Shown here: positions 1-64,000 of the stretch, one piece after another
How positions within the stretch are numbered: position 1 is the stretch's first letter
How the letters are laid out: each line of letters begins with the position of its first letter
Source of the DNA: Nymphon striatum
Taxonomy: Eukaryota
Assembly (NCBI GenBank): GCA_016618385.1
Contig: JABFOP010000159.1
Span: 502,555 to 566,554, forward strand
DNA: 64,000 bases
Direction of reading: 5' to 3'
Notes under the pieces: model-generated
Databases searched by the model: none
Told to the model about the DNA's origin: nothing
The model's input: the letters and a program-made list of their open reading frames with translations, nothing else
Program-made: the position numbers and the translations under genes

Positions 1-427
1 ATTAGGTTCCTTGTGCCTTAAAACATATGTTTAGACACTTTATTTGTAATTTTAGCTTATCTGGTTGCAAAGTTATGACAAAATTGGAACTTGCGGCTAT
101 TTTGGACGCTATCTTGATTTTTGGAGAGAGCTCCAGGGGGATTTATGGGGACTTTTAGTATGTTACTCTACACATATTCCTGGACCTATCCTGAAAAATT
201 CAGCTTGTTATGAGCGATGTCCAGGTTTAGCCTTATTTCGTCTAATGCTCTTGGCCTATTTTGTGACTGCTGCCATTGATTTTATGGTCTGTTTTAGCTT
301 AAAATGAAATTCCTCAGGCCAAAGCTTTTCATATTTCTGTAGTTTTTCTTCACCTTGTTCTACTGCATTTTGGACATTTACTAATGGGTGGTCCATAACC
401 CTTCTTGAGTAAATATCAATAAGCCCT

Positions 428-805
428 TTAACTGGATACTACATCAAATATATCAACAGATGTTGAAATTACATCACGAATCTTGAGCCTGTCAGCCGCA
501 TCTGCCTTCATACGTGTAAGTTGCTCTTCCTTGTGATAGATGACAGCATTCTGCACATCCTCATCTTCCATTGCTTCAAGATCAGCCTTCATTTGTCCAA
601 TAACACTTTGGGAATAGGTCCATACTGCCAGAGTAGATTCATCAAGCGTTGAACCAATAATACTAGAAGGTCCATGACTATGTCGCATATATGTCGTTTC
701 AATAAAGAGATCAGACCAAATAGCATTCCACAAGCTATTTCTATGTCGCATAACGTGATTCCCGCTCATAAATTGCTTTAGAACTGTGGGATCGAGTTGC
801 TGCAT
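428..805 (-). CDS. coding fragment of the same minus-strand gene or TE ORF (part 2; HxxRH and downstream Tyr motifs)
   Basis: This is a 125-aa open frame: ..FMSGNHVMRHRNSLWNAIWSDLFIETTYMRHSHGPSSIIGSTLDE... HVMRH matches the HxxRH box II of tyrosine recombinases. TTYMRH resembles the catalytic-Tyr context T..Y.H. The exon-like ORF is 240 bp from the previous one on the same strand. Confidence 0.35.
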   Translation of the reverse strand: MQQLDPTVLKQFMSGNHVMRHRNSLWNAIWSDLFIETTYMRHSHGPSSIIGSTLDESTLAVWTYSQSVIGQMKADLEAMEDEDVQNAVIYHKEEQLTRMKADAADRLKIRDVISTSVDIFDVVSS

Positions 806-1044
806 TGTCTAAAGATAATAAAGACCGTAACATGCATAATTAAAATGGTTAGCGCAAAGAAATATGGCAGCACCTTTCTCACAGATAATACGTGAAGTGG
901 CCAGTCAGCTTCTCTTTCAGCACGAATGAATTGCGTTATAATAAACATGGGTTTTATTGAACAGTCAATCCATAATTTTGTCGTTTGGCTTTTCTTACTC
1001 TTGGCCTCTAACAGTGCTTATAAAGCCGACATGCTTTGAATCTT

Positions 1045-1338
1045 CTAGTTTTCTTCACTAATACTCAGCAATGGATGTAGCAATTCCTCGGTAATAATAC
1101 GTAGTGCTCTAACATTCTGGTGAAACTTTTTGCCAGGAAGAAGTTTAGGAACACCAGCAAATGTAGATTTAAGAATGTCTTCGAGACCAGTGCCTGCCAT
1201 AAAATTTCCAACAGCTCCAACAAAACTCATAAGCATATGCATGCCTCCTAATCTAGCTAGGAATACATTTTTTAAACACATAATCTTTGTAGACCTTACT
1301 AGTGTACGTTTACTTTGACCACAAATCAAGCATTCCAT
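1045..1338 (-). CDS. coding fragment of unidentified minus-strand gene or TE ORF (part 1; possible tyrosine-recombinase box I)
   Basis: This is a 97-aa open frame: ..SFVGAVGNFMAGTGLEDILKSTFAGVPKLLPGKKFHQNVRALRIITEELLHPLL. The segment ALRIITEELL resembles the TGlRisEl box I of tyrosine recombinases. I did not recognise an orthologue. Confidence 0.35.
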   Translation of the reverse strand: MECLICGQSKRTLVRSTKIMCLKNVFLARLGGMHMLMSFVGAVGNFMAGTGLEDILKSTFAGVPKLLPGKKFHQNVRALRIITEELLHPLLSISEEN

Positions 1339-2273
1339 TATTTATCTGCAAGACAGTCAAAAAAAATTACCACAAACAAAATTAAACAGGATTTTCTTAA
1401 AAACGAACTCAACTAATTCCTCAATTTTGGACGCCATTTTGAATGTTTGCGTTTCTGCAAAAATGCTCAAGGTTTAGAGACTGGCATCCATCAGATTTGG
1501 AATCAGCGCCGAAAAATTGTATAGAAACAAGAAAAAAAGTTTATAAGGTTGTCAAAATTTATCATATACTCCCACTCGGACTATACTTGTAAAAGTAAAA
1601 CAGTTTCATTTGACAACATATATGAACAGTTGTCTTAAAAAATCTGGATAACTTTAAAAATTAAAATAATTTAAACCAGATTTGAAATAAAATAATGACA
1701 TTTGTCAAGGTATATTAGATTACATAACTGTGATGAAATCTTGCATGAGGGACCACTGACCTATCATGGCTATGTGAGGGACATCAATTTATTTTAGAAC
1801 ATACGCCCGAAGAAAAGTCAAAGTTTTGTGAAAATGTATAATTTGACATGATTGAATATATATAAATATATCATTGTTTTGAAGGGCTGTATTTATCGCT
1901 ATCAACAGGTAAATTGACCTAAATTTATGTTCTTATTCATAAGGTCGAATTTAGTTTAAAAATTGATTTAGCATGATTAGTTAGTTTACTTCAAAAAATG
2001 GTTTTGTTGTTGTTCGACAGAGCATAATTTTGGAAGATTTGTGCAGTTTTGTGTGAACTTAAAATTAAGCTCGGAGTGCTGTTTCACAGCTGATCATTCA
2101 TCCACTTTATTTTCAAGAGACGTGAACAATCAATTTATTTAACATTTACTGGAGACTACAGGTTGTTATGTAAAATAGTTTGAATACATATTGAATTATG
2201 ACTTTTATAAAGTTTTGTTTTGTTTGTTGTAGCGACTGTTACATATCAGCTCAAATTGAGCTTAATACCGCAC

Positions 2274-2345
2274 TCCTCCGTAGTATAGTGGTTAACACGC
2301 TTAGCTCATGAGTTGGGAGACGGGGGTTAGATTCCCGCTGGAGGA
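2274..2345 (+). tRNA. tRNA-like sequence, copy 1 (anticodon-loop CU-CAU-GA, Met-like; probable pseudogene or SINE head)
   Basis: This is a 72-nt unit. The acceptor stem is TCCTCCG/TGGAGGA. It has a box-A-like TAGTATAGTGGTTAA and a T-loop-like GGTTAGATTCC. The D and anticodon stems are imperfect. Confidence 0.35.
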
Positions 2346-2410
2346 AAAGGGGAGTCGTCACTCATGTAGCAACTGCTACATATCAGCTCGAATTGAGCTT
2401 AATACCGCAC

Positions 2411-2482
2411 TCCTCCGTGGTATAGTGGTTAACATGCTTGGCTCATGAGTTGGGAGACACGGGTTCGATTCCTGCCGGAAGA
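2411..2482 (+). tRNA. tRNA-like sequence, copy 2 (tandem repeat of copy 1, 137-bp period)
   Basis: This copy has a canonical B-box GGTTCGATTCC. The acceptor stem is TCCTCCG/CGGAAGA with one mismatch. The same 45-bp spacer (CTACATATCAGCTCGAATTGAGCTTAATA) precedes both copies. Confidence 0.35.
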
Positions 2483-3639
2483 AAATCTTGAGGTACCTTT
2501 AATAAAGACTCTTAATAACGGTTTCTCTCTTTACTTACTATAACTTACTTACTCACAAAGGCGATTAGTATTCAGCACTATTATTATCTACATATATATA
2601 TTATTTACTATTATTAACATTAGGTTCAAATCCTTAGCCATTAGAGATTGCATACTAGTACTATTCGATAACACTGCTACTAGCACTTTCGCTAATGCAC
2701 ACTTATCTAGGTAAGGCCTAAAAATCCTAATATACAATAGAAGTTCATATCCGGTACTATGGAGAGTGAACCTTCTATATGTTTATTGATTTGTAGCTAT
2801 GGCATGTAGCTTGTAAGTTGTAGTGTATAGTAGGTGTGGATTACCTGGTTGTAGATATTGTCTGCCGTTGTAGCAACGACTACGTGAAGTAAAAAGGGGC
2901 AACAAGTGAGATACATTTGAGGGTTTAAAATGTTCTGATTTATTTTACAAATACATACTGCTTATGAAGAGCTTATGCTTTTTAGAAGAGACATGTGATA
3001 TTTAAACAATATGTTACGTGCAATCTCACATTTTGCGCCATTTCACAGATCTCTCAAGATACTTTGAAATCAGCAAGTGCACAATTTGAAATCACTGCAA
3101 TTTTATTTTATTGTTAATTTGTTTATCTGTGTTACTATTTTTGAGAATTTTGGTGCAAAATGTCACGTGCTAACGTTGGTTGTCTTACTATGTTTATCTC
3201 TCTCATTTCAATTTCACTGTTCAGAAATCTAAAATCTGTCAGCAGTGTCTGCCAGAGAGATTTGTAGGCCTGCATGCCAATGTGACCCCGGTGACAATTG
3301 TAATATCATTACGTCTTTTCACAAAAAGGCCTGCATTTCGCAAATGTAAAATTAAAAGTAACTGCTTCTAATAAAAATTAAAGCCAAAGATATGGTTTTT
3401 AAAGCCATTTATATTTAAAATAAAAAAACATGACAAACGTTTCAGCCATCTAGGCCATCATCAGTGATTAACAAAAATAGAAGTAACTGCTTCTTTTTCA
3501 CACTGCCATCTACTGGAAGCATTTGAATATATTGTTTTGACAAGTAAACCCTATTTACAATCTAATACACTGCCATCTTTTGTGAGTTTTTGAAAATAAT
3601 TACTTGACATGCACTAAAACGACAAGCGACAAAATATAG

Positions 3640-3959
3640 GTTTCGATCAGCCTAGATCGGAATAGGTTAAGTAAGGTTTGTTCGATTACAATAAATAGTT
3701 ATTATAATAACCTAATAATAATAATTGGAGGGTTAGGTTCCAAAGGAACCTGACTTAATCTAACCCTACACTCCTAACCTAATCCTTCAATTATTAAGGT
3801 AAATTAGTTAGTTAAATCCTATATTTCAATTAGAGAATTACAGTAAATAATAATAATTGAAGGGTTAGGTTAGAAGTGTTAGGTTAGGTTTTTATAATAC
3901 ATATTTATTGTAATCGAACAAACATTACTTAACCTATTCCAAACTATGCTGATCGAAAC
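3640..3959. mobile_element. MITE (about 320 bp) with about 55-bp terminal inverted repeats
   Basis: GTTTCGATCAGCCTAGATCGGAATAGGTTAAGTAAGGTTTGTTCGATTACAATAAATA at 3640 is the reverse complement of TATTTATTGTAATCGAACAAACATTACTTAACCTATTCCAAACTATGCTGATCGAAAC ending at 3959. The element has internal GGGTTAGGTT repeats. Confidence 0.6.
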
Positions 3960-4360
3960 TATTAAAAAAAAAAAAAAACATACGATCTAGAAATGAAGAA
4001 CAAGCGCCATTATGATTATCGTAAGGTACAACAACAACATGCCTGTCGTCTGTTCGTTGTAAGTTTCATAACAATCGGTCAGAACGACTCATTTTTTGAC
4101 TAACATAACCGTAAATAGCATCAATTTTGTAGTAGCAGCCTTTCTTTTATTTCTCTGATTAGTCCGAGCATACTGAACCGTACGTCACTTCCCGAGTTCC
4201 AAAATGTTTGCTGAAGTTGGCATATTGAAGCCCCATACAGACTTGAAAATTATTAGAGCAAAACTCCAAAGATCCACACAATGCACGTAGTGTGGAGTAC
4301 CTGCTCGTAATATCAATAACAAAAAAGGATTTATAATACAGAAATGTTAAACTTCTGAAA

Positions 4361-5390
4361 AGTATGTTTATTTATGCACTCAATACTTAATTATACTAAA
4401 TCTTTTTGCATGAATTACTGCATCAATGCGGCTTGGCATGGAGGCGATCAGCCTGTGGCACTGCTGAGGTGTTATGGAAGCCCAGGTTCATTTGATAGCG
4501 GCCTTAAGCTCGTTTTTATTGTCGGGTCTGGTGCCTTTCATCTTCCTCTTGACAATACCCAGGACAGGCGAGTTGGCTGGCCAATCAAACACAGTAATAC
4601 CATAGTCAGCAAACCAGTTACTAGTAGTTTTAGCACTGTGGGCAGATGCCAAGTTCTGCTGGAAAAGGAAATATGTATCTCCTATAAAGTTTGTCAGCAG
4701 ATGGAAGCATGAAGTGCTCTAAAATCTACTGGTAGATGGCTGTGTTGAGTTTGGACTTGATAAAATACAGTGGACCAACATCAGTAGCACACTGGAGCAA
4801 CTTGGATTTTTTGTGCTTCTCCACTATTCCTCTGAACTCTGGGACCCTGATTTCCAAATGAAATGCAACATTTACTTTCATCTAAAAAGAGGACTTTAGG
4901 ACCACTGGATAACAGTCCAGTTCTTTTTTTTCCTTAGCCCAGGTAAGACGTTTCTGACATTGTCTCTGCTTCAGGAGTGGCATGACACTAAGAATGCGAC
5001 TCGTGTGTATTATTTCCTGGACACGTCTGTGCATGGTGGCTCTTGAATGATGCACTCAGTCCACTCTTTGTGAAACTCACCTAAGTTCTTGAATCAGCTT
5101 TTCTTGACAATATTCTCAAAGCTGCAGTCATCCCTGTTGTTTGTGGACATTTTCCTACCACACTTTTCCCTTCCAGTCAACCTCCCATAAATGTGCTTTG
5201 ATACAGGACTCTCTACGACAGCCAGCCATTTCAGCAATGATCTTCTGCAGTTTACACTCCTTGTGGAGGGTGTCTTTGAGTGTCTTCTGGACAACTGTCA
5301 AGTCAGCAGTCTTCCCGATGATTGTGGTTGTGCGTACAGAACCACATTGAGGGATTCATAGTATTAATACTGCATAAATAGTGATTTACT
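4361..5390 (-). mobile_element. Tc1/mariner-like DNA transposon remnant (internally deleted, frameshifted transposase)
   Basis: Minus-strand reading frames encode Tc1-type transposase segments. The plus-strand ORFs 4374-4712 and 5141-5350 are their antisense. The terminal inverted repeats are AGTATGTTTATTTATGCACTCAATACT at 4361 and AGTATTAATACTGCATAAATAGTGATT at about 5390. Confidence 0.5.
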
Positions 5391-5991
5391 CAAGCTTGAA
5401 ATTAAACATTCTAATATTTTGAAATGTGTTTTTTTTTAATCTACAGGCCGTAATTATCAAAATAAAAATAAAAAACTATTAGAAACATTTTAGTTTACAT
5501 GTAACAAGTCTGGAATATATACAATTTTCACTTTGTAAAATAACAGAAACAAAATATGGAACATTTTCACAATATTCTAATTTTTTGAGATGAACCTGTA
5601 TGAACCTGTATGAACCTGAGATTGTTACTAAAGCACCATTTTTTTTTTACTAACTTCACAATAAATTTTGGGCTTAATATTTAGCTTATTAAGTTAAAAT
5701 GTTATAAACACCAATAGACTAAGACACACATTTCATGATATGTTATTAGCCTTGAAACTTAAAGCATAAATTAGTTCTTGTAGAAGATAAAGTAGGCCGG
5801 CTTCTCTATTAAGATTTTTTTGCTGAAATGGTAGTAATGGTAGGTGTATTAATATACCATAATTTATTTGTCACACTTTCTTTATTATAATTATATTGAG
5901 ACTTGTATTTTATAAATATATTTGAATTTATAATGTCTTTGTAATTTCAGATTGCTTCTCTTGATTTGTTGCGGACTCAATTAACAGCAAA

Positions 5992-6141
5992 ATGAAGCTT
6001 TTGCCTAATTCAGTGAAAAATTCAGTTTTCAGCAAACAAACCTTCTTCTTAGACCTAACAAATGATGACAAATGCAACTTGAATGCTATCAAAGAAAAGA
6101 TTTTAAACAATGGTGGCTTTGTTACCACTAATCCATCAATA
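5992..6141 (+). CDS. PARP4: PARP4-like exon 1 (start codon; BRCT domain N-terminal half)
   Basis: The ORF from ATG 5992 encodes MKLLPNSVKNSVFSKQTFFLDLTNDDKCNLNAIKEKILNNGGFVTTNPSI. This resembles the human PARP4 BRCT N-terminus (..KKLQTDIKENGGKFSFSLNPQCTHII). The donor GTAATA lies at 6142 and the exon ends in phase 0. Confidence 0.6.
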
Positions 6142-6789
6142 GTAATAATTTGTGTTTTCTTTAAAATTGATTTATCTATTATATTAATTTATTAATGTAT
6201 TTAGACTTCATGAAGAAATGATTATTCTATTTATTAAGACCCCACGCCGCAAAAAAGTGTGCCAAATTTCAGCTGAGCTGGAAAAGTTGCAATAGTTTTT
6301 AATGTGTTTTGCTTTTTGCGACAAATTTACTACTTGAATATTACAGATGTGAAGTCGGAATTGAAATTGCTTCAGTAGATACAAAGTTATGGCTATTTTA
6401 GGTGTGGACCTTCAACTGCCTTTAAGTTGAAAATCTCTAGGAGAGCGCATTTCAACATCAAACAGCGATTCAGCATGATGTAGTTCCGAGGTTTTCAGGT
6501 TTCATTGTACCTACTAGGTACCATCTAATCAATCTTGTTCTTGTATCGTATTTTCTTAATTTCACTAAGTCTACTATTAATATATCAATTGGTGAATGTG
6601 TTGATCCTAAAATGATTAATTATTGAATTATAAGTTTGATTAATTTGACAAAGTTAAAGTTAACCTAAACAAAAGTTTTAATTTATTTCCAATTTGCTCT
6701 CTCTGCTATTACAAGGAAATTGTCAAATTTATTGTGTTGATTATGTTATATTCTGCAAAAAATGTCTATCCATTTCTTTTTTTCCTCAG

Positions 6790-6967
6790 TGCACTGCAAT
6801 CCTAAAGAGTAAGTCTAAAGGTGCAAAAAGATCTTCTTCTCATCCTGTTCTTTATCTTGACTATCTTGATGCTTGTTTACTGGAAAAGCGATGTGTGGAC
6901 TCTAATTTATTTGCATTTCCGGAAACTGAAGAAGAAGAACAATTCAGCAATGGTGTGATATCTACAG
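6790..6967 (+). CDS. PARP4: PARP4-like exon 2 (BRCT C-terminal half)
   Basis: A polypyrimidine tract and CAG acceptor lie at 6787-6789. The exon encodes CTAILKSKSKGAKRSSSHPVLYLDYLDACLLEKRCVDSNLFAFPETEEEEQFSNGVIST, which aligns to the human CTHIILDNADV..KSIREKRLLD region. The donor GTATGA is at 6968 and the exon ends in phase 1. Confidence 0.6.
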
Positions 6968-7147
6968 GTATGAATATTCAAATTGGTCATTCTATTACGT
7001 AACCATTACATTTTGTATGAGGCTTTTCATTTGTCTTTAGTTTTGAATAACATGTTAACAAAGCAATTTGAGTCAAATGGAGCAAAATGATGATGAGGAG
7101 CAGCACATGTTGTTGCCTAACATAAACAATGACAAAAAACAAACTAG

Positions 7148-7303
7148 TTATATCTTCTGTTTTCGAGATGCTGCAGCTGCTCAACAAATCCCAATTTCAA
7201 ATATCACAGGATTTCTGGAAGCCAGATAAATTGTTTGGTGCCCTTGTAGTGGATGATACAGCCAAATTCATTGGATCATTCAATGGAAAATCCCTAATCT
7301 CTG
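7148..7303 (+). CDS. PARP4: PARP4-like exon 3 (candidate; phase-1 symmetric, possibly cassette)
   Basis: The exon encodes VISSVFEMLQLLNKSQFQISQDFWKPDKLFGALVVDDTAKFIGSFNGKSLIS. This aligns to the human EFGMQNVEIPHLPQDFEVAKYNTLEKVGMEGGQEAVVVEL. The acceptor is AG at 7146-7147 and the donor GT at 7304. The exon is in phase 1 on both sides, so the gene still reads through if it is skipped. Confidence 0.4.
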
Positions 7304-8276
7304 GTAGAGAAGAATGTAAATTGAGAAGGGAATCTTTTTGCTGAATTGTGGGCTTTGTGGAGGCAATAAAAACGAATTCCATGGCATTCAACTGTACACA
7401 GGGTTCTCATTAGGAACCGGCCGCCAGCTTAAAAGGCTGCTTCAAAACGAACTCAGGCCGGTTCAAATCGACAAAAAAAAAAAAAATTATATCAAAGAAA
7501 TTTGTAAACATCCGGCCGGAAACCTAAATTTTACCCCTATCATGGTGAAAATAGCACAGAATGCACGATTTCACACCTAGAAATCAAAAATTTTCTGGGG
7601 AGCATGGCACTGGACCCCCCTAGCATGCTTTACATCTACGGTGCTCGCATGTTTGGGTCGAGCTTCAAATTATTTGAAAGCCTCTTACAAAATTTCTTAT
7701 TGAGAACCCTATGTATATGCTTACTACTCCACTCTATCAGAGTAGATATAGTGCTCAGTAGTATGAGGGTGGCTGCTAATCTGTGCTTCTGATAATACTG
7801 CTTGAATGGCATGAAGTTAGTACCTGCAAGTACCATTAGTTCATATTCGGAAAAGCAATCAGTAAATGAAAGGCTCTTTTGCCACAGTGAAAATTCTACA
7901 TAATCTTAAGTAGAAACCGTTCATAATTCAGAAATTAATCAAATTCCTCATTAAAAATTGCTATACACTCCTCTAGCACATACTAAAAGTATTGGCTTGT
8001 AGTTCTAACAGAGAAGCACTGCATTCAGTCGAATGAAAACGGCCTCCAGCTTGCCATAAACCCATGTGAGTTTAGTGCAATAAGGTTTAAAAAAAAAAAA
8101 TGGTAGTACTTGTTTCTGTTTGCTCCATCTAAAATTACTATCCACATGAATGGCTCATTATGAAATTGGAGTTGGTTTGTTAGAACCATTTAATGTTTAA
8201 AGAATAAGTCAGGAATTTTGAAATTTTTTATATTTGTCAACTTTTTTTTTTCTTCTTGATAATGTTTCGAATTTAG

Positions 8277-8395
8277 AATTTGTTAAACCAAGCGAAGAAA
8301 ATGAAGATGAAACAAATCTGGACTCTATTCATACTCAACCCTATATGGAAGCGTGTATTAAAAACTACGAATTATTAAAATCATTTGTTTTTAAG
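8277..8395 (+). CDS. PARP4: PARP4-like exon 4
   Basis: The acceptor is TTTAG at 8272-8276 (phase 1) and the donor GTAGGT at 8396 (phase 0). The exon encodes EFVKPSEENEDETNLDSIHTQPYMEACIKNYELLKSFVFK. It is acidic, has a clean ORF, and its splice phases are consistent with its neighbours. Confidence 0.5.
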
Positions 8396-10640
8396 GTAGG
8401 TAAAGTATATTATGCTTTACGTTTTTTTTTTTCAATATTGTTTCATTTATTTTGATCTATATTTTTCATCCTATTGATTATACAGTCAGAAAATATATAA
8501 TGTGATAAGCCCTTAGCATTAGAAGTAGTTCAAATTCTTAAATTTTATGAATTATGTATAGTCAGGGTTTGCAAAATACCAAAATACCAAGATACTTTGC
8601 CCTTTAGGTAATACAGTCAAAAAATCTACCTGCTTGATAGCCATTTATACTTGCCAAAATCCAAATTATCAAATTAAAATAACAGTTTCAAGGCCTGAGA
8701 ATTTCAGTTACATCAGGCTTGAGAATTTTAATTTTCACTTTCTCAAACTTTATTCAAGTGTTCCGGGCAATCAAATGGGTGATTTTAAAATCCCTGATTG
8801 TTTGTAAATTCAAACTTGCTAATTTTTCAGTCTAAAAAAAAATATTCTAGAAATGGAATACTGGAATTTCTGTTGACATAATTAAATTTTACAAATGATA
8901 TGAAATAATCTGCTGTGGTTCCATATGAATAAATTTATATTAATGTATCTAATTTTTAGGGTTTCTTATAATAAAACCTTTCCACAATCTCATCTTCAAC
9001 CCACTCTTTATGCTGTTTAGGTGGTGAGTACGGAAATCTTTCCAGTATGAGATTTGACCTCATTGCCATTACTGAAAACCAACAAAACCTTACAACTAAC
9101 ATTCTAATTAATTTGAGCTGACTATTTCTCTATGCATGGCTGAGAGACTGTATGCTGACAGCCCAGAAGCTATTATCTCCTCCACTTGCCTGTAGATATT
9201 TTTCATAATTCTCGTGTGACAAAAAATGTCAGAAGATAGATGATCAAAATGGATATGTAATTGAAAATTGGAAGTCCATATCATTATTCAAAATTTGTAA
9301 GATTTATGTATGTTTTGATTCATTATTCTAGTAAATATAGTAGTTATAATACTATAGACATTTGATGTCTACTCCCATAAGGGCTTTCTACCCTTGAATA
9401 GACCCATCAATTGTTTGATCAGTGTGAATCACCTTACCTAAGTTTCTAGGGAAAGTAGTGAAAAGTATATGATAATCCACCTAGTTGTGTACTTGAAGTT
9501 TTGATAATAGGATTTTTTCCAATTTTTTTTATAAACAAACTAGGCTGATCTACGTTTGCTTCATGCACAGTCAGGTTATTGTATAAGTCATTGCAGAAAG
9601 TTATTTACTAGGCAATAATTCTGTTACTAAGTAGATTAATAGCCGCCAATTATATTAGACAACATAGGGGAAAAGGTAGAAAAGCAATTTTAAAGTAATG
9701 TATTACAAGGTTATAATAAATTGATTAAATAAATTAATAGAAAAATATATTTACAGTTAATTGAAGTTAACAAATCTTCTTTAGTATTTCCTTTCAGGTA
9801 GTAATAAAAAAAGATGTTCCTCCTGCGAGGTAAACTTTTCTTAATTTCAAAATAGAGTAATCCAAAAGGGAGTGACTGGTATGGAATGAACATAGCTGGG
9901 GATTTTTTTATAGCAGTGTTGAATGAATTAAGCCGACAGGGCAAATTTCCCCCTCCCTCTCCTCTCTCTAGTGTGGGGTGAAAAACTACGCACGAACAGA
10001 CAGACAATATTATTTTAGTATATAAGATGCTCATCTGTTCCTAGCCTTCAATTAGTAAGCTTACTTGAAGTTTACAGGTAGCAACTCTATAACCTGTGTA
10101 ACCACTAAAAGATTAATGCTAGTTTTCCAATTAACCTGAGATAAATAGACAATGCCAGCCCCATCATTAGCATTGACAGGCTTTCAGTAGTATGTCATCA
10201 CATTGCCAATAGATCTATAGTGATGCCTCCTAGAAAATTCTAGAGTATTGAGGCAAAACCTGTTTCTACCCCCAAGTGACACCACAGTGTTTCATAGTGC
10301 CACCTAACTAACTGTATTTAAACCCTAGTCATCAATCTGTTCATTATCTTGTTGAACAAGATTCATACTTATAAATTAACATTTAGTCTGTTATTTCAAC
10401 TCTATTGTGACGCAGAACCTTCTGAACAACCAAACTTCCATTAGCTAACAGTACTAAAAGTAATACTTTATACTTTTTGACTGAAGCTACAGATCTGCCC
10501 ATGTATTATGATTGTCACTTTTTTCCTCGAAATTGTGCAGTGTAAGAACCATACCATGATATTTTATAATCTTTTATTTTTTATCGAACTTAATAATTTC
10601 ATGACAGTTAAATTTTAATATTATTTTTAAAATTGATCAG

Positions 10641-10742
10641 GATGCTGACCGGATTTGCGTTGTTGAGTTGCATGCTGAAATTTTTGAAAAGTTTTCTGCT
10701 AAACGATTTGCTATAATCCAGCACATGGATTATCTTTCAGAG
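10641..10742 (+). CDS. PARP4: PARP4-like exon 5
   Basis: The acceptor is GATCAG and the donor GTTTGT, with phase 0 on both sides. The exon encodes DADRICVVELHAEIFEKFSAKRFAIIQHMDYLSE. This resembles the human EAVVVELQCSRDS..RRQFAIKK. Confidence 0.55.
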
Positions 10743-11670
10743 GTTTGTTTTAGATTACTTTAATATCGTATTTTTGTCTTTATTAGTCCTTTCTTTTGTA
10801 CTGATATCCAGAGATGCCAACTGCTACGTAATTTTCGTTGTGACTACGGATTTATGCCTCAAAATATGGAACTGTGATTTTACCTTGAAAACTACGGATT
10901 TCCGCACATTTATCCTATTTTGTATGAAGCAAATTGCATTTTCCACCAATTTCCTAAATCTTATCTATCTGTATTTCCAAGTTATGGCTACCTCCATTTG
11001 TAAAATAACCTCAGGTTTGTCGAGTATTCGATTTTGCACTCTGATTGGTTAATATTATTATGGAACGGTGCAGAACTATTGACAAATAGAAAAAACCTTG
11101 ACTTTTCTTGTGTAGTGCAAGTGTCATTTCATATATAGTAAGCAACAAGACTCAAATGTAGAATGGTGTCTTCAAAGTAAAAAGAAGAAAGTTGTTTCAA
11201 ACCAAAAGTTTCTAGCTGAATATGCAGTTGAATTTCCTTGACACATTTTAACTGCAGTGAGTAAAGAGAGTACTTTTAAAGTTAGAAAATGGCGTTAGCG
11301 CAGGATTTTGATTTTTATAAAATGCTGTTTGCGCTCTATTTTGGGCAGCGAAATTAGTCGTTCACGTGATCATGGTTTGAGATCATGGTGAGTAGACAAG
11401 TATGTATTTTATTGAAGTATTGAATGTGACAATTAGAATAATAATATAAGTGTTAATATGATTCCTAAAACATACACTTTGTCATGAATAACATTTAATA
11501 TTAGGTGAAATTTAGTATGTGAAACACTACGCTTTACTAGTAGAAAACTATGCCTAGCGGGTAGCGCTGTCAGCATGTTGGCATCTCTGGATATCTGTTG
11601 GCATCAAAATCTAGTCATTATTTCAAATTTTATTATTTAATTTCCTAATTCTCTTCCTTGTATTTAGCAG

Positions 11671-11964
11671 TCTGGTTCAATTAGAAATAGAATGCTGGTT
11701 GTAGAAGATGGAGTAACTGCCGAAAGATTATATGAGATGCTTTATGATCAGTTATTACTTGTTGAGAAAATGGAAAGACATTATCATTGTCCACCTATTT
11801 GTATTGGAACTGAAAGTTTTCAGCAATATCAACAAGAGTGGAATGCGAATGCTGCAGTTTTGTCACCAAAAATTCTTGATTTGCTCAATTATCTTTGGCA
11901 AGAAGCTCATGGGGAGTTACAATCCCAGTTAGCCACACCACTCCAACAAATTACAATAAATAAA
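11671..11964 (+). CDS. PARP4: PARP4-like exon 6 (helical regulatory-like region)
   Basis: The exon encodes SGSIRNRMLVVEDGVTAERLYEMLYDQLLLVEKMERHYHC...LWQEAHGELQSQLATPLQQITINK. EDGVTAERLYEMLYDQLLLVEKMERHY aligns to the human EDASEYFENYIEELKKQGFLLREHF. LWQEAHGELQSQL aligns to IWAEALGHLEHML. The acceptor is CAG at 11668-11670 and the donor GTAATT at 11965. Confidence 0.7.
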
Positions 11965-12193
11965 GTAATTTCAATTAAATGCTTTTTTTTTATGACTAGT
12001 CTTTATATTGTTCCATTTTTACATTTTTTCTTACCCCATGTTTGCAAATATGTTATTCATAACTCATTCCTCTTTGATTTCTTTCAAAGAACACACTTTA
12101 GCTCTTGTAAATTTCACATAATTTCACATAATTTTATTAATAATCAAATATTTATAAGCTTAATTTAATAATCTATTTTTTTACATTATACAG

Positions 12194-12531
12194 ATAAATG
12201 AAGCTGAAGGAATTCTTCTAAGTATTAGAGAACGTCAAGTAGCGTGTGATTCCCATAAAAATTTGTGTGACCTCAGTCATCAGTTTTACAATTTGATTCC
12301 ACACCATGATAAGGCTTGCATTGAAACTCTCAGAGATGTTGTCAAGAAGCAGGAGTTATGTCAGTTAATTCGAGATGTCATTACTGTAAGTGAAACCACA
12401 GGATGGGATCTAAAATTTCAGACTCAATCAGCTTTATATAGAGCATTAAAATGTCAAATTGAATATATCAGTGAAGATGATCAGCGTTTTTATGACATTT
12501 CTGATCTGATATACCGTTCCCAGCATCATGG
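12194..12531 (+). CDS. PARP4: PARP4-like exon 7 (helical regulatory-like region)
   Basis: The exon encodes INEAEGILLSIRERQ...QELCQLIRDVITVSETT..ALYRALKCQIEYISEDDQRFYDISDLIYRSQHHG. This is strongly similar to the human VSKAEGILLLVKAAL...ADLCQLIRDMVNVCETN..AKYRALRCKIEHVEQNTEEF. The donor is GTATGT at 12532 and the exon ends in phase 2. Confidence 0.75.
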
Positions 12532-13776
12532 GTATGTCTTAATCTGAGATTGATTTATTATTCAAAGCTTTATTATTCATATCACAATATGGTGTGTTAT
12601 AACACTTCATACAGATGATATAGTAATTTTATTTTTTAATGATGGTGACAAGACGGCTAAAACACGGTATTGGTGCTGATCAGGTTTATCTTGTGTTATA
12701 TCAATGGCACAGAAAAAATATACAAGATAGGAACTAATTTTAAAGATTGACTAGCCTTGCAGTTACCTATCTCACTTCTCTGAAAATTTCAAGAGGCTAG
12801 TATTACCCATTCTTAAGATATGCATTGAAACATGCTCCAAAAATGGCCATTTTTTAGAGTTATGCAGTCTCACTTGAAAAAAAATGATATTATAAGTACA
12901 AAATACTCTAAATTTCAATAAGAAATGATACATAAATTGGTACGGTTTTATACAGACTTCTGTCCTGTAAGTTTTGCTGCATGAATTTATGAAATCGGTC
13001 ATAAATTATGGATTTATATGGTAAATACTATCAGCAGTGGTTTTGTTTAAACACTAAAAATCAAACATATGCTTGTTGTTATATTCCAATAATTGGTACA
13101 AAATAGCAGTTAATTGAACTTACATTGACATTAACCATTCAGTTATTTATTATGGTAAGCACAAAAAACATTCATGTTTCAGGGCTAGCCCTGGTTTAGG
13201 CATGAACAATTGTTCTTTGGTAAATATTGAAATTCAAAATTCGGTAGTGTCTGTAACCATTAAAAGTTTATGTTGCAATAGTTTCATTGTTTCTCATTTC
13301 AAAAGTATAAATCCTACACTGGCTAATGTGTATTCATGTAATGTCCAAGTTTGCCAAAATTTGTAGTGCTGTGAATTAACATCATTGAAAATTACTACTT
13401 TGAAAAGGTTACAGACACTACACAAAAAGTTACAGCAAAAGTGTCTATAACTTTTGTTATACCATAGGATGGAAATGGTGGATAAAAAAATGATGCATGC
13501 ATGTTCACGAAAAACTAAACTTGATTTGTGTAGGAGATACCCTTAACTTTGCAATTAACTCCAAAGAAATATGGTATCTAAAAATTCAATTTTTTGAGTA
13601 AGTGAGACTACTTTCAGCACCAATACCGTGTTTCAGCCGAGAGTCAATTTATTGTTCTTTCATTGCTATTAGATAGATGGAAAATTTAATGTTATGTGCA
13701 ATAATCTTATGAGACGATTCAGTTAATTAATTTCCATTATTTGGATAGAATATTTAATTTAATTTTATTTGTTTAG

Positions 13777-14013
13777 GAATTCATGTATTACCATTGATAA
13801 TATATATTCTGTTAATCGAATGATTGAAGCAAAACAATTCAACTCAAAAATCAGGAACATTAAACGACTTTTTCATGCTTCTGGGGTTGCAAATATTGTT
13901 GGAATTTTATCTAGAGGACTTTTGATGCCCAAAAAGTATGTTGAAGATATGGGAGGCAAACGAACAGATGCTGGCATGCTTGGCAGTGGTATATATTTCT
14001 CTGACTCTGCAAG
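13777..14013 (+). CDS. PARP4: PARP4-like exon 8 (PARP catalytic domain part 1; NAD+ site His and Tyr)
   Basis: The exon encodes ..RLFHASGVANIVGILSRGLLMPKKYVEDMGGKRTDAGMLGSGIYFSDSA. This matches the human RPLLHGSPVQNIVGILCRGLLLPKVVEDRGVQRTDVGNLGSGIYFSDS. It reads correctly only with the phase-2 acceptor at 13775-13776. The donor is GTTTGT at 14014. Confidence 0.85.
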
Positions 14014-14111
14014 GTTTGTTCTACATTTCAGTCTTTGTTGTTGTTAATTTTTACTTTTTTCTCAAATGCTTTGAAATTAATTCCTTTTTTTCTTTATTAT
14101 TTCTCTTCCAG

Positions 14112-14295
14112 TACAAGTTTAAAATATGCTAATTGTAGTAAAATAAAAGGTACACGGTTCTTACTTGTTCACGATGTAGCTCTTGGAAAAATATTTCAAA
14201 CATCAAAGTTTGATACCTGTCTGGATTGTGCTCCAGAAGGCTATGACAGCACCCATGGAGTAATGGATCAGTTTAATCAGAAATCAGATTTCAAG
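14112..14295 (+). CDS. PARP4: PARP4-like exon 9 (PARP catalytic domain part 2)
   Basis: The exon encodes STSLKYANCSKIKGTRFLLVHDVALGKIFQTSKFDTCLDCAPEGYDSTHGVMDQFNQKSDFK. This aligns to the human STSIKYSHPGETDGTRLLLICDVALGKCMDL..APPGYDSVHGV. The acceptor is CCAG at 14108-14111 and the donor GTAGTA at 14296. Confidence 0.8.
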
Positions 14296-14399
14296 GTAGT
14301 ATATTCTAATATGTGGAATTGTAACTGTTTCATTGACAAATGGACGTAGGCTGGACATTTGCCCTATAAAACATAACAAATGGACCACTTAAACCACAT

Positions 14400-14548
14400 T
14401 TTAGCTACTAGAAAAGGGGAAACCGTAGAGAAGGTGGATAGACGATATAGCTAAGTTTGACTGTGATTGTATGGAGAAAGCTGTTGATAGAGAGGACTGG
14501 AGATCTAAGAGGGAGGCTTTTGCCCAGTAGTGGGCCTAATTGATGATG
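14400..14548 (+). mobile_element. LINE (RTE-like) 3' end with (GATGAT)n tail
   Basis: ..GGAGGCTTTTGCCCAGTAGTGGGCCTAATTGATGATGATGATG matches the 3' end of the minus-strand RTE-like copy at 33698 and the copies at 58460 and 29095. Confidence 0.5.
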
Positions 14549-14643
14549 ATGATGTATCTGCATTACTTCACACCGTGAAACGTAGTGAAAGCATTTCAAA
14601 ATACACTTCCTAACTCAAATTTACCTTTTTTTAACCATATTAC

Positions 14644-15055
14644 ACGAAACTCATGGATTTATGGCAGGCTGAAGGTCATATCCATCCAAATAGATACAGT
14701 GCTTCTCTGTCAGAAGTACAACCCATGATGGGTAAGTCTTATTTCTCACGCTGAAGCCTAAAATTGGCAGATCTTGCTGGTGCTGCACTTCACCAGGACC
14801 TTCCACCCCACTATTCTTTGAAAAGCGATGTGTGTTCTTTAACATGCAGAGGGTGTGACCCTCATCTACACCGTACCTCCATTAACATCCCATCCAAGGG
14901 ATGGAGTATCTTCTCTCCTAAACCAGCCTTCATCTAGTATGAGAGAGGAAAGCAAGTGAATACAATGTAAAGGGTGCAAAAGTGGAGAGTCAAATATGAT
15001 TCGAACCTGGGTCAATGACGTCCTGAATGGAGATATTGTACCAGTTGGCCACCCG
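14644..15055 (-). mobile_element. tRNA-derived SINE, divergent copy
   Basis: The body is alignable to the copies at 45303, 53461 and 17581. The tRNA-like head lies at the right end (..GATTCGAACCTGGGTCAATGACG..). Confidence 0.55.
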
Positions 15056-15702
15056 TTCTTTTGTACTCACTTATGGGACAAGTGGAGCAATTAGAGGGAG
15101 ACAGTAAAGCAAATAGAGGGAGTAGTGTCAAACTAAGCAATTTTAAATGGGAATCAATGAAGTGAAATGTTCCTCATTTATAACAAATATAATTTGACTG
15201 TCAGCTCTACATAACAGGGCTCATCCTAGGGTCAAATTTTATGGAGAAATGAAGCAATTTAACGGAGAAGTGGGTGTTTGCAATGCGGATTTCTTCAACA
15301 TTATCTTGTCTAATGTGCACTCATTACAGTATGTAAAAACAACTTGGAGATATACCAGTACTTTAATATCTACTCTTAGCACTCAGTGTATTAATTGTGG
15401 TTCTAATGAAATGAAAATGTTGTATTTTCTAAACATTTTTTTTTAATTTTTTTTTTTTTTAAAAGCAAAGTCGATTTCGCCCCGATTAATTAAATATCGA
15501 AGTCAATCAACTCAAGGCGAAGTTATCGCCCGAATCGCCCTCTCGGATGAGCCCTGAATAAATCTGTTATTAGACTCTGTCAAGTTGTATTATATTTTAG
15601 GATTAATTTACACTTTCTTCGTTATAAGATTCATATGAGTTTTAAATATTTGTATGAGTAGTATAACTAGTACAAATTACTTTTCCTTAATGATTTATTA
15701 AA

Positions 15703-16046
15703 AATAAATAAGCTAAAATAACACAACATTTTGACGACGCCATTATCAAGTAAAAAAAAAAAAAAACCCTAAAACTATTATTCAAAAAACATTATAAAAT
15801 ATAAAATTCAAAAAGAACTGCTGAAAAGAAAAACAGTCATGTATAAATAGCAAAGAAGGGGGGGGGGGAATATTTTGTATTTTCCTCATACATGACTGTT
15901 TTCTTTTTCGGCAGTTCTTTGTGAATTTTATCTTTTATAATGTTTTTTGAATAATAGTTTTAGGGTTTTTTTTTTTTATTTTTTTTATTTGATAATGACG
16001 ATATGGCGTCGTCGAAACGTTGTGTAACTTTAGCTTATTTATTTTT
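15703..16046. repeat. foldback element: near-perfect 150-bp inverted arms around a poly-G loop
   Basis: 15703-15844 is the reverse complement of 15889-16046 (..TTGACGACGCCATTATCAAG.. / ..TTGATAATGACGATATGGCGTCGTCGAAACG..). The central loop carries G11. Confidence 0.65.
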
Positions 16047-16322
16047 AATAAAATGTTTGAAAAAAAGTACTTTTATCAGACTTAATGATTTACTCAAATA
16101 TAATTTCTAATTCTCTTCTTTTGTAACACAGATGTTAGATAAGCATTAAAATATAAATTCTTCCTTACAAATCCTGGAAAATTTCAGGAATACACTCTCG
16201 CAAGTGTAAAGAATTTAAAATTTTTACTATTTCTCTGTTTTGATTGATGAGCTACTTTCGTTCTTCCACTATTCTGGAGCATGACTTAATTTGTTACGTA
16301 ATTTTCCAATTTTAATTTCTAG

Positions 16323-16491
16323 GATGATGAATTTGTTATATATGATACCAATCAGCAAATAATGAGTTATCTTGTTGAATTCCACATTGAAGATGATACA
16401 CTGATACCAAGAAATCCTCTAATTTTAAACAGCAATGAGCCTGAACAAATGGAAATTAATGCTTTCGATGACAGCAATAGCAATAACATTT
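16323..16491 (+). CDS. PARP4: PARP4-like exon 10 (PARP catalytic domain part 3; catalytic Glu)
   Basis: The exon encodes DDEFVIYDTNQQIMSYLVEFHIEDDTLIPRNPLILNSNEPEQMEINAFDDSNSNNI. DDEFVIYDTNQ aligns to the human DDEFVVYKTNQVKMKYIIKF, which contains the catalytic glutamate. The acceptor is TCTAG at 16318-16322 and the donor GTAAGC at 16492. The exon ends in phase 1. Confidence 0.75.
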
Positions 16492-17039
16492 GTAAGCATT
16501 CTTAATTAATGCAAGTTCCTTTGAAAATTTGACCAACGTCTCTCTTACAAACATGTCTATAGAGTACTCATCTCTTTTGTTTGATGGTCAGTCCGACAAT
16601 AATAACATCTAAGAAATAGAGGATATGTAATGAGTTCCAATTTGATATTAGATTTGTGATGCAAGCCTTGGCGAGCAAAAATAAAACAATGGTAGCGAGT
16701 TTCACAAATCTCATATCAAATTGGAACGAATTACGTATCCTTTATATCACATAATATCTTTAAAACATTTAAAATAATTAAAAAACAACTTATGGATTCA
16801 ATTTCCATTTAAACATTTTTATATGTGACCAAACGACTCAATTTGTAGCATTGGTGTATAGTATAGATTACAATAATCCGCGTAAAAATAGTCCCGTTAA
16901 TTAAGAGATATTTAACAGTTCTACAAGAAAATATGTTAATATGACATATATTTTGAAATTGGTAATATCAATAACAATTATGCCTGAAACATATAATATT
17001 TAACAAACAATTTATAAAATTTCTACATTCATAGTAAAA

Positions 17040-17270
17040 AGCTTGACCATTCATTGGACCAATCAACTTGGAATTCAAAAAACTACATCTACAATTTATT
17101 ACATATTTGATAAAAATAATTAAAATTATTAAAAATGTGCACTTAAATTTAAAAACAAATAATAAACGTCATGTTTACGCATAGCAGGGAAACTGACTGG
17201 TACCTTCATAAATGTTACCATTTTCACCCACACTCCACATCCGTGAAGCGGGTCCCTGCACTAGTGTTAT
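17040..17270. repeat. repeat unit, inverted partner at 20500-20720
   Basis: The 17040-17270 sequence is reverse-complementary (over about 90%) to 20500-20720 (..CACTAGTGCAGAGACCCGCTTTGCGGATGTGGAATGTGGGTGAAAATGGTAACATTTATGAAGGTACCAGTC..). The two copies sit in introns flanking exons 11 to 13. Confidence 0.6.
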
Positions 17271-17580
17271 GATAAAGGACATGAGTGAGGGAGGATTAAA
17301 ATTGGAATTTAGAATCGTCTGGCATGCTAGTATTAGGTTCCACGATCCTGTACCGTATCTTTACTCCTTCTTTGATTTCAGTCTTGTAAGAACACATGTT
17401 TTGTAACATAAACAACAATAAATCAAATTTGAATTTACAAGTGGCATCAGTTATTGTGGTGCAACAGATGTCCAACAGTGTGTCAAATTCAGTTCAGAAC
17501 TTGCCAGTTTTAAAAATTGTTTGTTTTCTAGAAATTAGATAAAGAGCTGGGTACTTTTTTTATTTTTTTATCTTATTGCA

Positions 17581-17936
17581 GTCAACTTATATGGGTTTAT
17601 GGCAAGCTGGAGGCTTTGTCCATCCGACTGAATGCAGTGCCTCTCTGTTAGAACTACAAGCCATGGTGAGCGAGTCTTATTTCTCACACCGCAGTCAAGA
17701 ATAGGCATTCCTCACAGGTGCTACCCTTCACCGGGATCACCCTACTCTTTATTCAAATAGTGAAGTGTGTTCTTTAACGTGCAGAGGGTGTGACTCTCCT
17801 TTACACAGGACCTCCGTTTAACATCATATCTGAGGGACAGAGTATTTTCTCTCTAAAACCAGCCTGCATCCGGTATCAGAGAGGAGAGCACGAGAATACA
17901 CAACGTAAAGGGTGAAAAAGTGGTAGGGTTCGAATG
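17581..17936 (-). mobile_element. tRNA-derived SINE (head truncated), in intron between exons 10 and 11
   Basis: GTCAACTTATATGGGTTTATGGCAAGCTGGAGGCTTTGTCCATCCGACTGAATGCAGTG...GGGTTCGAATG is about 90% identical to the copies at 45303 and 53461. Confidence 0.7.
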
Positions 17937-18035
17937 TTATCTTTTGTATTATTGAATGTATTATCTTTTTGAAATATTTTATAATGATCTGAAATATTTT
18001 CGTTATTTAATATTTGAATCATTTTATTTTCTCAG

Positions 18036-18166
18036 CTGTGGATGATGCTTACAATGTTACGAATCCAAATGACAAAGTTGTATCTGGATTACAAAATAAA
18101 AAAGATGAAAAGATACCCCTCAACTACGTTTCCTTACAAATCAATGTTATTGATTCTATTGGAAAA
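18036..18166 (+). CDS. PARP4: PARP4-like exon 11 (linker before VIT)
   Basis: The acceptor is CTCAG at 18031-18035 (phase 1) and the donor GTAAGT at 18167 (phase 0). The exon encodes SVDDAYNVTNPNDKVVSGLQNKKDEKIPLNYVSLQINVIDSIGK. This resembles the human ..SGNLVPLEDVHIKGRIIDTVAQ. Confidence 0.6.
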
Positions 18167-18257
18167 GTAAGTCTAGGAGAATAATAACTTGAAAAAAGTT
18201 CAAATCAATAGTTATTTTGATAGATTAATGTTTAATCAAAGTATGTATATTTTCCAG

Positions 18258-18476
18258 GTTACAATATATCAAGAGTATAAGAATTATAGTAATGAAGCGA
18301 TAGAGGCAAAATATGTGTTTCCTCTGGACGAGTCTGCCGCTGTTTGTGGCTTTGAAGCATTTATCAATGAAAAACATGTCATTGGAGAAGTTAAAGAGAA
18401 AGAAACTGCTCATAAAGAATACAAGAAAGCTATTAGTGAAGGGCATGGTGCATATTTAATGGATGAAGAAAAACCA
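18258..18476 (+). CDS. PARP4: PARP4-like exon 12 (VIT domain)
   Basis: The exon encodes VTIYQEYKNYSNEAIEAKYVFPLDESAAVCGFEAFINEKHVIGEVKEKETAHKEYKKAISEGHGAYLMDEEKP. This is near-colinear with the human VIVFQTYTNKSHVPIEAKYIFPLDDKAAVCGFEAFINGKHIVGEIKEKEEAQQEYLEAVTQGHGAYLMSQDAP. The acceptor is TCCAG at 18253-18257 and the donor GTAAGT at 18477. Confidence 0.85.
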
Positions 18477-18603
18477 GTAAGTAACTATTTTACTGTAGAT
18501 TTTTTAACGCAAGTGGACTTCAAGTATATAACAAGATCAAAGCTTGAGTGGCTTACTGGTATAAGACCTTCTGTCTGGGCTGGAATGTCCCAGGTTTGAA
18601 TTT

Positions 18604-18912
18604 CATTCGAGCCCTCCACTCTTTACGTTGTGTATTTCAGTGCTCACCTATATGAAATCAGATGCGGGCTGGCTTAACAGAGAAAATACTCTGTCCCTTG
18701 AATAAATGGAGGTCGCATGTTGAAGAGAGTCGCACCCACGGCACGTTAAAGAACACACTTCACTACTCGAACAAGAATAGGGTGGAAGGTCCCGGTGAAA
18801 TGGAGCACTTGAAAGGCAGGCCATATCTTGGTTGCAGTGTAAGAAATAGAATTTTCCCACCAGTGCTTGAAGTTCTGACAGAGAAGCACAGCTTTCAGTA
18901 TAGTTGACACAG
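18604..18912 (+). mobile_element. tRNA-derived SINE (plus orientation, truncated), in intron between exons 12 and 13
   Basis: This is the reverse complement of the SINE body: CATTCGAGCCCTCCACTCTTTACGTTGTGTATT...GGGTGGAAGGTCCCGGTGAAATGGAGCAC.... It is inverted relative to the 17581 copy. Confidence 0.65.
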
Positions 18913-19009
18913 CCCCTAGCCTAATGACCTGCATGAGGGTTAGAAGGTGAAACCATATTTTTTTTTAGATTCGAGTTAAAACCTAGAATGGTCAGGTTTT
19001 TTGAGTAAC

Positions 19010-19485
19010 TTTTAATGATAAAATTTATTGCAATGAAACTTTCAAACTTAAAATCCATTATCCAAACAACTATTAAAAGAAAAATTAAACTCTTGACATT
19101 TCTACGCTAGCTTGCGTCATTATCAAGCTAAAGTAAAAGTATCTGTTCTAAAAGTTAGTATATACAGCAAAACCTGTAATGTACGGACCCTGAAATGGAC
19201 AGACACCTGCCATCTACGGACATAAATACCATGTACAGAGTGCAGTTCAATGTTAACCACCTGTCAAAAGCCACGCAGACAGCATTTTCCCAGCAATTTT
19301 CCTTGATTTTGCCACTTTTGCCAAATTCTATATATATTAACTTTTAGAACAGATACTTTTACTTCAGTTTGATAATGATACCAGCTAGCGTCGAAACGTC
19401 GAGTTTATTTTTTATTTTAATAGTTACTTGTTTTACCTTAATTTTACAATTTTTTTTGGCAATAAATTTTATCATTAAAGTGAAA
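19010..19485. repeat. foldback element, same family as 15703 and 35047 (arms 19010-19170 and 19325-19485)
   Basis: The arms are mutually reverse-complementary. They share the core TTGATAATGAYRCCAGCTAGCGTCGAAACGTCGAG with the other family members. Confidence 0.6.
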
Positions 19486-20277
19486 AAATAAAGAAATAGT
19501 GAAGTTGAGCTCAAAACTAAACTTGTCAAAAATTTGCATTTCACTGACAGTTGTGGACAAATAATCCCTTAGTGAGCTAAAAAAAACATACGCTTACAAG
19601 TTGCATGGCTCCTTTCATTTATTGAAAACTAACTTAATGTAAATGAATACTGTAGTTATTCGTGAGGAAAGTATATACTTCTTTGAAAACATTTATTGAA
19701 TAACTGACTTAGGATACATGATTAAAGAAAATAATTTGAATAGAAGGAGGAGCTAAGAAGTAGCAGTTAAGTAGAGTGAAATAAGATTAAAGATGAGTGA
19801 GGAAGGAATAAATTCTAGATCACTACATTACTAACATGAAAGTAATATTTGTTTCCTTATATTTAATATGGTGTTTGGTTGTGAATTAACTTTAAACAAT
19901 TAGTATTATCAATTTTGAAGGGACATTGTTGCTCACGACTCTGCATTATTTTGGTCTGACTATAAGTTGAAATGTTGATTATTATAATAATTCATTTCAC
20001 TATTCGAATAAGAGTAGGGTGGAAGGTCCCGGTGAAGTGAAGCACCTACGCGTCGTAATATGCCAATTCTTGGCTCCTGACAATATGTCTGGTCAGCATG
20101 TCAGTGGTACTGCCAAAATTCCTCAATGAAATTGAAGAGGGATATGTCCAGCAGTAAACTGCACCAATGTCCTAATACTGTATGAATGAATGATGATTCT
20201 TATATCTTAATTCAAGTTGCATATATGCTTTCTGTATGCTTATGAATTTTTATTTTATTATGATTTTCAACATTTAG

Positions 20278-20442
20278 AACATATTCATGGTACATGTAGG
20301 AAATTTGCCTGCAGGAGCAACAGTCATTATCAAGATTACATATGTGATTGAACTGCATGTTGAGGGAGATTATTATTTATTAAAGATTCCTAATTATGTG
20401 GCACCATGGGATTCATCTGCTTGTTTGGATAAAGAAAATCAG
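20278..20442 (+). CDS. PARP4: PARP4-like exon 13 (VIT domain continuation)
   Basis: The exon encodes NIFMVHVGNLPAGATVIIKITYVIELHVEGDYYLLKIPNYVAPWDSSACLDKENQ. This aligns to the human VFTVSVGNLPPKAKVLIKITYITELS..MPATVAPWQQDKALNENLQ. The acceptor is TTTAG at 20273-20277 and the donor GTAATT at 20443. Confidence 0.8.
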
Positions 20443-20499
20443 GTAATTTTCTAATATGTTTTATTTTCGAATCATGAAATATGTTGTTTGTTGTTTACA

Positions 20500-20720
20500 C
20501 TAGTGCAGAGACCCGCTTTGCGGATGTGGAATGTGGGTGAAAATGGTAACATTTATGAAGGTACCAGTCATTTTCCCTGCTATGCATAAACATGACGTTT
20601 ATTGTTTGTTTTTAAATTTAAGTGCACATGTTTAATAATTTTAAATATTTTTATCAAATATGTAATAAATTGTAGATGTAGTTTTTTGAATTCCAAGTTG
20701 ACTGTAAATAAGATAAAGAC
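20500..20720. repeat. inverted partner of the 17040-17270 repeat (partial tandem redundancy to 20960)
   Basis: See the entry at 17040. In addition, 20860-20960 partly repeats the 20640-20720 segment. Confidence 0.6.
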
Positions 20721-22905
20721 TACTCATATCCTGCTATATTTAAACGGTGTTTATTATTTGTTTTTAAATTTTATTCATGTTAACCCACATTTTTCACAAT
20801 TTTTTATAAAATATTCATTCAAGTCCATTTATACAAACAATTCTTAATAATTTTAATTATTTGCATCAATTATATAATAAATTGAAGACGTAGTTATTTG
20901 AATTCCAAGTTGATTCACGTGAACTGAAGATTAAGAAAAACACATTAAAATGATAATTACGTCGTATTTGTAAATGGACGCAGGAAAGCAATGTGACCAA
21001 AACATTTTCAGGACGGCAAGTTATTATGTACCAAAAAAAATCTCGTTGGTGAGTGGCGTAGTTTAAGAAATCTTAAACCTTGCAGATGTTTTCTTACACA
21101 TTTATATATGTATTAGATGTTGCAACAGCTCAGCTGCATAGCTGTTTTGGCTACTGATTTTTGGTTTCATTTTATTCATTTGTTAACTAGTAGTTACATT
21201 TACTAGTAACATTTTACTTGTAACATTTGCTGCCCATTCACTATTCATTATTTCTTTTCGTATTATCATGCTTTCCTCTCTGAATCAGATGTAGGCTAGT
21301 TCGGATGAGAAAATACTCCGGCTCTTAGGAAACCGCCGTGCCACTGCAGGTAGAGAGCTCGTTTGTGAAGTATTGGTTTAGCGGCCGCTACTCTGAACTA
21401 TAGTTTGATCCCCATAAGTGTCAGTGGTGGATGTTAGGAAGGGCGTCTAGTCATAAATGGTTTCCTCGCCACGAGAAAAAGTTTTAATAAGGACATGGCC
21501 GATCCCTCAAGGGACTAAGGTGAAGAAGAGTCTTGTATGAAAAATTAATAGTATTTTTTGTATATTTTTCTTTTAAGATTTGAATATCATCATTAAAGAA
21601 GGCCGGGTAGCCGAGTAGATAAAACATCTTTCCATTTATGTGTCTGATTGATTCAGGTTCAAATCTCACTCCAACCTCTCATTTGCTATTCTTTCTTTAC
21701 TGCTGTGTATTATCGTGCCTTCCTCTCTGAATCAGATGCAGGCTGGTTTAGATGATGAGAAATACTCTGTCCCTAGAAAAGTACGTTAATAGAGGTCCTG
21801 TGTAAAGGAGAGCCATAACCTATACACGTTAAAAAACCCACTTCACTATTTGAAGAAGAGTAAGTTAGAATGTCCCTGTGATGTGGAGCACCTGCATAAC
21901 TCATTAGAAGTCGTATGAGTCTCGGCAGAACTCGACAGAACTCGGCAGAACTCAGGACTTATTTGAACTCCATTAACATTTGATAATGGGTTATGAGCTA
22001 TCGGTCATCAAACACAAATTTGATGCAACTTGTAATGAGCTATACCTGCTGTGCCACGGCTTCAATATCTTCAATATGAACCAAGTACCATAAAGAATTC
22101 AATTGAGGAAACTATCTTGTGCTGATAAGAAAGACAAATGAGTGAAAAAGGTTTTGAAATCAATGGTAGTGTGAATTAAGTCCTTGACTTAATTCACACT
22201 ACCTAGAGACTAGGTGGAAAGCTCGAAGGCTTGCTGCAGGGTGAGCAGCAAGCTAGAGATCAGTCCATGTTTGTAGTGGAGGTTCTGAAAAAATGTGTAT
22301 TTCCATAAGTTGCTGGTCGATTTGGATTACGTCTGTGCACAACTTGATAGTAATATAAATTGTTCTGAAAAAATGGTCCAGGATAGTTAAACTGGATTAA
22401 ATTTGTGAATACTGGATTGGAGACAGTCGTGAATAGGTAAATTTGTCCCAATCTCTGGATTCTGGATTCTGGACTTGATTACTGGTAACAAATTAACTGG
22501 AGACAAATCTTAGCCCGTAGGATTTTTGTTCCATTAAGTTAAAAGAAGTTATATTGTTGAATAAAAACTCAGGAGCTCCAAGCACATGAAGATCTTGAAG
22601 CGAAACTTGTGGAGCTCCGAGTATATAAAAGTCTTGAAGTGAACTTATCTTTTTGATGAGAAAACCGTACTTTTATTCGTTTGAAGTACAGCTGCGAGGT
22701 TCATAGACCCCTCCTCATATGCTAATCACTTGACACGGCACCTCTCGCACCGCACTGGGAGAGAGTGTGAACATTTGTTTACGACAAAATAAAACATTAT
22801 AATTAGGAACAAAGTCCATCGCTAGGAGGTTATAGTCATTTTACTACCAATTGTCTGATAAACAATCCTGTGTTGATTTGTTTTTATACTGATTTTGTAT
22901 GGCTA

Positions 22906-25089
22906 TAGTCCGGGAGCCAACTGCCATTTTTCCCCTTAACCTTGCATTGTTGTATTAAGTTTTTTTTACTGTTGATTTTGGTAGCCTAGGGTCTCTATTT
23001 TCAGAAACTGCTTGATGACATGTTGTCACCTTTGAGCAATTTGAGAAATTCAAGATGGCGTCCAAGATGATATAAATGACCATAACTCCCTACCTGTTCA
23101 TCATAGGAAGGTGATTTTTGTCTCTATACCTAGGTTTTAGGGGTCAAGCTATCCATTAGAACTAAGTATTATGTTAATATCGTATTACATAATGGTAATT
23201 TCCAAGATGAGTCTGTGAAAGACTATATAGCGAACTTCAACTATGCCATAGGAAAAAGGTTACGGGTCGAGTACGTGTATCTGATATTTGACAGATATTA
23301 TGATTACAGCACGAAAAGTGTTACCAGAGGATCTAGGGCAACTGGTGTCAGTAGGGCTCATCATTTGCAAGTCAACAGTAAACTTCCAGCGCAGAAGATT
23401 CTACTAACCTCTTCCAAAAACAAGAAGCAACTGATGCAACTGATAGTTGATGATTTTGTCCAGGATAAGAAGTTTCACGAGGACAACACACAACATTACA
23501 AGTTAGTGGTAACAGGAGCAGATCCGGTGCCAATCGAAATCAGTGAAGGTGGAGTTGTCATCTCACGGGCAGATCTGTCAACTTCACACGAAGAAGCAGA
23601 TAACGTCATTGTCCAACAGGTGTTGAGTTGTGCCGCGGAAAATGCAGAAAGCAAAATCACTGTTGTTGCCGATGACACTGACGTCTTTGTACTGTTGTTG
23701 TATTATCATCACATGGCAAATCTCAAGAATGTTGTATTGATGGAGTCCCCATCAAAGGAAGGGCGGTGCTTGATATAGGCAAAACTGTGCAGAAGCATTG
23801 TCAGATAGTCGAAGGAATACTCCCGGCACATACACTTTCTGACTGTGACACCGTCGCCTCCTATTTTAAAATTGGAAAGGCTACTGTACTCAAAACACTT
23901 CGATCGGGGCACTCACTTAACTTGTTGGGTGCACCAGGGCATTCTATGGAATCTGTTATTCAACAGGCTACCTCCTTCATTTCCGCGTGCTATGGACAAA
24001 CAGACTGTAGTACAATGTCAGAGACAAGGTTAAAGGTATGGCTGTCACAAACAGGCAAAGGGTCATCAACACTGAAGTTGTGTACCTTGCCACCAACAAC
24101 TGAGGTATTCAAAGAGAAGAGCTCACTATCAGGCTTTGGTATGGCGGTCACTGAAAGCGCAGAATCCACCCGAGTTGGACTCAACGGAATATGGTTGGGT
24201 AAAGGATGACCAAAACAAGTCCCTTCAACCAGTCACCCTACCTGATGAAGTCGAACTAGCCCCACAGATGGTACTACGTCTAATAAAATGTGGATGCCAC
24301 AGTACTACTCCATGCAGTTCACGTGCTTGTAGTTGCAACTCTGCAAACATGAAATACACAATATTTTGCGCCTGCTATAATCAGGGTTGCTGTAACCTGA
24401 CATCATAGCTGATTGCATGTCTTTGTGATGCACATGAGCAACACAACGTACAACAGTGTAGATTATTTGGTAAAGTGGTAGCCATCCTTAATTATGACTT
24501 GTATAATATGCTTTTGGTAGTCTGTGAGAATTCAGATTTACAATTAAAGAACATTTGTTATAATATAACACCTGTGGTCGTTTACCTTTTCATATTTTCC
24601 ACCAAGATTGAATAGTATAGAAGATATACCAGTGCTTGTAAACTGGCAGCCATCTTGGATTTGTAGATGACATCATCAGTATATGAACTTTGATCTGATA
24701 CAGATAGATGTGTCTCCAAAATACTCAGGGATAGACACCTTCACGACTAATTTGGAGTAAATAGTATATATGCCAGTTTTAGTGTTACGGCGGCCATCTT
24801 GGAAATTACTATTATATAATACGATATAAACATAGTACTTAGTTCTAATGGATAGCTTGACCCCTAAAACCTAGGTATAGAGACAAAAATCACCTTCCTA
24901 TGATGAACAGGTAGGGAGTTATGGTCATTTATATCATCTTGGACGCCATCTTGAATTTCTCAAATTGCTCAAAGGTGACAACATGTCATCAAGCAGTTTC
25001 TGAAAATAGAGACTCTTGGCTACCAAAATTAACAGTAAAAAAAAAATTAATACAACAATGCAGGGTCAACCATCTCTGCCCCCGGACTA
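22906..25089 (+). mobile_element. TIR DNA element (about 2.2 kb, about 230-bp terminal inverted repeats) carrying a PIN-like and CXC ORF
   Basis: 22906-23170 is the reverse complement of 24836-25089 at about 95% identity. The flanks are GGCTA|TAGTCCGGG...CCCGGACTA|CTAAG, suggesting a target-site duplication of CTA or TA. Internal ORFs at 23215-24408 are in three frames. Confidence 0.65.
23215..24408 (+). CDS. TE-borne ORF: PIN/FEN-like nuclease-type acidic motifs plus C-terminal Cys-rich CXC-like module (frameshifted or spliced)
   Basis: The ORF spans three frame segments (23215-23778, 23766-24209, 24136-24408). Motifs include SHEEADNVIVQQV, VVADDTDVFVLLLYY, SDCDTVASYFKIGKATVLK and CGCHSTTPCSSRACSCNSANMKYTIFCACYNQGCC. 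The PIN-like reading comes from the motifs only, and I could not assign a family. Confidence 0.45.
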
Positions 25090-25296
25090 CTAAGTAAACC
25101 GCTTTATTTGTTTTGATAAAAAGTTTCATACATCAATCCGTGTGATGAGTACTATAGCTATGTAATTTAGTTTTAAAAATTGTTTCACAGCTAGTTAAGT
25201 TATCATAATTTAAGAGATTAAATTTGGATAAATTTTATGCAACAATCCTTCGCCTGTAATTATTTTTTCTTTATCTTATGTTCTTTAAAATTGCAG

Positions 25297-25413
25297 ACAA
25301 CTGTGAAATCAAAAAGTAATCAAGATGGTAAACCCCAATGGGATGTCGAAGGAAGTATAATGATGAACTGTGAAATTTTTGACATTGGTTCTAATTTTTT
25401 TTTGAAAAAGAAA
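25297..25413 (+). CDS. PARP4: PARP4-like exon 14 (VIT-vWA linker; boundaries tentative)
   Basis: The acceptor is TTGCAG at 25291-25296 and the donor GTTAGT at 25414, both phase 0. The exon encodes TTVKSKSNQDGKPQWDVEGSIMMNCEIFDIGSNFFLKKK. The similarity to the human ..SLTMSIEMPYVIEFIFSDTHELKQKR is weak but colinear. One upstream exon (human DTVEKICIKEIGT..) was not found. Confidence 0.45.
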
Positions 25414-25959
25414 GTTAGTTTTGAATTAAATTTTTCATTTATTTATATTTATATTATTTAATCCATCTATTTTTTTCCTCTGCACATTCATCTTCAATCC
25501 ACTTTTATCCTGTATAATAAGGGGTATTTGGGCAGAATTCTTACAAACGCATCTATTGACCGCTTCAGAATGAGTTGTAGGTTGTTTGTATTGATGGAAT
25601 ATATTTTGATTAAATATTTTAAATGACATGACTGGATGAGGAGGGTATTATTCAAAAGTCTTGAATGTGAAGGAACGGAAAGTCGAACTTGTTTTCTGAA
25701 ATAATAGGAAGACTGAGTGATCAAAAATGAACTTCAATTGCTGTGCAAGTGGAAGACATCAAGTGTGAATGTTTGGAGGACTTTGAGCAAATCCTTTTTT
25801 TCATATTTTTGTAATAAGGAATTTATTAATGTGAAGGGACGGAACGATAAAATTGCCTAATTAAAAAGAAAGATGATCGATCGTCCCTGTTTAAAGGAGA
25901 ATTTCAAGTACATTTATATCATCTTCTCAAATAGTCTAATTACTTTTATTTTTTTTCAG

Positions 25960-26103
25960 TTATGTGGCCGTTCAGTCATGTTTGCCAAGAATTCTGACGA
26001 TCAACAAAAGATTAGTAAAGAGGGATTTCATTTATATATATTTATTGATGAAATATATGTTCCTCGCTTGTGGGTAGAAACGCATCCAGAAACCAAAACA
26101 AAG
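25960..26103 (+). CDS. PARP4: PARP4-like exon 15
   Basis: The exon encodes LCGRSVMFAKNSDDQQKISKEGFHLYIFIDEIYVPRLWVETHPETKTK. This aligns to the human TDCKAVISTMEGSSLDSSGFSLHIGLSAAYLPRMWVEKHPEKESE. The acceptor is poly-T followed by CAG at 25957-25959 and the donor GTATTT at 26104. Confidence 0.7.
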
Positions 26104-26380
26104 GTATTTACTAATTTATCTGAAAATTAAATATTTCTGAATATATGTTTGTATTTTGAGTGATTTTAATGTATGAGGCATATCCAGAAAGTAAGCTCCA
26201 TTTGCAAATATTGTTATTTCATTGCTGTTGCTATGATTATCCTAATGTGTGACAACTTTTTTAATCCTATTGTCCAACTACAATGCCATTTTAAAAAATT
26301 AGATCATGCTTTGACATTATTCTGCGTGTTCATCATGTTTTAAAAATTTAAATTGCCCTTCTGAGAAATACAGTCTGTTT

Positions 26381-27058
26381 ATAGACATATTGGTCAGAGG
26401 TACCATCTATGGAAGCATAGTGGTGTGTGTGTGGAAGAAGAAGTGAGTCAAGTTAAGTTAATTAACATGATCTTGTGTGACCTTGTGTGATCTTATTTTA
26501 TTTGACAAATGGATCGTGCTTATATAGAGAAGAGAAGAGATAGACAATGTTCCTAAATGATACGTAAATAAAGTAGGGGGAAAAGCAAGGTCAGGTAGAA
26601 GGTCATCACAGCACTCCTTCGGCAAAAAATAAATGAATAAAATATACATTAGTCAGGAACATGATTAAAAAAGCTTGAAGTTGAATCGGCAAGGGCTGCT
26701 CGTTGCTGGGCTAACCGAAGAGACTGCATTGGCTGTTCAGGGAGACGGTTGCTGGCTGCTGGACTGACCGAGGAGACTGGGTTGCTTACTGCTGGGCTGA
26801 TCAAGGGGACAGTTGTGCTTGCGTCTTCATTCATCGTCAGAGTCGCCATTTATATAGACATGTTGGTCAGAAGTACCATCTATGGAAGCATAGTGGTCTG
26901 TGTGTAGAAGAAGAAACGAGTCGAGTTAAGTTAACATGACCTTGTGTGATCTTATTTTATTTGACAAATGGATCGTGATATAGAGAAGAGATAGACAACG
27001 AACCTGAATGATATGCAGATGAAGCAAGGGGAAAAGCAAGGTCAGGTAGAAGGTCACT
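26381..27058. repeat. two direct copies of a 200 to 245-bp repeat (26381-26625 and 26853-27058) separated by a CTG-rich spacer with internal 35-bp repeats
   Basis: ATAGACATATTGGTCAGAGGTACCATCTATGGAAGCATAGTGGT...GGAAAAGCAAGGTCAGGTAGAAGGTCA occurs twice. The spacer 26660-26830 contains GCTGGGCTRAYCRAGGRGAC repeats. The minus-strand ORF at 26649-26849 is low-complexity. Confidence 0.6.
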
Positions 27059-27564
27059 ACATGTTATTTGTTTCATAGTTTCATGAATATGAAACCAGCA
27101 GGCGTTCATTCAGTAAGGTGTTTAGAGAAAATGCCACTAGTGAATCAATGGTAATGGTTATAATAATAATCATTATGGTTCGAATATTTGATTTTCATGG
27201 TCCTTCGCTGCTGGTAAACTCAATGATTTGTGATCGTTCATATACCTGATCTTGATTGACTCTCTTCAAAATCAAAGTTTGTGATCTAATACCTGAAGCA
27301 GGTTTCTTGCAATATTGTGGCGATAGTGAAACAACTATTTTGGAATGATTGGACTATATTTAACTGCTCTAAACCATTACTATCAATCGTTTTCGTAAAA
27401 AAAAAAACTACAAGTGTACTCAAACTTTTGAGCGGTAGTGTAGTTATGAGATAATTCAGAATATGAATATATAGTTAGTTAGAATTACGTGCTCGGCAAC
27501 AAATCCCTTGTATGAAGTCTGAATAATCTTTCCTTAATTATTGTACAGGCAGATTCATCCTGAT

Positions 27565-28300
27565 TTCTAGCCAAAAGCTCTTCTATTGACTTTGCATTGG
27601 AATTACGGGGGGTAAGTGATAGCAGGGCATTTGAAAATTATATGTTCTATATCTTCGTTTGGATGTTCGCATAGCTGACATTTAGGTGATGTAGAAAAAT
27701 AAAATCTGTGCAGGTAGCTGTAGGATGGAAAGTGGTTGAATCGGAATTTTGTTATGATGACTTGGTGTTGCCTGCTAAGATTATGGTATTTGTTTAGGTT
27801 CGGTTTGATTTGAATTGAAATGTAACTTTGTCCCGTAGTTTCATACCCCCATCGAAGATTCCATGTCTCAGAGTTAGAAGTTGATATCTTGCATAAATAA
27901 GAGAACGGAAAAGTAATTTGTACTGGTATCGAACCAAGACAGGTTGCAGTTTTAGCCAAATAATCTGCTTATTCATTACCAGCAATGCCCACGTGGCTTG
28001 GAATCCATTGGATGGCTACATTTGCTGGTATGTTTGAAATAGTAGCCATAATTGACCAGCAGCAAAGATGGTGATATTCGGATAGTCAATATAAATTTAC
28101 GGATTGGAGGGATGATTTAGAGTCTGATAGCATGACGAATTTGTGTTGAACTGGTGAGGCAAGATCCTTAATTTCCTGAATAGCTCTGTTAATGGCAATC
28201 AGTTCAGCTTCCAAGATGAAGCACCGAGGTAACGGTACGGTTACTTCAATATTCTCATTTTAGATAAAGATTCCTGCACCAGGTGAATTGGTTCAAAGAC
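27565..28300 (-). mobile_element. non-LTR retrotransposon 3' fragment (ORF2 C-terminal CCHC-like tail plus upstream RNase-H-like segment)
   Basis: The minus-strand ORF 27603-27959 ends ..SPKCQLCEHPNEDIEHIIFKCPAI. This is the C..C..H....C tail typical of CR1/L2-type ORF2. It lies in the intron before vWA exon 16. Confidence 0.5.
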
Positions 28301-28394
28301 CTAGCCACTTTGTTTTATATTTAAAGTGTGTTCAGTCTGTGCATTTTCCTATGTCATAATTGTTCTCGATTTTAATTCTCGGTATGCATTTTAG

Positions 28395-28581
28395 GCTTGC
28401 ATGATGACATTTTATCCAGACTTCAAATGTCAACAGATAAAACCTCATGAAGTTCTGATTGTTATTGATGCATCAAATTCAATGAAGTTGGATGCATTTG
28501 AAAATGCTGTGAAGCTAAGTCTCCTTTGTTTGAGACTGCTTAGTTATTCAACATCATTTAATGTTGTTGCGTTTGGATCTG
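28395..28581 (+). CDS. PARP4: PARP4-like exon 16 (vWA domain; MIDAS-type DxSxS motif)
   Basis: The exon encodes ACMMTFYPDFKCQQIKPHEVLIVIDASNSMKLDAFENAVKLSLLCLRLLSYSTSFNVVAFGS. This aligns to the human ACMLVFQPDLDV..EVIICLDCSSSMEGVTFLQAKQIALHALSLVGEKQKVNIIQFGT. The acceptor is TTTTAG at 28389-28394. The exon ends in phase 1. Confidence 0.85.
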
Positions 28582-28672
28582 GTAATTATTTCAATTATAT
28601 CTATTCTAAGTAAATTTTTCTATTGAATTTGAAAATATATGATATGAACTTGGTATAAAACTTTCTTTTCAG

Positions 28673-28937
28673 TTTTTCATGAGCTATTTCCAAGACCACA
28701 GCTTTTAACGGACAAGAATCGTCTTTTAGCTGAAACATTTATTGGTTGCCTTGCACCAAATCTTGGAAATACTGATTTGTATCAAATTTTGAGGCCTAAC
28801 TACTTGCTTTTATCTACTTCTAGTCATATTAAAAACATATTCTTAATATCTGATGGCCATATCAATTGTCAAAAAGATATCTTGAACGATCTCAGAAAAG
28901 GAGACCTCAGATGTCGTTTCTTCACATTTGCTGTTGG
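28673..28937 (+). CDS. PARP4: PARP4-like exon 17 (vWA domain continuation)
   Basis: The exon encodes VFHELFPRPQLLTDKNRLLAETFIGCLAPNLGNTDLYQILRPNYLLLSTSSHIKNIFLISDGHINCQKDILNDLRKGDLRCRFFTFAVG. This aligns to the human YKELFSYPKHITSNTMAAEFIMSATPTMGNTDFWKTLRYL..RNILLVSDGHLQDE..TRLFACGIG. The exon ends in phase 2. Confidence 0.8.
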
Positions 28938-30635
28938 GTAAATTTGAAATTTATGATATATTATATACATGCCTGCTCAAATTCAAAATTTGCATGAACG
29001 GGAAAATGGTTATGCAAATATTTTTTGCAAAACTGATTATAGTTTGCATAACCATTTTTTTTTATGTGATGAAAACAACTATATTTCAATTTTTTTTTTT
29101 CTAGATCTCCAGATCTGGAGATATAGACGGGAGGCCTTTGCTCAGCAGTGGGCCTAGTATGGCCTCCAAATAGCCTCAATATCCTGATAATTTACTAATT
29201 GATCAATTTTATTTTTTTTTTTATTTTTAACACTCGTCCTAAGACGAGTTATATTTATTCAGAATAAAAAACATTTTACACAGAAACGTAAATATACTAT
29301 AACAGAAGGAAACAGAAAATACATATTTCATAAACTAAAATGTTAATGGATGGAGTTTATTGCATTTATTTCAAGTTATCAATGTAGATTAGCATTCTTT
29401 TTCTTTGTTGCTTCAGGAATATTAAAAAAAGTTTTAATTTTGTTGACTGTTCATTATATGGGCTCAGAATATGGTGGATATGTCCAGTTAAAACGGACAC
29501 CGATGGATGCAGTTGAGTATAAAAAGGTATATGTAGCTTTGGGCATTCGAATATTTCGTGGAAGGAATATTTAGTTGATCATTTCATTTACATATTCATA
29601 ATTTTTGTTAGAAGATAAAACAAAATAAAAACTACCAAATCTCAATTGACTTACAGAAGAAACAACACTTATTTTATTTTTTAAATTCAATTATTTTTTT
29701 CTTTTTCATTTTTTCTTTTTTATTAGTTGGTTTTTATATAAATTGGTTATGCTAAAATATTTTACTTAAAATATTTACGAAGCGCTCGTTCGTGCAATTT
29801 GACAAGCAGTGCTCAAATATAATGTGTTCTCAAAAGTGTGTGACTTTTTTCCTAGCAAGTTCATTATTATTAAGCCATTATTCAACTTGCTAAGATATTT
29901 ATTGTAATAAGGAATGTGTGTGTCAATGTGTTCCTTATCAATACTGATACCATAATTTTCAGAATTTGAAGCTTTTCATAGAATTTTTTTTCAAAATCCA
30001 CTTGACCTCAACAAGTGAGGTAAAACAACCTTAACCCTGTGGAGTCGCAAGTGACATATATGTCCCCTAGCCCTTTAGGTCGCAAGGGACATATATGGGC
30101 CAGAATCGGAGATCAACATTTTCATCAATTTTTTTCACTAAATCTGAACCGATCGGAATGAAACTTCACATAAATGAAGTTCAATAGTTTTTCGCACCCT
30201 GTGCAAAAAAACAGCCAAATCAAACTATGTTTTCACATTCTCGGACAGATCAAAAAACCATCTTACCATTCCGACAATTTCGCTTTTTATCCCAAAAACG
30301 CTGAACCGACTGTCCTCTAATAGAGTGCATGTGTTTTGAAATGAATAAAATAGCTTTGATTCCCTGAACCATAACCATAAATGAACGAATAAACACGACT
30401 TGCGTTTCTTTTGCTGTCGAGTATATATGTGAGACTGGTTGAGTCTTTAACATCGTGACTCTGGTGGCTGAAGGACCCAGGTTTGAATCTAGTTTGAGCC
30501 TTCCATTTATTCAGTCTTCACACATTGCACATTATGTTGTTTCCTTTCTTAATCAAATGCAGGAATAAATCAATAATTATTAGAATAAAATAGTTTCCTT
30601 CCTTATCATTAACCTTTCTATTTAAATGCCATCAG

Positions 30636-30735
30636 ATGTGCTGCAGATAAACATTGCATGCGTTTATTGTCTCAACACAGTGGAGGAGCATTTCAAAATT
30701 TTAATGTTGATTCCAAGTCAAAATGGAAGAAAAAG
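30636..30735 (+). CDS. PARP4: PARP4-like exon 18
   Basis: The phase-2 acceptor is CATCAG at 30630-30635. The exon encodes GCAADKHCMRLLSQHSGGAFQNFNVDSKSKWKKK. This aligns to the human GSTANRHVLRILSQCGAGVFEYFNAKSKHSWRKQ. The donor is GTACAT at 30736. Confidence 0.7.
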
Positions 30736-31818
30736 GTACATTAAAAGTTTTATACTAATCCAGTTATTGCTTCACCCTACATTTATTATTATATTTGCTG
30801 GGCTCAAAATTTGGTTTTCTGGCTCAAGGCTAGTATTTTAAAAGTTGAACGAGTAGATTTACTAAATCAGTGGTCTGAATGCCCAGTAAAAGATATGGAG
30901 ATGCAAATTTAAAAATTTTACATTTATTTTTTGGTGTCCGCCCTTTTTCAGGCAGAAACGCACTTCTGAGCACTATTAACAATGTCCTTTTTTTAGATCC
31001 GAACACCTTTTTCAATTTAGAAAAGTGCTTCTTGATTACACTTTGTTATACATCTAAGTTAATTTTACAAGCAGTAAAAGTCAAATATCCTAAAAAACAT
31101 TGCAACTAACAAAGCGTTTTAAGAATATAAAGCACTATTCGGAATACAAAAAACCACAAAAATCAGAGTTTTTAAGCAATCCATAAAAGGAAATTTTGTA
31201 ATTGCAAAACTTGCAAGAACAGCACTTTATTATGCGCATGTACAGATAATAAAATTCAAAATTGTGCCTGCAACCGCCGGTTCTGGCGGTCCCAACTTTA
31301 TCCACCCCTGGCTTTCATTCTCTGTTTATATTCTTGGGGAAAATACTTGAAATGTTTGATACTATTTTACAAAAAGTACTTGCCATTGAATACATGTCAT
31401 GTGATTCTTGATTATTAATGAATTAAGAATTAATGCAATCTAATGATTATATGTGAGAGTTTACTAGCCACAGTCTGTAGTGACTGACCATCCTCATTAT
31501 AAGGATGGTGCTTGAGGTTTGTCCTCATAAAGAATCAACCAGGTCAACAACGAGACTCTAAAATTAAGGATTCTTTGTTCATCTTGCTATTTTCCTCTCT
31601 GTTGTCATCAGAATGACAAGTAAAGGAGAAATAAAGATTGTCCATCACTTCTTCAAATTGAAAAAATGTTTTCTTCATTTTGATCATCATTGAAGAAGAA
31701 ATGAATGAATTTAATTTTTTCTAAATCTTTTTATCTTCCTGTATAACCTGCTTCTGTAAATAATAGATTAATGGACAACTGTTTGTTTTGTAACATTTTT
31801 ATCTATATTTTTTTACAG

Positions 31819-31995
31819 GTAATGCATCAACTGAAGTGTTCTGAAAATTATAGTCTTAATGATGTTCACGTAACTTGGCCAGGTTTAACTGACAGCTCAA
31901 AAATTAAGCAAGCACCGAGTAAATTACCTGCTTTATTCAGTGGTTCTCAGCATGTGATATATGCATTGGCTTCAGAAGATGTTGAATTTTATACG
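31819..31995 (+). CDS. PARP4: PARP4-like exon 19
   Basis: The exon encodes VMHQLKCSENYSLNDVHVTWPGLTDSSKIKQAPSKLPALFSGSQHVIYALASEDVEFYT. This aligns to the human IEDQMTRLCSPSCHSVSVKWQQLNPDVPEALQAPAQVPSLFLNDRLLVYGFIPHCTQ. The acceptor is TTACAG at 31813-31818 and the donor GTATGT at 31996. Confidence 0.65.
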
Positions 31996-32992
31996 GTATG
32001 TTTAATTAAATCATTAATTTCTTTTAAGAGCAATTTTTATGTATACAATACATTTAACAGTGTCAGTGTCAGTGGCCAAGGTGGTCATAAATGCACTTCA
32101 ATGTGAAACCGAAAAACTTGCGTTGATGCGCAAATATCTCGAAATCTATCCCGAAATAACCAGAAATAATGATGCGAAAACATGATGCAGCATGAAATTT
32201 TCAAAATGTGTATATCTTTTTTTGTTTAAGTGTTACGACAGTATTTGTATTGCTACTCTGGAACTGTGGGTAATAGATTGTCTTTCTTTAAGGCAACCTT
32301 TTAGGCACTAATTTTGGATTTAACCTTTTCTATTGCTGGATAATTACATTCAGGCAATGTACTATCAACCGAGTGAGGATGTTTCTGTTGAAAAATACCC
32401 CAGGCTTCAGCTGGTTTAATCAGTCTGTTGCTTTGCACGAAGATTCTCACTACAGTTGATAAATGCGGCATCACAAACACAATACCCCTAGAAGAGGACA
32501 AAGTTATGTTTTGTCTGCTTTTCTACTTTGCCACTGAATTCCTTATAATTTGGTTCATAACATCTACTCCTCTTTTGTCTTTGAATTGGAGCACATTTAC
32601 AGGAGCATTTAGAACATTCTGAACATCTTCAAAACTTAGCACGATGGCATGAGCAGCGCATGACACACAGAGTGGATGTGTAGAAAACAAAGACTTTTTT
32701 AAGGGTTTTAAACCAACCAACGAATGCTGTTTTATCTTTTGAGCAAATTAGAATAATTTGGGCAAATTTAGGTGTTACATATTTTCACATTTTTCGGCCC
32801 CCTTGGCCGCTAATAATGATGTTAAATTGAAATTACAATTTCTCCATGTCTATCAAGTTTGCATATTCCAGAAGGCGGTGTTTTTACTTTTCGAAAAATC
32901 AATCCTTAAATTGCAAAACAGATCTAAAATATCTAGGTTTTCTATTAGTTGATTTTTCTTTTATTAATTGTATTTGTGTCTGCTGATTTTAG

Positions 32993-33073
32993 GCTTCTCT
33001 TTCTGCAAATGCTAATGGTGCTCTACTTCAAACTGTTTTAGAAAATTCAAAGAAGAACAAAATAACTGGATCA
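32993..33073 (+). CDS. PARP4: PARP4-like exon 20
   Basis: The acceptor is TTTTAG at 32987-32992 and the donor GTAAGC at 33074, both phase 0. The exon encodes ASLSANANGALLQTVLENSKKNKITGS. This resembles the human ATLCALIQEKEFRTMVSTTELQKTTGT. Confidence 0.55.
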
Positions 33074-33144
33074 GTAAGCTCTTCATTTGATAAAATTTTT
33101 TAAAGATATTTTTCATTTTTATATATTTTTTCTTTTTTGCCTAG

Positions 33145-33331
33145 TTAATTCATGCTTTAGCTGCACGTGCCATATTAAGAGATTGGGAAGATGGTTTACT
33201 CTATGATGATGTGTCAGAAGAAATTCAAACTAAGAAGTTCATGCAAAAAGCCATTATAGATATGAGTATAGAACATTCCGTCTTATGTTCCCTGACCAGT
33301 TTCATTGCCATTGAGAGACGAGACAAGGCTT
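33145..33331 (+). CDS. PARP4: PARP4-like exon 21 (3' boundary uncertain)
   Basis: The exon encodes LIHALAARAILRDWEDGLLYDDVSEEIQTKKFMQKAIIDMSIEHSVLCSLTSFIAIERRDK. This aligns to the human MIHKLAARALIRDYEDGILHENETSHEMKKQTLKSLIIKLSKENSLITQFTSFVAVEKRDEN. The only GT after RRDK is at 33332, which gives phase 1. Confidence 0.65.
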
Positions 33332-33697
33332 GTATCTTAAACCAATTTTTACGAGATAAACTGACATCTTGTAAAATGTAAAATAAAGAAGCCAATCAAA
33401 TAAAATGTTTCGCCCGAATAGAATTGTATGGGTTTAAGGTCACATATGTAGATCATTTCATATACACCAGACAATCAAACTTGGTCTTACATTTTTTCAG
33501 CACTTTGAATAGGTGATCAATGGGGTCTGTCCACAATGTGTTCTGATGATAAGTGCCTTCCCAATCACAGAGTTGTTGTGTTCACTGATATGTTGGTGGA
33601 GGTTTCGGGTGGTGTACCGAACATAAAATTATGCACAATGCAGTGGTCATTGATAATGGGGAAGCTGGGCACAATGAATCAAAACCTAATGAGGGCA

Positions 33698-34330
33698 ACA
33701 AGCCAGAGATTGTGAGCATCATCATCATCATCATCAGCCCATATTGGCCCACTGCTGAGCAAAGGCCTCCTGTCTAGATCTCCAGTCCTCTCTATCGGCA
33801 GCTCTTTCAACTCAATCCCTGTCAAACTTGTGTATTGAGATAAGCTGTCCTAAATAAATATATCTATCAACTTGGTCCAAGGCCACATTTCCTGTCATAA
33901 TGGGTTGGATTTCCACGTTTCTGTTAAACATGACCTTAGTCTTACTCAAATTAATCTCTAAACCTACTTTATTACTGGCAGTTCTCAGTTCCTCAACCAT
34001 AAGTTGAAGCTCCTGAGGGGACTTTGAGAACAGGACTACATCGTCGGCGAACCTGAGGTTGATCAGTCTATCGCCATTTATGGGGATTCCTTTCGAAGTC
34101 CAGTTTAGGCATCTAATTACATTCTCCAAGCAAGCTGTAAATAGTTTTGGAGATATGGAATCTCCTTGTCTCATTCCTTTCTCTAATCTAATCTTATTTA
34201 TATTGGTATGAAGCTTTATATTAGAAGTTCCAAGTCCAAAAATTTGGTCCAGCATTCTTATGTATAACTCCAGTGTTAGATGCTAATCAACCAAGAGAGC
34301 AGGCAGGATTTAGAAGCGGGTTTTCAACCA
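33698..34330 (-). mobile_element. RTE-like LINE fragment (reverse-transcriptase motifs, 3' UTR and (CATCAT)n tail)
   Basis: The minus-strand ORF 33812-34255 encodes ..GMRQGDSISPKLFTACLE...INLRFADDVVLFSKS..ELQLMVEEL (RT motifs including FADD). (CATCAT)n and GCCCACTGCTGAGCAAAGGCCTCC lie at 33712-33780. The element sits in the intron between exons 21 and 22. Confidence 0.65.
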
Positions 34331-35046
34331 TGGGTTTTCAACCATCTCCTAGTGATTATTTTGGTAAATAGTTTATATATACAAGAAAGGAGGCTAATAG
34401 GGCGATAGTTGGCCAAATTTAATTTATCTCCCTTCTTGAAGAGCAGTAAAATAATGTGAGCATACCACTGCCATTTAAAATCCAACGATCATCTGATCAA
34501 CTCTAAAAAGAACTTTCGACTCTCATTAGGAAAATGGTGTGAACCTGCAGCCTGTCTTCACAGACAAGAAGTTGAACCAAGTTCTAGTTTAAACGAGCGA
34601 AAGCCTCCCCCCCATCACCAATAGCCACTGCATTGTGTGTAATTTTAAATATGACTTGTGTGATGCAAGTTATGTTGAGTACACCACCTGACACCTCCAT
34701 CAATGCACAAGTGAACACAAGAACTCATTGATTGAGAAGCACTTGTCGTCACTTATCAAAATACAGTGTGGCAGATCATCACCCATTGATCGATCGCCTG
34801 TTCAAAGTGCTGAAAAAATGCAAGACCAAGCTTGACTGTATGATATATGAAATGATCTACATCTGTGACCTTAAACCCAAGTTGAACATCAAAAGTGATT
34901 CTATGCGGGTGAAACTTTTTATTTGATTGGCCTTTCTTTCACATTTTATAATATGTAATATCTTGTCAGTTTATCTCAATTTTTTCTCTCTTAATTTTTT
35001 TTCTTTTAGCTTTTTATTCAGCTTATTTGAATGTTTGTAAAAGTTT

Positions 35047-35215
35047 TTCTATATATACCAACTTTTAGAACAGATATCACTTTAGCTTGATAGTGACACC
35101 AGCTAGCGCTGAAACGTCATGAGTTTATTATTTGTTTATTTAATCTACTTGTTCTACCTCAATGGATTTTAAGTTTTACAGTTTTTTTTTGTAATAAATT
35201 TTATCATTAAAAGTT
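35047..35215. repeat. solo arm of the foldback family (15703/19010)
   Basis: TTTTAGAACAGATATCACTTTAGCTTGATAGTGACACCAGCTAGCGCTGAAACGTCATGAG... is about 85% identical to 19336-19480. Confidence 0.5.
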
Positions 35216-37258
35216 TCTATTTATGTTGTCGTAAATCCATGATGCTCCTGTCTTTATGCCTTCATACATTCTTTTCCTTGAGTGTGAAGTCCAATCTCGA
35301 TATGCAGCTAATTTACAAAGTTGTGTATTGTGCTATTTCACACATTAATTGATAATGCTTGATTCCTAAGCTTTATGCGTGAAGAAAATAGTTTTTAAGT
35401 TGTGCTAGATATTTCATATCTATTGCCACTTCCAGTTATGAGTGGGACAAATGTGTCCGGAGAAAATTCTAACATGATACAGGGGTTCCATTAGTTTTGA
35501 AAGTAGGAGGTAGTGGTATAGTGACGAGCGCAAGCGAGGCTAGAAAAAATGTTCTCCGTTGATACCAAAAAGAACTTTTTGAGTACTTAAATTATTAAAG
35601 TAATAACTGCTTTTATTGGATGCAGATTTGATTGCATGAGATTTTGAAGTGATTTATTTAACAATATCCTTCGTTACTTAATCAGTTAGTGGAGGGCGAC
35701 GGAGCAGGAAGCCATCAATTTGCTGGCTCATATAAGTTCCCATGTAAGATGGGGTAAAGGGGAGTGCAATAGCAAATATCAGATGTCAGAATTACTAAAA
35801 TTTAGTAGTGGTAGGGAGTTCAGTCACCAAGACCAATGTTTAAGAAATTGTGTTTAAAAGGAAAACAGCAGTTTAAGCATTCTTTTAAAAAAATAATGAA
35901 GTAAATCGCTCCACTGGATACAATTTTATAGCTAAATGAAGATTTCAATAATTGCTCTTTTTGAAGAAAATTCCCTCAAAAGACACAAGGGAAATGTATA
36001 GCCTAATTCAAAGACAATGGCACCAATTAGTGCCAGAAGGATCTGGCACTAACCATGTTGTATTTTCCCGCACAGGACAGATACGAAAACCAGGCAACTT
36101 CTACGACATTCTGCTGGGAATTTTGAAGAATTCTATATATAACACGATAGGTTTTGTGGTTCAAATTACAGGAGGATTAACACACGAAATAGGGTATCCC
36201 CGTAAAATGTTGCCTAATCATGGTGCCGTGTAGCGATCACGCGCGAAACATTTGCTCAGTTCAGATACAAAATTAAGCAACCCAAACACATCGTAGCTTA
36301 ACTAAACATATTTTATTTAAGATATACACATCTTCTTTATATCTAATCATAATATAAATGCTAAAAACTTTTTTTTTATGGGATAACTTGGCGCCTAAAA
36401 AATAGGTGTATATGAGAGATTCACCACCAATGTGATGCCATTAGGCTGGCTGACTGAACTCCCTAGTAGTGGTTATCACCGAATGTAAATAAACTGGCAA
36501 AACGCAAATGATGTCGCCAAATGGCATAAATCTCATAATATGTCATATCAGATGGTTAAATCGAAATTAGAATGAATTATCGTTTGTCAAGTTTAAAATG
36601 ATATGTGAAATCGATGGGGAAAAAGAATTTCGGACTTTTTTTTACAGTAAATATGGAATGTGAAATAGGTCCGATATCGGCTATCGAAAAACCCCTTTAC
36701 CCCTCCCCTTCATATAAAGATTTATAAGTATTTGTCCACATGATCTTTGAAGTCATTCATAGTTTTTGCCTCGATGGCCTTTCGTAATACTAGTATTACT
36801 CATTACGAAAAAGTATTTTTTTCTTTTACTTTTTTTTTAATGTGGAAGTAGACGGCTCTATTATTAAATATGGCGGCTATTTTAGCCGCTAGCCGCTTTT
36901 AAACGACATGTCTGTGATATATTCATTAGAACCAGTGAATAAGTGATGCATAATTTTATTGACTGAAATTTAAGAGTAAATCATTCTTCATAAACAACCA
37001 CATTATTTTAAATGTAGAAAAAAAGGAAAGTGTCAATATTTTTTGCTGTTTTATTTTTTCTGAATCTGTTAGTAAGTTAAATATTAAAAAAGTGACAGAA
37101 TTTGAATTTTTTATAAGAGATATTTTATTTGACTTCTCAAAATATTGACAGTGTTTGAATTGATGTTTAGATTATTATAAATGTAAAAATAAAAGATAAG
37201 TGGTTTTTGTGCTAATTCTATTAGATTTATGCAATTTTAAATTTACAGACTGATCAAG

Positions 37259-37416
37259 CTAAAAGTAGTAAACTCTTAATCGAAAGTCTGAAAGAAAACA
37301 TTGATATTTTACCATCAGTAGAATATGATGATGAGGAAATTTTAAGTCCCACACCAACAAGTATGGACCTTGGTGCTGGTGAGAGAAAAGATGAATCGGA
37401 CAGTGATGTTGATAAG
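37259..37416 (+). CDS. PARP4: PARP4-like exon 22 (5' boundary uncertain: acceptor 37248 or 37258)
   Basis: The exon encodes (TDQA)KSSKLLIESLKENIDILPSVEYDDEEILSPTPTSMDLGAGERKDESDSDVDK. This is an acidic segment colinear with the human ESPFPDIPKVSELIAKEDVDFLPYMS. The donor is GTATTT at 37417, phase 0. Confidence 0.5.
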
Positions 37417-38402
37417 GTATTTTCAGAGTTTTTTAATGTTAACCTATTAACTCTGTATTTTCTCCATTGGGTACATTTCAAGTTGAATAGCACTCTTCAT
37501 AAATGTTTCACATTATAATAATAACTTTTATTGCACAAAAATTGCACATGAGATTATCGCAAGTATTAAACAGAGACAAAAATAAGTATATGCAACAAAA
37601 GTTGATAATAAAGAAAGGTAGTAACAGAAAATAACGTAAAATACACGATTACAGAGTTAATAGAGAAAGTAACTGGGGAGGAGATAGATTATAGAGAGTC
37701 GGACAAGAAAAATTGTAATAATGAGAGGCAGGGGATAAACAATAAGAACAGATCCACGTATCAGTTGGGCAATTGTGGTAAGTTTTAGTGGGGAAGAGGT
37801 CAAAGGAGTCGTAGCATATGTCTGGATAAATCGTTCGTGGGCAATAAATGTACTGGGTGAGAGTACCAAAACCAAGAAGAAATATTGGGGATCAGGTCAG
37901 AAGGCCAGATAGGGAAGAAGGGACTTTGACCATGAGAAGACATTTGGATTGAAGTTGCTTGAGAAGGTGGGATAGAGGAATAGTGTTGGTCATAACATGA
38001 GTGATGCTATTCTGGCTGAATAGGAGATGCCAAAGTAATACTTGAGGAATTTGTTGAATTAGGAGTTTAGTTATTTCTCCGAAGAAGAGCAGATATGGGG
38101 AAGCCATAAGTGAAGTCCATAAGTCAGGATGGGAAGAATATAAGTATCGAAAAGACAGATAACTGTCGAAAGTGGAAGGTTTCTTATAGGAATTTTAATG
38201 CGTAGATAGCCGATTCTGGGGGATGCCTTGGCCACTATGTGATCAATATAGGGAGTAGAAGAAAGTCTAATGGTGATGAACATGCCAAGTTAGTTGAATA
38301 AGTTTGTGTTAGAGATAGGGGAGTCTTTGTAATAAAAAGTTAGAGCAGTGACCCATTGTGAAAAATGACACACTTTGTTTTGTCTGTATTGGCAGTGAAC
38401 AT

Positions 38403-39513
38403 TGTAGTGACCTCACTGTCACGTGGCTCCTCCCCTTCATGCAAATGTACTACCTCAGTTTCAATAAATTGCTCTCTTGCTTCCTGACCTTCTAACAGTC
38501 AACATGCTTTCTTTTATTTCTCCGACTTAAACTCTATAGCATTTCTTCCTAAATCTTATAACCATAAATCCTTCAATGGTGACCCAGACAAAACTCAGCA
38601 GCTACAACAGAACTCAGAAACAACAACTAATCAGCACTCGGAAACGACAATAGCAAGAACACTCAGCATCGTGGTAAGTCTGCCTTCCAACGACTAACAT
38701 AATTCCGAACTTACTACATACTTCATCAACCAATCTTCCATGATTTGTAGCGAGCCATAGCCTCATTTTCACATTCTCGTTATTCCTTTGCCACGCTACA
38801 CATCTCTGAAGAATCTGTGGCCGTTGCCGACTCCTGTAAGAAGTTTGCCTTAATATATTAACTCTACATTTCGGACTTACAAGTTTAGTCTCCCGTGATA
38901 TGAAGTGAGCCATCATAATATGCCACACTCCATATCTCGGAAGAATCGACGGCCACAGCCGACGACCCGTTATTTAAATAAAAAAATGAACTTTGACGTT
39001 ACATGATGCATCTACATCGATCCATTTCTAACCTCTATTTATGTTCTGACAAGAGTTACCTCCTGAAACGCCTGCACAGACCGGCCATTCACACGTTTCT
39101 CCCGTCGTAAACATCATAAGTCTGCTCCTGAAGTCATATTGCATTCTATCGTCTGCATCATTAACCATAACCACGTCCAGCAAGCCTTAATTATCAATTT
39201 TTTTTTATACATTCAAATATTAAATGGTTTCTCAAATTCTGTTATAAAACTTCATACTGTATTTGCATATATTTTTCTTCTCAAATTTGTAAATTCCATT
39301 TCATTGCCTGTACAGCTCCGCTTCTTGGCGGGGGAGTAATGTAGTGACCTCACCATCATGTGGCTCCTCCCCTTCATTCAAATGTACTACCTCAGTTTCA
39401 ATAAATCGCTCTTTTGCTTCCTGACCTTCTAACAGTCGACATGCTTTCTTTTATTCCTCCGACTTAAACCACGATAGCATTTTTTCTTAAATCTTATAAC
39501 CATAAATGCTTCA
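38403..39513 (+). mobile_element. small non-autonomous LTR retroelement (TRIM/LARD-like): two 172-bp LTRs, PBS-like and PPT, target-site duplication
   Basis: LTRs at 38403-38575 and 39340-39513 are about 92% identical. They begin with TG and end with CA. A TGGTGACCCAGAC PBS-like sequence lies right after the 5' LTR. A GGCGGGGGAG polypurine tract lies right before the 3' LTR. The flanking duplication is AACAT/ACAT at 38398-38402 and 39513-39517. The 760-bp interior has no gag or pol. Confidence 0.65.
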
Positions 39514-39849
39514 ACATATTGATATTACAGTAATTCGCAAGTGAATTAATGCCTAATTGAAGGTCATTAGAGGAAGAGGCGAGAATAACTAGGTCATCAG
39601 CATATTACAGATAGGAGATAGGGAACTGATTATGGAGTAGAATACCAGGGTGAGAAAGAATAGAAGGTGGGTGTCAGTGCAGCAAAACGAAAGATGGGGA
39701 CAAAAACAAAGAAAACCAACTTTCGTTTAACTCAATTTCCCAGTATACAAACAAAGTTCTCACTTTTTGAAATGTCAGGGGAACTTTTCCCACTTTGACT
39801 ACAACCTGAAATGAACACTGCTTAAGTATAAATATTACTTTTTATCTAG

Positions 39850-40044
39850 TCCTCAAGCTCTTCAGAAGTAAGATCAAGATCTAGATCTAGATCTAGATCA
39901 AGTCAAAGACACACATCATCTTCAAGATCTAGATCACGATCGAGAACTAGTTGCAAATTTAAAAAAATGTCAACGCCTGTAGGTGTTCGGAAGAAGAAAG
40001 TAATAAAAAAGTCAAAAACTTCAAGATTTAGTCAAAATTATCAG
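39850..40044 (+). CDS. PARP4: PARP4-like exon 23 (RS-dipeptide / basic stretch)
   Basis: The acceptor is TCTAG at 39845-39849 and the donor GTATGT at 40045, both phase 0. The exon encodes SSSSSEVRSRSRSRSRSSQRHTSSSRSRSRSRTSCKFKKMSTPVGVRKKKVIKKSKTSRFSQNYQ. It is built on a (GATCTA)n microsatellite. It lies at the position of the human basic KRKHRKIPFSKRK segment. Confidence 0.5.
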
Positions 40045-40116
40045 GTATGTTGTTCATGCTCTGTTGTTCATTCAGCATTTAAATGTTTCCACCATAATTG
40101 TTCATATTTTTATCAG

Positions 40117-40168
40117 GATGACCAATCAATGCAGGTCTCAATTCAAGAACAAGGTGATTATAAAAGTA
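40117..40168 (+). CDS. PARP4: PARP4-like exon 24 (micro-exon)
   Basis: The acceptor is TATCAG at 40111-40116. The exon encodes DDQSMQVSIQEQGDYKS. A phase-1 donor GTAATT at 40169 is needed to match the following phase-1 exons. Confidence 0.4.
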
Positions 40169-41654
40169 GTAATTTTTTTTCTTTTTTTATCGTTTAAATT
40201 TTGATAAACTTAACATTAATTTAAATATAGTTTATTGATTGCCATTATGAGACATTTTCTTATAATTCAGTTTGAAAAGTGGGAGTTTTTGATCCTTGAT
40301 TTTGACCAAAACACTTGACCCTTATAAATAACAATTAACACGAATAGTCATACGAGAGGCTCAAGCCGCTTAGATTAGCTTTCAAGACGTTTGGAGGATT
40401 ACATTTTGTCGTGCGACACCTCTCAATCCTCTTAAATCTAATCCTAGTTCGAAGTAGGTTTAGATTTTCAATCCGGATACATTTTGTCGTGTGACAGGTC
40501 TTAAGCCAATAAACTCAAGCCGTCCTGTGCAGAATCGAATAGATGTTTGCTAAACGCTGACATCCGGGCATCACAAACAGTGAGTAAACAAACATGTATA
40601 AACCTTGAAACCAACTTCCAACGTTTTAAAACGAAAATCATGCTCATGCGCGAACTCGCTTTGCACCTCCCATTATCACCACTGGATATCAAAATTCAAT
40701 CCGAAATCTGAAGCCTCTTGAGTCTCAAGCGGCTTGAGATTTTGTCGTGTGACTCCAGCTATAGTCATAATAGTCAAATAGTTGTTCGTTTAACTTCAGT
40801 TTAACCTAAAAAAAATAAAATAAAATATTTACAAAATTTGCAAGATTAACAAAATAGTTACTTATAATTTGTGCAAAATTATAAATAAGAAAGAATCATG
40901 AGGGTGCCTGAACAATTGCCCTAAACAAATATGTTAACACCATTAAAAATGAAAAGAAAATAACTAATTCACTGGTTTGTTTGCAATTAATTAGATTAGA
41001 AAGTGTTGTGTTCAAAGATTATAATGTATGTCTTTGCTTTCACTTTGAAGGTTGTCTCTCCCTCACTTCCTTCCCCACCTGCTCATTTGCATATTATCTA
41101 CTGTTTTCTATAAATGTACTTTTGATATAAAATAAAGGGAGTCTCTACTCAACATCTGAAGAGGACTCATCTGATTACTGTCTCCTAGCTAGACCCACAA
41201 ACATAACAGAAAGTCTTCTTGTTTACTCTCCGTATATCATGGCCATAATTTCAACCATTATTTTTGCTTACTCATGGTTGCTGCTGTTGTTTGCAAAAAA
41301 ATTTACTTTACCAACATAATTTTTATCATTTTACTCAAACTAATAAATAACCAGTGCCATGAATTTATGTAATAATATTTATATAAACAATTAGTAATAT
41401 TTATAAAGGTTTACAACATTTATTTTAAGAAAGAACTAGATTTAAACTAAATATAGCTGTGTAAAATGTTGATGGTTCATTTCATTTCATTGTTATGGGG
41501 CTCGGCATATTTAGTGGTATGCTTAGTTTCATATCTACCTGTTGCCCTGCTTGCCTTTATCCAACATACTCTAAAATAATCTAAAACTTCAATACAACTC
41601 CAATTTTGTTCTTTGTTGTTAATCCATTTACACTTGGTATTTGTTGAATGATAG

Positions 41655-41753
41655 ATGTCCAATCAAATACGGGCAACCAAAAAGAGAAAGCTGAATGGAT
41701 GAACGATGTGCACGATGAAAGTAGTGAAGATGACATGGGGTTCAGCATATTTG
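41655..41753 (+). CDS. PARP4: PARP4-like exon 25 (copy 1 of triplicated exon; SSEDDMGFSIFG)
   Basis: The phase-1 acceptor is TGATAG at 41649-41654. The exon encodes VQSNTGNQKEKAEWMNDVHDESSEDDMGFSIF. The donor is GTAGCA at 41754. The exon and its flanking intron are tandemly repeated at 41912 and 42155. Confidence 0.55.
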
Positions 41754-41911
41754 GTAGCATCTTTATTTTTATATCTACCCATTATACTATTTCTAGTCCT
41801 GGTCTTTATCTAACATGCTTTAATAATATCATAAATTCCAATACTTACAACTAATTCTAGCTGTTTTCTTTTTTGTTACTATATTTATTCTTGATGTTTG
41901 TTCTATAATAG

Positions 41912-42016
41912 GTGACCCAATAGACGTGTGTGTTCAAAAAGAGAAAGCTGAATTGAAAGAAAAAAGAGTGCATGATGAAAGTAGTGAAGATGACATGGGG
42001 TTCGGCATATTTAGTG
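41912..42016 (+). CDS. PARP4: PARP4-like exon 26 (copy 2 of triplicated exon)
   Basis: The exon encodes GDPIDVCVQKEKAELKEKRVHDESSEDDMGFGIFS. The acceptor ATAATAG ends at 41911 and the donor GTATGT is at 42017, both phase 1. Confidence 0.5.
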
Positions 42017-42154
42017 GTATGTTTAGTTTCATATCTACCTGTTGCCCTGCTTGCCTTTATCTAACATACTCTAAAATAATCTAAAACTTCAATACAACTC
42101 CAATTTTTTTCTTTGTTGTTAATCCATTTACACTTGGTATTTGTTGTATGATAG

Positions 42155-42280
42155 ATGACCTATCAAATACAAATACTAGTATCCATAAAAAGAAAGCTGA
42201 ATTGAAAAAAAAAGCGATAGCAGCACAAACTATAGACGAAAAAAGTAGTGAAGAAGATATGGGGCTCGGCATATATCTTG
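42155..42280 (+). CDS. PARP4: PARP4-like exon 27 (copy 3 of triplicated exon)
   Basis: The exon encodes DDLSNTNTSIHKKKAELKKKAIAAQTIDEKSSEEDMGLGIYL. The acceptor TGATAG ends at 42154 and the donor GTATGT is at 42281, both phase 1. The upstream 135 bp of intron is about 95% identical to the intron before exon 25. Confidence 0.55.
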
Positions 42281-42599
42281 GTATGTTTAGTTTCATATCT
42301 ACATATTACCTTGCTTTTATCCTGGCGTTCATCTAACATGTTTTAGTAGCCATCTTAAACTCCAATACGTATTCCCTATAATTTATATAAACTTTTTCCA
42401 AGCCTCTTTCAATTTATCAAAAATTTCTGTTCATTGTTTCGATGAAATCAACATAATTCATGATAATTTCAAATCTTCTACAAAATTTCAATTGCATCAT
42501 ATTTCTGTATTTCTAATTTTTATCACTTTTAAAATTTTGGAGAATACAAAAAAAAGATACTCTATTAGAAAATTTGAAATATTAATTTTTTTAATACAG

Positions 42600-42671
42600 A
42601 TGAGGATGGTCACATTTCTAAATCTACTCCGGACATTGATGAATTTGTAGAAAAAGGCTCATCAAAGGCAT
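42600..42671 (+). CDS. PARP4: PARP4-like exon 28 (tentative)
   Basis: The phase-1 acceptor is ATACAG at 42594-42599. The exon encodes DEDGHISKSTPDIDEFVEKGSSK. The 3' end is unclear. A GT at 42672 gives phase 1, but the next exon I recognise needs phase 0, so intervening exons may exist. Confidence 0.35.
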
Positions 42672-43099
42672 GTTATTTATTGAAGATAACTTTTTCTATC
42701 ATGTTTTTAACTCATATTTACACAATATCAAGGAAGCATGCCCAGATGCTATAGGACATTTTTGGGATTTGTGTTCCAAGCTATTAAATTGAAACCCTTC
42801 ATTTGTATATCAGCATATTTCAAATGTACCATTGTATGATGATTTCAATTAATGAAGCTTTCTGAAACAATGGCGCAGCACATTGAATATTTATCTAAAA
42901 AGTAGTTTGATGTAATTTTTAGATAAATATTCAGTGTGTTACTCTATTGTTTCAGGGCTCGAATTTAAGCACTCGCCACTCGCAAAATGCGAGTTGATAT
43001 TTCTTAAGCTGGCATTTTTTTGCGAGTAGATTTCAAGTTAAGTACATAACTGTTTATTTAATTTGATTGGATTAAAAGAATAAACATGTATGTTCAAGG

Positions 43100-43560
43100 T
43101 AAAACAAACTAGGTTTAACTCTTTCTTTTTCTTCTCGCCATATTCTCGCCAAGAGTGAATGGAAAGACTTGAAACTGTATGTGGCAAGGAATCGACATTT
43201 CCAAGGGACCCATCCACTTGCAGTATGGCAGAGGCAGGAGGATGCTGGGAGAGACGATTATGGAAACATTCTTAAGATTGTCCATCTTACAAGCATATAC
43301 CCCCTTAGTAATGCTGCCTGTGAGAGAGGCTTTTCTGTAATGAAAAGAGTGAAAAATGACTGGAGATGTTCACTAAACAATGAAGTTCTTGACCAGTTGT
43401 TGAGAATAAGCTTGACAGGCCCACAACTCGATGCATTCGACCCCACACCAGCAGTCAGAAGATGGTGGGTTAGTGGACAAAGAACCAAAAGACCAACAAC
43501 ATTGCCATATGGACCAAGGCATTAAGTATTATATGATATTAAGATAATCATGAGAAGGTT
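43100..43560 (+). mobile_element. hAT transposase C-terminal (hATC dimerisation) fragment, ZMYM1/Charlie-like
   Basis: ORF 43169-43525 encodes ..LSNAACERGFSVMKRVKNDWRCSLNNEVLDQLLRISLTGPQLDAFDPTPAVRRWW.. This matches the canonical hATC motif. No N-terminal transposase or TIRs were found, so it is a fragment. Confidence 0.6.
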
Positions 43561-45302
43561 ATAACTGTGGTTATAGTGAAGGACTGATAAATGAATCATT
43601 TAAAAGTTTAAGAACTTTGTCTCTCACTTACAGTTTCTGCACTGTCACACTTGTTATTGTTGAATCCATCATTCATATTTCTCTTTTGATACTTAAAGTG
43701 GTCATTAAAATGATTTACTACTAATAATAAAGTCTAATACTATTTGTCAAATGAATACAGATTTTGAAACAAATAATTTCGTTTTTTAGCCATTTCGGAA
43801 ATTATTTTGGCTAGTTTGTTTCACATTTGGCCAGTTAAAATTATAGGCACTGGCCAAATTTGCAAGTGCACAAAAAGGTTAATTTCTAGCCCTGTTGTTT
43901 GAGAAAGCTTCATCAATTGAAATTATCATACAATGGTACATTTGAAATATGCTGATATACCATATATATATATATACTCACGTACAAGCGGACCCCCCCC
44001 CCCCCAATATTGACCAAAACAAATTGGTGTTTTGGCCCTATCTTGCGTATAAGTCGATCCCTTAACACATTCGAGACTGAGCCCGAGCGTAACTCGGGCT
44101 TGGTCTGAGATATACAAGACCAAGAACATTTTTATTGTATAAAATGCAGGAAACCCCGAGTACAACTTGGGTCTAGTCATTTACTGTGAGCCAAAGTAGT
44201 GCTAAATGTGTGGTGGTGCCATCTATTACATAAATTAGATAATATTAGATGGCGCTTCACTATTTCATAACACCACTTCGTTTTAGCCATCTTGGCTAAA
44301 ATGGCCATATGATTAGCTCAAACAAAGTTCAAACAAATTAATTCAATTTAATATTATAATCTTAATCTTATCCTTTTATTTGTTATTTTATTCCTTTTTT
44401 GTAGTAAAAAAATACATTTTATATTGAAAAATGCGATGGTATACTTTTTTTAAATTTTGGATTTCAGCGTAAAAAGACAACATTGGCAACCCCCCATTAC
44501 CATAGTTACCAAGGAGGGGGGGGGATTATAAGCTGTTCCTGAATCTCCAAATGGCATACTAATATAGTGAACAGAAAAAAATAAATTTCAATCAAGAATA
44601 GACTGTTTATTTCAAAGTTTAAAATCACCAATTTTTTGGTAAAACCCTCAGTCACCAGCATTTGGCCCACAAAAAATGGTCAGTCTCGAATGTGTAAATT
44701 TAATGAAAAAAATGGTTAGAAATTTACCTATTTTCTTTGCATATTATACTAATTTTACGAATTTTGTAAGAATAACGGCGATTCTCTATTTTCGTATACC
44801 TTAAAAGTTAAATCGAATACGGCTCAGACATGTAAATGCGATATTAATCGTTTATAAACCCCCAATTTTATGTTCCAAATTTGTCCTTAAAAAGTCTACT
44901 TGTACGCGAGTATATACGGTACACACATCTTCAATGTTCTCCAGATTTTTTCCCTGTATGATGTATTCTTGTTTCCACTCCTTCAGGGTGCTCTGAAAAG
45001 GTAACTGCATTCTGAGATGCAACATATCGTGATATCAGTCTTTAAGATGATTTGAATAATTGTAATAGATGCTTATAAAGATAACTTCAACAACACATTT
45101 AAACACTTAAAACAGGATATTAATACAGTAAAAGTTATGTTGAAGAAGAACATTTAAATTTCTATGTCAGAATTTAATTGACCATTTTTGACCTAAGTTA
45201 TGAAAATTTTCTTTCTCTCTTTCTTATCTTTAGTCTTTTACCCTATACGGGTGTCAACTCTAGGACAGAAATCTTTGCACTATTTTTTTCATTTTTGAAG
45301 TT

Positions 45303-45728
45303 TATTGCACTAAACTCACATGGGTTTATGGCAAGCTGGAAGCCGTTTCCATCCGACTGAGTGCAGTGCTTCTCTATTAGAACTACAAGCCATGGTGGGC
45401 GAGTCCTATTTCTCACACCGCAATCAATAATAGGCGTTCCTCGCAGGTGCTACACTCCACCGTGATCAACCTACTCTTTATTCGAATAGTGAAGTGTGTT
45501 CTTTAACGTGCAGAAGGTATGACTCTCCTTTACACAGGACCTCCATTTAACGTCCTATCTGAGGACGTAGTATTTTCTCTCTAAAACCAGCCTGCATCCA
45601 GTATCAGAGAGGACAGCAAAAGAATACACAACGTGAAGGGTGAAAAAGTGGTGGGGTTCGAATGGGATTCGAACCTGGGTCATTCAAGCCCAGAACAGAG
45701 ATCTTAACCACTCAGCCACCACGCTCTC
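45303..45728 (-). mobile_element. tRNA-derived SINE, near full-length copy
   Basis: The body starts GCACTAAACTCACATGGGTTTATGGCAAGCTGGAAGCCGTTTCCATCCGACTGAGTGCAGTG.... The right end is the reverse complement of a tRNA-like head (GAGCGTGGTGGCTGAGTGGTTAAGATCTCTGTTCTGGGCTTGAATGACCCAGGTTCGAATCCCATTCGAACCCC). Confidence 0.75.
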
Positions 45729-45834
45729 ACTCTGGACCGCTCTGGAATGAGTAGTGAAGTCATCGCTAATTATCAAAGGTTAATGGAGAATGAATCCTCT
45801 GCCTAGACTCTGACGACTTTTAATGAGTTATGCA

Positions 45835-46120
45835 GGTGCTCTACATTATCGGGACCTTCAACCCTACTATTGTTTGAATAGTTAAATGGGTTCTTTAATG
45901 TGCAGAGGGTGTGACTCCTCTACACGGGACACCTCCATTAACGTCCTATTTGAGGGCCGAAGTATTTTCTCTGTGGAACCAGCCTGCATCTGGTTCAAGA
46001 GGAAGGCATGATAATAATTGATATAAAAATGGGAGTTTTGATCAAGATTCGAATCCAGGTCAATTCGGCCCTACAACACACAAGTGGAAAGATGTTTTAT
46101 CCACTTGGCTACCCAGCCTT
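45835..46120 (-). mobile_element. second, divergent SINE copy immediately downstream
   Basis: It shares the SINE core GGGTTCTTTAATGTGCAGAGGGTGTGACTCCTCTACACGGGAC... but has a different tRNA-like head (..GATTCGAATCCAGGTCAATTCGGCCC..). Confidence 0.5.
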
Positions 46121-46951
46121 CTAGTTATGAAACTTACTACACAAATAATGTACATTCATGACGAAAATTTTCAAGTTTTATCATTTGCCTACATGCAGAC
46201 GAAAGAAAATAGATTTTTCCTGATGTTTCAAAACACTCTACCATAATACAATTTAAGATTATTTTTGGAGATGATCATTTTTATCTGTGATATTTGTATG
46301 ACCTTGAAAAAATTTACTAAGATTACTGTTTGCTGGTTCGTCAATTAATCTGTTTACTAATCATTTACCTAATTTCACTTAATCCTCACAAATTTATTTA
46401 TTTGACGAAGAGATCTTGAGAAGTGTCGTGGGAGGCCAAGTGGTTAGAGTGTTTGCATTCCAACTTCTCAAACATGGAGTAGTGGGTTTGAATTAGATGA
46501 CTTAGGTTAGACAGATAACCGAAATACCCCTTCCCACCCAAGGTATAAAACTGAAAATGTCTGATGTGGAAGATTTTAGTATAATGTAGTGGCAACAGAG
46601 AATCTGATATTGAGTGTACATAAAATTCCATTTCAACAATGCAACCCTTTTCCCCAGTAACCCTTCCCGAGCTTGCCTTCCATAATTAATGAGTTTGAAA
46701 ATAAGCTCCTGCATTGGGCTTATGGGGACAACAAAATCGTTATTTTAACTTTCCCTCCTAAATTACTTCTTAAATTTAAATATACAATTCATTTTCTTGC
46801 CTTAATTACTATTAATTCTCATATTTAAGATAGTTAATCATATGCTTGTATTTTTAATGAATTTTAGTAATTTTAATGGTTCACAACTGGGTGTGCAAAA
46901 CATTTTTTATGATTTTTTTCTCAAATCTATATATTTTTCTTCATTTTTCAG

Positions 46952-46992
46952 TCTGTTGAGAAGATTGGTGAATCAGCAAAAGTTAGCAGAAG
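46952..46992 (+). CDS. PARP4: PARP4-like exon 29 (tentative micro-exon)
   Basis: The acceptor is TTTTTCAG at 46944-46951 and the donor GTACAG at 46993. The exon encodes SVEKIGESAKVSR, which resembles the human GGVEKLLDLSWTES. Its phase-2 end matches the phase-2 acceptor of the following large exon. Confidence 0.35.
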
Positions 46993-47061
46993 GTACAGTT
47001 TTACCAATGTTTAATCTCCATTACACTATGTTGTGTAAATTCATATCTGTATTCTCAGCTT

Positions 47062-47868
47062 AACCCTCCTAGGTCACTACGGACATATTTGTCCACTAGC
47101 TCTTTAGGTCGATACAGACATTTATGGCCAACTTTCACCATCTGACATTCAAGAATTGTTTTTTTTTTTTAGAACCAGTGATCGGATCGGAATGAAATTT
47201 GACATACAGGACCTGGGATAGTCAATGAACATTGTTACTAAATATCATCGCCCTGCGATAATTTTCGGGAGAAATATGATGATTTATTTCACGGTGTGTG
47301 CTTAGCGCGGTCAAGCGCGACTCGTGTGTCACAACTTCTTTCAGCTGGCAGAAAGCAAACTGGATTCCAAACGTAGGCGGGGCAGGGAGGGGTGACCTAT
47401 ATTATAATCCAATCACACAGGAGTTTTTCAGTTCCGTCACTATCCCATTGCTGCTTGACCTGAAAAATATAAAAAAAAACAGAACATTCCAATCCTCAGA
47501 ACTTTCGAAGCTTCTTAATTTTGCTCTAATCCCAAATTTTCAGGTTATTTCTTAGCCACAAAGTGAATCCATATCCAAACAATCGTTAGCTGGCGATCAA
47601 TACTAAATTTCAATCAAATATAATAAATAATGGACCCATTTTGACGTTGTTTTGATGCTCCTGAGATTTGTGGCGCTAGTGGGTAGATTGGATAAGATCT
47701 GTTCTGGGTTTGAATGACCCAGGTTCGAATCCCATTCGAACCCCACAATTTTAACCCCAATTGAACCCCAAAAATAAAGTTTTAAAATAAAATAAAAAAA
47801 AAAAATGATCCGACAATTTAATTGCGCCCAGGGCATTGGTTGCATATGGAAAATGGCGACCTAGGAGG
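47062..47868. mobile_element. TIR element (about 800 bp; TIR TTAACCCTCCTAGGTC / GACCTAGGAGGGTTAA), related copy at 30035-30180
   Basis: The termini are 47058-47075 and 47850-47868. The interior contains a SINE head fragment (47680-47755) and a short palindrome ACGGACATATTTGTCC. The left 150 bp is about 80% identical to 30040-30180. Confidence 0.5.
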
Positions 47869-47869
47869 G

Positions 47870-48252
47870 TTAAAGGGACTGTAATGTATTTTTAGACTTG
47901 AAGTTATTTTATGTAAAAAATATCGCTGATTTCAAAAATATTATCAAAAATTATTTCAAATTATTTTTTCCCACCGAGTATGCGATTTTTGTATCAATTA
48001 TTATCAATTATTACGTTTGTCACGTGGTCCGATGACGTCACCTAGTCTGTGTTGACCAATCATATTGCATCATATTGCTCGACGGGAAGTTTGTGACATC
48101 ATAAAGAGACCTCATATAGTCTAAATTGATATAAAAACCGCGTTTTCGGTGGGAAAACATTATTTTAAAAAAATTTAGGTAATATTTCTGAAATCACCGA
48201 TACTTTTTACATAAAATAACTTCAAGTCTTAAAGTACCTTAGGGTCCCTTTA
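47870..48252. mobile_element. MITE-like element with 110-bp TIRs flanking a core that carries CCAAT and TGACGTCA (CRE-like) motifs
   Basis: 47872-47985 is the reverse complement of 48140-48250. The core at 48010-48130 contains GTCACGTGGTCCGATGACGTCACC and GACCAATCA. Confidence 0.55.
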
Positions 48253-51200
48253 AGTAATTTGAATTATAAACATTCAAGTTGCAAGTTTGCTTTCATTCTT
48301 ATCGAGATTAGTTAATAGTCTGAGATGTTTAATTTAAAATCCTTGATTTTATCCTCATTGATAGCTTTCTATTTATCTATTTATTTGAAATGCTCATTTC
48401 AAGATTTCATCCCTGAAGAAATTTCTCAAGTATTGAACATTGTTATCTAGCAGATAGCAGATTTTACATTCAAGTGAAGTGATATTAATTTGACTAGAAA
48501 ACTTTACCAGTGTCCAGACAGATTATTATTTTATTCTCAACTTGAACACAACCCATAAGTCCTTCACATATTTAATAAATGTCATTTAGAGAATGTTCAA
48601 ATAAATTATACACAGCATAGATTAGAACACGTACACGTATCTATTGCACGTGGTTTCTATTGACATATATATTTGTCTCACTCTATACTTTAATCATAGT
48701 TAGTAGAGGGGGACTGGTTTGGAAGGCCGGCGAACTTCAAAGGCGCTGCCCATTGTCAGGCGTTTGAGGTTGAAATGCACCATCATCTGGCTGAACCGTG
48801 CACAAGCAGAGCTTATTTTACACTAGTCAAGGCTGACATGAACGATTTGTTTTTCTTTGGAGACGATTTTGAAGCTATTCTCGACATTTTCGAAGGCGAA
48901 GAAGATATAGAGAATCAAAGGTCTTGCAATCAACTTGAACACGGTGTTTAAATTATTCAATTCCGATGTACATTCAGCAAGTTACAGCCTTTTTAAAGCT
49001 CACCAAAACAAAGTGGAAAAGTAACGGGCAATTCTACTTTTAAGTGTTCCTCAAATATTTAGGCTACACTCGAAATTTGTTCAAGTTCAAAAGTTGTATT
49101 TATAGAAGACATTAGGTCAAATTAATCAGTATAATTATAGGCTGATAACCACCTTGAGTACACATTCAAGAAGTCGAACAATAACCTATCCTTTTGTTGT
49201 CTTCCGGGCTCACAGGCAGTGCTCACAAGCTGGGCTTCGTAAACAGTCCACTGTCTGTCCCCTCTATTATCTCTGCTGAAGACTATTTTTTAGACTATTT
49301 CAAGTATTTGGTAATGTTGAAATGCAAATTGAATCTAAGTTGTTTTTAAATGTTTTTAAAAGCTATTTGTCGATTATGTGATAAAAAGATTATTAGACTC
49401 TTTCCAATTTGATATTAGATTTATTTATAAAACTCTCATATCAAATGAGAACTCGTTACCAGGGCACACACTCGCACTACAGCCAAGAATCGGCGTACTT
49501 TGCAAGTGCTGGTCACCGGGACCTTCCACCCTACTCTTTGTTCGAATAGCTTTTATGAAAAATAACAATTTTCACGAAGTATTTTATCTTCCACAATTTC
49601 TTATTTATGTTTTGTTTTTAAGGGTTTACAGTTAGCATGCTATTTTTCTATTCCAAATAAGATATTTGTGATTCCAATCAAACAATCCAAGTGATATAAA
49701 ATTAGGCCTTTGTCAGTTTCATTCATCTGTTGTCATGCACTGAGCTGTGGTGTCATCACGATAGCTTTGTATACAGTGTGACGTCATCTTTTTTTTTTTT
49801 AGCTTGTCACTGTGATTTTTAGCTACCTGTGATTTTTAAACCTCCCAAAAAGACCCCTCCCGCGCAAATTTTCCAAGTCATTTTTTGATTTTCAATAAAA
49901 ACATGTGTCTAAGTTTCAATTTATGACAATAAAAATATTGATGAAATGCCATTTCATAGGCATTTTAAGCATTATTTAAGACGGATGTAAATGGTTCAAG
50001 CATAGTTCAAGCTTGTAATGCTTGTGTGTAGACAAGTTTGTGCACAGTACTTCAGCTTTTCTGGGAATAAAATCGAACAATAACCTATTCTTTTGTTGTC
50101 AGGCAGGCTTCCCAACCATCTCCCTCTACTAACTATGCTTTAATCAAGCATACATGAGATTTGTCCACGGATCGACAGATTTCCGCTTTTTTAAAAGCTG
50201 TTGGGATAGTTCCTGAGATCTGCGCAGATCCGTGGAGAACAATTTTTTTTTTTGGAGGGGGAAGAATATCTGGGGATAAATGTATGTACCGTAACTTCGT
50301 ACGTCCAGCGCCATTTTAATTTTCAAGTTTTTTGCGTCGGCTGCCTTATAAGGTTAATTTCCAAGTAAAGATATTCAGCATTTCTACAAGTCAAGTCCAA
50401 AGTAGGTACAAATCCGATTGGTTCACATATGGTCACATGATGATGATGACAACACAATACATGGTTTTTCTTGTAAAAACATGTTCACACCTCAAACTGA
50501 AACTGAACTCTAAAATAAGCTTTAATAGAGAATTAGACATTAATAATTTTAATCTCCTTTAGCGTTTGTTTGGCATGGTTTGTACATTGAATAAAAATGA
50601 ACTGACAAAGGCGATAGACGTTGGAGTGAAAAACAGGTTCAACTAGGCATGGCTTGAGCATGCAGTTAGCATTTCTTTTCGACGGAAAGGTTGTAGAGTC
50701 GAATTTGAGAGATTGAATTGAGAAGATGTTTATTGTAATTGAAAGTCTTTTAGCATTATTTTCTTGTCTAAGTTGAGTTAAAATGGTCTCCTGTAAGGCG
50801 AAATGGCAAAAAAGAAATTCGCACCTAGGAGCCTAAGATGGCCCCCAGACCGGAAAATAACTTAGGCGAGCAGAGTGAGCGTGAATTTTTTTCCGCTTTT
50901 TTGATTATTTAGTCTGTCTCAGGTATGATCAAGGTGCATGTTATTTGTAACAAACTTACTATTTTTTGTTGTTTTCGTCACCTTTTTATATCATGGGTAT
51001 ACACAGGTATACTCACAGAGGATCAATTTCGGTGACAAACTGGTAATAATTTAACACACACGTCTTTGTCTCAAGAATTTTATTTGAATACTGAATAGAA
51101 CTTCACACCCTCCACCAAATTGTAGAGTACGTACTCGGTATAACAATGATACACCTTTGAACTTTGTGGCTTTTATTTCTTTAAACACACAATGAGTTCA

Positions 51201-51429
51201 CAAATATTAGATACATAGACTTAGACCTTTTGATCCTCCTCTTACTGACTGCATTTTTAAACTTTAACCGCAAGATCAAATAACAAGAAAAGCAAGGAAA
51301 ATAAAAGAAATCCATCTGGTCATTACGCTCCATCTTTCGACAGAAAACTAAACAAAACAATTAAAAATAATAAAATATAATATAATAACAATGGTTGTTA
51401 TATTATTAAAATAAATTTTGTTTTTGTAG

Positions 51430-52138
51430 TGTTCCAAGATTTCACAGAAACTATACAGCATTTCTTGATGAAAATGAGCAAACTGCAGATGAAGCTGGCC
51501 CTTCTGAATTTGCGCCACCAGTAGCAAATTTAGGCTTTGGAAGAGCATTTTCTGGGCAACAAAATACGTCTTCCCCACTTGCACCAGGATGTATCTCTGG
51601 AAGTAGACATCTTCAGCAAAGGATAGGATTTCGCTTTGGAGGTGAAGGTGACCCTTCTGAAGTTGCGCCACCGGCAACAAATTTGAGTTATGGAAATGCA
51701 TCTTTACCATCTGCATCAGGATTTAGCTTTGGAAGTGTTCCGAGTAATTTTGGTGCACCTGCTACAGGATTCAGCTTTGGAAGCGGACCTCCTCAACAAC
51801 AAGTTAATCTTGCTCAACCTGCATCAGGATTTAGTTTTGGAAGTGGACCTCCTCAACAACAAGTTAGTCTTGCTCAACCTGCATCAGGATTCAGCTTTGG
51901 AAGTGGACCTCCTCAGCAACAATTTAATCTTGCCCAATCTGCATCGGGATTTAGTTGTGGAGGAGAACCTCGCAACAAAGATTTATCCAAACAATCTGCT
52001 GCTGCTGGTCATCTGTTTGGTTCAAATCAAGCTTTCTCTGCAACTTCTAGTTTATTTCGAGGTCCCATGATTGGTTCTAATTCAGTTAGTGCTCCAAGAT
52101 TTCAAAATGAAAGTAGAGCATCTACTTCTTGCCGAAAA
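51430..52138 (+). CDS. PARP4: PARP4-like large repeat exon, part A (FG-like 20-aa repeats; this frame ends at TGA 52139-52141)
   Basis: The phase-2 acceptor is TTGTAG at 51424-51429. The exon encodes SVPRFHRNYTAFLDENEQTADEAGPSEFAPP...PASGFSFGSGPPQQQVNLAQPASGFSFGSGPPQQQVSLAQPASGFSFGSGPPQQQFNLAQ... It has 60-bp internal repeats. It corresponds to the low-complexity human FGSAAPP..QFSQGPVPG region. This frame reaches a stop inside the second copy of a 662-bp tandem duplication. Confidence 0.5.
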
Positions 52139-52141
52139 TGA

Positions 52142-52638
52142 GCAAACTGCAGATGAAGGTGGCCCTTCTGAAGTTGCGCCACCGGCAACAAATTTGGATT
52201 ATGGAAGTGCATTTCCTGGGCAACAAAATAAGTCTTCCCCACCTGCATCAGGATTTAGCTTTGGAAGTGTTCCGAGTAATTTTGGTGCACCTGCTACAGG
52301 ATTCAGCTTTGGAAGCGGACCTCCTCAACAACAACTTAATCTTGCTCAACCTGCATCAGGATTTAGTTTTTTTTTTCAAGATCCAATGATTGGTTCTAAT
52401 TCAGTTACTTTTGAGGATTTTCTTCCACCAGCACCACAATCAACAGAAAATCATCAGTTGCCACCAGGTTCACAAAGATCTTTATTCTTTTCAAAACATC
52501 ATCAGATAGAAGGAAGTGCTTCAATACAGCACAGGAAGGCTTTCTTTTCTGTTACCAGCTTTCTCTCAGATATTTTGAAATATATTAGTCAAAGATATGT
52601 GCAGGATGAATCAGTGAAGAAACTCTTTGTGACACACG
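52142..52638 (+). CDS. PARP4: PARP4-like large repeat exon, part B (second duplication copy, +1 frame relative to part A)
   Basis: The frame-0 reading encodes ENEQTADEGGPSEVAPPATNLDYGSAFPGQQNKSSPPASGFSFGSVPSNFGAPATGFSFGSGPPQQQLNLAQPASGFSFF..MIGSNSVTFEDFLPPAPQSTENHQLPPG...ISQRYVQDESVKKLFVTHG. The donor GTAAAT is at 52639. Joining part B to part A requires a frameshift, or an intron that I did not find. Confidence 0.45.
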
Positions 52639-52716
52639 GTAAATTTTTTCATTATTCATTATTTTTTCATTTACTGAATCTTTCACATATAGAAATATTT
52701 TTTCTTGTTTTATCAG

Positions 52717-52826
52717 GAATAAAGATCCCTGTCATGCAGACTAACATGAAATCTGCTGTTAACAATGATACTATTCATTGGAAAAGTGATAAAATAAAAG
52801 AATTCCTGGAAAATTTGTTGGAGAAT
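52717..52826 (+). CDS. PARP4: PARP4-like exon (C-terminal region)
   Basis: The phase-1 acceptor is TTATCAG at 52710-52716. The exon encodes GIKIPVMQTNMKSAVNNDTIHWKSDKIKEFLENLLEN. The donor is GTAAGT at 52827. Confidence 0.55.
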
Positions 52827-53460
52827 GTAAGTAATTTGATTTTATAGAAGTCATCTTTTCTGATTTTGGCTTTTTAAGTATACATAAGTATAAGTATAGT
52901 TTTTATATATTTTTTTTTTTTATGTATACATTTTGTATCAATTTTATATATATTCATTTTTTATGCATTTCTTGTTATTTTTATGGAACTAATTTAGAAT
53001 ATTTAATTACAATATACTCGTATTAAAAGACTTGAAAGCACAAAAAATCTCTTTCTAATGTTCTGATTCTATTTGGTTTCTTTCTAATTCTACTTTTCCT
53101 TTCATATTTTAATCTGATGATGGTAATAATTCGAGTTGTCGAAATATTATCCATAAACTTTATTTTAAAACATATTTTGTGTGTGATTTATATGATTTGG
53201 TCAGCTATGATCAGTTTTATAAAAGCATTAGATTTTCACAGGAAAAAAAGCAATTTTTCTAAAAGAATTTTGGGTGGGAGGGGGTAACTAATCCCCCCCC
53301 CAAGCCCTATGAAAGAAAAGAAAACCCCAGCTGATTTAATATTCTAGCTAACAATATGTGTGTTTCTCTTGAGTTTTTGTGTTATTTTGTTCCTTCTGCA
53401 TTAACATGGCTATATCTCAACAATTTAAATTTTGTTATTAAGGGTTATACTTTCTGTCAA

Positions 53461-53917
53461 ATTTTTTTTTTTTTTTTTTTTTTTTAAACCTTAGTGCACT
53501 AAACTCACATAGGTTTATAGGCAAGCTGGAGGCCGTTTCCATCCGACTGAATGCAGTGCTTCTCTGTTAGAACTACGAGCCATGGTGGGCGAGTTCTATT
53601 TCTCACACCGCAGTCAAGAATAGGTGTTCCTCGCAGGTGCTACACTTCACCGGGATCACCCTACTCTTTATTCGAATAGTGAAGTGTGTTCTTTAACATG
53701 CAGAGGGTGTGACTCTCCTTTACACGGGACCTCCATTTAATGTCTTATCCGAGGGACGGAGTATTTTCTCTCTAAAACCAGCCTGCATCCAGTATCAGAG
53801 AGGAGAGCACGAGAATACACAACGTAAAGGGTTAAAAAGTGGTGGGGTTCGAATGGGATTTGAACCTGGGTCATTCGAGCCCAGAACAGAGATCTTAACC
53901 ACTCAGCCACCGCGCTC
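53461..53917 (-). mobile_element. tRNA-derived SINE, full-length copy with 25-nt poly-T (a poly-A tail on the minus strand)
   Basis: T25 then AAACCTTAGTGCACTAAACTCACATAGGTTTATAGGCAAGCTGGAGGCCG...GGGTTCGAATGGGATTTGAACCTGGGTCATTCGAGCCCAGAACAGAGATCTTAACCACTCAGCCACCGCGCTC. It is about 93% identical to the copy at 45303. Confidence 0.8.
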
Positions 53918-54635
53918 CGTTAAATGATATATTTGCTGTACTAGCATGAAGAATTTTGAAAATATTTTATTCAAAAGCTTAGATATTGATTTTAAATGCT
54001 TGCCAATGAATTTTGGCAAATTAGCATTATGCTGTTCACGTTTTAGCTGTATTTTAGCAAATATATGCAGCTAGCAGTAGGGATTAGAATTGGCTATATT
54101 GTCAGTACACAGTTACCTTCTCCATCATCTACATTAGACAAAGATATGCTTTTCTATAAAATACTGTTATATAAATTCTTCTTTTGTTTCGGGAAAGTTT
54201 TGATTCATTACAAATCATTATGTACATCCATGGGGCAGGATTTTTGTCTTATGACCATTCTCCACTTGAAGCGGAACTAATTCTAAATTTAATGTAGAAA
54301 AAAATGTTTGTTTTATTTAACATCGAACAGGTGTTTCCATTTCCAATGCGAGTGCCGATTCAGAATGAATAGATTTTATGACGAATGGAAGTCAACAAAA
54401 TTCATGGAATTGTAGTAAAAACACAATTCTTTTTAAACTAGCTTCATTTTATCTACATCGACTACAAGTGGAAAACCACCATTAGAATAGACAATTTAAG
54501 ACTCGGTTTTGTTACGTAAATAATCCAGATTAATATATTTTTATTTAGGAATTCAAAATTATCTATACACTTTGTTGTTTCAGAAATTATTATTACAACT
54601 ATATTTTTTAAGCCTTTTTTTTCATATATTTCTAG

Positions 54636-54717
54636 GGAATTGCAATCATTGACCTTAATGAAGAACCCCTGAATGTTATCAATGAGAAACTGGTCTGTTC
54701 GGGCCTACATTCATTAG
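54636..54717 (+). CDS. PARP4: PARP4-like exon (C-terminal region)
   Basis: The acceptor is TTTCTAG at 54629-54635 and the donor GTAAGG at 54718. The exon encodes GIAIIDLNEEPLNVINEKLVCSGLHSL. Its phase-1 end matches the terminal exon. Confidence 0.5.
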
Positions 54718-55469
54718 GTAAGGAGAATTTCCAAAAATAGTTGACAAAATTAGTCTCATTCATGAATGTATTTCTCATGATATAAGGCATTGTTTCCAAA
54801 TTATGTACATATACTATATTTCCAAATAAGTTATTAAGTCCTTTCAACCTGGAATATGAAATTGCTTTTCAAACATTGTTTGTTTTGCAGTCCTTTCAAT
54901 GTGTTCAAAAGTAGTTTATAGTTTAGAAAATCCTTTGTCAGACCTTCTAAATTTATGAATTTGTTAGATTTATGAATCCTTGAATTTTTATTCATTTATA
55001 ATTCCCGGTGGCGAAAGAGTGAAAACTTCACTGCCTGCGTGATTCGCTCTGATTATTTTTGATACAAAAACATAGTACATGTAGCCGCGCCACTCCAACT
55101 CCTCGCAACCAACAAACCTGATTTTGAGTTTAGATCGACATCGACACACACCCCATCAGCCTGCTTAGTTCCGTATCACGGTTATTTCTAAAAACAAAAC
55201 TATACTACAAAAATATGTTAGCGAGGAAGCTACCAATACAGTTATCAGCAGATACCTTATCAGCAGGAATTACAGGATTCCGAACAACTAGGAATAATAT
55301 CAGAAATATTAGGTGCAGTGAGGTTGGTGACAGGATGAGATGTTCATTTCGGAGGCCGTCGAACAATCAACTGCAGCTGACTTGGTCATGTGGCAGTTGT
55401 GCTATTCTCTACTTTTGTATACCTTAAAGGTTAAATCAAATACAGCAAAATTGTATACTCATAATGACT

Positions 55470-56710
55470 GAGAGATCTGTGTAAGGCTGAGTGTAAAAAC
55501 TCTTGGTTGCTTCATGCTAAAGAGCTGGGTTTAAGCACCAGATTGGTTTGGGCCTCTATTGACTTGTTGGGAATTTCCTCACCCGACTTTTGAACACTCT
55601 GAATTGACGGTGGCAAAGAAAAAGAAACTCTAATTGTAGCAGATTTATCTCAAAATAAAATAGAAGTTTTACTCTCAACATTTTCTTTTCTTTTAATGCT
55701 CTTTCTTTGAATAATCTTTGTCATGTCATTTAATCTTTTAATCATATCAACATTATAGTTAAGATTTTTCTATTTCAAAATGTTTTTAGTACTAGTCCAT
55801 GGCCTTCGGCCAGGCTTATTTTATTTGTTGGTTAACAGATTTTTCCAGTGGAAACAAAGCATTGCCGGTAGAACTATAAATATAAATATAATTTTGGATT
55901 TCATATATTGGTAAAGGTTTTTGGAACAAGCGATCAAAATAAAAATATAAAGGTGATTCTCTACTTGAATTCTAATATCTAATTTTGCCTGATACTATGC
56001 CACGCATCATGCTTGCTTATTAGAGAACCCTTGCTTAGCCTTAAGTTAGAATGAGCCCCAAATTCTGTGCCTAATAATAGAGAGGCGGTAGTGGGCTCAT
56101 ACCGTGGCCCGTAGGCACAGCTGGTATCCCAACCGACGGCTTGAGCGTGGGGGTTTCTCTATCCTAGCGTGTTTGCTGCCATTGCTTAGTGTAAGGATGA
56201 CAACAATAATAATAATAACAATAATAATACTAATACTAATACAAATAACACCAATAATAATTGTCATCATATGGTCTATGGTCCTGGTCCGTCCTTCCCC
56301 TTATGGCTCGGCCATCCTGACCGCCCAGAGCAAACACTTCGTGTCAGCCCTTTTATGACTGATATGGTCTATCAACTTCCCCATCACTGACCGGAATGAA
56401 AGAGTTAGTGTGTCATTCTAATCAATTGTTTATTCATTGGAAATATTCGAACATACATGAATGGTAAGTATACCTTCAGGGGTGTGAAAACCCATTTCAA
56501 AAAACACGGCCTCCAACTTGCCATAAACCTATGTGAGTTTAGTGCAATGAAGGTTTAAAAAATATAAAAATAAAATATATATATATGAATAAAGTCGGGT
56601 GAGGAAATTTCCAACAAATCAATAGAGGCCCAAACCAATCTAGTGCTTAAACCCAGCTCTTTAGCATGAAGCAACCAAGAGTTTTTACACTCAGCCTTAT
56701 ACAGAATTCT
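55470..56710. mobile_element. TIR-bounded element (120-bp inverted repeats 55470-55590 / 56590-56710) enclosing (CAATAATAA)n-like microsatellite
   Basis: GATCTGTGTAAGGCTGAGTGTAAAAACTCTTGGTTGCTTCATGCTAAAGAGCTGGGTTTAAGCACCAG... is reverse-complemented at 56590-56710. The ORFs 55215-55427 (+) and 56555-56809 (-) are mirror artefacts of the repeat. A SINE 3' fragment lies at 56470-56570. Confidence 0.5.
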
Positions 56711-57646
56711 AGTTTGCCACAAGGTTACCCCCAATATATCGTACCTAGTGCCCATTATACACCTGGGTGGAGATAGGCAATCAAGGTTAACTGTCTTGCC
56801 CAAGAACACAAATAAAGATGTTCAAACACACGATTTGAACTAAGTCCAACGTCCAACCCTGCAGCTGCTGCACTACTTGCTTCTCGAAAGATGGAGAAAG
56901 AACACACCTGACTCAGGATATGAACTGGCGATCTTTTGATTGAAAGCTGGACCTGGAAACACTACATTACCCCCAGCTCCTTGGTCACCATATAGTCAAA
57001 ACTACTTGCTCTTTGTGAAAGATGTTACCCTGTTAACCATCTGAGAATGCACCAAACTAAAAGTAACTTTTTATTTGGCATCAAACATCACAGTAAGACT
57101 TCATTCTTCTTAATTACTGTTACTATCTGAATATATGTACTACAGAATAAATAATACTCATTAAAGGTGTTGAAAGTATCTTCTCCAAGGATGGCGTAGG
57201 CCTGCTATTTCCGTATTTCCATCTTCTCTGTCCCCAGTAGGCCTTTAATTCTGTGTATTGAGGCAAATAATAAAAAATTGTTTGTTTAGGGTAACCCGAC
57301 CGACCGTAAAAAATGGCCTGACTCATATTTTTTTTTCCAGCTTTTTTGAGTGAAATAATTTTATTTCCAACTGTTGCAAAAAACCAAATATTGTCTGGAA
57401 ATTATCGGTAATTTTCCCCCGCCATTGTTTGATTGAAGCGATGTAGGCCAATCTCACTCAAGTATCACAAGAGGAGGAAAAAAAAAAAAAAAAAAAAACG
57501 ACCGACCGACCGACCCACATTTTTCAAACTGGTCATGTTACCCTTAAACAAACATTTTTTTAAGGATGGCCCGACTAGTATTGACCCTTACAAGATTTGT
57601 GGTTGCATTTTTTTCAGTGTAGTTCCTCACAGTCTCTATGATTTAT

Positions 57647-57647
<1 letters not shown>

Positions 57648-57679
<32 letters not shown>

Positions 57680-57690
57680 TTCTCCTACTC
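57648..57690. repeat. (AAT)14 microsatellite in the last PARP4 intron
   Basis: TAATAATAATAATAATAATAATAATAATAAT lies directly upstream of the terminal-exon acceptor region. Confidence 0.8.
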
Positions 57691-57702
57691 CTTTGCTTTT
57701 AG

Positions 57703-58010
57703 GAAAAAAAGCTGAAGAAGAAATTACTACTCTAGTTTTGCTGATGTACATGACATTGAGCATCTTTTGTGATTCATTACCAGACCTGAAGAGTATTGTA
57801 ATTGAAAGTAGAAACTTACAAAGTTACATCAAAGTAATAGCAAACAGTTTGGTTTTGGAATATAAACGGAACAGCAGTAATAACACCATATTGAAGTCTT
57901 TACTGAGAATTGAACAGCTGAGAACACGCTATCCTGTTGCTTCACATACTTTGCAACTTGGTCACAATTGGGAAAGCTTCTGCTTTAGTTTGCTTTTTGA
58001 GAATTCATAA
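57703..58010 (+). CDS. PARP4: PARP4-like terminal exon (MVP/vault-interaction region; stop codon)
   Basis: The phase-1 acceptor is TTTTAG at 57697-57702. The exon encodes GKKAEEEITTLVLLMYMTLSIFCDSLPDLKSIVIESRNLQSYIKVIANSLVLEYKRNSSNNTILKSLLRIEQLRTRYPVASHTLQLGHNWESFCFSLLFENS*. This is colinear with the human KGRECLLDLIATMLVLQFIRTRLEKEG..RNIPWAFEAIKQASEWVRRTEGQYP. The stop TAA ends at 58010. Confidence 0.7.
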
Positions 58011-58459
58011 CAAACAATCTGTTGCTTTGAAAATTTGCGCCTAATTATTTGTTGATCTTGAATATTTGAAAATATTTTAAATTATCTTTGGTTTTATGAT
58101 GAATTTAAGATTCCTTGAATTCATTTTATTTATAAAATTGACACATTTTATGGTGCAATATTCATGAGTTAATACCATAAAATTTAATGTGCATATTGTA
58201 GGCTCCTCAATTTTAGTTTTTACATATATCATTTAAGTTAGAATCGTATTAAAAATAAATAAGTCAATTTATAATTATCATGTTCTAACAAATGTCTATT
58301 GAGATTTTGTACAAACTATAGTTATGGTTGAAGCGTATTTGTAATGGTAACAATTTGAAATAGAATATTTTATCCTAATTTTCTGAAATGAGAAGTAACA
58401 TAAAGACACTTAAAAAATTATTATACAAGCACTATTTTGAATATGATTAGAATCTTTAG

Positions 58460-58640
58460 GCTTTGGGCATCATCATCATCATATCAGCCATTCTCGATCC
58501 ACTGCTGGATGAAGGCCTCAGCATGATCTCTCCAGTTTTCTCTGTCCCTTGCATATTCATGCTGGTTTTTGGGCCTACTCTTCCACGCTGGCCCAAGACG
58601 GGTTGGAAGAGGTGTAATCTTTTTTTATGTAATGTAAGTG
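58460..58640 (-). mobile_element. RTE-like LINE 3' end (minus orientation) with (CATCAT)n
   Basis: CATCATCATCATCATATCAGCCATTCTCGATCCACTGCTGGATGAAGGCCTCAGCATGATCTCTCCAG... is the same family as 33698-33790 and 14400-14548. Confidence 0.5.
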
Positions 58641-58643
58641 TAC

Positions 58644-58928
58644 CACTTCACCGGGAATTGTCACCCTACTCTTGTTCGAATAGTGAAGTGGGTTCTTTAA
58701 CGTGTAGAGGGTATGGACTCTCCTTTACACGGGACCTCCATTTAACGTCCTATCCGAGGGACGGAGTATTTTCTCTCTAAAATCAGCCTACATCTAATAT
58801 CAGAGAGGAGAGTACGATAATACACAACGTAAACGGTGAAAAATGTGGCGGGGTTCGAATCAGATTCGAACCTGGGTCCTTCAGGCCCAGAATAACAATC
58901 TTAACCACTCAAGCCACCGCGTTCTCTC
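58644..58928 (-). mobile_element. tRNA-derived SINE, truncated copy abutting the LINE fragment
   Basis: ..CACTTCACCGGGAATTGTCACCCTACTCTTGTTCGAATAGTGAAGTGGGTTCTTTAACGTGTAGAGGG...GGGGTTCGAATCAGATTCGAACCTGGGTCCTTCAGGCCCAGAATAACAATCTTAACCACTCAAGCCACCGCG. Confidence 0.7.
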
Positions 58929-59814
58929 TGCTTTGGGCATGCTCATTAAAAATTTCAATCGTTTTTACATCAAATTTCTAGTTTCCTGACCAACTTTTGT
59001 TTCATGTTTTGCAGAACTATTTATTTCATTTCCAAATGACTGTACAATATTCAAGCATTTTTATTATATATTTTAAGAATATATTTACCCTAAGTGTCAT
59101 GTTAAAAATAGCATAATGTTATTGTTTTACAAATACCTTTGACCTGTAACTTCAGATCATATTTAGGACCGCATTCATTTCTAGTCTGTTTGGTAATGGC
59201 TGATTCTATTTGGTCACCATTTTTCTGTTCTATTAATGTAAATTATATGAAAATCATGTAGAATTTGATATTATATACATAATTATTAGAAATCTGTTTA
59301 ACCTTCATGTTTAATAAGGTTTATCAAAATTCTTAAACCTTTGTAAGGTTGTTCTGATTCAATTATTTGATAAACACGGTACATGTGTTACCAATTTGCT
59401 GTGATATTTTGAGAACAAATAATTCCTGTGTTATCATAACACAACTTTAATTGTTAAACACTTTATTTCTAGTTTTAATTTTATTATTTTGTTTATGTTC
59501 ATGTCTTAATATAGAAAAATGAATTTCTCTTTACACAAACATTGTATGTTTTGAATTTTCCAAATCTTGAATAATCTTTGAATAGATGGGGAGAAATAGG
59601 GTTGATCCAAGAGTCGACAAGAAAAATTGTCGAATTCAAAAAACAAGTTATGCATGCATATGAATGTTATAGAAAAGCAAGATATAAACTTAGCCTTAGA
59701 AAAGTCGAGCTAAGTAAATTCAAAATGACATCAAAAGAATCAGTTTTGTCCAATAAATGTAATGGTGCTTTTAATTTTGTTTTTTGATAAAATTGACAGA
59801 TGCTACGTATCCTA

Positions 59815-60010
59815 TATCGTTACAGCTTAGTCGAGAGGGTTTCACCTCTCCTTGAGAAATCAGTGCACTGATTTGCTGTAAGATAGGTTGGTGGTTCTTC
59901 CCTCATGCTGATTCTTTCCTATCGATAATTTCTTCTTCCTCCAACTCTTCTAAAAGTCTAAATGAAGATGAAGGACGACTCCGAATGGGCCTTAAAGGTA
60001 TCAGTTGGTC
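59815..60010. repeat. 200-bp dispersed repeat, copy 1 (copy 2 at 61671-61870)
   Basis: CTTAGTCGAGAGGGTTTCACCTCTCCTTGAGAAATCAGTGCACTGATTTGCTG..CTTTCCTATCGATAA..AAAGTCTAAATGAAGATGAAGGACGACTCCGAATGGGCCTTAAAGGTATC. Copy 2 is about 85% identical. Both copies start at CTTAG. Confidence 0.55.
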
Positions 60011-60700
60011 GTTAAACCCAACAACACAAACAAACAAATCCTATCCATATTACACGTTTTTCGTACCTCAAATATCACTAAAGTTTCAATGAGAGAGATA
60101 ACCTCAGTTTTTTTTTTTAAACGGAGGTTTTTATGAACGAATTAGCACAATATTGCTGTTTAGGCTGAGGGTTATTGTCGATGCTTGCATGAACCTTTCC
60201 TATCGATAAGCTGCATGATTCACAGTATGATTAATTTTACTTCAAATGAAATTGTAACATTTACGAAACTCACAATATTTATTTTAATTTTTAAAAAATA
60301 AACATAATTATTTGAATGAAATTTATGTTCCTGTAATTTTGAAACATTTTACATCTCAGTAATCGAAAATTCTTCTGAATAACATTGAGAAAATTATGAG
60401 AACTATCTAATATTTTGATAATTATATCTTTCCACACTCTATATATCCATTAATTATTTTACCCGGCTGTTAATTGCTCTACTCATTTCTCGTTCTTTAG
60501 TACGACAATCTATCTCTTGAAATTAAACCTGAAGAAAAACTGTTCTTTATAAAAGGTCACACCAGGCCATTTGGAAGCATAATTTTATTTACCAATAAGT
60601 TTTTGCACTTTCATCGTCTTTACCAGCCCCAACTAGTTCCACTGTTTTCAAAGCCAAAGGGTCTCCCTTCTAGATCTCCAGAGCTTAATTTATAGCTTAG

Positions 60701-61670
60701 GGCTGTTCCAGGAAAAAATGTCTAGGGAGGGGGGGGGAGAACGACGAGCTATTTTTATTTGGGGGGTGGGGGTATTTTTTAATTAAAATTTTCTTGGTAG
60801 CGGCCAAAAGATGTATTTAAATTTTTGCGGTTGTCGTTGTTTTACTCTATAAAAAAATACAAAATACAATATTTAACTATGTTTGCACTCTAGCACCTTC
60901 ATTTCTTCCTTAATCCTTAATCATATTTACAGAGAATGTGTATGACCATAAGATCTCGGATGAGTTCAATTATGGGCTTGATTGGATTAGTTCTTCCAGA
61001 GTTATGGCCCTTGATTTAACAACTAGATGCCCACGCGCAACATGTCAAACCCGCCATATGTCAAAAGGGACTAACTCCTTACCAAGTAGTGATGGGTCAA
61101 AATACACCTATTGTTAATGCAATATTTTAAATGTAATAGTCTTGGAGAATACTTTTATAAAACAGGTAATGGCCAGAATAAGATTTAAAAAAAGTTTATT
61201 CATATATCAAACGTTTCGACTCACAGAGCCATCATCAGTGAAAAATATATATTAAAACTGAAATTGATACAAAACAAAAAAAAACGGATTACATCAAAGT
61301 AGATAACGGAGTGAACAAATAAAAAAACGAAAAAAAAAACAAAAAAACAAAAAATATAAATATAATTAAAGTAAGAGCATATCAGGTGAAGGAAAAGAAT
61401 AATTTACAAGAACTATCGGCGTGGTTAATGGAGGGTTTTTCTTTAAGGATATGAAGGGTTTCAAGGATACGGAGGTCAATAAAGTTATTGGCTGAATCTA
61501 TTATTTGAAAGTTATTGATATTGATGGGGGAAGAAGGTTTGCATTTAGCTAGATTGATCTAAATTTTTTAGGTGGGGGGTGCCCAAAAAATGATTAAAAT
61601 TTGATAAGGTGGTACCCTAAAAATAGCTCGTCGTTCCTCCCCCCCTAGACATTTTTTTCCTGGAACAGCC
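60701..61670. mobile_element. TIR element (970 bp, about 100-bp TIRs with poly-G/C tracts) flanked by a 5-bp CTTAG duplication
   Basis: GGCTGTTCCAGGAAAAAATGTCTAGGGAGGGGGGGGAGAACGACGAGCTATTTTTA at 60701 is the reverse complement of TAAAAATAGCTCGTCGTTCCTCCCCCCCTAGACATTTTTTTCCTGGAACAGCC ending at 61670. CTTAG lies immediately on both sides (60696-60700 and 61671-61675). The right flank is the start of repeat copy 2. Confidence 0.55.
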
Positions 61671-62430
61671 CTTAGACGAAAGGGTTCACCTCTGCTTGAA
61701 AATCGGTGCATTAATTAGCACTGATTTGCTGTTAGGTAAGTTCTTCCCCAGTTGAATCTTTCCTATCGATAATCACTTCTTCCTCCAACCCTTTTAAAAG
61801 TCTAAATAGGAAGATGGAGAACGACTCCGAATGAGCCTTTAAGGTATCGATGGGTCGTTAAACCTAGCCCCAAAACATCATTGCTGGGTTATTGTCGTGT
61901 GGAACTTGGTGGTGAATTAAATTAAATGAATATAATAGATTTCCACTAAATTATTTATGTGATCGGTGAATACGAAATATAGGAGTTACGGTATGGCCCG
62001 CCAAAAGGAGAATAGAATATACATGTGGTAATGTGTTAGTTAATAATGTATTAACCAAAACAGTAAAAATGGTGAGGAAGAAAATATGATTTAAAATGTG
62101 TTCACAGTACGTATTTGTAATTCAAGCATTTTTTAGAAAGAAAAGAGAAAAGAAGAAAAAAAAATTCGGCGCTAGCTAAGTTTTAAAACGCGTTTTAAAT
62201 TTAAATAATAAAAAGCGCGGGGAAAACGATAACCACTTTCTGCAACTTCGGCGACGCCCTCCCGTAACGCCCTTTTTCGTCATATTACAAGAGCAATTAA
62301 ACAACAAGTCTGTTTATTCAACATGGCTGAAGAAGAATTGGAGATTAGTTCGGATTCGAATTCTATCGATATTTCCTCAGAGCTGTCTGACTTTTCTGCC
62401 GAAGATTACCTGACAGAACCTGAAGAGTCG

Positions 62431-62870
62431 GTCTAAATTGGGGCAGTTTGGGGCCATCTGACCATGCATGTCAACCCACCACAAATTTTGGTAAGTTATT
62501 GTATTTTTGTAAAGCTATTATAGTGGTCTACCATCTGAGAAAATTTCGTTCATAGGTTTTATGGGTTGAATTCGGTCAAAATTGGGGCAGTTTGGGGCAC
62601 CACAATTTTGGTAACTTATTTTTGTAAAGCCATTATAGTGGTCTACCATCTGAGAACATTTCATTCATAGGTTTTATGGGGTTGAATTCGGTTAAAATTA
62701 GAGCAGTTTGGGGCCATCTGACCTTGTCAACCCACCACAAATTTTAGTAAGTTAATTATTGTATTTTTGTAAAGCTATTATAGTGGTCTACCATCTGAGA
62801 AATTTTCGTTCATAGGTTTTATGGGGTTGAATACTGCCCAAATTGAGGTAATTTCCAGGGCCCCATTCCA
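62431..62870. repeat. tandem array, about 3.3 copies of a 125 to 145-bp unit
   Basis: AAATTGGGGCAGTTTGGGGCCATCTGACC..CCACCACAAATTTTGGTAAGTTATTGTATTTTTGTAAAGCTATTATAGTGGTCTACCATCTGAGAAAATTTCGTTCATAGGTTTTATGGGTTGAATTCGGTC recurs at 62431, 62572 and 62690, with a partial copy to about 62870. Confidence 0.65.
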
Positions 62871-63149
62871 CCAACGCCGTCGCAGCTGACCAACATTTTT
62901 GAGATCCTTGAGAAATTCTGAGTATGTTTATCTATACAAACAAATGGGATTGAATTATCCGTCACTGGCTCCTGGCCTAATAGTATGATGAATGAAAGTC
63001 TCTGGGATGTTCAGCTCGTGATGTGACGTCACACATGTATGAAGTGCAAATATGGGCGTGACAAGAGATATGGTATCGTTTTCGTGGCTCCTCCCCTTTT
63101 AGTGTTTTTGAGGTCGGATTGTAAGGAAACGGCTCATCAAGTTAATTTT

Positions 63150-63262
63150 TTTTTTTAGATAATATTGTTATATACTACCTACCAAAGACTATAGTCTTTG
63201 GTAGGTAGTATATAACAATATTTTTTTTCTCAATGCTTGTATATATATATACAAGCATTGAG
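63150..63262. repeat. two adjacent perfect palindromes (66 bp and 38 bp)
   Basis: ATAATATTGTTATATACTACCTACCAAAGACTATAGTCTTTGGTAGGTAGTATATAACAATATT (63150-63215) and CTCAATGCTTGTATATATATATACAAGCATTGAG (63225-63262) are each self-complementary. Confidence 0.6.
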
Positions 63263-64000
63263 AAAAAAAAATCACTGGCCATGACCTTTAACGCTTTAAA
63301 ATGACTAGTTTATAATATGATGGCTCTGATTGCGTCCTAGGGCTCAACATGTCCTAGACGATGGTTCTTTTAGTGTAAGTACTAGCTAAGTACCCGGCGT
63401 TGCCCGGAAGAAAGGATAAATATAGTTGCAGGATAAAGCTGGTCGATAAACTGTTGATTGTTTCAATAGGATATTCAACCATTAACGTACCTACTTATCG
63501 ATACAGATCTATTCGCCCGTGTATAGCGAACAACGCCATTTTGGCCGCCATTTTGGATTCAATATGGCGAGGATACTCAAGGCCCCTACGGCTCTCTAAG
63601 TTACATAATAATGCATCATTATGCCAAATTTCAGCGTCCTATATGTAAAGATACGTCCGTGTATAGCGATCAAACAAACGGACACTTCATTTTATTAATA
63701 AGATAACATTTTCATCGTTATTTAATCAGATGTCAAATCCCGTGTCACACAGTTTCCATGCTTTGTTTACTATGATTTTGTGCGTTTTTGCCGTACGCTG
63801 GCTTGCCCGTGTTGACCTCATAGGTTGACCTACATTAATCGCCACGAGTCTGCCCTCCACGTTTCATAACAGGTGTTTAAAAAAAAAAATGGTATTCGTG
63901 CAATGCATGTATTATGTTTTAAAATATTCTGTTGCTTTATTAATAAATAAATTCTTAATATGAATAAAGAAATTGTTAAATTACAATTCAGCTAAAATCT

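Follow-up and report, generated by a model that had tools for sequence, protein, structure and literature searches.

An Intron-Rich Gene Very Probably Orthologous to Vertebrate PARP4, the Vault PARP

The forward strand of the window (the whole stretch of 64,000 nucleotides that was analyzed) very probably carries, between positions 5992 and 58010, a single protein-coding gene of about 29–30 exons, orthologous to vertebrate PARP4 (vault PARP), with a product of about 1770 aa. PARP4 is the enzyme that is carried inside vault particles, and its counterpart here is an ordinary and expected, large, intron-rich animal gene of a family that is already known, although there are unusual short motifs in its disordered middle part. 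The product would comprise, in this order, a BRCT-like domain, a WGR-like region followed by the HD and ART domains, a VIT + vWA module, a low-complexity linker of about 450 aa and an all-helical C-terminal domain. The first 19 exons (5992–33327) keep their phase and are translated into 1176 aa without a stop codon, and all of them are bounded by AG and GT except at the start of exon 1, which is an ATG, and at the donor of exon 19. Ten more exons (37249–58010) extend this frame to a path of 29 exons and 1768 codons, the sole stop of which is the terminal TAA at 58008–58010, with a poly(A) signal (AATAAA) downstream of it at 58254. At the other end, an in-frame stop is located at 5962, 30 nt upstream of the ATG at 5992, and exon 1 may be preceded by a 5' UTR exon, as suggested by an acceptor at 5951. 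The description of this gene as complete in the earlier note depends upon the exon 19 donor and the FG-block junctions that are discussed below. The host DNA is AT-rich (about 34% G+C) and transposon-rich. Rfam and tRNA scans of the window detected no vault RNA, a result that applies to the window and not to the genome as a whole; only tRNA-like elements were seen, at 2.3–2.5 kb.

The assignment to PARP4 is based upon similarity searches, domain order and colinearity. In phmmer searches of the PDB with the 1176-aa frame, the best match was human PARP4 with an E value of 3e-198 (query residues 102–1176 against human 108–1183), and the human catalytic fragments were also matched at 8e-76, the HD and ART domains being aligned to the crystal chain 8sx1. 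The clade 1 enzymes followed with E values of about 1e-18 to 1e-10 (PARP2, 4e-18; PARP1, 1e-14; PARP3, 2e-10), PARP4 being ahead of PARP2 and PARP1 by 180 orders of magnitude, and no ITIH chains were present among the PDB matches at E ≤ 0.001. Hence, in the PDB neither an ITIH chain nor another PARP was the better match, and the orthology to PARP4 proposed in the earlier note is upheld. In a Smith-Waterman alignment that starts from residue 10 (human residue 8), the protein is colinear with human PARP4 residues 8–1183 over 1140 aligned columns with 35.8% identity, and the identity rises to 50% in the ART and to 57% in the VIT domain. The seven peptides that had been quoted as PARP4-like were all located as described on the plus strand (11704–11784, 12353–12400, 13868–13909, 13982–14011, 16323–16355, 18306–18404, and 28452–28484), where they form part of exons 5, 6, 7, 9, 11, and 15; for these peptides our exon numbers are one lower than those given previously, and the last exon starts at 57703. 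For the N-terminal 1176 aa, we regard the orthology, the exon structure and the domain content as established at the level of sequence.

The VIT + vWA (ITIH-like) module is also found in the ITIH heavy chains and in VWA5A, and the C-terminal helical domain of VWA5A is distantly similar to the PARP4 tail domain, or MVPID (PMC10450202). A gene of the PARP1/2/3 type beside one of the ITIH or VWA5A type might thus have been misread as one. However, this reading is already contradicted and is hardly credible, as a single continuous alignment to human PARP4 spans the ART, VIT, and vWA domains, exons 9 and 10 join in phase, ITIH chains are absent at the above E value, and many database relatives, which bear the names PARP4 or PARP4-like, hold PARP and VIT in one protein. 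PARP1, PARP2, and PARP3 share the HD + ART with the window protein, and PARP1 also has BRCT and WGR domains, but they are without a VIT/vWA module and a vault-docking tail, whereas the ITIH heavy chains and VWA5A are without a PARP catalytic module.

Animal PARP4s carry an N-terminal BRCT domain (PMC4245714). In the gene described here, the two halves of a BRCT-like domain are encoded by exon 1 (5992–6141; ATG at 5992, donor ATA/gtaata) and exon 2 (6790–6967; strong polypyrimidine acceptor, donor CAG/gtatga). The BRCT domain that had been placed at 5992–6967 is only partly borne out: the assembled protein matched BRCT_2 over residues 12–86 with 20.5 bits (E = 5.9e-4), but this is below the Pfam cut-off of 27.3. 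The BRCT exons scanned singly against Pfam gave no match, and the top PDB match for residues 1–110 was a BRCT protein at only E = 1. In PARP4, a WGR domain sits between the BRCT and the HD (PMC10450202). A WGR-like region is seen in the window protein from exon 3 (8277–8395; linker and start of this region, AG/GT in phase, aligned to human 108–160) through exon 4 (10641–10742; placed by the in-phase 19-exon model and the human PARP4 alignment) to exon 5 (11668–11964; containing EDGVTAERLY...), which leads to the HD. This region is colinear with human residues 108–232 at only 21% identity, and no Pfam match for it was found at E ≤ 1.

The HD, the PARP catalytic domain, VIT and vWA, which the earlier note had recognized, are all present in one frame of exons joined in phase, and all of them score above the Pfam cut-offs (VIT 121 bits, PARP 86, VWA_3 66, VIT_2 44.5, and PARP_reg 27.3 against a cut-off of 26.8). 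Exon 6 (12194–12531), which contains ELCQLIRDVITVSETT, encodes the helical regulatory domain (HD), to which the PARP_reg and 8sx1 matches correspond. The ART domain is encoded by exon 7 (13777–14013), where the catalytic His lies in LFHASG and the catalytic Tyr in GSGIYFSDS, exon 8 (14112–14295), and exon 9 (16323–16491), where it ends with the catalytic Glu (DDEFVIY). These H-Y-E motifs are intact and align to LLHGSP, GSGIYFSDS, and DDEFVVY of the human protein; because they are kept, the catalytic module is predicted to be active, binding NAD+ and transferring ADP-ribose. With exons 9 to 11 joined in phase, the VIT domain directly follows the catalytic module; it starts in exon 10 (18036–18166), has its core (AKYVFPLDESAAVCGFEAF...) in exon 11 (18258–18476), and ends in exon 12 (20278–20442). 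An ITIH-like region is then encoded by exon 13 (25297–25413), which was located via a relative from Rotaria (P0062), and by exon 14 (25960–26103; YVPRLWVETHPE). The vWA domain extends from exon 15 (28395–28581) through exon 16 (28673–28937) to exon 17 (30636–30735), and its DxSxS metal-site motif (DASNS, within VIDASNSM, versus DCSSS in human) is also intact.

The region following the vWA domain contains the less certain junctions. Exon 18 (31819–32061) has a second in-frame donor at 31995, and with either donor the frame is kept to 33145. The 3' end of exon 19 (33145–33327; LIHALAARAILRDWEDG...FIAIERRDK) is uncertain, as the donor may be either a weak GT at 33331 or the GC at 33327; in phase 0 only the latter, AAG/gcttgt, is available. 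The earlier statement that the junctions, except where noted, are GT-AG and in phase holds across exons 1–18, but not for exon 19, for which a canonical GT donor in phase 0 is missing. Beyond the junction of exons 19 and 20, the HMMER alignment to human PARP4 extends as far as human residue 1214, and exon 20 (37249–37416; coding-potential 17), which encodes an acidic linker with KENIDILP (KEDVDFLP in human), aligns to human residues 1184–1214. The candidate exons 21–25 were placed by splice scores and phase only, and the splicing of the linker as given here is thus putative. Exon 21 (39850–40044; acceptor 4.6, donor 7.5, phase 0 to 0) encodes an RS-/K-rich basic stretch, presumably colinear with the basic stretch KRKHRKIPFSKRK of the human protein, and exon 22 (40117–40153; phase 0 to 1) is of 37 nt. 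The open frames at 38499–38673 and 41131–41316 were also considered as exons and were dropped on phase, splice or coding score. A word-indexed search with the post-vWA region and linker (420 aa) found nothing at E ≤ 0.001, and a search for 'DGSW'-type motifs gave nothing useful.

Further along the linker, which is of low complexity with acidic and RS/K-rich parts, exons 23 (41655–41753; …DESSEDDMGFSIFG, weak splice sites), 24 (41912–42016; …DESSEDDMGFGIFS), and 25 (42155–42280; …EKSSEEDMGLGIYL), all of phase 1 to 1, lie in tandem as part of a repeat of about 250 bp, and each of them ends in a motif, DESSEDDMGFGIF, similar to that of the ribosomal P-stalk. This motif agrees with the tail of the stalk proteins P1/P2 (…EESDDDMGFGLFD) at 10/12 aligned residues, and the top PDB match for exon 24 is the tail of human ribosomal protein P1; at E = 0.18, this appears to be a motif resemblance and not demonstrated homology. 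Unlike in P1/P2, the motif here is internal, in three copies and in a PARP4 linker, and the tail motif alone is present in the PARP4 frame, no P-stalk N-terminal dimerization domain being found. The linker also contains FSFG repeats. FG-repeat block 1 (51430–52084, plus strand; 8 FG, 4 FSFG) has the highest coding score among the open frames, but it is outside the 29-exon path and would need an entry phase of 2. Block 2 lies in exon 26 (52090–52638; phase 1 to 1), together with the first part of the structured tail. It is a duplicate of block 1, from which it differs in length by 4 nt close to its beginning; the two blocks differ in frame, and no in-frame join of block 1 to the exons was found. 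A hAT transposon remnant, the only fit in 42.3–51.4 kb for a phase 1 to 2 exon leading to block 1, was rejected. No nucleoporin domain was detected by Pfam in these open reading frames, the FSFG repeats being located in a PARP4 linker. In the human linker, the FSFG-type repeats are presumably degenerate (SEDFEEDGLGVL), with 2 FG dipeptides.

These junctions raise the possibility of two genes, one PARP4-like and ending after the vWA domain (33–42 kb) and the other encoding the FG repeats and helical tail (51–58 kb). The non-canonical junction after exon 19, the 9-kb stretch at 42.3–51.4 kb with transposon remnants and without a convincing exon, the position of FG block 1 outside the phase chain, and the failure of HMMER to recognize the tail as PARP4 are all in accordance with such a split. 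We nevertheless consider it quite improbable, as both parts share the same strand and the order of human PARP4, the human alignment goes on beyond exon 19, exon 25 can be connected to 52090 with the phase kept, and hhalign ties the tail to the human MINT domain.

In the single PARP4 gene that we favor, the tail domain is completed by exons 27 (52717–52826; …IHWKSDKIKEFLENLLEN, acceptor 5.4, donor 7.5), 28 (54636–54717; …KLVCSGLHSLG, acceptor 5.1, donor 7.5) and 29 (57703–58010), the last of which encodes the remaining helices and the TAA. Homologues of these three exons occur in an unrelated public contig (L001), where the intron phases are identical and the stop has the same position (Smith-Waterman score 180, z = 27); as judged from these sequences, the three exons are conserved in another species. 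An acceptor at 57784 for the last exon was replaced by the one at 57703 upon comparison with this contig. In an exhaustive HMMER search among 1.8 billion proteins, the tail matched one protein of 84 aa (P0073); exon 29 shows 51% identity over 41 aa to this homologue from L001 (E = 4.8e-4).

The all-helical C-terminal domain most likely corresponds to the human MINT/MVPID domain, by which PARP4 is docked inside the vault shell, and it would thus be expected to bind vaults. Checks of the human sequence used for this comparison covered only its length (1724 aa), residues 108–1214, which were compared with the PDB alignments, and the positions of S1614, K1618, and R1689. With this sequence, hhalign aligned the tail to the human MINT over 99 columns (E = 2e-5, probability 77%), and shuffling gave z = 5.2–7.1 for the tail against the human domain. 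Exon 28 aligns in hhalign to human GIQSLG (S1614). Of the MINT contact residues (taken from PMC12280208), the equivalents of S1614 and K1618 are retained, and the human Arg1689, which is given as conserved (PMC10450202), aligns with a Thr. The MVP-binding tail was the weakest claim of the earlier note, and although the hhalign and shuffle results are in its favor, Arg1689 is replaced, the AlphaFold model of the tail (with P0073) is poor (pLDDT 39; eight predicted helices), and human PARP4 was not matched in the PDB at E ≤ 10 by phmmer or profile searches with the tail alone, a 188-aa tail or a two-sequence profile. The best profile matches of the tail, to helix-hairpin-helix regions of DNA polymerase IV (E about 0.06–0.1), were treated as due to chance.

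If both problem junctions were real lesions, the locus would be a decaying or partly non-functional copy, either a pseudogene or a gene whose C-terminal third is disrupted. This would fit with the GC donor at 33327, the 4-nt difference between the FG blocks, and the many transposon insertions within the introns, but GC-AG introns, as well as small indels introduced by assembly within repeats, are frequent causes of such features other than true lesions. We regard such decay as very improbable, since the 3.5 kb of N-terminal coding sequence in 19 exons is without a stop or frameshift, the catalytic and metal-site motifs are intact, and in the last three exons the frame is open, with conservation relative to a distant species.

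Compared with human PARP4 (UniProt Q9UKK3; PDB 9bw6, 9bw7, 11jf, 8sx1, 8swy), the window protein has the same domain order, is colinear over human residues 8–1214 and again over the last ~100 residues, and is of similar length (about 1770 versus 1724 aa), with the H-Y-E and DxSxS motifs kept and a long disordered linker followed by a helical C-terminal domain. It differs in that the overall identity is 36%, the BRCT and tail domains are barely recognizable, and its linker has RS repeats, the three P-stalk-like motifs and FSFG repeats. PARP4-like predictions from Pecten maximus, Lytechinus pictus, Rotaria, birds, and frogs share PARP + VIT (in some cases with vWA and BRCT) and are 36–47% identical to the window protein in the catalytic region. 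However, all of these matches are fragments of ≤670 aa and none is a close relative, which indicates that the searched collection has no representative of the source lineage. PF26166 is annotated on some of the database relatives.

Translational GTPases are recruited by the P-stalk tail peptide, which is also bound by ribosome-inactivating proteins, and links of vaults to polysomes and to the nuclear pore have long been debated. It is conceivable, but in our view unlikely, that the PARP4 linker in this lineage has gained working short linear motifs that are missing or degenerate in the human protein, viz. three tandem mimics of the P-stalk tail (DESSEDDMGFGIF) and about 10 nucleoporin-type FSFG/FG repeats. 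If this were true, these motifs could anchor PARP4 on vaults to ribosomes or translation factors, or else to the pore or nuclear transport receptors, and they would provide a concrete handle on the vault-polysome and vault-nuclear pore links.

The placement of the source as an animal other than an insect or nematode, made from this gene in the earlier note, agrees with PMC4245714. As some lineages have vaults without PARP4 (PMC4245714), the link between PARP4 and vaults is a correlation. The direct value of this gene is small, as it is a further PARP4 orthologue, of a lineage that has no close relative in the searched collections. However, for the MINT domain, which is poorly conserved, it supplies a sequence of invertebrate grade, and the retention of the Ser/Lys contact pair but not of Arg1689 bears on which of the MINT contacts are ancestral. 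The P-stalk-like and FSFG motifs of the linker might point to partners of this vault enzyme.

The PARP4 (vault PARP) gene on the + strand of this AT-rich window (30-40% G+C) was modelled by refining junctions outward from tblastn matches, GT donors and AG acceptors being enumerated, phase continuity and an open frame being required, and the joined peptide being scored against a reference. The references were database relatives and a reference copy of human PARP4, correct in length (1724 aa), whose residues 108-1214 were checked against PDB alignments and whose numbering was checked against PMC12280208. The resulting 19 exons (5992-33327) yield an uninterrupted frame of 1176 aa with AG...GT at every internal boundary, and its alignment to human PARP4 contains no gap big enough for a missing exon. 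An in-frame stop lies 30 nt upstream of the ATG at 5992, and an acceptor at 5951 points to a possible 5' UTR exon. All seven peptides quoted in the earlier note were found on the + strand where it had placed them, its exon numbers being one higher than ours. Exon 18 has two in-frame donors, of which that at 31995 has the stronger splice signal and that at 32061 gives the closer match to human; they may represent alternative splicing.

In Pfam searches with the 1176-aa product, VIT (121 bits), PARP (86) and VWA_3 (66) were recovered together with VIT_2, VWA and VWA_2; PARP_reg was just over its cut-off (27.3 bits), and BRCT_2 fell below it (20.5 bits vs a cut-off of 27.3). Among all PDB sequences the top match was full-length human PARP4 (11jf/9bw6/9bw7; E=3e-198), in a single alignment of query residues 102-1176 with human 108-1183, followed by PARP4 catalytic fragments (8e-76 and 5e-55), PARP2 (4e-18), PARP1 (1e-14) and PARP3 (2e-10). 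No inter-alpha-trypsin-inhibitor heavy chain (ITIH) was found in this set at E<=0.001, and it is barely credible that a PARP gene and an ITIH gene simply lie side by side here. The identification as PARP4 is upheld: the best PDB match is neither an ITIH chain nor another PARP, an outcome that the earlier note had named as telling against it. Local alignment of residues 10-1176 with human 8-1183 gave 35.8% identity, rising to 50% in the ART domain and 57% in VIT. The vWA domain retains its DxSxS motif, and the catalytic site its His, Tyr and Glu motifs; we consider a decaying gene copy very improbable. In a collection of 5.8 billion proteins no close relative was present; the best relatives, from birds, frogs, lizards, rotifers, a scallop and a sea urchin, are PARP4 or PARP4-like at 36-47% identity. 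Many of the database relatives carry PARP and VIT on one chain.

The C-terminal third shows only weak sequence similarity to human, which is expected, since the corresponding region of human PARP4 is disordered and evolves rapidly (PMC10450202). Exons in this part were picked on splice scores, phase and log-odds of codon usage, for which the 19 exons and their introns served as opposing training sets. By coding score exon 20 (37249-37416) ranks third, and the HMMER alignment to human extends across it as far as human residue 1214 (KENIDILP vs KEDVDFLP). At the end of exon 19 (33320-33335) there is no phase-0 GT, and the sole phase-0 donor is AAG|gcttgt, possibly the donor of a GC-AG intron; if the weak GT at 33331 were used instead, it would be spliced to 37319, and 24 conserved residues of exon 20 would be skipped. 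Splice score and phase support, as candidates, an RS- and K-rich exon (39850-40044, +), a 37-nt exon (40117-40153, +) and three phase-1/phase-1 exons (41655-41753, 41912-42016 and 42155-42280, +). One path of 29 exons gives 1768 codons, whose sole stop is the terminal TAA at 58008-58010, and an AATAAA lies 245 nt 3' of it. That the locus holds two genes, the FG-repeat region and the tail belonging to a separate downstream one, is improbable.

The last three exons, which form the tail (52717-52826, 54636-54717 and 57703-58010), have strong splice sites. An exhaustive HMMER search with the tail (1.84 billion representatives) gave a single match, an 84-aa protein (P0073; E=4.8e-4, 51% identity over 41 aa) encoded on L001, a public contig of 933 nt (Logan, SRR30938156) whose source is more GC-rich than the window. 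The contig (1-933) contains three short exons whose spliced translation aligns to the last three exons of the window at 35% identity (Smith-Waterman score 180 vs 31.6±5.4 for shuffles, z=27), with identical intron phases and the stop at the equal place. Because of this comparison, the acceptor at 57784 for the last exon was replaced by that at 57703.

The earlier note had called the tail MVP-binding, which would make it the counterpart of the human MINT/MVPID domain. Human PARP4 was not found at E<=10 by phmmer with the tail or by an HMM of the window and L001 tails. Smith-Waterman scores of the tail against the C-terminus of the human reference copy were 60-70 (z=5.2-7.1), those of shuffled sequences about 32±5.4; shuffles scoring as high numbered 2 in 3000 and 0 in 2000. 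The two-sequence profile aligned by hhalign with residues 1536-1724 of that human copy gave E=2e-5 (probability 77%, 99 columns, 29% identity), pairing GLHSLGKKAEEE with GIQSLGVKGREC and YPVASHTLQLGHNWES with YPSICPRLELGNDWDS. By this alignment the window tail retains the counterparts of S1614 and K1618, the salt-bridge/H-bond pair mutated in PMC12280208, with Ala at the Lys position in L001; R1689, described as conserved (PMC10450202), is Thr in both. AlphaFold2 with the two-sequence alignment predicted eight helices in the tail, at a pLDDT of 39, too low to support a fold search. The profile and shuffle scores favour, and the missing phmmer/HMM match and the Thr at R1689 disfavour, the MVP-binding assignment; the tail is probably a homologue of MINT, the C-terminal MVP-binding domain of human PARP4, and from this we infer vault binding.

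The only mildly unusual points of the gene are motifs in the linker between the vWA module and the tail. A unit of about 250 bp is present in four tandem copies (41400-42350, +), three of which contain the phase-1/phase-1 candidate exons 23-25; these end in DESSEDDMGF(S/G)IF or SSEEDMGLGIY, with the shared ending DESSEDDMGFGIF, nearly identical to the C-terminal tail of the ribosomal stalk proteins P1/P2 (EESDDDMGFGLF). The tail of human ribosomal protein P1 was their top PDB match, at a non-significant E of 0.18. At the colinear place the reference copy of human PARP4 has a degenerate SEDFEEDGLGVL. Nothing tying PARP4 to the P-stalk was found in the literature searched. Between these exons and the FG blocks lies an acidic open frame (48827-48943, +; KADMNDLFFFGDDFEAILDIFEGEEDIENQ) that scores well for coding, has phase 1 at both ends and might serve as an additional cassette exon. 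Nucleoporin-type FSFG repeats (PASGFSFGSGPPQQQxNLAQ, 60-nt period) occupy 51430-52400 (+) in two duplicated blocks, which together hold 11 FG dipeptides, six of them FSFG. Block 2 (52090-52638) takes phase 1 and extends the exon chain, whereas block 1 (51430-52084) requires phase 2, because the blocks differ by 4 nt in length near their start, and no join of block 1 to the gene model was found. The mismatch may reflect an indel in the assembly, a further exon that escaped detection, or a block 1 that is not used.

The introns and flanks contain a hAT dimerisation domain (43103-43522, +; Pfam E=1.5e-4) and, recognised by eye only, a LINE reverse-transcriptase-like frame (33815-34282, -), a further retroelement-like frame (27606-27968, -) and a Tc1/mariner-like remnant (4491-4718, -). 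Three overlapping open frames in intron 12 (214, 175 and 110 aa; 23134-24405, +) have no Pfam match and are probably a decayed transposon. A SINE-like repeated element also occurs in the introns, and a dispersed repeat, translating as ...EGVTLLYTGPPFN...SEVCSLTCRG..., lies in introns and the 3' flank in both orientations (17778-17912, 53697-53924 and 58781-58978, +; 14654-14881 and 18651-18920, -). The window holds no Rfam family besides two tRNA-like elements (2274-2346 and 2411-2483, +), 137 nt apart, for both of which an odd 4-base anticodon was called and which are probably SINE heads and not tRNA genes. An open frame beginning MAEEELEISSDSNSIDISSELSDFSAEDYLTEPEES (62263-62433, +), 4 kb beyond the PARP4 stop, may represent exon 1 of the gene that follows.

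The proposal that PARP4 narrows the source to a vault-bearing metazoan is sound (PMC4245714); the step from PARP4 to an implied vault system is a correlation, since vaults exist in some lineages without PARP4 (PMC4245714). The locus is an ordinary PARP4 orthologue, correctly recognised, belonging to a known family whose gene is expected in most animals.

Follow-up and report, generated by a model that had tools for sequence, protein, structure and literature searches.

The exons that encode the VIT domain of a PARP4-like gene (exons 11-13) are bracketed, wholly or in part, by two nested pairs of complementary intronic repeats in the 64,000-nucleotide stretch of DNA analysed here (the window). 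The outer pair consists of a ~210-nt repeat in intron 10 and an inverted copy after exon 13, and the inner pair of a SINE lying antisense in intron 10 and a sense copy in intron 12. To judge from its layout, this architecture is the standard cis set-up for repeat-driven back-splicing and coupled skipping of the same exons. On balance, we favour the explanation that lineage-specific mobile-element insertions, which came to lie in opposite orientations by happenstance in the introns of this gene, form duplexes that give rise to some, probably low-level, circRNA. We see nothing to suggest selection on the arrangement or a function for it, and the locus is an ordinary candidate for a known mechanism, in an arrangement that may be no more than transposon litter.

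The PARP4-like gene and its VIT-domain exons

The host gene is PARP4-like (a vault PARP) and has the domain order BRCT, PARP regulatory, PARP catalytic, VIT and VWA. Matches were obtained for BRCT at 5965-6192 (weak, E = 0.036), PARP_reg at 12164-12544 (E = 6.4e-06), PARP at 13763-14346 (E = 6.7e-11 and 4.1e-06) and VWA_3 at 28302-28490 (E = 1.2e-07). The translation of exons 11-13 matched Pfam VIT with E = 1.8e-36, in agreement with the proposal of an earlier, sequence-only reading of this DNA that these exons encode the VIT domain. The best named homologue in a search with the VIT peptide was a PARP4-like protein of Crassostrea gigas (58%).

The exon numbers 10-13 follow the numbering of that reading, which is plausible. 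Exon 10 (16323-16491, plus strand, 169 nt, phase 1 at its end) encodes a linker preceded by the last part of the PARP catalytic region. Exon 11 (18036-18166, plus strand, 131 nt) starts after a canonical AG acceptor (ttttattttctcag followed by C), which would serve as the upstream back-splice site, and is separated by an intron of only 91 nt from exon 12 (18258-18476, plus strand, 219 nt, phase 0 to 0), which encodes the core of the VIT domain. Exon 13 (20278-20442, plus strand, 165 nt, phase 0 to 0) encodes the C-terminal part of the domain, and back-splicing through the outer repeat pair would use its donor as the downstream site. The phases of all three exons are consistent and their boundaries are of the AG/GT type; the donors of exon 12 (CCA/gtaagt) and exon 13 (CAG/gtaatt) are canonical GT sites. 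Exons 11-13 as proposed earlier, with a sum of 515 nt, were correct, and so was the frameshift predicted for their skipping: early stop codons were computed for the resulting mRNA, and loss of exons 11-12 (350 nt) likewise leads to a frameshift and early stops. The next recognisable exon after exon 13 lies at 25960-26103 (plus strand), carries a VPRLWVE motif and keeps the frame of exon 13. No counterpart of the orthologue's exon 14 (MPFDIR..CPTHK motif) was detected in 20443-25959 by motif scan, tblastx, tblastn or a small HMM.

An orthologous locus on an ENA contig (L001), found as the best match to the VIT peptide through exon 12 alone (82% amino-acid identity), shares this exon layout, and its introns there are 290-415 nt long. 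Flanking inverted repeats are absent from its introns, this being the one orthologue examined, and the repeats are therefore lineage-specific insertions. No copy of the ~210-nt unit or of the SINE was detected at this locus or at two others reached via the transposon protein of intron 13 (L003 and L004), which argues that these three loci come from other species.

Inverted repeats flanking the VIT-domain exons

The left copy of the ~210-nt AT-rich repeat (IR_L) occupies 17058-17270 on the minus strand in intron 10, and the right copy (IR_R) occupies 20494-20706 on the plus strand in the intron after exon 13, with ungapped complementary cores at 17060-17267 and 20497-20704. In an inverted-repeat search, the arms were 208 nt long and 95% complementary without gaps, with 3229 nt between them (blastn E = 2.5e-93); the mismatches fall at 10 positions, three of which are G-U compatible. 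Once the flanks are aligned, the shared unit measures ~212 nt (about 17058-17270 and 20494-20706). By strength, this pair ranks second among the inverted pairs of the window. The inverted pair of 230 bp noted earlier is real, but its extents (17040-17270 and 20500-20720) run ~20 nt too far at their distal ends. A third copy at 20730-20915 (plus strand), partial and interrupted, has the orientation of the right arm. Over its final 76 nt it shows 89% complementarity to 17061-17136, and it would be a weaker alternative partner for the left arm.

The SINE copy in intron 10 (17556-17940, minus strand) is antisense to the gene and 5'-truncated, with no tRNA-like head and with an A-rich tail at 17556-17580, and is 92% identical to 53502-53855 and 90% identical to 45313-45664. 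Its counterpart in intron 12 (18547-18940, the start being approximate; plus strand) belongs to a diverged subfamily, lies in sense orientation and has the tRNA-like head. The two are ~75% alike (a 313-nt blastn alignment at 74.8%), with pieces that are 73-83% complementary. They are mutually inverted around exons 11-12, as had been stated, whereas their true extents are wider than the reported 17581-17936 (minus) and 18604-18912 (plus). The family has a length of ~430 nt. No fewer than 10 copies, full or partial, lie in the 64 kb, at 69-92% identity, and four of them have A-rich 3' tails. Its head is visible in the family alignment, and an exact A box (TRGCNNAGTGG) and B box (GGTTCGANNCC) with tRNA-like spacing were found at 45667-45718 and 53858-53909, that is, in two young copies versus 0 expected in shuffles. 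The head was too degenerate to be recognised by the Rfam tRNA model or ARAGORN, and an Rfam search over 14000-24000 returned nothing significant. On these features, the SINE is a genuine tRNA-derived family.

Predicted pairing between the flanking introns

Folding of the intron pair had been suggested as a check, and the predicted duplexes proved far more stable than those of shuffled sequences. The duplex of the outer arms reached -315 kcal/mol (-49 +/- 5 for shuffles; self-folds of the arms, -31 and -40), and that of the SINE pair -386 kcal/mol (-148 +/- 8 for shuffles), with a SINE cofold of -400 and self-folds of -98 and -98. Both stems were present and nested in the minimum free energy (MFE) fold of 16492-21000, although an MFE fold computed for a 4.5-kb RNA does not represent well a pre-mRNA that folds co-transcriptionally and is coated with proteins. 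In predicted folding of the growing transcript, the SINE stem was already formed once the transcript reached 18960, and the left outer arm remained either half single-stranded or weakly structured on its own up to the point where the right arm was transcribed.

Within their own introns, the ~210-nt unit and the SINE copies lack any inverted partner. The inverted pairs that do lie within introns (16613/16702, 19011/19328 and 22936/24795) belong to unrelated elements, among them a MITE-like self-complementary element inside intron 12 (19004-19479; arms 19011-19167 and 19328-19479, 80%), which forms its own hairpin and leaves the cross-intron pairs without competition from it. The outer arms lie 768 nt (left) and 54 nt (right, from the exon 13 donor) from the back-splice sites, and the SINE copies lie 95 nt from the exon 11 acceptor and ~70 nt from the exon 12 donor. 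Since the left outer arm is distant from the acceptor and its partner is transcribed ~3.2 kb later, splicing of intron 10 could come first.

Proposed splicing outcomes

In the explanation that we favour, the two pairs would form nested intron-intron duplexes in the pre-mRNA, which in vivo would also be substrates for ADAR and helicases. The outer duplex would loop out exons 11-13 and the inner duplex exons 11-12, each bringing the downstream 5' splice site beside the 3' splice site of exon 11. Back-splicing would then yield circRNAs joining 20442 to 18036 and/or 18476 to 18036, and coupled skipping of the same exons would yield frameshifted mRNAs that are removed by nonsense-mediated decay. 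Stable predicted duplexes, the lack of competitors within the introns and canonical splice sites together supply what repeat-driven back-splicing requires in cis. The general premise of the sequence-only reading, that complementary intronic repeats promote back-splicing and that intron pairing can also drive skipping, agrees with published work: complementary matches in flanking introns drive both, and in C. elegans the same matches promote the two together (PMC8330042). Its further argument, that a circRNA is the more plausible outcome because skipping would shift the frame, is a non sequitur, since the reading frame decides the fate of the skipped product (degradation) and not whether skipping occurs.

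Comparison with known systems

Jeck (2013) and Zhang (2014) reportedly described pairs of inverted Alu elements (IRAlu) flanking circularised exons in human genes. Similar to these, the SINE copies here lie in opposite orientations in two introns that flank an exon block, several alternative partners are present so that alternative circles are predicted, and the cross-intron pairing is not out-competed within introns and would form a duplex that is a substrate of ADAR and DHX9. In contrast, the SINE here is tRNA-derived and ~430 nt long whereas Alu is 7SL-derived, its copies are only ~75% alike, and the strongest pair is formed by the unclassified ~210-nt repeat rather than by a SINE. Moreover, the host is an invertebrate, and circularisation here is a prediction. 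Exon circularisation mediated by complementary sequences of IRAlu type is reviewed in PMC12218527, where the introns of laccase2 are also mentioned.

The C. elegans gene zip-2 (PMC8330042) resembles the present locus in that pairing between the flanking introns would lead to back-splicing of the enclosed exons as well as to their skipping; these are also the two outcomes put forward by the earlier reader. The zip-2 match is 13 nt long and conserved across nematodes, whereas the matches here are 208 nt and ~310 nt, derived from transposable elements (TEs) and absent from the one orthologue examined.

The circRNA of Drosophila laccase2 has features of both likeness and difference. It is said, after Kramer (2015), to be driven by inverted fragments of the DNAREP1 transposon near the splice sites. 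As in laccase2, the host here is an invertebrate and short inverted transposon-derived repeats occur in both flanking introns within ~100 nt of back-splice sites. In laccase2, a single exon is circularised and the circle is experimentally proven, whereas here a two- or three-exon block is a candidate only, and the left outer arm is 768 nt from the acceptor.

A human circPARP4 has been reported in glioblastoma according to citing passages in PMC8796413 and PMC10572686, and, so far as these passages go, PARP4 pre-mRNA is therefore not refractory to back-splicing. Any flanking repeats in the human gene would be Alu elements of independent origin, and the passages offer no evidence that the circles are homologous.

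Alternative explanations

It is quite possible, if less probable, that the arrangement is inert and the duplexes are not productive in vivo, so that there is no detectable circRNA or skipped isoform. Possible causes are fast co-transcriptional removal of introns 10-12, RNA-binding proteins, DHX9-like helicases and ADAR editing. The late synthesis of the right outer arm, ~3.2 kb after the left, and the short intron 11 would be in keeping with such an outcome, as would the lack of conservation of the repeats in the orthologue. Most circRNAs of flies, worms and yeast are reported without flanking complementary repeats, and pairing of repeats, and with it the formation of repeat-driven circles, is counteracted by ADAR and DHX9 (PMC12218527). 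Our literature search on complementary flanking repeats and circRNAs in lophotrochozoans or molluscs found no study; for this reason, and given the fly, worm and yeast data, the repeat rule may be weaker in this lineage. Against inertness, the length and stability of the duplexes are exceptional (for the outer pair, 208 bp with 95% complementarity), the repeats are near splice sites and free of competitors within their introns, repeats of ~40 nt are enough in constructs (PMC12218527), and there are circRNAs of an invertebrate that require complementary matches (PMC8330042).

The orientation of the copies also bears on this question. Chance falls far short of explaining the sequence similarity. 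For the orientation it suffices, since two copies lie inverted with a prior of 0.5: random TE insertion yields such an arrangement half the time. The claim that these repeats favour circularisation or skipping holds insofar as all tested cis features fit intron pairing, and is weakened by a 50:50 orientation and by an arrangement that is not conserved in the orthologue.

A second alternative places the significance at the DNA level, with the arms as the footprint of a local inverted duplication that could mediate inversion of the 3.2-kb VIT-exon segment through recombination of one arm with the other. A window-wide nhmmer search for the ~210-nt unit gave two full copies and one partial copy, all within 3.9 kb, so that the repeat may be either a dispersed TE family or the product of inverted duplication on the spot. 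In addition, a scan of metagenome contigs matched one unrelated contig by a chance 21-mer only, and at the copy ends no target site duplication (TSD) or terminal inverted repeat (TIR) is recognisable: the ends (ACACTAGTGCAG... and ...GAATTCCAAGTTGA) are not mutually complementary, and no matching duplication was found in the flanks. However, both full copies have identical sharp boundaries at both ends and the third shares one of them, as expected of a discrete mobile unit, the flanks show no similarity to each other, and exons 11-13 are correctly ordered and oriented. Two independent events within 3.7 kb of the 64 kb would have p ~0.1, which is not compelling, and the absence of further copies weighs little as the collections scanned do not include this genome. 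We consider this reading very unlikely. The repeat is treated as an unclassified element: the missing TIR and TSD speak against a MITE or TIR DNA transposon, and no Pol III boxes were seen in the unit. A CACTA-like or Helitron-like terminus (CACTAGTG, with a small hairpin) was considered and was too weak to claim. The 208-nt arms were also rejected as the TIRs of one exon-enclosing transposon: their shared termini have the opposite orientation to that required, and the exons between them belong to the gene itself and keep their order.

It is extremely unlikely that the 208-nt pair is a regulatory device kept by selection or gene conversion, with a role in tuning PARP4 output or with a functional circRNA. 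The high complementarity and rank of the pair, the closeness of the right arm to the exon 13 donor, the frameshift on exon loss as a possible off-switch and the human PARP4 circRNA of the cited passages would suit such a device, but the orthologue lacks the repeats in its introns, recent insertion explains the high identity equally well (transposon TIRs in the neighbourhood are at 96%), and there are no compensatory changes to examine. That the inverted and SINE pairs are a maintained, regulated switch in a lophotrochozoan, in which the VIT exons leave as a circle of 515 nt or 350 nt and the remaining mRNA, now frameshifted, is degraded, is scarcely to be expected; if true, vault-PARP output would be set by dsRNA-modulating factors (ADAR, helicases), and no repeat-driven circRNA/NMD switch would have been functionally defined before it except in vertebrates, flies and nematodes.

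Implications and further SINE copies

If back-splicing were demonstrated, the locus would add one more case of transposon-derived intronic complementarity leading to a circRNA, in a poorly studied lineage and a vault PARP gene, and would offer a natural test of competing nested pairs, in which a 95% complementary pair of 208 nt encloses a 75% pair of ~310 nt. It opens no new question, and its present value lies mainly in annotation: TEs have enlarged the introns near the VIT exons, and pipelines for RNA-seq should be prepared for reads from here that are circular, skipped or hyper-edited.

Further SINE copies, at 14610-15052, 21597-21929 and 19993-20047, offer alternative pairings. The SINE-related copy at 21597-21929 (plus strand) lies in the intron after exon 13, where 21695-21894 is 81% complementary to 17715-17910, and is a possible second cross-intron partner of the intron 10 SINE bracketing exons 11-13. 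The copy at 14610-15052 (minus strand), in intron 9, has the orientation of the intron 10 copy. Its complementarity to the plus-strand copies of introns 12 and 13 is 69-74%; as an alternative partner, it would bracket exons 10-12 or 10-13.

Gene context of the inverted repeats

The gene around the repeats lies on the + strand, and its matches to BRCT (5965-6192, weak), PARP regulatory (12164-12544), PARP catalytic (13763-14346), VIT and VWA (28302-28490) domains follow one another in the order typical of the vault PARP, PARP4. The closest named homologue is 'PARP4-like' of Crassostrea gigas (58% identity). The exons plausibly numbered 10 to 13, after the sequence-only reading, occupy 16323-16491 (169 nt), 18036-18166 (131 nt), 18258-18476 (219 nt) and 20278-20442 (165 nt) on the + strand. 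All four have AG/GT borders and agree in phase, as judged by hand and by translation. Exons 11 to 13 had been described as the VIT-domain exons with a total of 515 nt. The translation of these exons (within 18036-20442) indeed matched the Pfam VIT domain (E = 1.8e-36), and the total was unchanged after the borders had been rechecked by hand and by translation.

An orthologous gene on a 22.7-kb ENA contig of another species (L001) has a matching exon layout, with identities to the window of 82% for exon 12, 33% for exon 11 and 51% for exon 13. The counterpart of the orthologue's exon 14 was not found in 20443-25959 by tblastn, a small HMM, tblastx or a motif scan; its motif MPFDIR..CPTHK is conserved in C. 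gigas, L001 and even bacterial VIT-VWA proteins. Since direct splicing of exon 13 to 25960 keeps the frame, exon 14 may have been lost in the window's species or have diverged beyond recognition.

Two inverted pairs flank the VIT-domain exons

The outer pair is formed by an AT-rich repeat of ~210 nt, with the left arm in intron 10 and the right arm in the intron after exon 13. The repeat search placed its arms at 17060-17267 and 20497-20704 (208 nt, 95% complementary, ungapped, 3229 nt apart; blastn E = 2.5e-93), and 3 of the 10 differing positions are G-U compatible. The inverted pair claimed at this place therefore exists, but its claimed length of 230 bp and its coordinates extended ~20 nt too far at the distal ends. 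Alignment with flanks delimited a discrete unit of ~212 nt whose ends, ACACTAGTGCAG... and ...GAATTCCAAGTTGA, are identical in both copies, while the flanks of the two copies are unrelated to each other. A third copy, partial and interrupted, occupies 20730-20915 and runs in the same direction as the right arm; nhmmer detected no further copy in the 64-kb window, and one scan of metagenome contigs with the unit returned a chance 21-mer as its sole match. The unit was left unclassified because terminal inverted repeats, a recognisable target-site duplication and Pol III boxes are all absent from it.

The inner pair consists of elements that the sequence-only reading had called SINEs, and these do belong to a genuine tRNA-derived SINE family. 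At least 10 full or partial copies (69-92% identity) are present in the window, with a consensus of ~430 nt and an A-rich tail. In the 5' heads of the two youngest copies, the A box and B box match the Pol III consensus exactly and are spaced as in a tRNA (0 such matches expected from shuffles); the head is too degenerate to be recognised by ARAGORN or the Rfam tRNA model. The 5'-truncated copy in intron 10 (~17556-17940 including the tail) is antisense to the gene, and the copy in intron 12 (~18547-18940), with its head present, is sense. The two belong to separate subfamilies that are ~75% alike, align over 313 nt by blastn and yield pieces with 73-83% complementarity in the repeat search. 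They flank exons 11 and 12: 95 nt separate the first copy from the exon 11 acceptor, and the second begins ~70 nt after the exon 12 donor. The proposed inverted SINE pair is confirmed, with wider extents than originally drawn. The antisense tail has a U-rich run followed by CAG that resembles an acceptor (17572-17581), and a donor-like GTGAGC occurs at 17666; an Alu-style cryptic exon between them (17582-17665, 84 nt) would contain an in-frame stop.

Predicted pairing in the pre-mRNA

Folding of the intron pair, a check proposed earlier, predicted duplexes far more stable than shuffles for both pairs. The outer arms were predicted to form a 208-bp duplex of -315 kcal/mol, compared with -49 ± 5 for shuffled partners and -31 and -40 kcal/mol for the self-folds. 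For the SINE pair, the predicted duplex was -386 (shuffles, -148 ± 8) with a longest unbroken helix of 25 bp, and the predicted cofold was -400 (self-folds, -98 and -98). In the MFE fold of pre-mRNA 16492-21000, the outer and SINE stems are both present and nested, and a MITE-like element in intron 12 pairs with itself. The SINE stem is already present when a partial transcript ending at 18960 is folded, and until the right arm has been made, the left outer arm is predicted to stay half single-stranded or to fold into weak local structure. On purely kinetic grounds, the SINE pair may be more effective than the outer pair despite its lower identity, because it lies nearer the splice sites and its halves are transcribed within ~1 kb.

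Neither the ~210-nt unit nor the SINE copies have an inverted partner within their own intron, where the pairs found come from other elements. Alternative SINE pairings across introns join 17715-17910 with 21695-21894 (81%), 14699-15052 with 18548-18889 (69%) and 14775-14964 with 21706-21896 (74%), so that a set of alternative circles, not one alone, is predicted. The splice sites at the ends of the exon block are canonical. In sequence and predicted fold, the locus has all the cis features examined for repeat-driven back-splicing, the circRNA itself being a prediction.

Origin and likely consequences of the arrangement

In L001, introns 10, 11 and 12 measure ~410, 415 and 290 nt, while introns 10 and 12 of the window reach 1544 and 1801 nt. 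The sole inverted repeat in the 5-kb region of L001 is a 43-nt pair wholly within intron 10, and L001 contains neither the SINE nor the ~210-nt unit. This absence indicates that the repeats of the window are lineage-specific insertions, which enlarged introns 10 and 12, rather than a conserved feature of the gene. The PARP_reg-to-VWA span covers ~4.8 kb in L001 (locus 8100-10620) and ~16 kb in the window, which shows how far the introns of the window have been expanded by TE insertion. The similarity of the repeats is far above chance; their inverted configuration is not, since any two copies of an element have an even chance of lying in opposite orientation.

On balance, we consider neutral transposon insertion the most likely explanation, with moderate confidence. 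Insertions in opposite orientation would by accident have produced a textbook intron-pairing layout, yielding low-level circRNA(s) that join donor 20442 to acceptor 18036 and/or donor 18476 to acceptor 18036, together with minor, frameshifted skipped mRNAs, and the duplexes would be edited or unwound. In C. elegans, complementarity between the flanking introns promotes back-splicing, is needed for circles to form and simultaneously promotes skipping of the enclosed exons (PMC8330042); repeats of ~40 nt are enough for back-splicing in constructs (PMC12218527). The main rival, that nothing detectable happens in vivo despite the repeats, is less probable but deserves serious weight: ADAR and DHX9 counteract intron-intron duplexes, and in flies, worms and yeast most circRNAs arise without flanking repeats (PMC12218527). 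A DNA-level reading, with local inverted duplication or recombination between inverted repeats, is improbable. Two independent events would land within 3.7 kb of each other in a 64-kb window with p ~0.1, and the ~212-nt unit may belong to a dispersed family or have arisen by local inverted duplication. Least likely of all is a selected switch; we found no evidence of selection or function for the arrangement.

The locus is an ordinary case of a known kind, a repeat-flanked candidate circRNA locus. Its design resembles human IRAlu-flanked circRNA loci, Drosophila laccase2 and C. elegans zip-2. A circRNA has been reported from human PARP4; any link to the present locus would be one of analogy, not homology.

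When exon 10 is joined to exon 13 or to the next recognisable exon (25960), the reading frame changes and stops follow within a few codons, so the claim that skipping of exons 11 to 13 causes a frameshift was borne out; losing only exon 12 or only exon 13 would keep the frame. The argument built on this claim, that a circRNA is likelier than skipping, fails because frame influences what becomes of the product, via nonsense-mediated decay, and not the splice choice, and because back-splicing and skipping are experimentally coupled (PMC8330042). The sequence-only reading is thus partly supported, its observation being confirmed with refined coordinates and its circRNA interpretation being hypothetical.

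Other repeats in the window

Repeats are abundant in the PARP4-like gene, and many inverted pairs occur in it. A census of the whole window gave 33 inverted pairs at E <= 1e-10, 11 of which measure 80 nt or more and have their arms <10 kb apart, and the 208-nt outer pair ranks second in strength. The strongest (22936-23209 / 24795-25069, 275 nt, 96%) represents the TIRs of a DNA transposon at 22906-25095 in the intron after exon 13. Its frameshifted ORFs (23134-24405, +) had no match in a Pfam search; at the protein level, they match sequences on large ENA contigs from other species at 85-91% and 'hypothetical proteins' from fish, a crab and an insect at ~50%. One locus fetched through these proteins (L003) carries several copies of the transposon. 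The MITE-like element of intron 12 (19004-19479) has arms of ~155 nt (19011-19167 / 19328-19479, 80%), its predicted self-fold is -130 kcal/mol, and a related copy lies at 35043-35218. The close pairs at 55476-56705 (115 nt, 96.5%), 42805-43960 (66 nt, 95%), 33364-34956 (~290 nt, 76%) and 3640-3959 (76 nt, 91%), with arms 0.2-1 kb apart, look like further TIR-bearing non-autonomous transposons.

A hairpin in intron 10 (16613-16748) has 47-nt arms, 87% complementary, and a 42-nt loop; its sole Rfam match was a non-significant miRNA precursor (MIR1888, E = 0.72). Long + strand ORFs at 51410-52844, repetitive and G/F/S/P/Q-rich (GFSFGS..., NLGFG...), had no Pfam match and could be a low-complexity exon of the PARP4-like gene or of a neighbour gene. 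At 2274-2346 and 2411-2483, ARAGORN called a pair of tRNA-like genes in tandem, with an unusual anticodon loop of 4 bases (catg); these may be pseudogenes or the heads of tRNA-derived repeats.

Follow-up and report, generated by a model that had tools for sequence, protein, structure and literature searches.

A 2.2-kb element in the Nymphon striatum genome as a probable decayed AcademX transposon with the remains of a FEN-like nuclease

Results

The 2.2-kb element at positions 22906 to 25089 of the window (the whole 64,000-nucleotide stretch of Nymphon striatum DNA analyzed here) is, with a probability that we put at approximately 93%, a copy of an AcademX transposon (Academ superfamily) that is non-autonomous, has an internal deletion and has decayed by mutation. 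The first-pass annotation of this DNA had placed the element at exactly these coordinates and had recognized a DNA transposon with terminal inverted repeats (TIRs) and a target site duplication (TSD), and both observations hold, with the two TIR arms aligned to each other and CTA present on both sides. It had also considered that the element might be non-autonomous, which we can confirm, and that it could not be placed in any named superfamily, which we must correct, since the same domain architecture is already on record for Academ/AcademX.

Academ is among the least-studied superfamilies of eukaryotic DNA transposons and reportedly goes back to Kapitonov & Jurka in Repbase. AcademX elements are characterized by a single large protein, in which a DDE transposase is joined by a nuclease of the XPG type and by a putative Cys8 zinc finger, and by a 3-bp TSD in animals (Kojima 2020, Mob DNA 11:15, PMC7165386). 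In Academ transposases the first and the second D are unusually far apart (138-192 aa), and the second is followed by a G/A/E/QxxH motif (PMC7165386). The suggestion that the element might belong to an under-described family of TE-associated nucleases was therefore right in that the lineage is little studied, but the family is not new, as AcademX had been described in the same paper.

Termini and target site duplication

The transposon extends from 22906 (TAGTCCGGG) to 25089 (CCCGGACTA), and the coordinates of its features are collected in Table 1. The TIRs had been taken for perfect-looking repeats of 230 bp. In fact the arms are approximately 300 bp long and imperfect, as seen in a global alignment over approximately 305 nt, where 280 matches stand against 16 mismatches and 24 gap columns. 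A repeat search returned an inverted-repeat core of 250 nt with 97% complementarity and, farther out, another piece of 32 nt, and the outer 35 nt of the arms are poorly matched apart from the 12-nt tip. The left arm includes a conserved 30-nt block, TTGAGAAATTCAAGATGGCGTCCAAGATG, which is identical in the window element, in the related copy L001 and in both arms of the related element L002 (see below).

The duplicated target is 3 bp long and reads CTA on both sides. Of the two readings CTA and TA the former holds, and three related complete copies also have duplications of 3 bp, namely TCT/TCT in L002, CTG/CTG in L003 and TTC/TTC in L004. A perfect 3-bp TSD is thus found in four out of four complete copies, each time with a different sequence, and the probability of this happening by chance is approximately (1/64)^4.

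The 3' non-coding subterminal region of the window element has a mirrored counterpart at the left end of the longer copies L003 and L004. Subterminal motifs containing AAGATGGC occur four times in the window element, in an orientation that is inverted between the ends, and the 10-mer of the subterminal motif is enriched in comparison with shuffled sequences.

When the window was searched with a 20-nt terminus and a 25-nt piece of the TIR core, for which 0 chance matches are expected, no second occurrence was found, and a search of the window for additional copies of the 22906-25089 element was equally negative. The start of the window holds a fragment of a different Academ element. A VIT-domain exon is located at 18189-18599, LINE and hAT fragments are present elsewhere in the window, and the genome context is of the animal type.

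Table 1 Features of the decayed AcademX-like element and its flanks (positions in the window).
Feature	Position	Strand	Details
Left TSD copy CTA	22903-22905	.	...tatggCTA, then TAGTCCGGG; matching 3 bp beyond the right end
Left TIR arm	22906-23212	+	5' tip TAGTCCGGGAGCC; terminates at the internal-deletion junction
Conserved 30-nt block	23041-23069	+	TTGAGAAATTCAAGATGGCGTCCAAGATG, inside the left TIR arm
Internal-deletion junction	23209-23215	+	Subterminal repeat ...TTTCCAAGATG abuts mid-nuclease AGTCTGTGAAAGACTAT...
Nuclease remnant, segment 1 (frame 0)	23215-23747	+	LIFDRY (D at 23290-23292), HEEAD (23587-23601), DDTD (23671-23682)
Frameshift	23747	+	1 nt deleted compared with L001
Nuclease remnant, segment 2 (frame 2)	23748-24119	+	LSDCDT (23838-23852), KIGK (23868-23879), then helical domain
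Second frameshift cluster	24119-24133	+	Changes of -1, +6 and -1 nt compared with L001
C-terminal segment (frame 0)	24134-24408	+	Cys8 module 24289-24393; stop codon 24406-24408
3' non-coding subterminal region	24409-24794	+	Degenerate repeats of ~150 bp, each with GCCATCTTGG (24644-24662, 24788-24806)
Right TIR arm	24795-25089	-	3' end ...CCCCCGGACTA
Right TSD copy CTA	25090-25092	.	Directly after the right element end

The coding remnant

The pieces of the window ORF and the peptides quoted previously were located in frames 0, 2 and 0. The first-pass annotation had attributed the split over three frames to either frameshifts or short introns, of which only the frameshifts stand, as indels relative to L001. 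Introns were rejected as the cause of the frame changes, because the differences from the 92%-identical L001 are indels of 1 and 6 nt and the protein alignment is continuous. The position of the first frameshift, 23747, is read through in the L001 ORF (P0002) and in every family protein.

In the comparison with L001 the internal-deletion junction falls at 23209-23213, where a stretch of 1,278 bp that is present in L001 (L001 9351-10629) is missing from the window, and the extra sequence at the same point amounts to 1.4-1.7 kb in L003 and L004 and to approximately 3.7 kb in L002. Segment 1 of the nuclease begins at the equivalent of residue 1045 of the intact relative P0241 and does not include the first catalytic motif (I/V-D-G-S-A; xDGSA). 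In segment 2 the window has LSDCDT against the family consensus LSGCDT, which corresponds to the last catalytic Asp, so that the G of SGCD has become a D, and it has KIGK against the consensus GIGK of the helix-two-turn-helix motif. The C-terminal segment has kept seven Cys residues of the Cys8 module, the sixth conserved Cys being a Tyr in the window (TAC, 24355-24357), and it reads MKYTIFC against MKCTIFC in the close copy P0001. The ORF has no start codon and is N-terminally truncated. The window copy is incapable of encoding a functional product and is an inert fossil.

No match to the published Academ transposase domains was found inside 22906-25089. The earlier statement that the element does not encode a DDE transposase is thus correct for this copy, but it does not hold for the family, which encodes a DDE transposase that has been deleted here (compare L002 and P0241 below). 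Since the absence of the transposase fits a non-autonomous deletion derivative, it is no argument against an Academ descent.

Relatives and nested deletions

The conceptual window protein of 398 aa was used as query against 5.8 billion proteins in a word-indexed search, in which 267 homologues passed E<=1e-3, the best of them at 5e-180. The longest ORFs in this set are 600-695 aa, from sources that include crab and fish genomes, and the window ORF corresponds to only the approximately 400 C-terminal amino acids of these homologues. An exhaustive HMMER search with the relative P0014 brought the number to 10,543 cluster representatives at the same E value limit, among them intact proteins of 1,300-1,600 aa. 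On P0241 (1,467 aa), which was the best of these, the window protein covers residues 1045-1442 and is 43% identical (E 3e-109).

At the DNA level, L002 is an element of approximately 5.5 kb (5261-10764) with termini TAGTCCGGCAGCC...GCCGGACTA and TIRs of approximately 325 bp that can be aligned with the window TIRs. Its composite ORF is approximately 1,400 aa long, with the window protein as its last third. L001, L003 and L004, at 91-93% DNA identity to the window element, share its TIRs, and L003 and L004 are complete at 3.97 kb and 3.62 kb, respectively. For L001 no right end turned up over a distance of 10 kb, and a tandem repeat interrupts this copy. Together with the window element these three copies show nested 5' deletions, in which L001 has kept the transposase from the second-D region on, L003 and L004 from after GGxH, and the window element none of it. 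All four are without an intact DDE domain and have different deletion end-points. An autonomous full-length copy of the exact subfamily (>85% identity) was not seen, and L002, the sole 5.5-kb element, has approximately 60% protein identity and is frameshifted itself.

Placement in the Academ superfamily

Five transposase-domain sequences from Data S3 of PMC7165386 were used as queries and matched L002 (E 5e-20), L003 (E 2e-18) and L001 (E ~1e-11). On P0241 the same Academ domains aligned end to end with residues 419-801, with E values from 7e-29 to 3e-25. The distance in P0241 from D422 (ADNFD) to D594 (TLDLQLY) is 172 residues, which is within the published range of 138-192, and the second D is followed by GGMH at 620-623 and an E at 799 (FIETT). 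The nuclease is found directly downstream of the transposase in the same protein, and the order is the same in L002.

The Acropora AcademX families in Fig. S2 of PMC7165386 have termini TAGTCCGGGAGC...CCAGACTA and 3-bp TSDs; the termini of Academ-4_ADi are TAGTCCGGGAGCAAAATG...CTCCAGACTA, and Academ-5..9_ADi begin with TAGTC(C/T/A)(G/A)G (PMC7165386). The window termini (TAGTCCGGGAGC) agree with those of the coral families Academ-4..9_ADi, and the window tip TAGTCCGGGAGCC is identical to the Academ-4_ADi terminus over the first 12 nt, an agreement that is supportive and not a formal criterion.

With AcademX elements such as Academ-4_ADi to Academ-9_ADi of Acropora digitifera, Academ-2_HM and Academ-1_CGi, the window element has in common the 3-bp TSD and termini of the type 5'-TAGTC(C/T)(G/A)G... 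Its full-length relatives share with them the protein order (DDE, XPG/FEN-like nuclease, Cys8) as well as the transposase motifs GxxH and the RAERE..W..HL..NYARY..IE(T/Q) block. Unlike the listed elements, the window element is a frameshifted 2.2-kb derivative without the transposase and the first nuclease motif. A further difference lies in the long TIRs and subterminal repeats, which measure approximately 300 bp in the window and at least 540 bp in fuller copies. Since architecture, TSD and terminal sequence have already been described for AcademX, the window copy is at most a new, decayed member of the family. The family name is a sequence-based assignment, made against the domains and termini printed in the supplement of one paper (machine-read text).

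The nuclease domain

The first-pass annotation had pointed to acidic motifs resembling those of PIN or FEN 5'-nucleases, and this likeness is borne out both by invariant acidic columns and by a fold search with Foldseek. In an alignment of 50 family members (A1), D38, D80, E174/E175, D177, D197/D198, D200 and D256 are invariant or at least 90% conserved. The set of approximately seven metal-binding carboxylates of the FEN superfamily is found in the family, and the window copy has all but the first, which is deleted. When the family profile was searched against PDB, only human EXO1 was matched, and weakly so (E ~0.1); in the profile alignment D80 (FD) corresponds to EXO1 D78 and SGCD..GIG to EXO1 220-246, with D256 at EXO1 D225. 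An AlphaFold2 model of the family member P0053 had a pLDDT of 90.9 and a pTM of 0.89, and a Foldseek search of PDB with this model returned XRN1, EXO1, Rat1/XRN2, FEN1, Rad2, T5 D15, GEN1 and XPG, with E values from 5e-6. Both the PIN-like alpha/beta core and the helix-two/three-turn-helix fold were present in the fold search.

HMM searches for PIN, XPG and CXC had been proposed as the means of checking the nuclease assignment. The Pfam thresholds were not reached, and it was Foldseek that found the nuclease fold. Pfam gave no PIN, XPG or CXC for the conceptual window protein and six long homologues, and XPG_N and XPG_I had no match at E<=10 either to the window protein or to the 50 family members. 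Weak matches to 5_3_exonuc_N and NYN were seen in three of the 50 members each, and a phmmer search of PDB with the single window sequence gave nothing relevant. Sequence-level HMMs are too insensitive for the Academ nuclease domain. Since neither of the Pfam models XPG_N and XPG_I is matched, the term “XPG” is valid at the level of fold or superfamily only. According to the model, the “XPG” domain of Academ is a full FEN-superfamily fold, closest to EXO1 and with a conserved active site. The Rad2/XPG/FEN1/EXO1 5'-nucleases have 9-17% sequence identity to the Academ nuclease, and unlike these enzymes the Academ domain forms part of a transposase polyprotein, with an additional helical domain and the Cys8 module behind it. 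The window copy is truncated and inactive.

The Cys8 module

The CXC (tesmin-like) module of the first-pass annotation is present as a Cys-rich, CXC-like module, but a tesmin-CXC assignment stays below the Pfam threshold. Eight Cys residues are invariant or nearly so in the 50-member alignment (C408, 410, 416, 421, 423, 430, 434 and 436 in P0053 numbering). Their spacing, C-x-C-x5-C-x4-C-x-C-x6-C-x3-C-x-C, is similar to that of the Tesmin/TSO1 CXC domain (CRC; TCR, PF03638), and some Academ family members are labelled Tesmin/TSO1-like CXC in UniRef. TCR was the commonest weak Pfam match, with sub-threshold matches in 19 of the 50 members and a best score of 14.7 bits (E 0.037) against a gathering threshold of 23.5, and it did not match the window copy in Pfam. 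Tesmin and LIN54 moreover carry paired CXC modules, in contrast to the single module of the Academ family. The tesmin CXC likeness is a resemblance and not a demonstrated membership, and the only term for the module in the Academ literature is “putative Cys8 zinc finger” (PMC7165386).

Discussion

The autonomous form of the element would be approximately 5.5 kb long, with TIRs of approximately 300-500 bp, subterminal repeats and one protein of approximately 1,400-1,500 aa, in which an N-terminal Cys-rich region would be followed by the DDE transposase, the FEN/XPG/EXO1-type 5'-nuclease and the C-terminal Cys8 module. Insertion would have occurred by DDE-catalysed cut-and-paste with a 3-bp staggered cut in the target. 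A deletion that starts within the left subterminal repeat and reaches halfway into the nuclease has cost the copy its entire transposase together with the first nuclease motif. It probably arose by abortive gap repair after excision, which is the usual origin of internally deleted derivatives of DDE cut-and-paste transposons, and later indels and substitutions broke the residual ORF. After the deletion the element could have moved only in trans via a full-length relative, whose protein would recognize the termini that are still present and the recurring subterminal motifs with AAGATGGC. The window element, L001, L003 and L004 have all lost the transposase from the 5' side and retained the nuclease-Cys8 half together with the long repeat-rich ends, which could reflect chance or a repair bias or, less probably, a cis-preference or a regulatory role of the retained half.

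The first-pass annotation had raised the possibility of a captured host gene, that is, a non-autonomous element in which a host nuclease ORF, foreign to the element machinery, was acquired by Pack-type transduplication. A fragmentary ORF, no transposase between the window TIRs and no TE-related Pfam match could be read in this way, but the ORF turns out to be the C-terminal portion of the one large protein that the transposon itself encodes. Intact relatives (P0241 and many others of 1,300-1,600 aa) fuse the nuclease-Cys8 part in frame after the Academ DDE domain, in L002 this part sits between TIRs homologous to those of the window, and L001, L003 and L004, with the same TIRs, retain progressively more of the transposase. 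The nuclease is in addition part of the published definition of AcademX (PMC7165386), and we consider host-gene capture effectively refuted. Still less credible is a novel element type whose FEN-like nuclease serves as the transposase and whose natural, complete form is the 2.2-kb unit. This unit is indeed compact, lies between TIRs and a TSD and has no ORF other than the nuclease, and the four close copies are all without an intact DDE domain. Yet this ORF has neither a start codon nor the first invariant Asp motif, carries frameshifts and meets the TIR where the deletion junction lies, the differing deletion end-points of the four copies are as expected of decay products, and the relatives with intact ORFs all bear a DDE domain.

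The 3-bp TSD and the long TIRs are also what one would expect of another superfamily with 3-bp duplications, PIF/Harbinger or CACTA/EnSpm, that carried an accessory nuclease. The termini of the window element, however, are TAGTCCGG (TAGTCC) and not CACTA, the target sites CTA, TCT, CTG and TTC do not fit the TWA of Harbinger, no Harbinger or EnSpm domain was matched in Pfam, and in the full-length relatives the transposase matches published Academ domains from end to end and shows the Academ-specific long D-D spacing, all of which makes such an origin very improbable. The family occurs widely among animal genomes, and some of its members carry the ordinary name “Tesmin/TSO1-like CXC domain-containing protein”, which would suit a domesticated (exapted) host nuclease gene of Academ origin. 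We regard this as next to negligible for the window, where the locus retains TIRs and TSD, is frameshifted at two points, lacks a start codon and is missing catalytic and Zn-binding residues, and where related copies are found at unrelated loci with different TSDs.

With the element taken as a decayed AcademX copy, the role of the nuclease in the intact protein may be considered. The FEN-like domain may process the strand that is not cut by the DDE transposase, or flaps at the donor or target, in analogy with TnsA/TnsB of Tn7, where a DDE enzyme is combined with a second, unrelated nuclease able to cut the other strand. Since the full set of conserved carboxylates is kept throughout the 50 members aligned, out of a family with thousands of representatives, it is possible, although on balance doubtful, that the FEN/EXO1-like domain is a catalytically required second nuclease and that AcademX is a eukaryotic cut-and-paste transposon with a built-in structure-specific 5'-nuclease. 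Tn7 serves as a working analogy only; TnsA has a restriction-endonuclease fold, is a separate protein and shows no homology to the Academ nuclease. Kojima has speculated that the Academ nuclease is coupled to DNA repair (PMC7165386), and we found no literature on the Academ nuclease later than Kojima 2020.

Database entries in which family members are named nuclease or “tesmin-like CXC” do exist, one of them within a bacterial MAG. The locus at 22906-25089 should be masked as an AcademX non-autonomous DNA transposon, and a gene label as nuclease or “tesmin-like CXC” would be inappropriate. For the family as such, the predicted FEN fold and the conserved 30-nt TIR block provide concrete handles for studying the cooperation between a DDE transposase and a 5'-nuclease.

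An Academ fragment at the start of the window

At window 1-1583, on the minus strand, lies a second Academ fragment, independent of the 22906-25089 element. In sequence comparison it was matched by the published Academ transposase domains (Kojima 2020, PMC7165386) with an E value of 2e-17. The fragment carries frameshifts and an internal deletion and is truncated by the window start. Its recognizable parts are collected in the table together with the other features of the window.

Features located in the window and, for the TIR block, in two further loci
Feature	Position	Strand	Remarks
Academ fragment terminus TAGTCCGAG	1583	-	flank GTA
TIR-like block ACATTCAAAATGGCGTCCAAAATTG in the same fragment	~1450-1425	-	
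Transposase domain, C-terminal part, same fragment	~1260 to 440	-	LGGMH ... RAEREADW ... FIETT
ORF, same fragment	428-805	-	
Host exon, VIT_2 + VIT domain	18189-18599	+	VWA5A / PARP4-like; 80-83% identity to best database matches; points to an animal host
Perfect 18-nt palindrome, 3-nt spacer, GGTAGTGTGAATTAAGTC / GACTTAATTCACACTACC	22165-22203		~700 bp upstream of the element
30-nt block TTGAGAAATTCAAGATGGCGTCCAAGATG inside TIR	23041-23069, 24935-24963; L001 ~9180; L002 ~5390, ~10610		
Reverse-transcriptase fragment, LINE-like	33812-34255	-	FADD motif present
hAT-transposase C-terminal dimerisation-like fragment	43169-43525	+	NAACERGFS
ORFs encoding GFSFGS(G)PPQQQ repeats	51683-52847	+	FG-nucleoporin-like

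Flanks and relatives of the 2.2-kb element

A few bases beyond each end of the element, the AT-rich flanks (22873-22888 versus 25103-25118) share a 16-nt direct similarity of 88%. It is separate from the 3-bp target site duplication and, given the base composition of these flanks, has probably arisen by chance.

The closest copy, at locus L001, is broken within its Cys8 module, where a tandem array begins (L001 11741-11860 and further) whose units are approximately 30 bp long, GAATACCTCC(A/T)CGGGCCGC..., and no right end of this copy was found within 10 kb. Another family member, the 449-aa protein P0016 with 51% identity to the window protein, is encoded on a 1.9-kb contig and is labelled by NCBI as 'MAG: hypothetical protein [Pseudomonadota bacterium]'; it is almost certainly a fragment of a eukaryotic transposon that has been mis-binned into a bacterial MAG.

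A conserved block in the terminal inverted repeats

The 30-nt block TTGAGAAATTCAAGATGGCGTCCAAGATG is identical in the two subfamilies, the proteins of which are only about 60% identical, and the TIR sequence around the block falls to approximately 68-70% identity between the same two subfamilies. The subterminal regions carry shorter AAGATGGC repeats, one per approximately 150 bp. The 30-nt block is likely to be a protein-binding site.

Follow-up and report, generated by a model that had tools for sequence, protein, structure and literature searches.

The window, that is, the whole 64-kb stretch of Nymphon striatum DNA that was analysed, carries a PARP4 gene. A protein search returned 580 matches to PARP4 homologues with E ≤ 1e-10, the top match being the GenBank entry 'Poly [ADP-ribose] polymerase 4 [Nymphon striatum]'. 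This protein maps with ~100% identity to window positions 5992-29571 and carries the Pfam domains PF00644, PF02877, PF08487, PF13757 and PF13768; the locus behind it gave no record on exact look-up. Conserved PARP4 exons reach position 37416, which agrees with the original prediction that the segment at 39850-40044 lies inside PARP4, and its numbering there as exon 23 is consistent with our own count of 22-24. The deposited N. striatum model is truncated and contains a transposon ORF, so that a corrected gene model is one gain of the present analysis. The deposited model ends within an intron at 29571 and is thus uninformative on 39850-40044.

The segment, hereafter candidate exon G, is located between bona fide PARP4 exons of the same strand, with exons E and F upstream and three exons resembling the ribosomal P-stalk tail (P1 to P3) downstream (Table 1). 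Strong PARP4 conservation ends with exon E, whose orthologue in the sea spider Pycnogonum litorale has the same length. A tblastn search with 52 long PARP4s as queries detected no MINT/MVP-interaction (vault-binding) domain downstream of 33400, and the window therefore does not define where PARP4 ends on its 3' side. The introns of the gene harbor several ORFs that resemble those of transposable elements (TEs).

Table 1. Features surrounding candidate exon G of N. striatum PARP4, in window coordinates; a slash marks a splice junction.
Feature	Position	Strand	Description
Exon E	33145..33327	+	183 nt; phase 0/0; LIHALAARAILRDWEDG...SFIAIERRDK; GC donor; tblastn with 12 orthologues
Exon F	37249..37416	+	phase 0/0; TDQAKSSKLLIESLKENIDILPSVEYDDEE...ERKDESDSDVDK; conserved PARP4 linker motif EDVDILPY
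Exon G 3' splice site	39835..39849	+	ttactttttatctag/; 7.03 bits (PWM); TAG also closes the upstream frame
Predicted pre-mRNA hairpin	39846..39950	+	pairing between RS blocks 1 and 2; outer stem over the acceptor CUAG
Candidate exon G	39850..40044	+	195 nt, 65 codons; phase 0 in, phase 0 out; RS-rich half, then Lys-rich half
RS block 1	39871..39900	+	AGATCA AGATCT AGATCT AGATCT AGATCA, read RSRSRSRSRS
Spacer	39901..39924	+	SQRHTSSS; counted by Tandem Repeats Finder within the degenerate period-6 array
RS block 2	39925..39948	+	AGATCT AGATCA CGATCG AGAACT, read RSRSRSRT
Lys-rich basic patch	39952..40017	+	CKFKKMSTPVGVRKKKVIKKSK; match to K-K/R-x-K/R; contains the purine-rich element GAAGAAGAA
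Intron between exon G and mini-exon	40045..40116	+	72 nt, in frame, stop-free; acceptor tttttatcag/ 9.88 bits
Mini-exon	40117..40153	+	DDQSMQVSIQEQ; phase 0 in, phase 1 out; codon usage 0.40 bits per codon
Exon P1	41655..41753	+	phase 1/1; ...NQKEKAEWMNDVHDESSEDDMGFSIF; ribosomal P-stalk-tail-like motif
Exon P2	41912..42016	+	phase 1/1; ...VQKEKAELKEKRVHDESSEDDMGFGIFS; tandem duplicate of P1
Exon P3	42155..42280	+	phase 1/1; ...HKKKAELKKKAIAAQTIDEKSSEEDMGLGIYL; tandem duplicate

Translation of candidate exon G in frame 0 gives SSSSSEVRSRSRSRSRSSQRHTSSSRSRSRSRTSCKFKKMSTPVGVRKKKVIKKSKTSRFSQNYQ, exactly the peptide originally predicted. It reads SSSSSEV(RS)5SQRHTSSS(RS)3RTS followed by a Lys-rich tail of 31 residues with 11 Lys or Arg and no Asp or Glu, and its net charge is +20. 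The frame starts right behind ...ttttatcTAG/, where the TAG is both an in-frame stop and the acceptor AG, and closes at CAG/gtatgt. Splice sites were scored with a position weight matrix (PWM) trained on 14 orthologue-confirmed introns. The exon G donor CAG/GTATGT scores 11.35 bits, ranks first among the 3433 GT sites of the window and exceeds every donor of the training set, whereas the acceptor stands at the 97th percentile of 3572 AG sites and is the fourth best within 37417-41654. The acceptor of the mini-exon, the best in this 4.2-kb interval, lies 72 nt downstream of the exon G donor. Introns of similar size are known in these genes, with confirmed lengths of 91-98 nt in N. striatum PARP4 and of 72 and 74 nt in Pycnogonum PARP4.

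The phases are equally restrictive. The mini-exon is needed because the upstream exons are in phase 0 and the downstream exons in phase 1, and the chain running from F (0) through G (0,0) and the mini-exon (0,1) to P1-P3 (1,1) is the only one of its kind among the candidate exons of the interval. With the 40044 donor in use, frame 0 alone is open and 39850 is the sole phase-compatible acceptor; an acceptor at 39866/39867 was rejected as its phase clashes with exon F. Among intronic windows of 65 codons, 2.7% are free of stops. In its splice sites, frame and phases, exon G thus has the properties looked for in an expressed exon. A single longer exon at 39850-40153, in which the 72 nt would be retained and add VCCSCSVVHSAFKCFHHNCSYFYQ and the 40044 donor would go unused, is also open from phase 0 in to phase 1 out, the 72 nt being in frame and stop-free. 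We nevertheless hold this reading to be very unlikely, as no donor and no acceptor of the region scores better than the two that flank these 72 nt, which have a length that fits the short introns of both PARP4 genes.

The same signals bear on a more serious alternative, which we regard as possible but doubtful, namely that the segment is an intronic pseudo-exon. The AGATCT array, with its flanks, would then be part of the intron that separates exon F from the mini-exon and enter mRNA never or negligibly, the open frame and the splice-like signals being coincidental. A direct splice from F to the mini-exon does preserve the frame. Against coincidence, the strongest donor of the 64 kb ends the 65-codon open frame exactly, 72 nt before the best acceptor of the interval, and the chance of finding such a donor in a slot of ~50-100 nt is estimated at ~0.001-0.002. 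The frame moreover starts exactly at a 97th-percentile acceptor, and the phases match on both sides.

Both RS blocks are imperfect arrays of the hexamer AGATCT, and the RS runs are thus encoded directly by the repeat, as originally proposed. The description of this repeat as a (GATCTA)n microsatellite names the same repeat in another register, but the tract is brief and degenerate: 9 units can be recognised in it, and the 3 perfect ones follow one another. The N. striatum assembly was made from 40 pooled individuals (PMC12220506), so the length of the repeat may already vary among its raw reads. Tandem Repeats Finder reports a period of 6 with 12.7 copies and 71% matches at 39870-39945, and a period of 12 with 90% at 39871-39902. 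The sequence AGATCTAGATCT occurs five times in the window at no more than one mismatch, each time within exon G (0.18 expected; none of 100 shuffles reached five), so the in-frame tandem array exceeds chance. AGA encodes 7 of the 8 Arg across the two blocks. Of the 6 changes away from AGATCT, 5 leave the encoded Arg-Ser unaltered, against 28% expected (binomial P = 0.0076), a bias that argues against the pseudo-exon but weakens to P ~0.07, by hand calculation, if AGATCA is counted as one event spread by slippage.

An RS tract written in AGATCT repeats fits an origin by slippage. Like coding microsatellites and young frame-preserving exons, exon G comprises an in-frame tandem hexamer with homogeneous codons, has a length that is a multiple of 3, and is lineage-specific in a linker that is described as disordered and fast-evolving in human PARP4 (PMC10450202). 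It differs from coding microsatellites in that its unit is palindromic, AGATCT being its own reverse complement (a BglII site), and in that its two blocks may pair in the pre-mRNA, an unusual feature that is predicted only. The predicted hairpin has a free energy of -29.1 kcal/mol (z = -2.66; 1 of 200 shuffles equally stable). It could hide the exon G acceptor, which would be in line with a pseudo-exon.

The palindrome also makes the repeat read SRSRSRS on the minus strand, and introns here contain TE-like ORFs, so we considered whether the open frame could belong to a transposable element, a nested gene or a minus-strand gene. This is extremely unlikely. A minus-strand gene was rejected as all minus-strand frames hit stops every few codons, and a TE or dispersed repeat was rejected as there is no second copy of the exon G segment elsewhere in the window. 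The segment matches no Pfam family at cut-off, and a known RNA family was rejected because the region has no Rfam match.

Codon usage argues for the pseudo-exon. For exon G the score is -0.03 bits per codon, close to the 67th percentile of intronic ORFs that lack stops, and its composition is thus indistinguishable from theirs and short of that expected for coding sequence. The test performs on N. striatum PARP4: measured against the same intronic ORFs, 17 of 19 confirmed exons rank within the top 0-13.5%, a range that also includes the mini-exon (top 1.8%), P1, P2, P3 and the next exon. Exon F is in the top 0% with 0.36 bits per codon. Confirmed and neighboring exons score 0.12-0.40 bits per codon, and all the neighbors of exon G score as coding. 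The low-complexity Arg/Ser/Lys composition of exon G may account for its poor score and limits what the codon test can tell for this segment.

We also performed searches for proteins and contigs that contain exon G. The Nymphon exons of this region had no protein match in a database of 5.8 billion clusters or among 1.8 billion representatives. A query with the full C-terminal chain, including the RS and P-stalk-like parts, gave 8000 candidates with none significant, presumably because it was swamped by low-complexity words; the same query cleaned of these parts gave 351 candidates, again with none significant. By the latter search, exons C to G lack any annotated or transcript-derived protein in Nymphon, a result in favor of the pseudo-exon. 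The junctions between F and G and between G and the mini-exon had no match in two scans of metagenome contigs, as expected. An exhaustive phmmer search returned distant PARP4s only, with at most 42% identity, the best being that of Pycnogonum litorale.

Pycnogonum litorale is the only other sea spider that was compared. Neither its transcript-supported PARP4 model nor its 23.8-kb locus contains an RS run, an AGATCT repeat or a match to exon G, and at the matching place the protein has a short RKRRRLIVK patch. The Nymphon chain aligns to the Pycnogonum protein with a score of 231 without exon G and 218 with it. Judged from this alignment, exon G is an insertion relative to P. litorale. Conservation in this related species, a further property looked for in an expressed exon, was thus not observed, and the missing counterpart and the better alignment without exon G are both in favor of the pseudo-exon. 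Nymphon and Pycnogonum belong to different families, so that the absence indicates lineage restriction and not lack of function. Among 199 other PARP4s, the linker contains RS runs of at least three in 2, which indicates that the family needs none.

The original prediction also had the RS stretch take the place of the basic KRKHRK segment in human PARP4, which we take to be annotated as a potential nuclear localization signal (NLS) in UniProt. This part of it finds no support. Exon G has its own Lys-rich patch, KFKK...RKKKVIKKSK, adjoining the RS runs, and the Pycnogonum orthologue has RKRRRLIVK alone. PARP4 linkers of other species contain basic patches together with assorted low-complexity inserts, and the patch is part of a module with the order basic, acidic Ser-rich and MGFGLF-like, which Nymphon also has in its three downstream exons (KKKAELKKK...EEDMGLGIYL). 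Like the basic patch of exon G, the mammalian KRKHRK-like patches and RKRRRLIVK are a Lys/Arg cluster that lies ~60-120 residues past the SFIAVE/EDVDILPY landmarks and before an acidic Ser-rich sequence. Unlike exon G, these patches are 6-12 residues long and have no RS tract. Since the P exons carry alternative counterparts, homology of KFKK...RKKKVIKKSK to the patches of other PARP4s cannot be established.

We compared the RS tract with the criteria of the SR protein family, taken as one or two N-terminal RRMs and a C-terminal RS domain of at least ~50 residues dominated by RS/SR. The Pfam domains of the Nymphon protein and of the C-terminal chain include no RRM. The RS stretch spans 34 aa, and in the best 50-aa window 36% of the residues are in RS/SR dipeptides; Manley and Krainer, in 2010, reportedly placed the dipeptide threshold at >40%. 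With the canonical SR splicing factors SRSF1-12, exon G shares runs of consecutive RS dipeptides, but its tract is below 50 aa and it has no RRM, so it is not a member. For comparison, the RS domain of SRSF1 has 51 residues with 37% Arg and 39% Ser (PMC11126954). The compositional criterion of Cascarina and Ross (2022), a 20-residue window with at least 20% Ser, at least 20% Arg and at least 70% Ser plus Arg (PMC9479744), is passed by exon G in 22 windows, conditional on inclusion of the exon; merged, they span 41 aa, and Ser plus Arg peaks at 85%. By composition, then, exon G passes as an RS domain, yet it is not one of the SR-protein type.

Closer likenesses are found outside the splicing factors. 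SR-related proteins contain a consecutive RS/SR cluster in a disordered region and pass the same compositional criterion; exon G differs in that its single tract is short, at 34-41 aa, and that the host protein is a vault-associated ADP-ribosyltransferase. A survey of RS low-complexity domains in proteins without RRMs is said to have been made by Boucher et al. in 2001. The lamin B receptor has an N-terminal RS repeat that is an SRPK substrate, phosphorylated and functional. This repeat and the SR-rich linker of the coronavirus nucleocapsid, likewise an SRPK substrate, resemble exon G in size class and context: each has a few to ~10 RS dipeptides, set in disordered basic sequence, and the protein around them mainly serves a different role. 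Both have been shown experimentally to be phosphorylated and functional, whereas phosphorylation and function of the exon G tract are putative. Below the Pfam threshold, exon G is weakly similar to CoV_nucleocap and Transformer, and about half of the coronavirus N proteins pass the Cascarina and Ross criterion (PMC9479744).

On these grounds we consider improbable the proposal that microsatellite expansion created an RS-type NLS or speckle-targeting domain in place of a KRKHRK-type NLS, by which part of the vault PARP would be directed to speckles, e.g. through transportin-SR import after SRPK phosphorylation. Exon G does contain 8 RS and 9 SR dipeptides, including an unbroken (RS)5, and passes the compositional criterion; a correlation of RS repeats with proteins of condensates and speckles is on record (PMC10023157), and PARP4 is listed as nuclear and cytosolic (PMC9189837). 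Against the proposal, nothing was replaced, as the Lys-rich patch lies in the same exon and P1-P3 hold more basic patches, the tract is short and comes without an RRM, and RS runs are rare in other PARP4 linkers. The Lys-rich part itself contains the classical, importin-alpha-type pattern K-K/R-x-K/R as RKKK, KKSK and KFKK, which is a pattern match only.

On balance, we read 39850-40044 as probably a young, frame-preserving and lineage-restricted exon of the fast-evolving disordered linker of N. striatum PARP4, likely included alternatively. It would encode part of the linker that joins the ITIH-like VIT-vWA region to the C-terminal region. Its 5' half would have grown by replication slippage of the palindromic hexamer, read AGA-TCT or Arg-Ser, with a non-repetitive Lys-rich patch as its 3' half. 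Inclusion would place the 65 residues, with their net charge of +20, between two acidic parts, the conserved EDVDILP...DSDVDK segment and the P-stalk-like DDMGFGIF repeats. Alternative inclusion is expected because the exon is symmetric, so that skipping preserves the frame, because it is young, and because its acceptor is merely moderate and predicted to lie inside the hairpin of the two RS blocks. From these sequence patterns we infer that the included exon would act as a basic patch. In its Lys-rich part it is similar to a classical NLS, as are the basic patches of other PARP4 linkers. The RS tract looks like a substrate for SRPK/CLK-type phosphorylation, by which the charge could be tuned; it would not act as a splicing-factor RS domain.

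A bolder version, which we hold to be quite improbable, would see here the very origin of an RS domain. A new cassette exon would have arisen by slippage of AGATCT, giving rise in turn to a phosphorylation-controlled nuclear or speckle-targeting module in a vault PARP, with inclusion of the exon gated by the hairpin of its own RS blocks at the 3' splice site. RS-binding SR proteins and the GAAGAAGAA enhancer within the exon could then feed back on splicing, and localisation of the vault enzyme would be linked to SR-protein and SRPK activity. Under the favored reading of a young linker exon, expression would make exon G a clean, datable case in which a hexanucleotide repeat has equipped a non-splicing protein with an RS-type low-complexity module, and a candidate localisation or charge switch for PARP4, whose disordered linker is poorly understood. 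Taken alone, exon G is a modest curiosity, as disordered linkers routinely gain and lose such tracts.

The linkers of PARP4s across animals also contain DDMGFGLF motifs that resemble the ribosomal P-stalk. A literature search found no paper linking PARP4 to MGFGLFD or to a P-stalk motif. The spliced Nymphon chain matches Pfam PF00428 with 29.3 bits, for a cut-off of 28.1, and P-stalk-like exons are common to the PARP4s of Nymphon, Pycnogonum, oyster, scallop and fish. The DDMGFGLF motifs are more interesting than exon G and provide a more testable lead on vault biology.

The candidate RS-rich and Lys-rich exon at window positions 39850-40044, here exon G, translates in frame 0 as SSSSSEVRSRSRSRSRSSQRHTSSSRSRSRSRTSCKFKKMSTPVGVRKKKVIKKSKTSRFSQNYQ, identical to the peptide of the original prediction. 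At the level of sequence, the RS observation and its repeat are confirmed: a hexamer array spells both RS blocks, as had been proposed. Tandem Repeats Finder detected period-6 and period-12 arrays at the RS runs, and AGATCTAGATCT, with at most one mismatch, occurs five times in the window, always within exon G, against 0.18 expected. The proposed term microsatellite needs qualifying in that the tandem hexamer array is short and imperfect. The AGATCT unit is its own reverse complement; a minus-strand reading of the repeat was ruled out by stop codons, which close the minus-strand frames. The in-frame stop TAG at the 5' edge (ttttatcTAG/) also supplies the AG of the acceptor, and the frame is open directly after it. 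The 3' edge reads CAG/gtatgt. No second copy of the segment was found elsewhere in the window, and no Rfam match. The intron upstream of exon G harbors a 175-bp direct repeat (38403-38576 and 39340-39514, +, 92% identity), probably a dispersed or duplicated element.

Features of the Nymphon striatum window and of the Pycnogonum litorale PARP4 locus (OZ207744.1, coordinates prefixed L001)
Feature	Position	Strand	Remarks
PARP4 exon	30636-30735	+	orthologue match
PARP4 exon	31819-31995	+	orthologue match
PARP4 exon (exon E)	33145-33327	+	orthologue match
Exon F	37249-37416	+	motif found after SFIAVE in all PARP4s, 'PSIxELVxKEDVDILPYxxW'
Exon G (candidate)	39850-40044	+	195 nt
RS block 1	39871-39900	+	AGATCA-AGATCT-AGATCT-AGATCT-AGATCA
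RS block 2	39925-39948	+	AGATCT-AGATCA-CGATCG-AGAACT
Mini-exon	40117-40153	+	37 nt, DDQSMQVSIQEQ
P1	41655-41753	+	phase-1 exon
P2	41912-42016	+	phase-1 exon
P3	42155-42280	+	phase-1 exon
Pycnogonum PARP4 exon	L001 10001-10129		
Pycnogonum PARP4 exon	L001 10202-10381		GC donor ATG/gcgagt at 10382
Pycnogonum PARP4 exon	L001 11320-11400		81 nt, between counterparts of Nymphon 31819-31995 and 33145-33327
Pycnogonum PARP4 exon	L001 11475-11657		183 nt, length of Nymphon exon E
Pycnogonum PARP4 exon	L001 12927-13035		EDVDILPY; phase 0 in, 1 out
Pycnogonum PARP4 exon	L001 13574-13773		...ERDTERKRRRLIVKDSDSSEDGSDVESMADGSCDDDDMGMGLFGT*

The predicted location inside PARP4 is borne out by the GenBank N. 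striatum PARP4 protein (1306 aa), which maps to 5992-29571 (+) at ~100% identity, and by orthologue-matched exons further downstream. A rough concatenation of the open frames of the window best matched 'Poly [ADP-ribose] polymerase 4 [Nymphon striatum]', and PARP4 orthologues by the hundred ranked after it. Exact reconstruction revealed that the deposited model counts 600 nt of transposon-like ORF (23134-23733) among its exons and stops within an intron at 29571 (section 29105-29571); at least ten PARP4 exons from 30636 on are absent from the GenBank annotation. Flawed and ending in an intron, the model is therefore neutral on exon G. A search of the window for an MVP-interaction domain gave no hit. 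Transposon-like ORFs were observed in and around the PARP4 introns at 431-1341 (-), 4359-5355, 23134-24405 (+) and 43103-43522 (+), the last of which (…NAACERGFSVMKRVKNDWR…) resembles, by eye, a hAT-family dimerisation domain. The best Nymphon candidate for the 81-nt Pycnogonum exon is 32404-32502 (+), in phase 0/0 with weak splice scores. A GC-AG-like intron follows exon E (AAG/gcttgt at 33328), whose Pycnogonum orthologue has a GT donor, and a further GC donor is possible at 42668, after 42600-42667.

Splice sites were scored with weight matrices trained on 14 orthologue-confirmed introns. At 11.35 bits, the exon G donor outranks every other GT in the window (3433 in total) and exceeds every training donor; the acceptor of exon G, with 7.03 bits, falls in the 97th percentile. 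The mini-exon begins 72 nt past exon G, at an acceptor of 9.88 bits that is the strongest in the 4.2-kb interval; short introns of 91-98 nt are known in Nymphon PARP4, and of 72 and 74 nt in the Pycnogonum orthologue. An unbroken phase chain runs from exon E (0) through F (0,0), G (0,0) and the mini-exon (0,1) to the tandem exons P1-P3 (1,1), and enumeration of all candidate exons of the interval gave no alternative chain. Of intronic windows 65 codons long, only 2.7% lack stops. Read in the RS frame, five of the six nucleotide changes relative to AGATCT are synonymous, where 28% would be expected to be so (P = 0.0076, or ~0.07 by hand calculation with AGATCA as a single event). In a codon-usage log-likelihood test against stop-free intronic ORFs, with confirmed exons scored leave-one-out, 17 of 19 confirmed exons fell in the top 0-13.5%, so that the test has power in PARP4; the mini-exon, P1, P2, P3 and the next exon fell in the top 0-2.5%. 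Exon G gained no support (-0.03 bits per codon, ~67th percentile), which may reflect its R/S/K low complexity. Neither the word-indexed searches nor an exhaustive phmmer search found a sequence corresponding to the Nymphon exons in this part of the gene, and scans of metagenome contigs gave no exon G splice junctions. That the segment is a pseudo-exon deserves some weight, but we regard it as rather unlikely. Exon G is plausible as an exon, and we lean slightly towards a real one at 39850-40044, as a candidate only.

The exhaustive phmmer search gave 'PARP4 (predicted) [Pycnogonum litorale]' (CAM1328057.1) as its best match, a model whose annotation draws on Iso-Seq and RNA-seq data (PMC12220506). 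The 23.8-kb Pycnogonum locus contains no RS run of at least three in any frame, no AGATCT repeat and no significant match to exon G, which is therefore either a Nymphon-lineage insertion or a Pycnogonum loss. Because the families are distant, this absence indicates lineage restriction, not non-function. In global alignment of the two species, leaving exon G out raised the score from 218 to 231, and the Pycnogonum basic patch aligns at most a few residues from the F-G junction of Nymphon. Immediately 3' of the Pycnogonum PARP4 fragment lies a long tandem minisatellite (L001 14014-16335), open in several frames (e.g. ...EPNRILTSEPNRILLKEPNWILSTEPNMILSKEPQQDPVNRTKQDPDKRT...) and including an assembly gap.

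The human PARP4 linker, which joins the ITIH-like region to the MVP-interacting domain, has been described as intrinsically disordered and rapidly evolving (PMC10450202; PMC12280208). Past EDVDILPY, PARP4 linkers are highly variable low-complexity sequences with poly-K patches, acidic runs, proline-rich and FG-like stretches. A basic patch occurs within 400 residues in 48 of 199 orthologues, and an RS run of at least three in two, Sycon ciliatum and one public read-archive (Logan) protein. Several species carry the basic patch as the first part of a three-part module, followed by an acidic Ser-rich part and MGFGLF; Nymphon has three copies of this module, one each in P1-P3. The proposal that the RS run replaces human KRKHRK is unsupported, since a Lys-rich patch is present within exon G itself and the downstream exons P1-P3 offer other candidate counterparts.

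Exon G contains 8 RS and 9 SR dipeptides, including an uninterrupted (RS)5, with a 34-residue RS-rich stretch (82% R+S) and a net charge of +20. Cascarina & Ross define RS domains by composition, requiring 20% S, 20% R and 70% S+R or more within 20 residues (PMC9479744); 22 windows of exon G qualify and merge into 41 aa. With no RRM and fewer than 50 residues, the tract lies outside the SR-protein definition (PMC11126954); RS/SR dipeptides account for 36% of residues in its richest 50-aa window. The coronavirus N SR region and Transformer showed only sub-threshold Pfam similarity; the tract resembles, and may work like, short RS stretches in SRPK substrates unconnected with splicing. The speckle-targeting role originally suggested is very improbable.

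As a type, exon G is ordinary: a low-complexity insert that derives from a coding repeat and sits in a linker that evolves fast. We infer a young, symmetric exon that AGATCT slippage made or enlarged in a disordered linker, and whose inclusion is probably alternative. The added segment would be strongly basic; its Lys-rich part would most plausibly serve as an NLS-like basic patch, its RS part as a phosphorylatable charge modulator. Because AGATCT is palindromic, the RS blocks are predicted to base-pair: a pre-mRNA hairpin at 39846-39950 (+; -29.1 kcal/mol, z = -2.66, 1/200 shuffles) pairs block 1 with block 2, its outer stem covering the acceptor CUAG. Such a hairpin could lower or regulate inclusion.

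A by-product of the analysis, the P-stalk-like motif of PARP4 linkers, is more noteworthy than the RS tract itself. P1-P3 are tandem-duplicated exons within a DNA duplication spanning 41495-42371, and each ends in DESSEDDMGFSIF, DESSEDDMGFGIF or EKSSEEDMGLGIYL, the motif that the ribosomal stalk proteins P1/P2 carry in their C-terminal tails. The Nymphon spliced chain scored 29.3 bits against Pfam PF00428 (Ribosomal_60s, profile positions 66-88; cut-off 28.1). We found no paper linking this motif to PARP4. The D/E-rich MGFGLF(D/G) motif is present in 17 of 273 retrieved proteins, the named ones being from sea spider, bivalves and fishes. It lies, sometimes in two copies, in PARP4 linkers of Magallana gigas, Argopecten irradians, Sparus aurata, Amphiprion ocellaris and several Logan proteins, and in Pycnogonum litorale lies at the very C-terminus of the PARP4 model. 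Further downstream, long open frames at 51410-52138 and 52071-52844 (+) carry repeated, internally duplicated FG-like units ('ASGFSFGSGPPQQQxNLAQP'); they are probably further PARP4 linker exons, because FG-like low complexity also occurs in other PARP4 linkers (e.g. a Logan protein, Polyodon).

Follow-up and report, generated by a model that had tools for sequence, protein, structure and literature searches.

The gene for the vault poly(ADP-ribose) polymerase PARP4 in the window (the whole 64-kb stretch of DNA analysed here) carries, at positions 41400–42440 of the + strand, a tandem exon-plus-intron array made up of three intact exons (E1–E3) and one decayed upstream copy (unit 0). Each intact exon encodes a Lys/Glu-rich spacer followed by one acidic–hydrophobic short linear motif, S-S-E-D-D-M-G-F-G-I-F in E2, and profile searches statistically support a resemblance of this motif to the tail at the C-terminus of the ribosome's P-stalk proteins beyond that expected by chance. 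The array is located in the disordered linker of PARP4 that joins the ITIH-like VIT/vWA region to the MVP-interacting domain at the C-terminus, and sequence comparison across species indicates that the motif is ancient in PARP4, predating this lineage. To the reading that combines this position and this ancestry with a multivalent stalk-tail mimic docking a stalk-tail reader, we give about half of our confidence.

The host gene was identified as PARP4 from 184 homologues at E<=1e-10, the best of which are annotated as PARP4 and carry PF00644, PF08487 and PF13768; the best PARP4 identities (38–44%) were with coral, snail and vertebrate proteins. Mapping of exons by tblastn of 120 PARP4 homologues against the window gave matches on the + strand throughout and bore out the gene assignment of the original prediction, with the PARP catalytic, VIT and vWA (ITIH-like) regions following one another in that order on one strand (Table 1). 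An ORF at 5992–6195 looks BRCT-like by eye, a putative assignment. Downstream of the ITIH-like exons, exon A (ACAG/ acceptor and AAG/GTATTT donor, the slash marking the splice boundary) carries the ‘EDVDxLPYxxW’ anchor, which in every PARP4 lies ahead of the linker. Exon B encodes an Arg/Ser-rich segment and then a Lys-rich, NLS-like stretch (VRKKKVIKKSK), and mini-exon B2 provides the phase-1 entry required by the repeat exons, the joined model staying open. Candidate exon D closes the phase-1 block and is the least certain exon in the model; its donor is non-canonical (AAG/GCATGT, a GC donor), and an alternative GTAGAA donor is present at 42647.

The further linker coding sequence contains GFSFG-type repeats and extends into the beginning of the MVP-interacting domain (...SIQHRKAFFSVTSFLSDILKY...), with two duplicated blocks in differing frames and internal exon boundaries that are provisional. 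The last exon, in frame with position 52638, encodes the end of that domain and matched the PARP4 C-termini of homologues P0060 and P0045 (...LELGKDWESATKQLL) at E=0.021 and 0.56, tblastn matches that are weak and positionally right; query stretch 395–436, corresponding to this exon, matched P0257. The MVP-interacting domain (MINT/MVPID) is thereby placed at 52.5 kb and 57.7–58.0 kb, after a long disordered linker, and in human PARP4 a disordered linker between ITIHL and MVPID is documented (PMC10450202; PMC12280208). Pfam searches of the linker ORFs and the MVPID region returned no match, and PF26156 and PF26166 were not reported.

Table 1. Positions of the PARP4 exons and repeat units in the window.
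Feature	Positions	Strand	Phase and product	Evidence
Upstream PARP4 exons (context)	11668..33330	+		tblastn of 120 PARP4 homologues
PARP catalytic	11668-14439	+		tblastn
VIT	18011-20526	+		tblastn
vWA	25969-28953	+		tblastn
Post-vWA ITIH-like exons	30616-33330	+	ending ...LTSFIAIERRDK	tblastn
Exon A	37249..37416	+	phase 0/0; ...KENIDILPSVEYDDE...	weak but consistent tblastn, four orthologues
Exon B	39850..40044	+	phase 0/0	open frame, CTAG/ acceptor, CAG/GTATGT donor; inferred from sequence only
Mini-exon B2	40117..40153	+	phase 0 in, phase 1 out	ATCAG/ acceptor, CAAG/GTGATT donor; inferred
Unit 0 (decayed copy)	41400..41654	+		repeat-unit alignment, identities, in-frame stop
Exon E1	41655..41753	+	99 nt, phase 1/1; VQSNTGNQKEKAEWMNDVHDESSEDDMGFSIF(G)	open frame, splice sites, Pfam
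Exon E2	41912..42016	+	105 nt, phase 1/1; DPIDVCVQKEKAELKEKRVHDESSEDDMGFGIFS	open frame, splice sites, Pfam
Exon E3	42155..42280	+	126 nt, phase 1/1; DLSNTNTSIHKKKAELKKKAIAAQTIDEKSSEEDMGLGIYL	open frame, splice sites
Candidate exon D	42600..42667	+	phase 1 in, phase 0 out; EDGHISKSTPDIDEFVEKGSSK	inferred
Further linker coding sequence	51430..52638	+	ends phase 1 at ACG/GTAAAT	
Last PARP4 exon	57703..58010	+	phase 1 in; ...RYPVASHTLQLGHNWESFCFSLLFENS, TAA stop 58008-58010	tblastn

Each of the three intact exons has a YAG acceptor followed by two bases that complete a codon and ends with one base before its GT donor, and the lengths agree with the expected ~100–125 bp with phase 1 on both sides. 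Joined with the flanking exons, between the phase-1 exit of B2 and the phase-1 entry of D, they give a single open frame of 266 codons in our model. Because the exons are symmetric, every combination of them stays in frame, as had been anticipated, and this phase appears to suit E1–E3 to cassette use, skipping leaving the frame intact. The copies differ in quality: E1, ending in ...HDESSEDDMGFSIFG, has a donor (TTG/GTAGCA) weaker than the G/GTATGT donors of E2 and E3; E2, ending in ...HDESSEDDMGFGIFS, is the best copy, with a canonical core; and E3, ending in ...EKSSEEDMGLGIYL, has a degenerate core (F to L, F to Y).

The tandem exon-plus-intron duplication proposed originally was recovered, and its count of three holds for the intact exons while missing the decayed fourth copy upstream. 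Unit 0 contains a relic of the Lys-rich part with stops (in-frame TAA at 41462–41464) and lacks a usable acceptor, but it keeps a motif relic (...MGLGIFS, 41494–41516) and a GTATGC donor at 41517. Its intron (41517–41654) is 97% identical to intron 2 (134/138), close to the ~95% first estimated; intron 1 measures 158 nt, in place of the ~135 bp first given. A repeat search returned a 75-nt core in four copies, spaced by 240, 260 and 264 nt, and a 176-nt pair (41495–41670 versus 41995–42170) at 96% identity. The array is the only place in the 64-kb window where the unit was found, which rules out a dispersed element; a Tandem Repeats Finder scan of 40–44 kb missed the array, the copies being too divergent. 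Antisense ORFs in the repeat had no Pfam match, Rfam found no RNA family in 40–44 kb, and a dispersed SINE-like repeat was not recognised as tRNA-derived by ARAGORN. A candidate exon at 41138 (GSLYSTSEEDSSDY...) was rejected, as it has a phase-1 acceptor without a usable donor.

On the ribosome, the P-stalk tail serves to recruit translation GTPases, GCN2 and ribosome-inactivating toxins. Against Pfam Ribosomal_60s (PF00428), the joined exons scored 34.5 bits (E=3.1e-8), above the gathering cut-off of 28.1 bits, and single exons fell below it, with 22.1 bits for E2 (E=2.3e-4), 17.5 bits for E1 (E=0.006; profile positions 65–88 of 88) and no Pfam match for E3. The joined exons align solely with the tail end of the profile (positions 65–88, the last 24 of 88), leaving the N-terminal helical dimerisation/uL10-binding domain (positions 1 to ~60) unaligned; this restriction, together with the PARP4 surroundings, makes this a copy of the tail and not a member of the P1/P2 family. 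The best match among 177,635 PDB sequences was the human P1 tail KKVEAKKEESEESDDDMGFGLF (E=0.19), in which SDDDMGFGLF aligns with SEDDMGFGIF of E2. The resemblance on which the original prediction centred is thus sustained. None of the copies occupies a free C-terminal position, each preceding a splice donor and more coding exons (stop at 58008). Stalk tails bind their partners through F111, L113, F114 and acidic residues (PMC6162817; PMC3280276), and the last Asp contacts ricin Arg235 (PMC6162817). E2 (DDMGFGIF-S-DD) keeps the F/L/F triad, with L changed to I, and has an Asp after one residue; E1 has a Ser at stalk position 112, and the triad of E3 reads L/I/Y. As sequences, the motifs appear compatible with the stalk-tail determinants.

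Comparison of PARP4 proteins revealed the motif in the same linker from Amoebozoa to animals, with the consensus [D/E]3-6-M-G-F-[G/D]-L-F-[G/D] and often in 2–4 copies. It is present in PARP4 of Pycnogonum (sea spider), Argopecten (scallop, in all 8 RefSeq isoforms), the millipede Chamberlinius, four dictyostelids, Mastigella and further transcripts. Near-canonical copies (EESDEDMGFGLFGD and similar) occur in the linker of Amoebozoa, mollusc and arthropod PARP4s, and the copy number reaches four in Dictyostelium purpureum and in homologue P0171. BRCT, PARP, VIT and vWA domains are present in the motif-bearing orthologues, which also receive independent Pfam Ribosomal_60s matches (D. purpureum: 43.7 bits, E=4e-11). 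The pattern [ML]GF[GDSA][LI]F occurs 14 times in these sequences, where shuffling predicts 0.05, and its core recurs in PARP4 from at least 11 distant taxa (~300-fold excess). HMMER alignments span the post-vWA anchor to the motif in P0121 and P0123, and an alignment-based profile search of the motif regions gave at least four matches. The Pycnogonum motif exon is likewise phase 1/1 with its donor directly after ...GLF-G, an intron position just after the motif that is shared with the present array; the Lingula PARP4-like sequence ends before the motif. Vertebrates have degenerate remnants (human EDFEEDGLGVL) in which the acidic run is better preserved than the hydrophobic core, and the human counterpart, SEDFEEDGLGVL at about residues 1258–1269, is as weak as originally described.

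Occurrence in the same linker of distant PARP4s argues that the motif is ancestral to PARP4 and that only the copy number is local here. The lineage-specific amplification first suggested is therefore not borne out, since near-canonical copies are found in Amoebozoa, mollusc and arthropod PARP4s and multi-copy arrays recur; the same recurrence contradicts the possibility, raised at that time as a refutation, that the DDMGF likeness is a chance match confined to this genome. A search of the joined repeat peptide against 5.8 billion proteins gave no match at E<=10, which we attribute to fast evolution of the exon parts outside the motif and to the absence of the source species from that collection.

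Units resemble one another more closely in the 42 motif-coding bases than in the introns (39/42 versus 102/138 for U1–U2, p=0.005; p=0.03 for the same comparison of U2–U3). The exon parts outside the motif drift like intron, and the higher identity of the motif-coding bases could reflect short gene-conversion tracts instead of selection. This difference argues against a decaying intronic duplication of a former motif exon with at most one copy expressed, which we judge improbable. Such decay would suit the dead unit 0, the weak GTAGCA donor of E1, the degenerate E3 motif with no Pfam match, the U0/U2 pair, in which introns are as similar as exons, and the empty search of 5.8 billion proteins, but all three exons retain an open frame, a YAG acceptor, a GT donor and phase 1/1, they fit the phase-1 exit of B2 and entry of D, and the orthologous exon is expressed in other species (RefSeq isoforms, transcriptome assemblies).

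That the stalk-tail likeness is a chance match of acidic low-complexity sequence is highly improbable: the match is short (~11–25 residues), single exons score under the Pfam gathering cut-off and the PDB match has E=0.19, yet low complexity does not describe the hydrophobic core MGFG[IL]F, which recurs in distant PARP4s at the excess over shuffles given above and belongs to Pfam matches of up to 43.7 bits. Convergence deserves more weight, and we consider it possible but on balance unlikely. It accepts the same anatomy and ancestry and treats the motif as a generic acidic–hydrophobic linear motif that binds a component of the vault or PARP4 itself (candidates: TEP1, MVP through its basic NAD+ pocket, or the MVP-interacting domain through its basic face), or else as a regulatory CK2 phospho-site cluster; stalk tail and PARP4 motif would then have no partner in common. 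The similarity nevertheless extends over the entire stalk tail, taking in the hinge-like stretch upstream, rich in Lys/Glu, as well as the Ser of an EESDDD context, and M-G-F-G-L-F has stayed near-identical over >1 billion years in a linker that is otherwise unalignable, which convergence has to reconcile with the points in its favour, namely the internal position of the motif, the half of orthologous copies reading GFDLFG and not GFGLFD, and the vertebrate remnants that retain the acidic run over the hydrophobic core. A basic region in the MINT domain and a basic pocket at the NAD+ site of MVP (PMC12280208) speak for convergence; vaults contact ribosomes (PMC13100048), which speaks against it.

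The ancestral motif exon has a symmetric phase (1/1), so unequal crossing-over can alter the copy number while the frame stays intact, as it did here; a later 176 bp conversion or duplication left units 0 and 2 almost the same. On the preferred reading of a multivalent stalk-tail mimic, the peptides, tethered inside the vault via the MVP-interacting domain, would dock a stalk-tail reader whose hydrophobic pocket is rimmed by basic residues. Such a partner could be a translational GTPase (eEF2, eEF1A), ABCE1 or GCN2, either free or ribosome-bound. Translation factors or ribosomes might in this way be brought to PARP4 and the vault, several copies raising avidity like the five tails of the stalk on the ribosome, and the motif could be an old docking motif that links vaults with the translation machinery. 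In Dictyostelium, about 8% of cytosolic vaults contain an 80S ribosome, which has a fixed orientation, and proximity labelling recovered PARPs along with 69/79 ribosomal proteins (PMC13100048); the wall of the vault lumen has been described as acidic, which says nothing for a stalk-reader partner specifically (PMC12280208). We are more doubtful of the broader proposal that an internal stalk-tail array, present in vault PARP before the split of Amoebozoa and animals, captures translational GTPases, reader-bearing ribosomes or ribosome-inactivating toxins. A decoy for such toxins as the main function was set aside, because ribosomal stalk tails should vastly outnumber vault copies and make simple competition implausible; a sensor role is possible. 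Nothing was found in support of the ‘auto-epitope-like mimic’ put forward earlier. The weak points of the exon model are the E1 donor, the degenerate E3 core, the dead unit 0 and the GC donor of exon D.

To our knowledge, the only mapped contact between PARP4 and the vault is the C-terminal MINT domain, and vertebrate PARP4 is the only PARP4 that has been studied experimentally; the degenerate vertebrate remnant suggests that the role of the motif is dispensable or changed in vertebrates. No paper in the accessible literature was found to connect the stalk tail with PARP4 or vaults or to describe the motif, which is apparently undescribed so far. It offers a deeply conserved, easily mutated peptide in an otherwise unalignable linker, and the oriented 80S ribosomes in Dictyostelium vaults (PMC13100048) make it a concrete, testable hypothesis. 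If the proposal holds, the motif would supply the molecular connection still missing between vaults and the ribosomes inside them, and would place translation factors beside an ADP-ribosyltransferase. Dictyostelium, whose vault PARP has the strongest motif arrays, is the natural study system. The motif also accounts for the Pfam ‘Ribosomal_60s’ matches inside some PARP4 proteins, and its symmetric exon provides a route to rapid copy-number change in a docking motif.

The tails of the stalk proteins uL10 (P0), P1 and P2 (consensus EESDDDMGFGLFD) and the PARP4 copies share a Lys/Glu/Ala-rich flexible stretch, a Ser-containing acidic run and M-G-F-G-[L/I]-F; both lie in disordered sequence and both are multivalent, with five tails on the stalk and three copies here (up to four in other PARP4s). 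They differ in that the PARP4 copies are internal whereas the stalk tail is a free C-terminus, in the lack of the P1/P2 N-terminal dimerisation domain and in the host, a vault enzyme in place of a ribosomal protein. At the level of residues, the stalk Gly112 position is often Asp in PARP4s (GFDLFG, about half of orthologous copies), and in the window copies stalk L113 is replaced by Ile and the terminal Asp comes from the next exon.

Among vault PARPs, D. purpureum F0ZTJ5, Cavenderia F4PYX9, Argopecten XP_069141939 and Chamberlinius GAB6030512 share the order BRCT, PARP, VIT, vWA and linker, with 1–4 linker copies that are nearer the stalk consensus than those of the window (EESDEDMGFGLFGDYDD) and arose from separate duplications; the dictyostelids have an extra 14-3-3 domain ahead of the array. 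In human PARP4, the segment SKRKMELSQPEVSEDFEEDGLGVLPAF (about residues 1245–1271; sequence of PDB 9bw6/9bw7) follows shortly after the EDVDFLPYxSW anchor behind the ITIH-like region, as here, and shows the same order of a basic cluster, a Ser/Asp/Glu run and G-hydrophobic-G-hydrophobic-hydrophobic, but it is a single copy with a degenerate core (GLGVL) and no Pfam match. Tandem duplication of symmetric exons in disordered regions is a general mechanism. As in that mechanism, the duplicated unit comprises an exon with its flanking intron, phase 1/1 keeps the frame and the copies diverge, one having already decayed; unlike the general case, what was duplicated is neither a domain nor a plain spacer but a specific linear motif that is deeply conserved.

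Queried with conserved open reading frames of the window, the database returned 184 proteins at E<=1e-10, the best of which are annotated as PARP4 with PARP, VIT and vWA domains, at identities of only up to 38-44%. PARP4 homologues map onto exons from 11668 to 33330 on the + strand, an EDVDFLPYVSW anchor is matched in four orthologues, and the extreme C-terminus is matched near the 3' end, where the last exon continues the frame of 52638 and ends in TAA. These upstream exons, the anchor and the C-terminal match together place the tandem array inside the PARP4 linker, between the ITIH-like region and the MVP-interacting domain; passages of PMC10450202 and PMC12280208 describe the human counterpart linker as intrinsically disordered and fast-evolving. 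A hand-built model of seven exons with standard splice signals gives a 266-codon open frame, in which exon D is a candidate and the least certain. Candidate exon B specifies a series of Arg/Ser dipeptides (SRSRSRSRS...SRSRSRSR) and then a Lys-rich, NLS-like segment (VRKKKVIKKSK); it corresponds in position to the basic cluster that precedes the acidic motif in human PARP4.

Coordinates of PARP4 linker features and repeats in the window
Feature	Position	Strand	Length	Phase	Remark
PARP4 anchor match	37291-37335				KENIDILPSVEYDDE
Exon A	37249-37416			0/0	hand-built model
Exon B	39850-40044			0/0	hand-built model
Exon B2	40117-40153			0/1	hand-built model
Decayed unit U0	41400-41654				in-frame TAA at 41462-41464
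Repeat exon E1	41655-41753	+	99 nt	1/1	VQSNTGNQKEKAEWMNDVHDESSEDDMGFSIF
Repeat exon E2	41912-42016	+	105 nt	1/1	DPIDVCVQKEKAELKEKRVHDESSEDDMGFGIFS
Repeat exon E3	42155-42280	+	126 nt	1/1	DLSNTNTSIHKKKAELKKKAIAAQTIDEKSSEEDMGLGIYL
Exon D	42600-42667			1/0	needs GC donor or alternative GTAGAA donor
Coding tandem repeat	51757-51951 (within 51430-52638)	+	60-nt unit		3.2 copies, 89% match; PASGFSFGSGPPQQQVNLAQ
Linker duplication	51427-52088 vs 52087-52407		~660 bp block		87-95% identity over 143-145 nt stretches
PARP4 last exon	57703-58010				
C-terminal match	57915-57995				
SINE-like copies	45381-45780, 53571-53917, 17652-17936, 58644-58929, 14714-15053, 45858-46016				
SINE-like copies	18548-18874, 21645-21895	-			
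Transposon-like ORF	33812-34255	-			by eye only
Transposon-like ORFs	43103-43522, 23215-24408	+			by eye only
tRNA-like calls	2274-2346, 2411-2483				137 nt apart

Direct reading of 41200-42600 on the + strand revealed the three exon blocks, each preceded by a pyrimidine-rich stretch that ends in TAG; every block opens with two codon-completing bases and leaves one base before GT, which makes it phase 1 at either end. E1 has a weak donor, GTAGCA. A repeat search recovered a 75-nt core four times, at spacings of 240, 260 and 264 nt, and MAFFT alignment of the four units identified the additional upstream copy, U0, which retains the motif end (MGLGIFS), a GTATGC donor and its intron, whereas its 5' half has decayed and the in-frame stop renders it dead. 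Introns 0 and 2 agree at 134 of 138 bases. A 176-nt pair shared by U0 and U2 (41495-41670 vs 41995-42170, 96% identity) takes in the last 22 exon bases, spans the intron and enters the following exon; it stems from a recent conversion or duplication. The three tandem exon-plus-intron units of the original prediction, with their symmetric phases, are thus correct apart from small details: three intact copies stand, while the dead fourth was missed and intron 1 measures 158 nt, not 135 nt. No further copy was found elsewhere in the 64-kb window, and antisense ORFs of the array matched no family, nor did the array match Rfam. The triplication itself is ordinary tandem exon duplication; its interest lies in what the array points to.

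The ribosomal P-stalk tail, SD[D/E]DMGFGLFD, is carried by uL10, P1 and P2, recruits translational GTPases and GCN2, and is the docking site for ricin, Shiga toxins and trichosanthin. Its binding places F111, L113 and F114 in a hydrophobic pocket and involves the Gly112 backbone, the last Asp and the acidic run (PMC3280276, PMC11624264, PMC6162817). The predicted resemblance to this tail was borne out: the joined exons matched the Pfam family PF00428 (Ribosomal_60s) at 34.5 bits (E=3.1e-8; gathering cut-off 28.1 bits), confined to the last 23-24 profile positions, and the best match among 177,635 PDB sequences was the human P1 tail (VQKEKAELKEKRVHDESSEDDMGFGIF vs APAEEKKVEAKKEESEESDDDMGFGLF, E=0.19). 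Taken singly, E2 (22.1 bits, E=2.3e-4) and E1 (17.5 bits, E=0.006) fell below the cut-off, and neither E3 alone nor the human counterpart scored. The core is complete in E2 (F-G-I-F, with Asp contributed by the next exon), carries Ser at the Gly position in E1 and is degenerate in E3.

With the spliced C-terminal region as query, an exhaustive HMMER search across 1.84 billion representatives retrieved 138 proteins, mostly full-length PARP4 containing PARP and VIT domains, and a motif scan located near-canonical stalk tails in the linkers of many. Among animals these comprise Pycnogonum litorale (P0121, DDDDMGMGLFG), all eight RefSeq isoforms of Argopecten irradians (P0126, SEEESDEEEEMGFGLFEDD) and the millipede Chamberlinius hualienensis (P0192, MDEDFAMGFGLFDN); further examples are Dictyostelium purpureum (P0164, four copies, e.g. 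EESDEDMGFDLFGDYDD), Heterostelium album (P0209, DDSDEDMGFDLFGDYSQ), Cavenderia fasciculata (P0227, two copies, e.g. EEEEEEDDGAMGFGLFDY), Synstelium polycarpum (P0185, ESSDNDMGFGLFGDYDD), Mastigella eilhardi (P0224, FEDLGFDLFGG), a transcript-derived PARP4 (P0123, DDDDDDMGFGLFDD) and a contig-derived one with four copies (P0171). Pfam confirmed BRCT, PARP, VIT and vWA architecture in the motif-bearing homologues and independently assigned Ribosomal_60s to these proteins (up to 43.7 bits, E=4e-11). The core [ML]GF[GDSA][LI]F is found 14 times across 10 of 137 proteins; composition-preserving shuffles average 0.05 and never exceed 2. Alignments to P0121 and P0123 run continuously from the post-vWA anchor into the motif, and degenerate vertebrate remnants occupy the same place (lungfish GLCGFALFDD, catfish DFMGYCMFDN, human EDFEEDGLGVL). 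The Pycnogonum motif exon is likewise phase 1/1, its donor directly following the motif (...ttg ttt g|gtacgt), so that the intron position is shared with the window. Collectively, the Pfam calls, shuffle excess, through-alignments, remnants and shared intron position support positional homology and rule out chance. Judged from these sequence comparisons, both the motif and the symmetric exon that encodes it are ancestral to PARP4 and have been expanded repeatedly; the peptide put forward as lineage-specific recurs from Amoebozoa to animals, and the window array is one such expansion.

Several homologues show further peculiarities. The deposited Pycnogonum model (CAM1328057.1) ends ...MGMGLFGT*, continuing beyond the canonical G|GTACGT donor into intron sequence (OZ207744.1, L001 13560-13800), and is therefore truncated at the motif exon. 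PARP4 of the eel Synaphobranchus kaupii (P0210) carries a tandem (MDEVGFAP)x5 at the motif position (residues ~1300-1340), apparently a separate and degenerate expansion of the same element. Five dictyostelid vault PARPs (P0164, P0209, P0227, P0241, P0185) each have a complete 14-3-3 domain (PF00244, E 2e-12 to 2e-26) that separates the vWA region from the motif array, an arrangement not seen in the animal PARP4s examined.

Within the array, motif-coding bases are better conserved than intron between U1 and U2 (39/42 vs 102/138, Fisher p 0.005) and between U2 and U3 (34/42 vs 89/138, p 0.03), with U1-U3 at 32/42 vs 96/154 (p 0.07), whereas the exon 5' part is conserved no better than intron. 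Such a contrast would be expected if purifying selection acted on a short linear motif within a drifting spacer, although short conversion tracts are a possible source of the higher motif identity.

We have high confidence in the structural and evolutionary part of our model, in which tandem duplication of a symmetric exon has multiplied an ancient PARP4 linear motif copying the P-stalk tail. The copies could then form a tethered, multivalent stalk-tail mimic that docks a stalk-tail reader, free or ribosome-bound, within the vault. Sections of PMC12280208 describe the PARP4 C-terminal domain as an anchor on the vault wall with the linker extending into the lumen, and parts of PMC13100048 report that ~8% of cytosolic Dictyostelium vaults contain an 80S ribosome in fixed orientation and that MVP proximity labelling recovered most ribosomal proteins and several PARPs. 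A stalk-tail reader specifically is a tentative prediction from motif likeness: the PARP4 copies are internal whereas the stalk tail is C-terminal, the Gly position is frequently Asp in other PARP4s, and the motif has decayed in vertebrates.

That the motif instead binds a vault component or serves as a CK2-regulated acidic patch, its stalk likeness being convergent, is a somewhat unlikely but serious alternative. It is improbable that E1-E3, with their higher motif-base identity, are unexpressed relics. A chance low-complexity match, a reading that the original prediction had allowed for, is scarcely credible and is contradicted by cross-species recurrence (14 occurrences against 0.05 expected).

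The PARP4 linker in the window is rich in recent tandem duplications. Just upstream of the MVP-interacting domain lies a coding repeat of nucleoporin-like GFSFG type, and the copies of a second large duplication differ in reading frame relative to AG acceptors, their exon limits being candidates. The PARP4 introns hold at least eight copies of a SINE-like dispersed repeat (~340 bp, 72-93% identity), on which ARAGORN made no tRNA-like call, together with a reverse-transcriptase-like fragment (...RFADDVVLFS...), a hAT-dimerisation-like ORF (...AACERGFSVMKRVKNDWR...) and a 187+147+90 aa ORF cluster, the last three recognized by eye only. Two ARAGORN tRNA-like calls have an odd 4-base anticodon (catg) and probably represent a repeat or pseudogenes.

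A literature search found no paper joining PARP4 with the ribosomal stalk, GFGLF with the vault, or major vault protein with the P-stalk, and a term search of portions of recent vault and PARP4 papers, including PMC12280208 and PMC10450202 but other than the Dictyostelium cryo-ET paper, met no reference to the stalk tail. As a type the motif is known; its internal, multi-copy and deeply conserved presence in a vault PARP appears undescribed. Compared with the stalk proteins P1 and P2, the PARP4 copies resemble the tail only, being internal and lacking the dimerisation domain, and PARP4 is therefore not itself a stalk protein.
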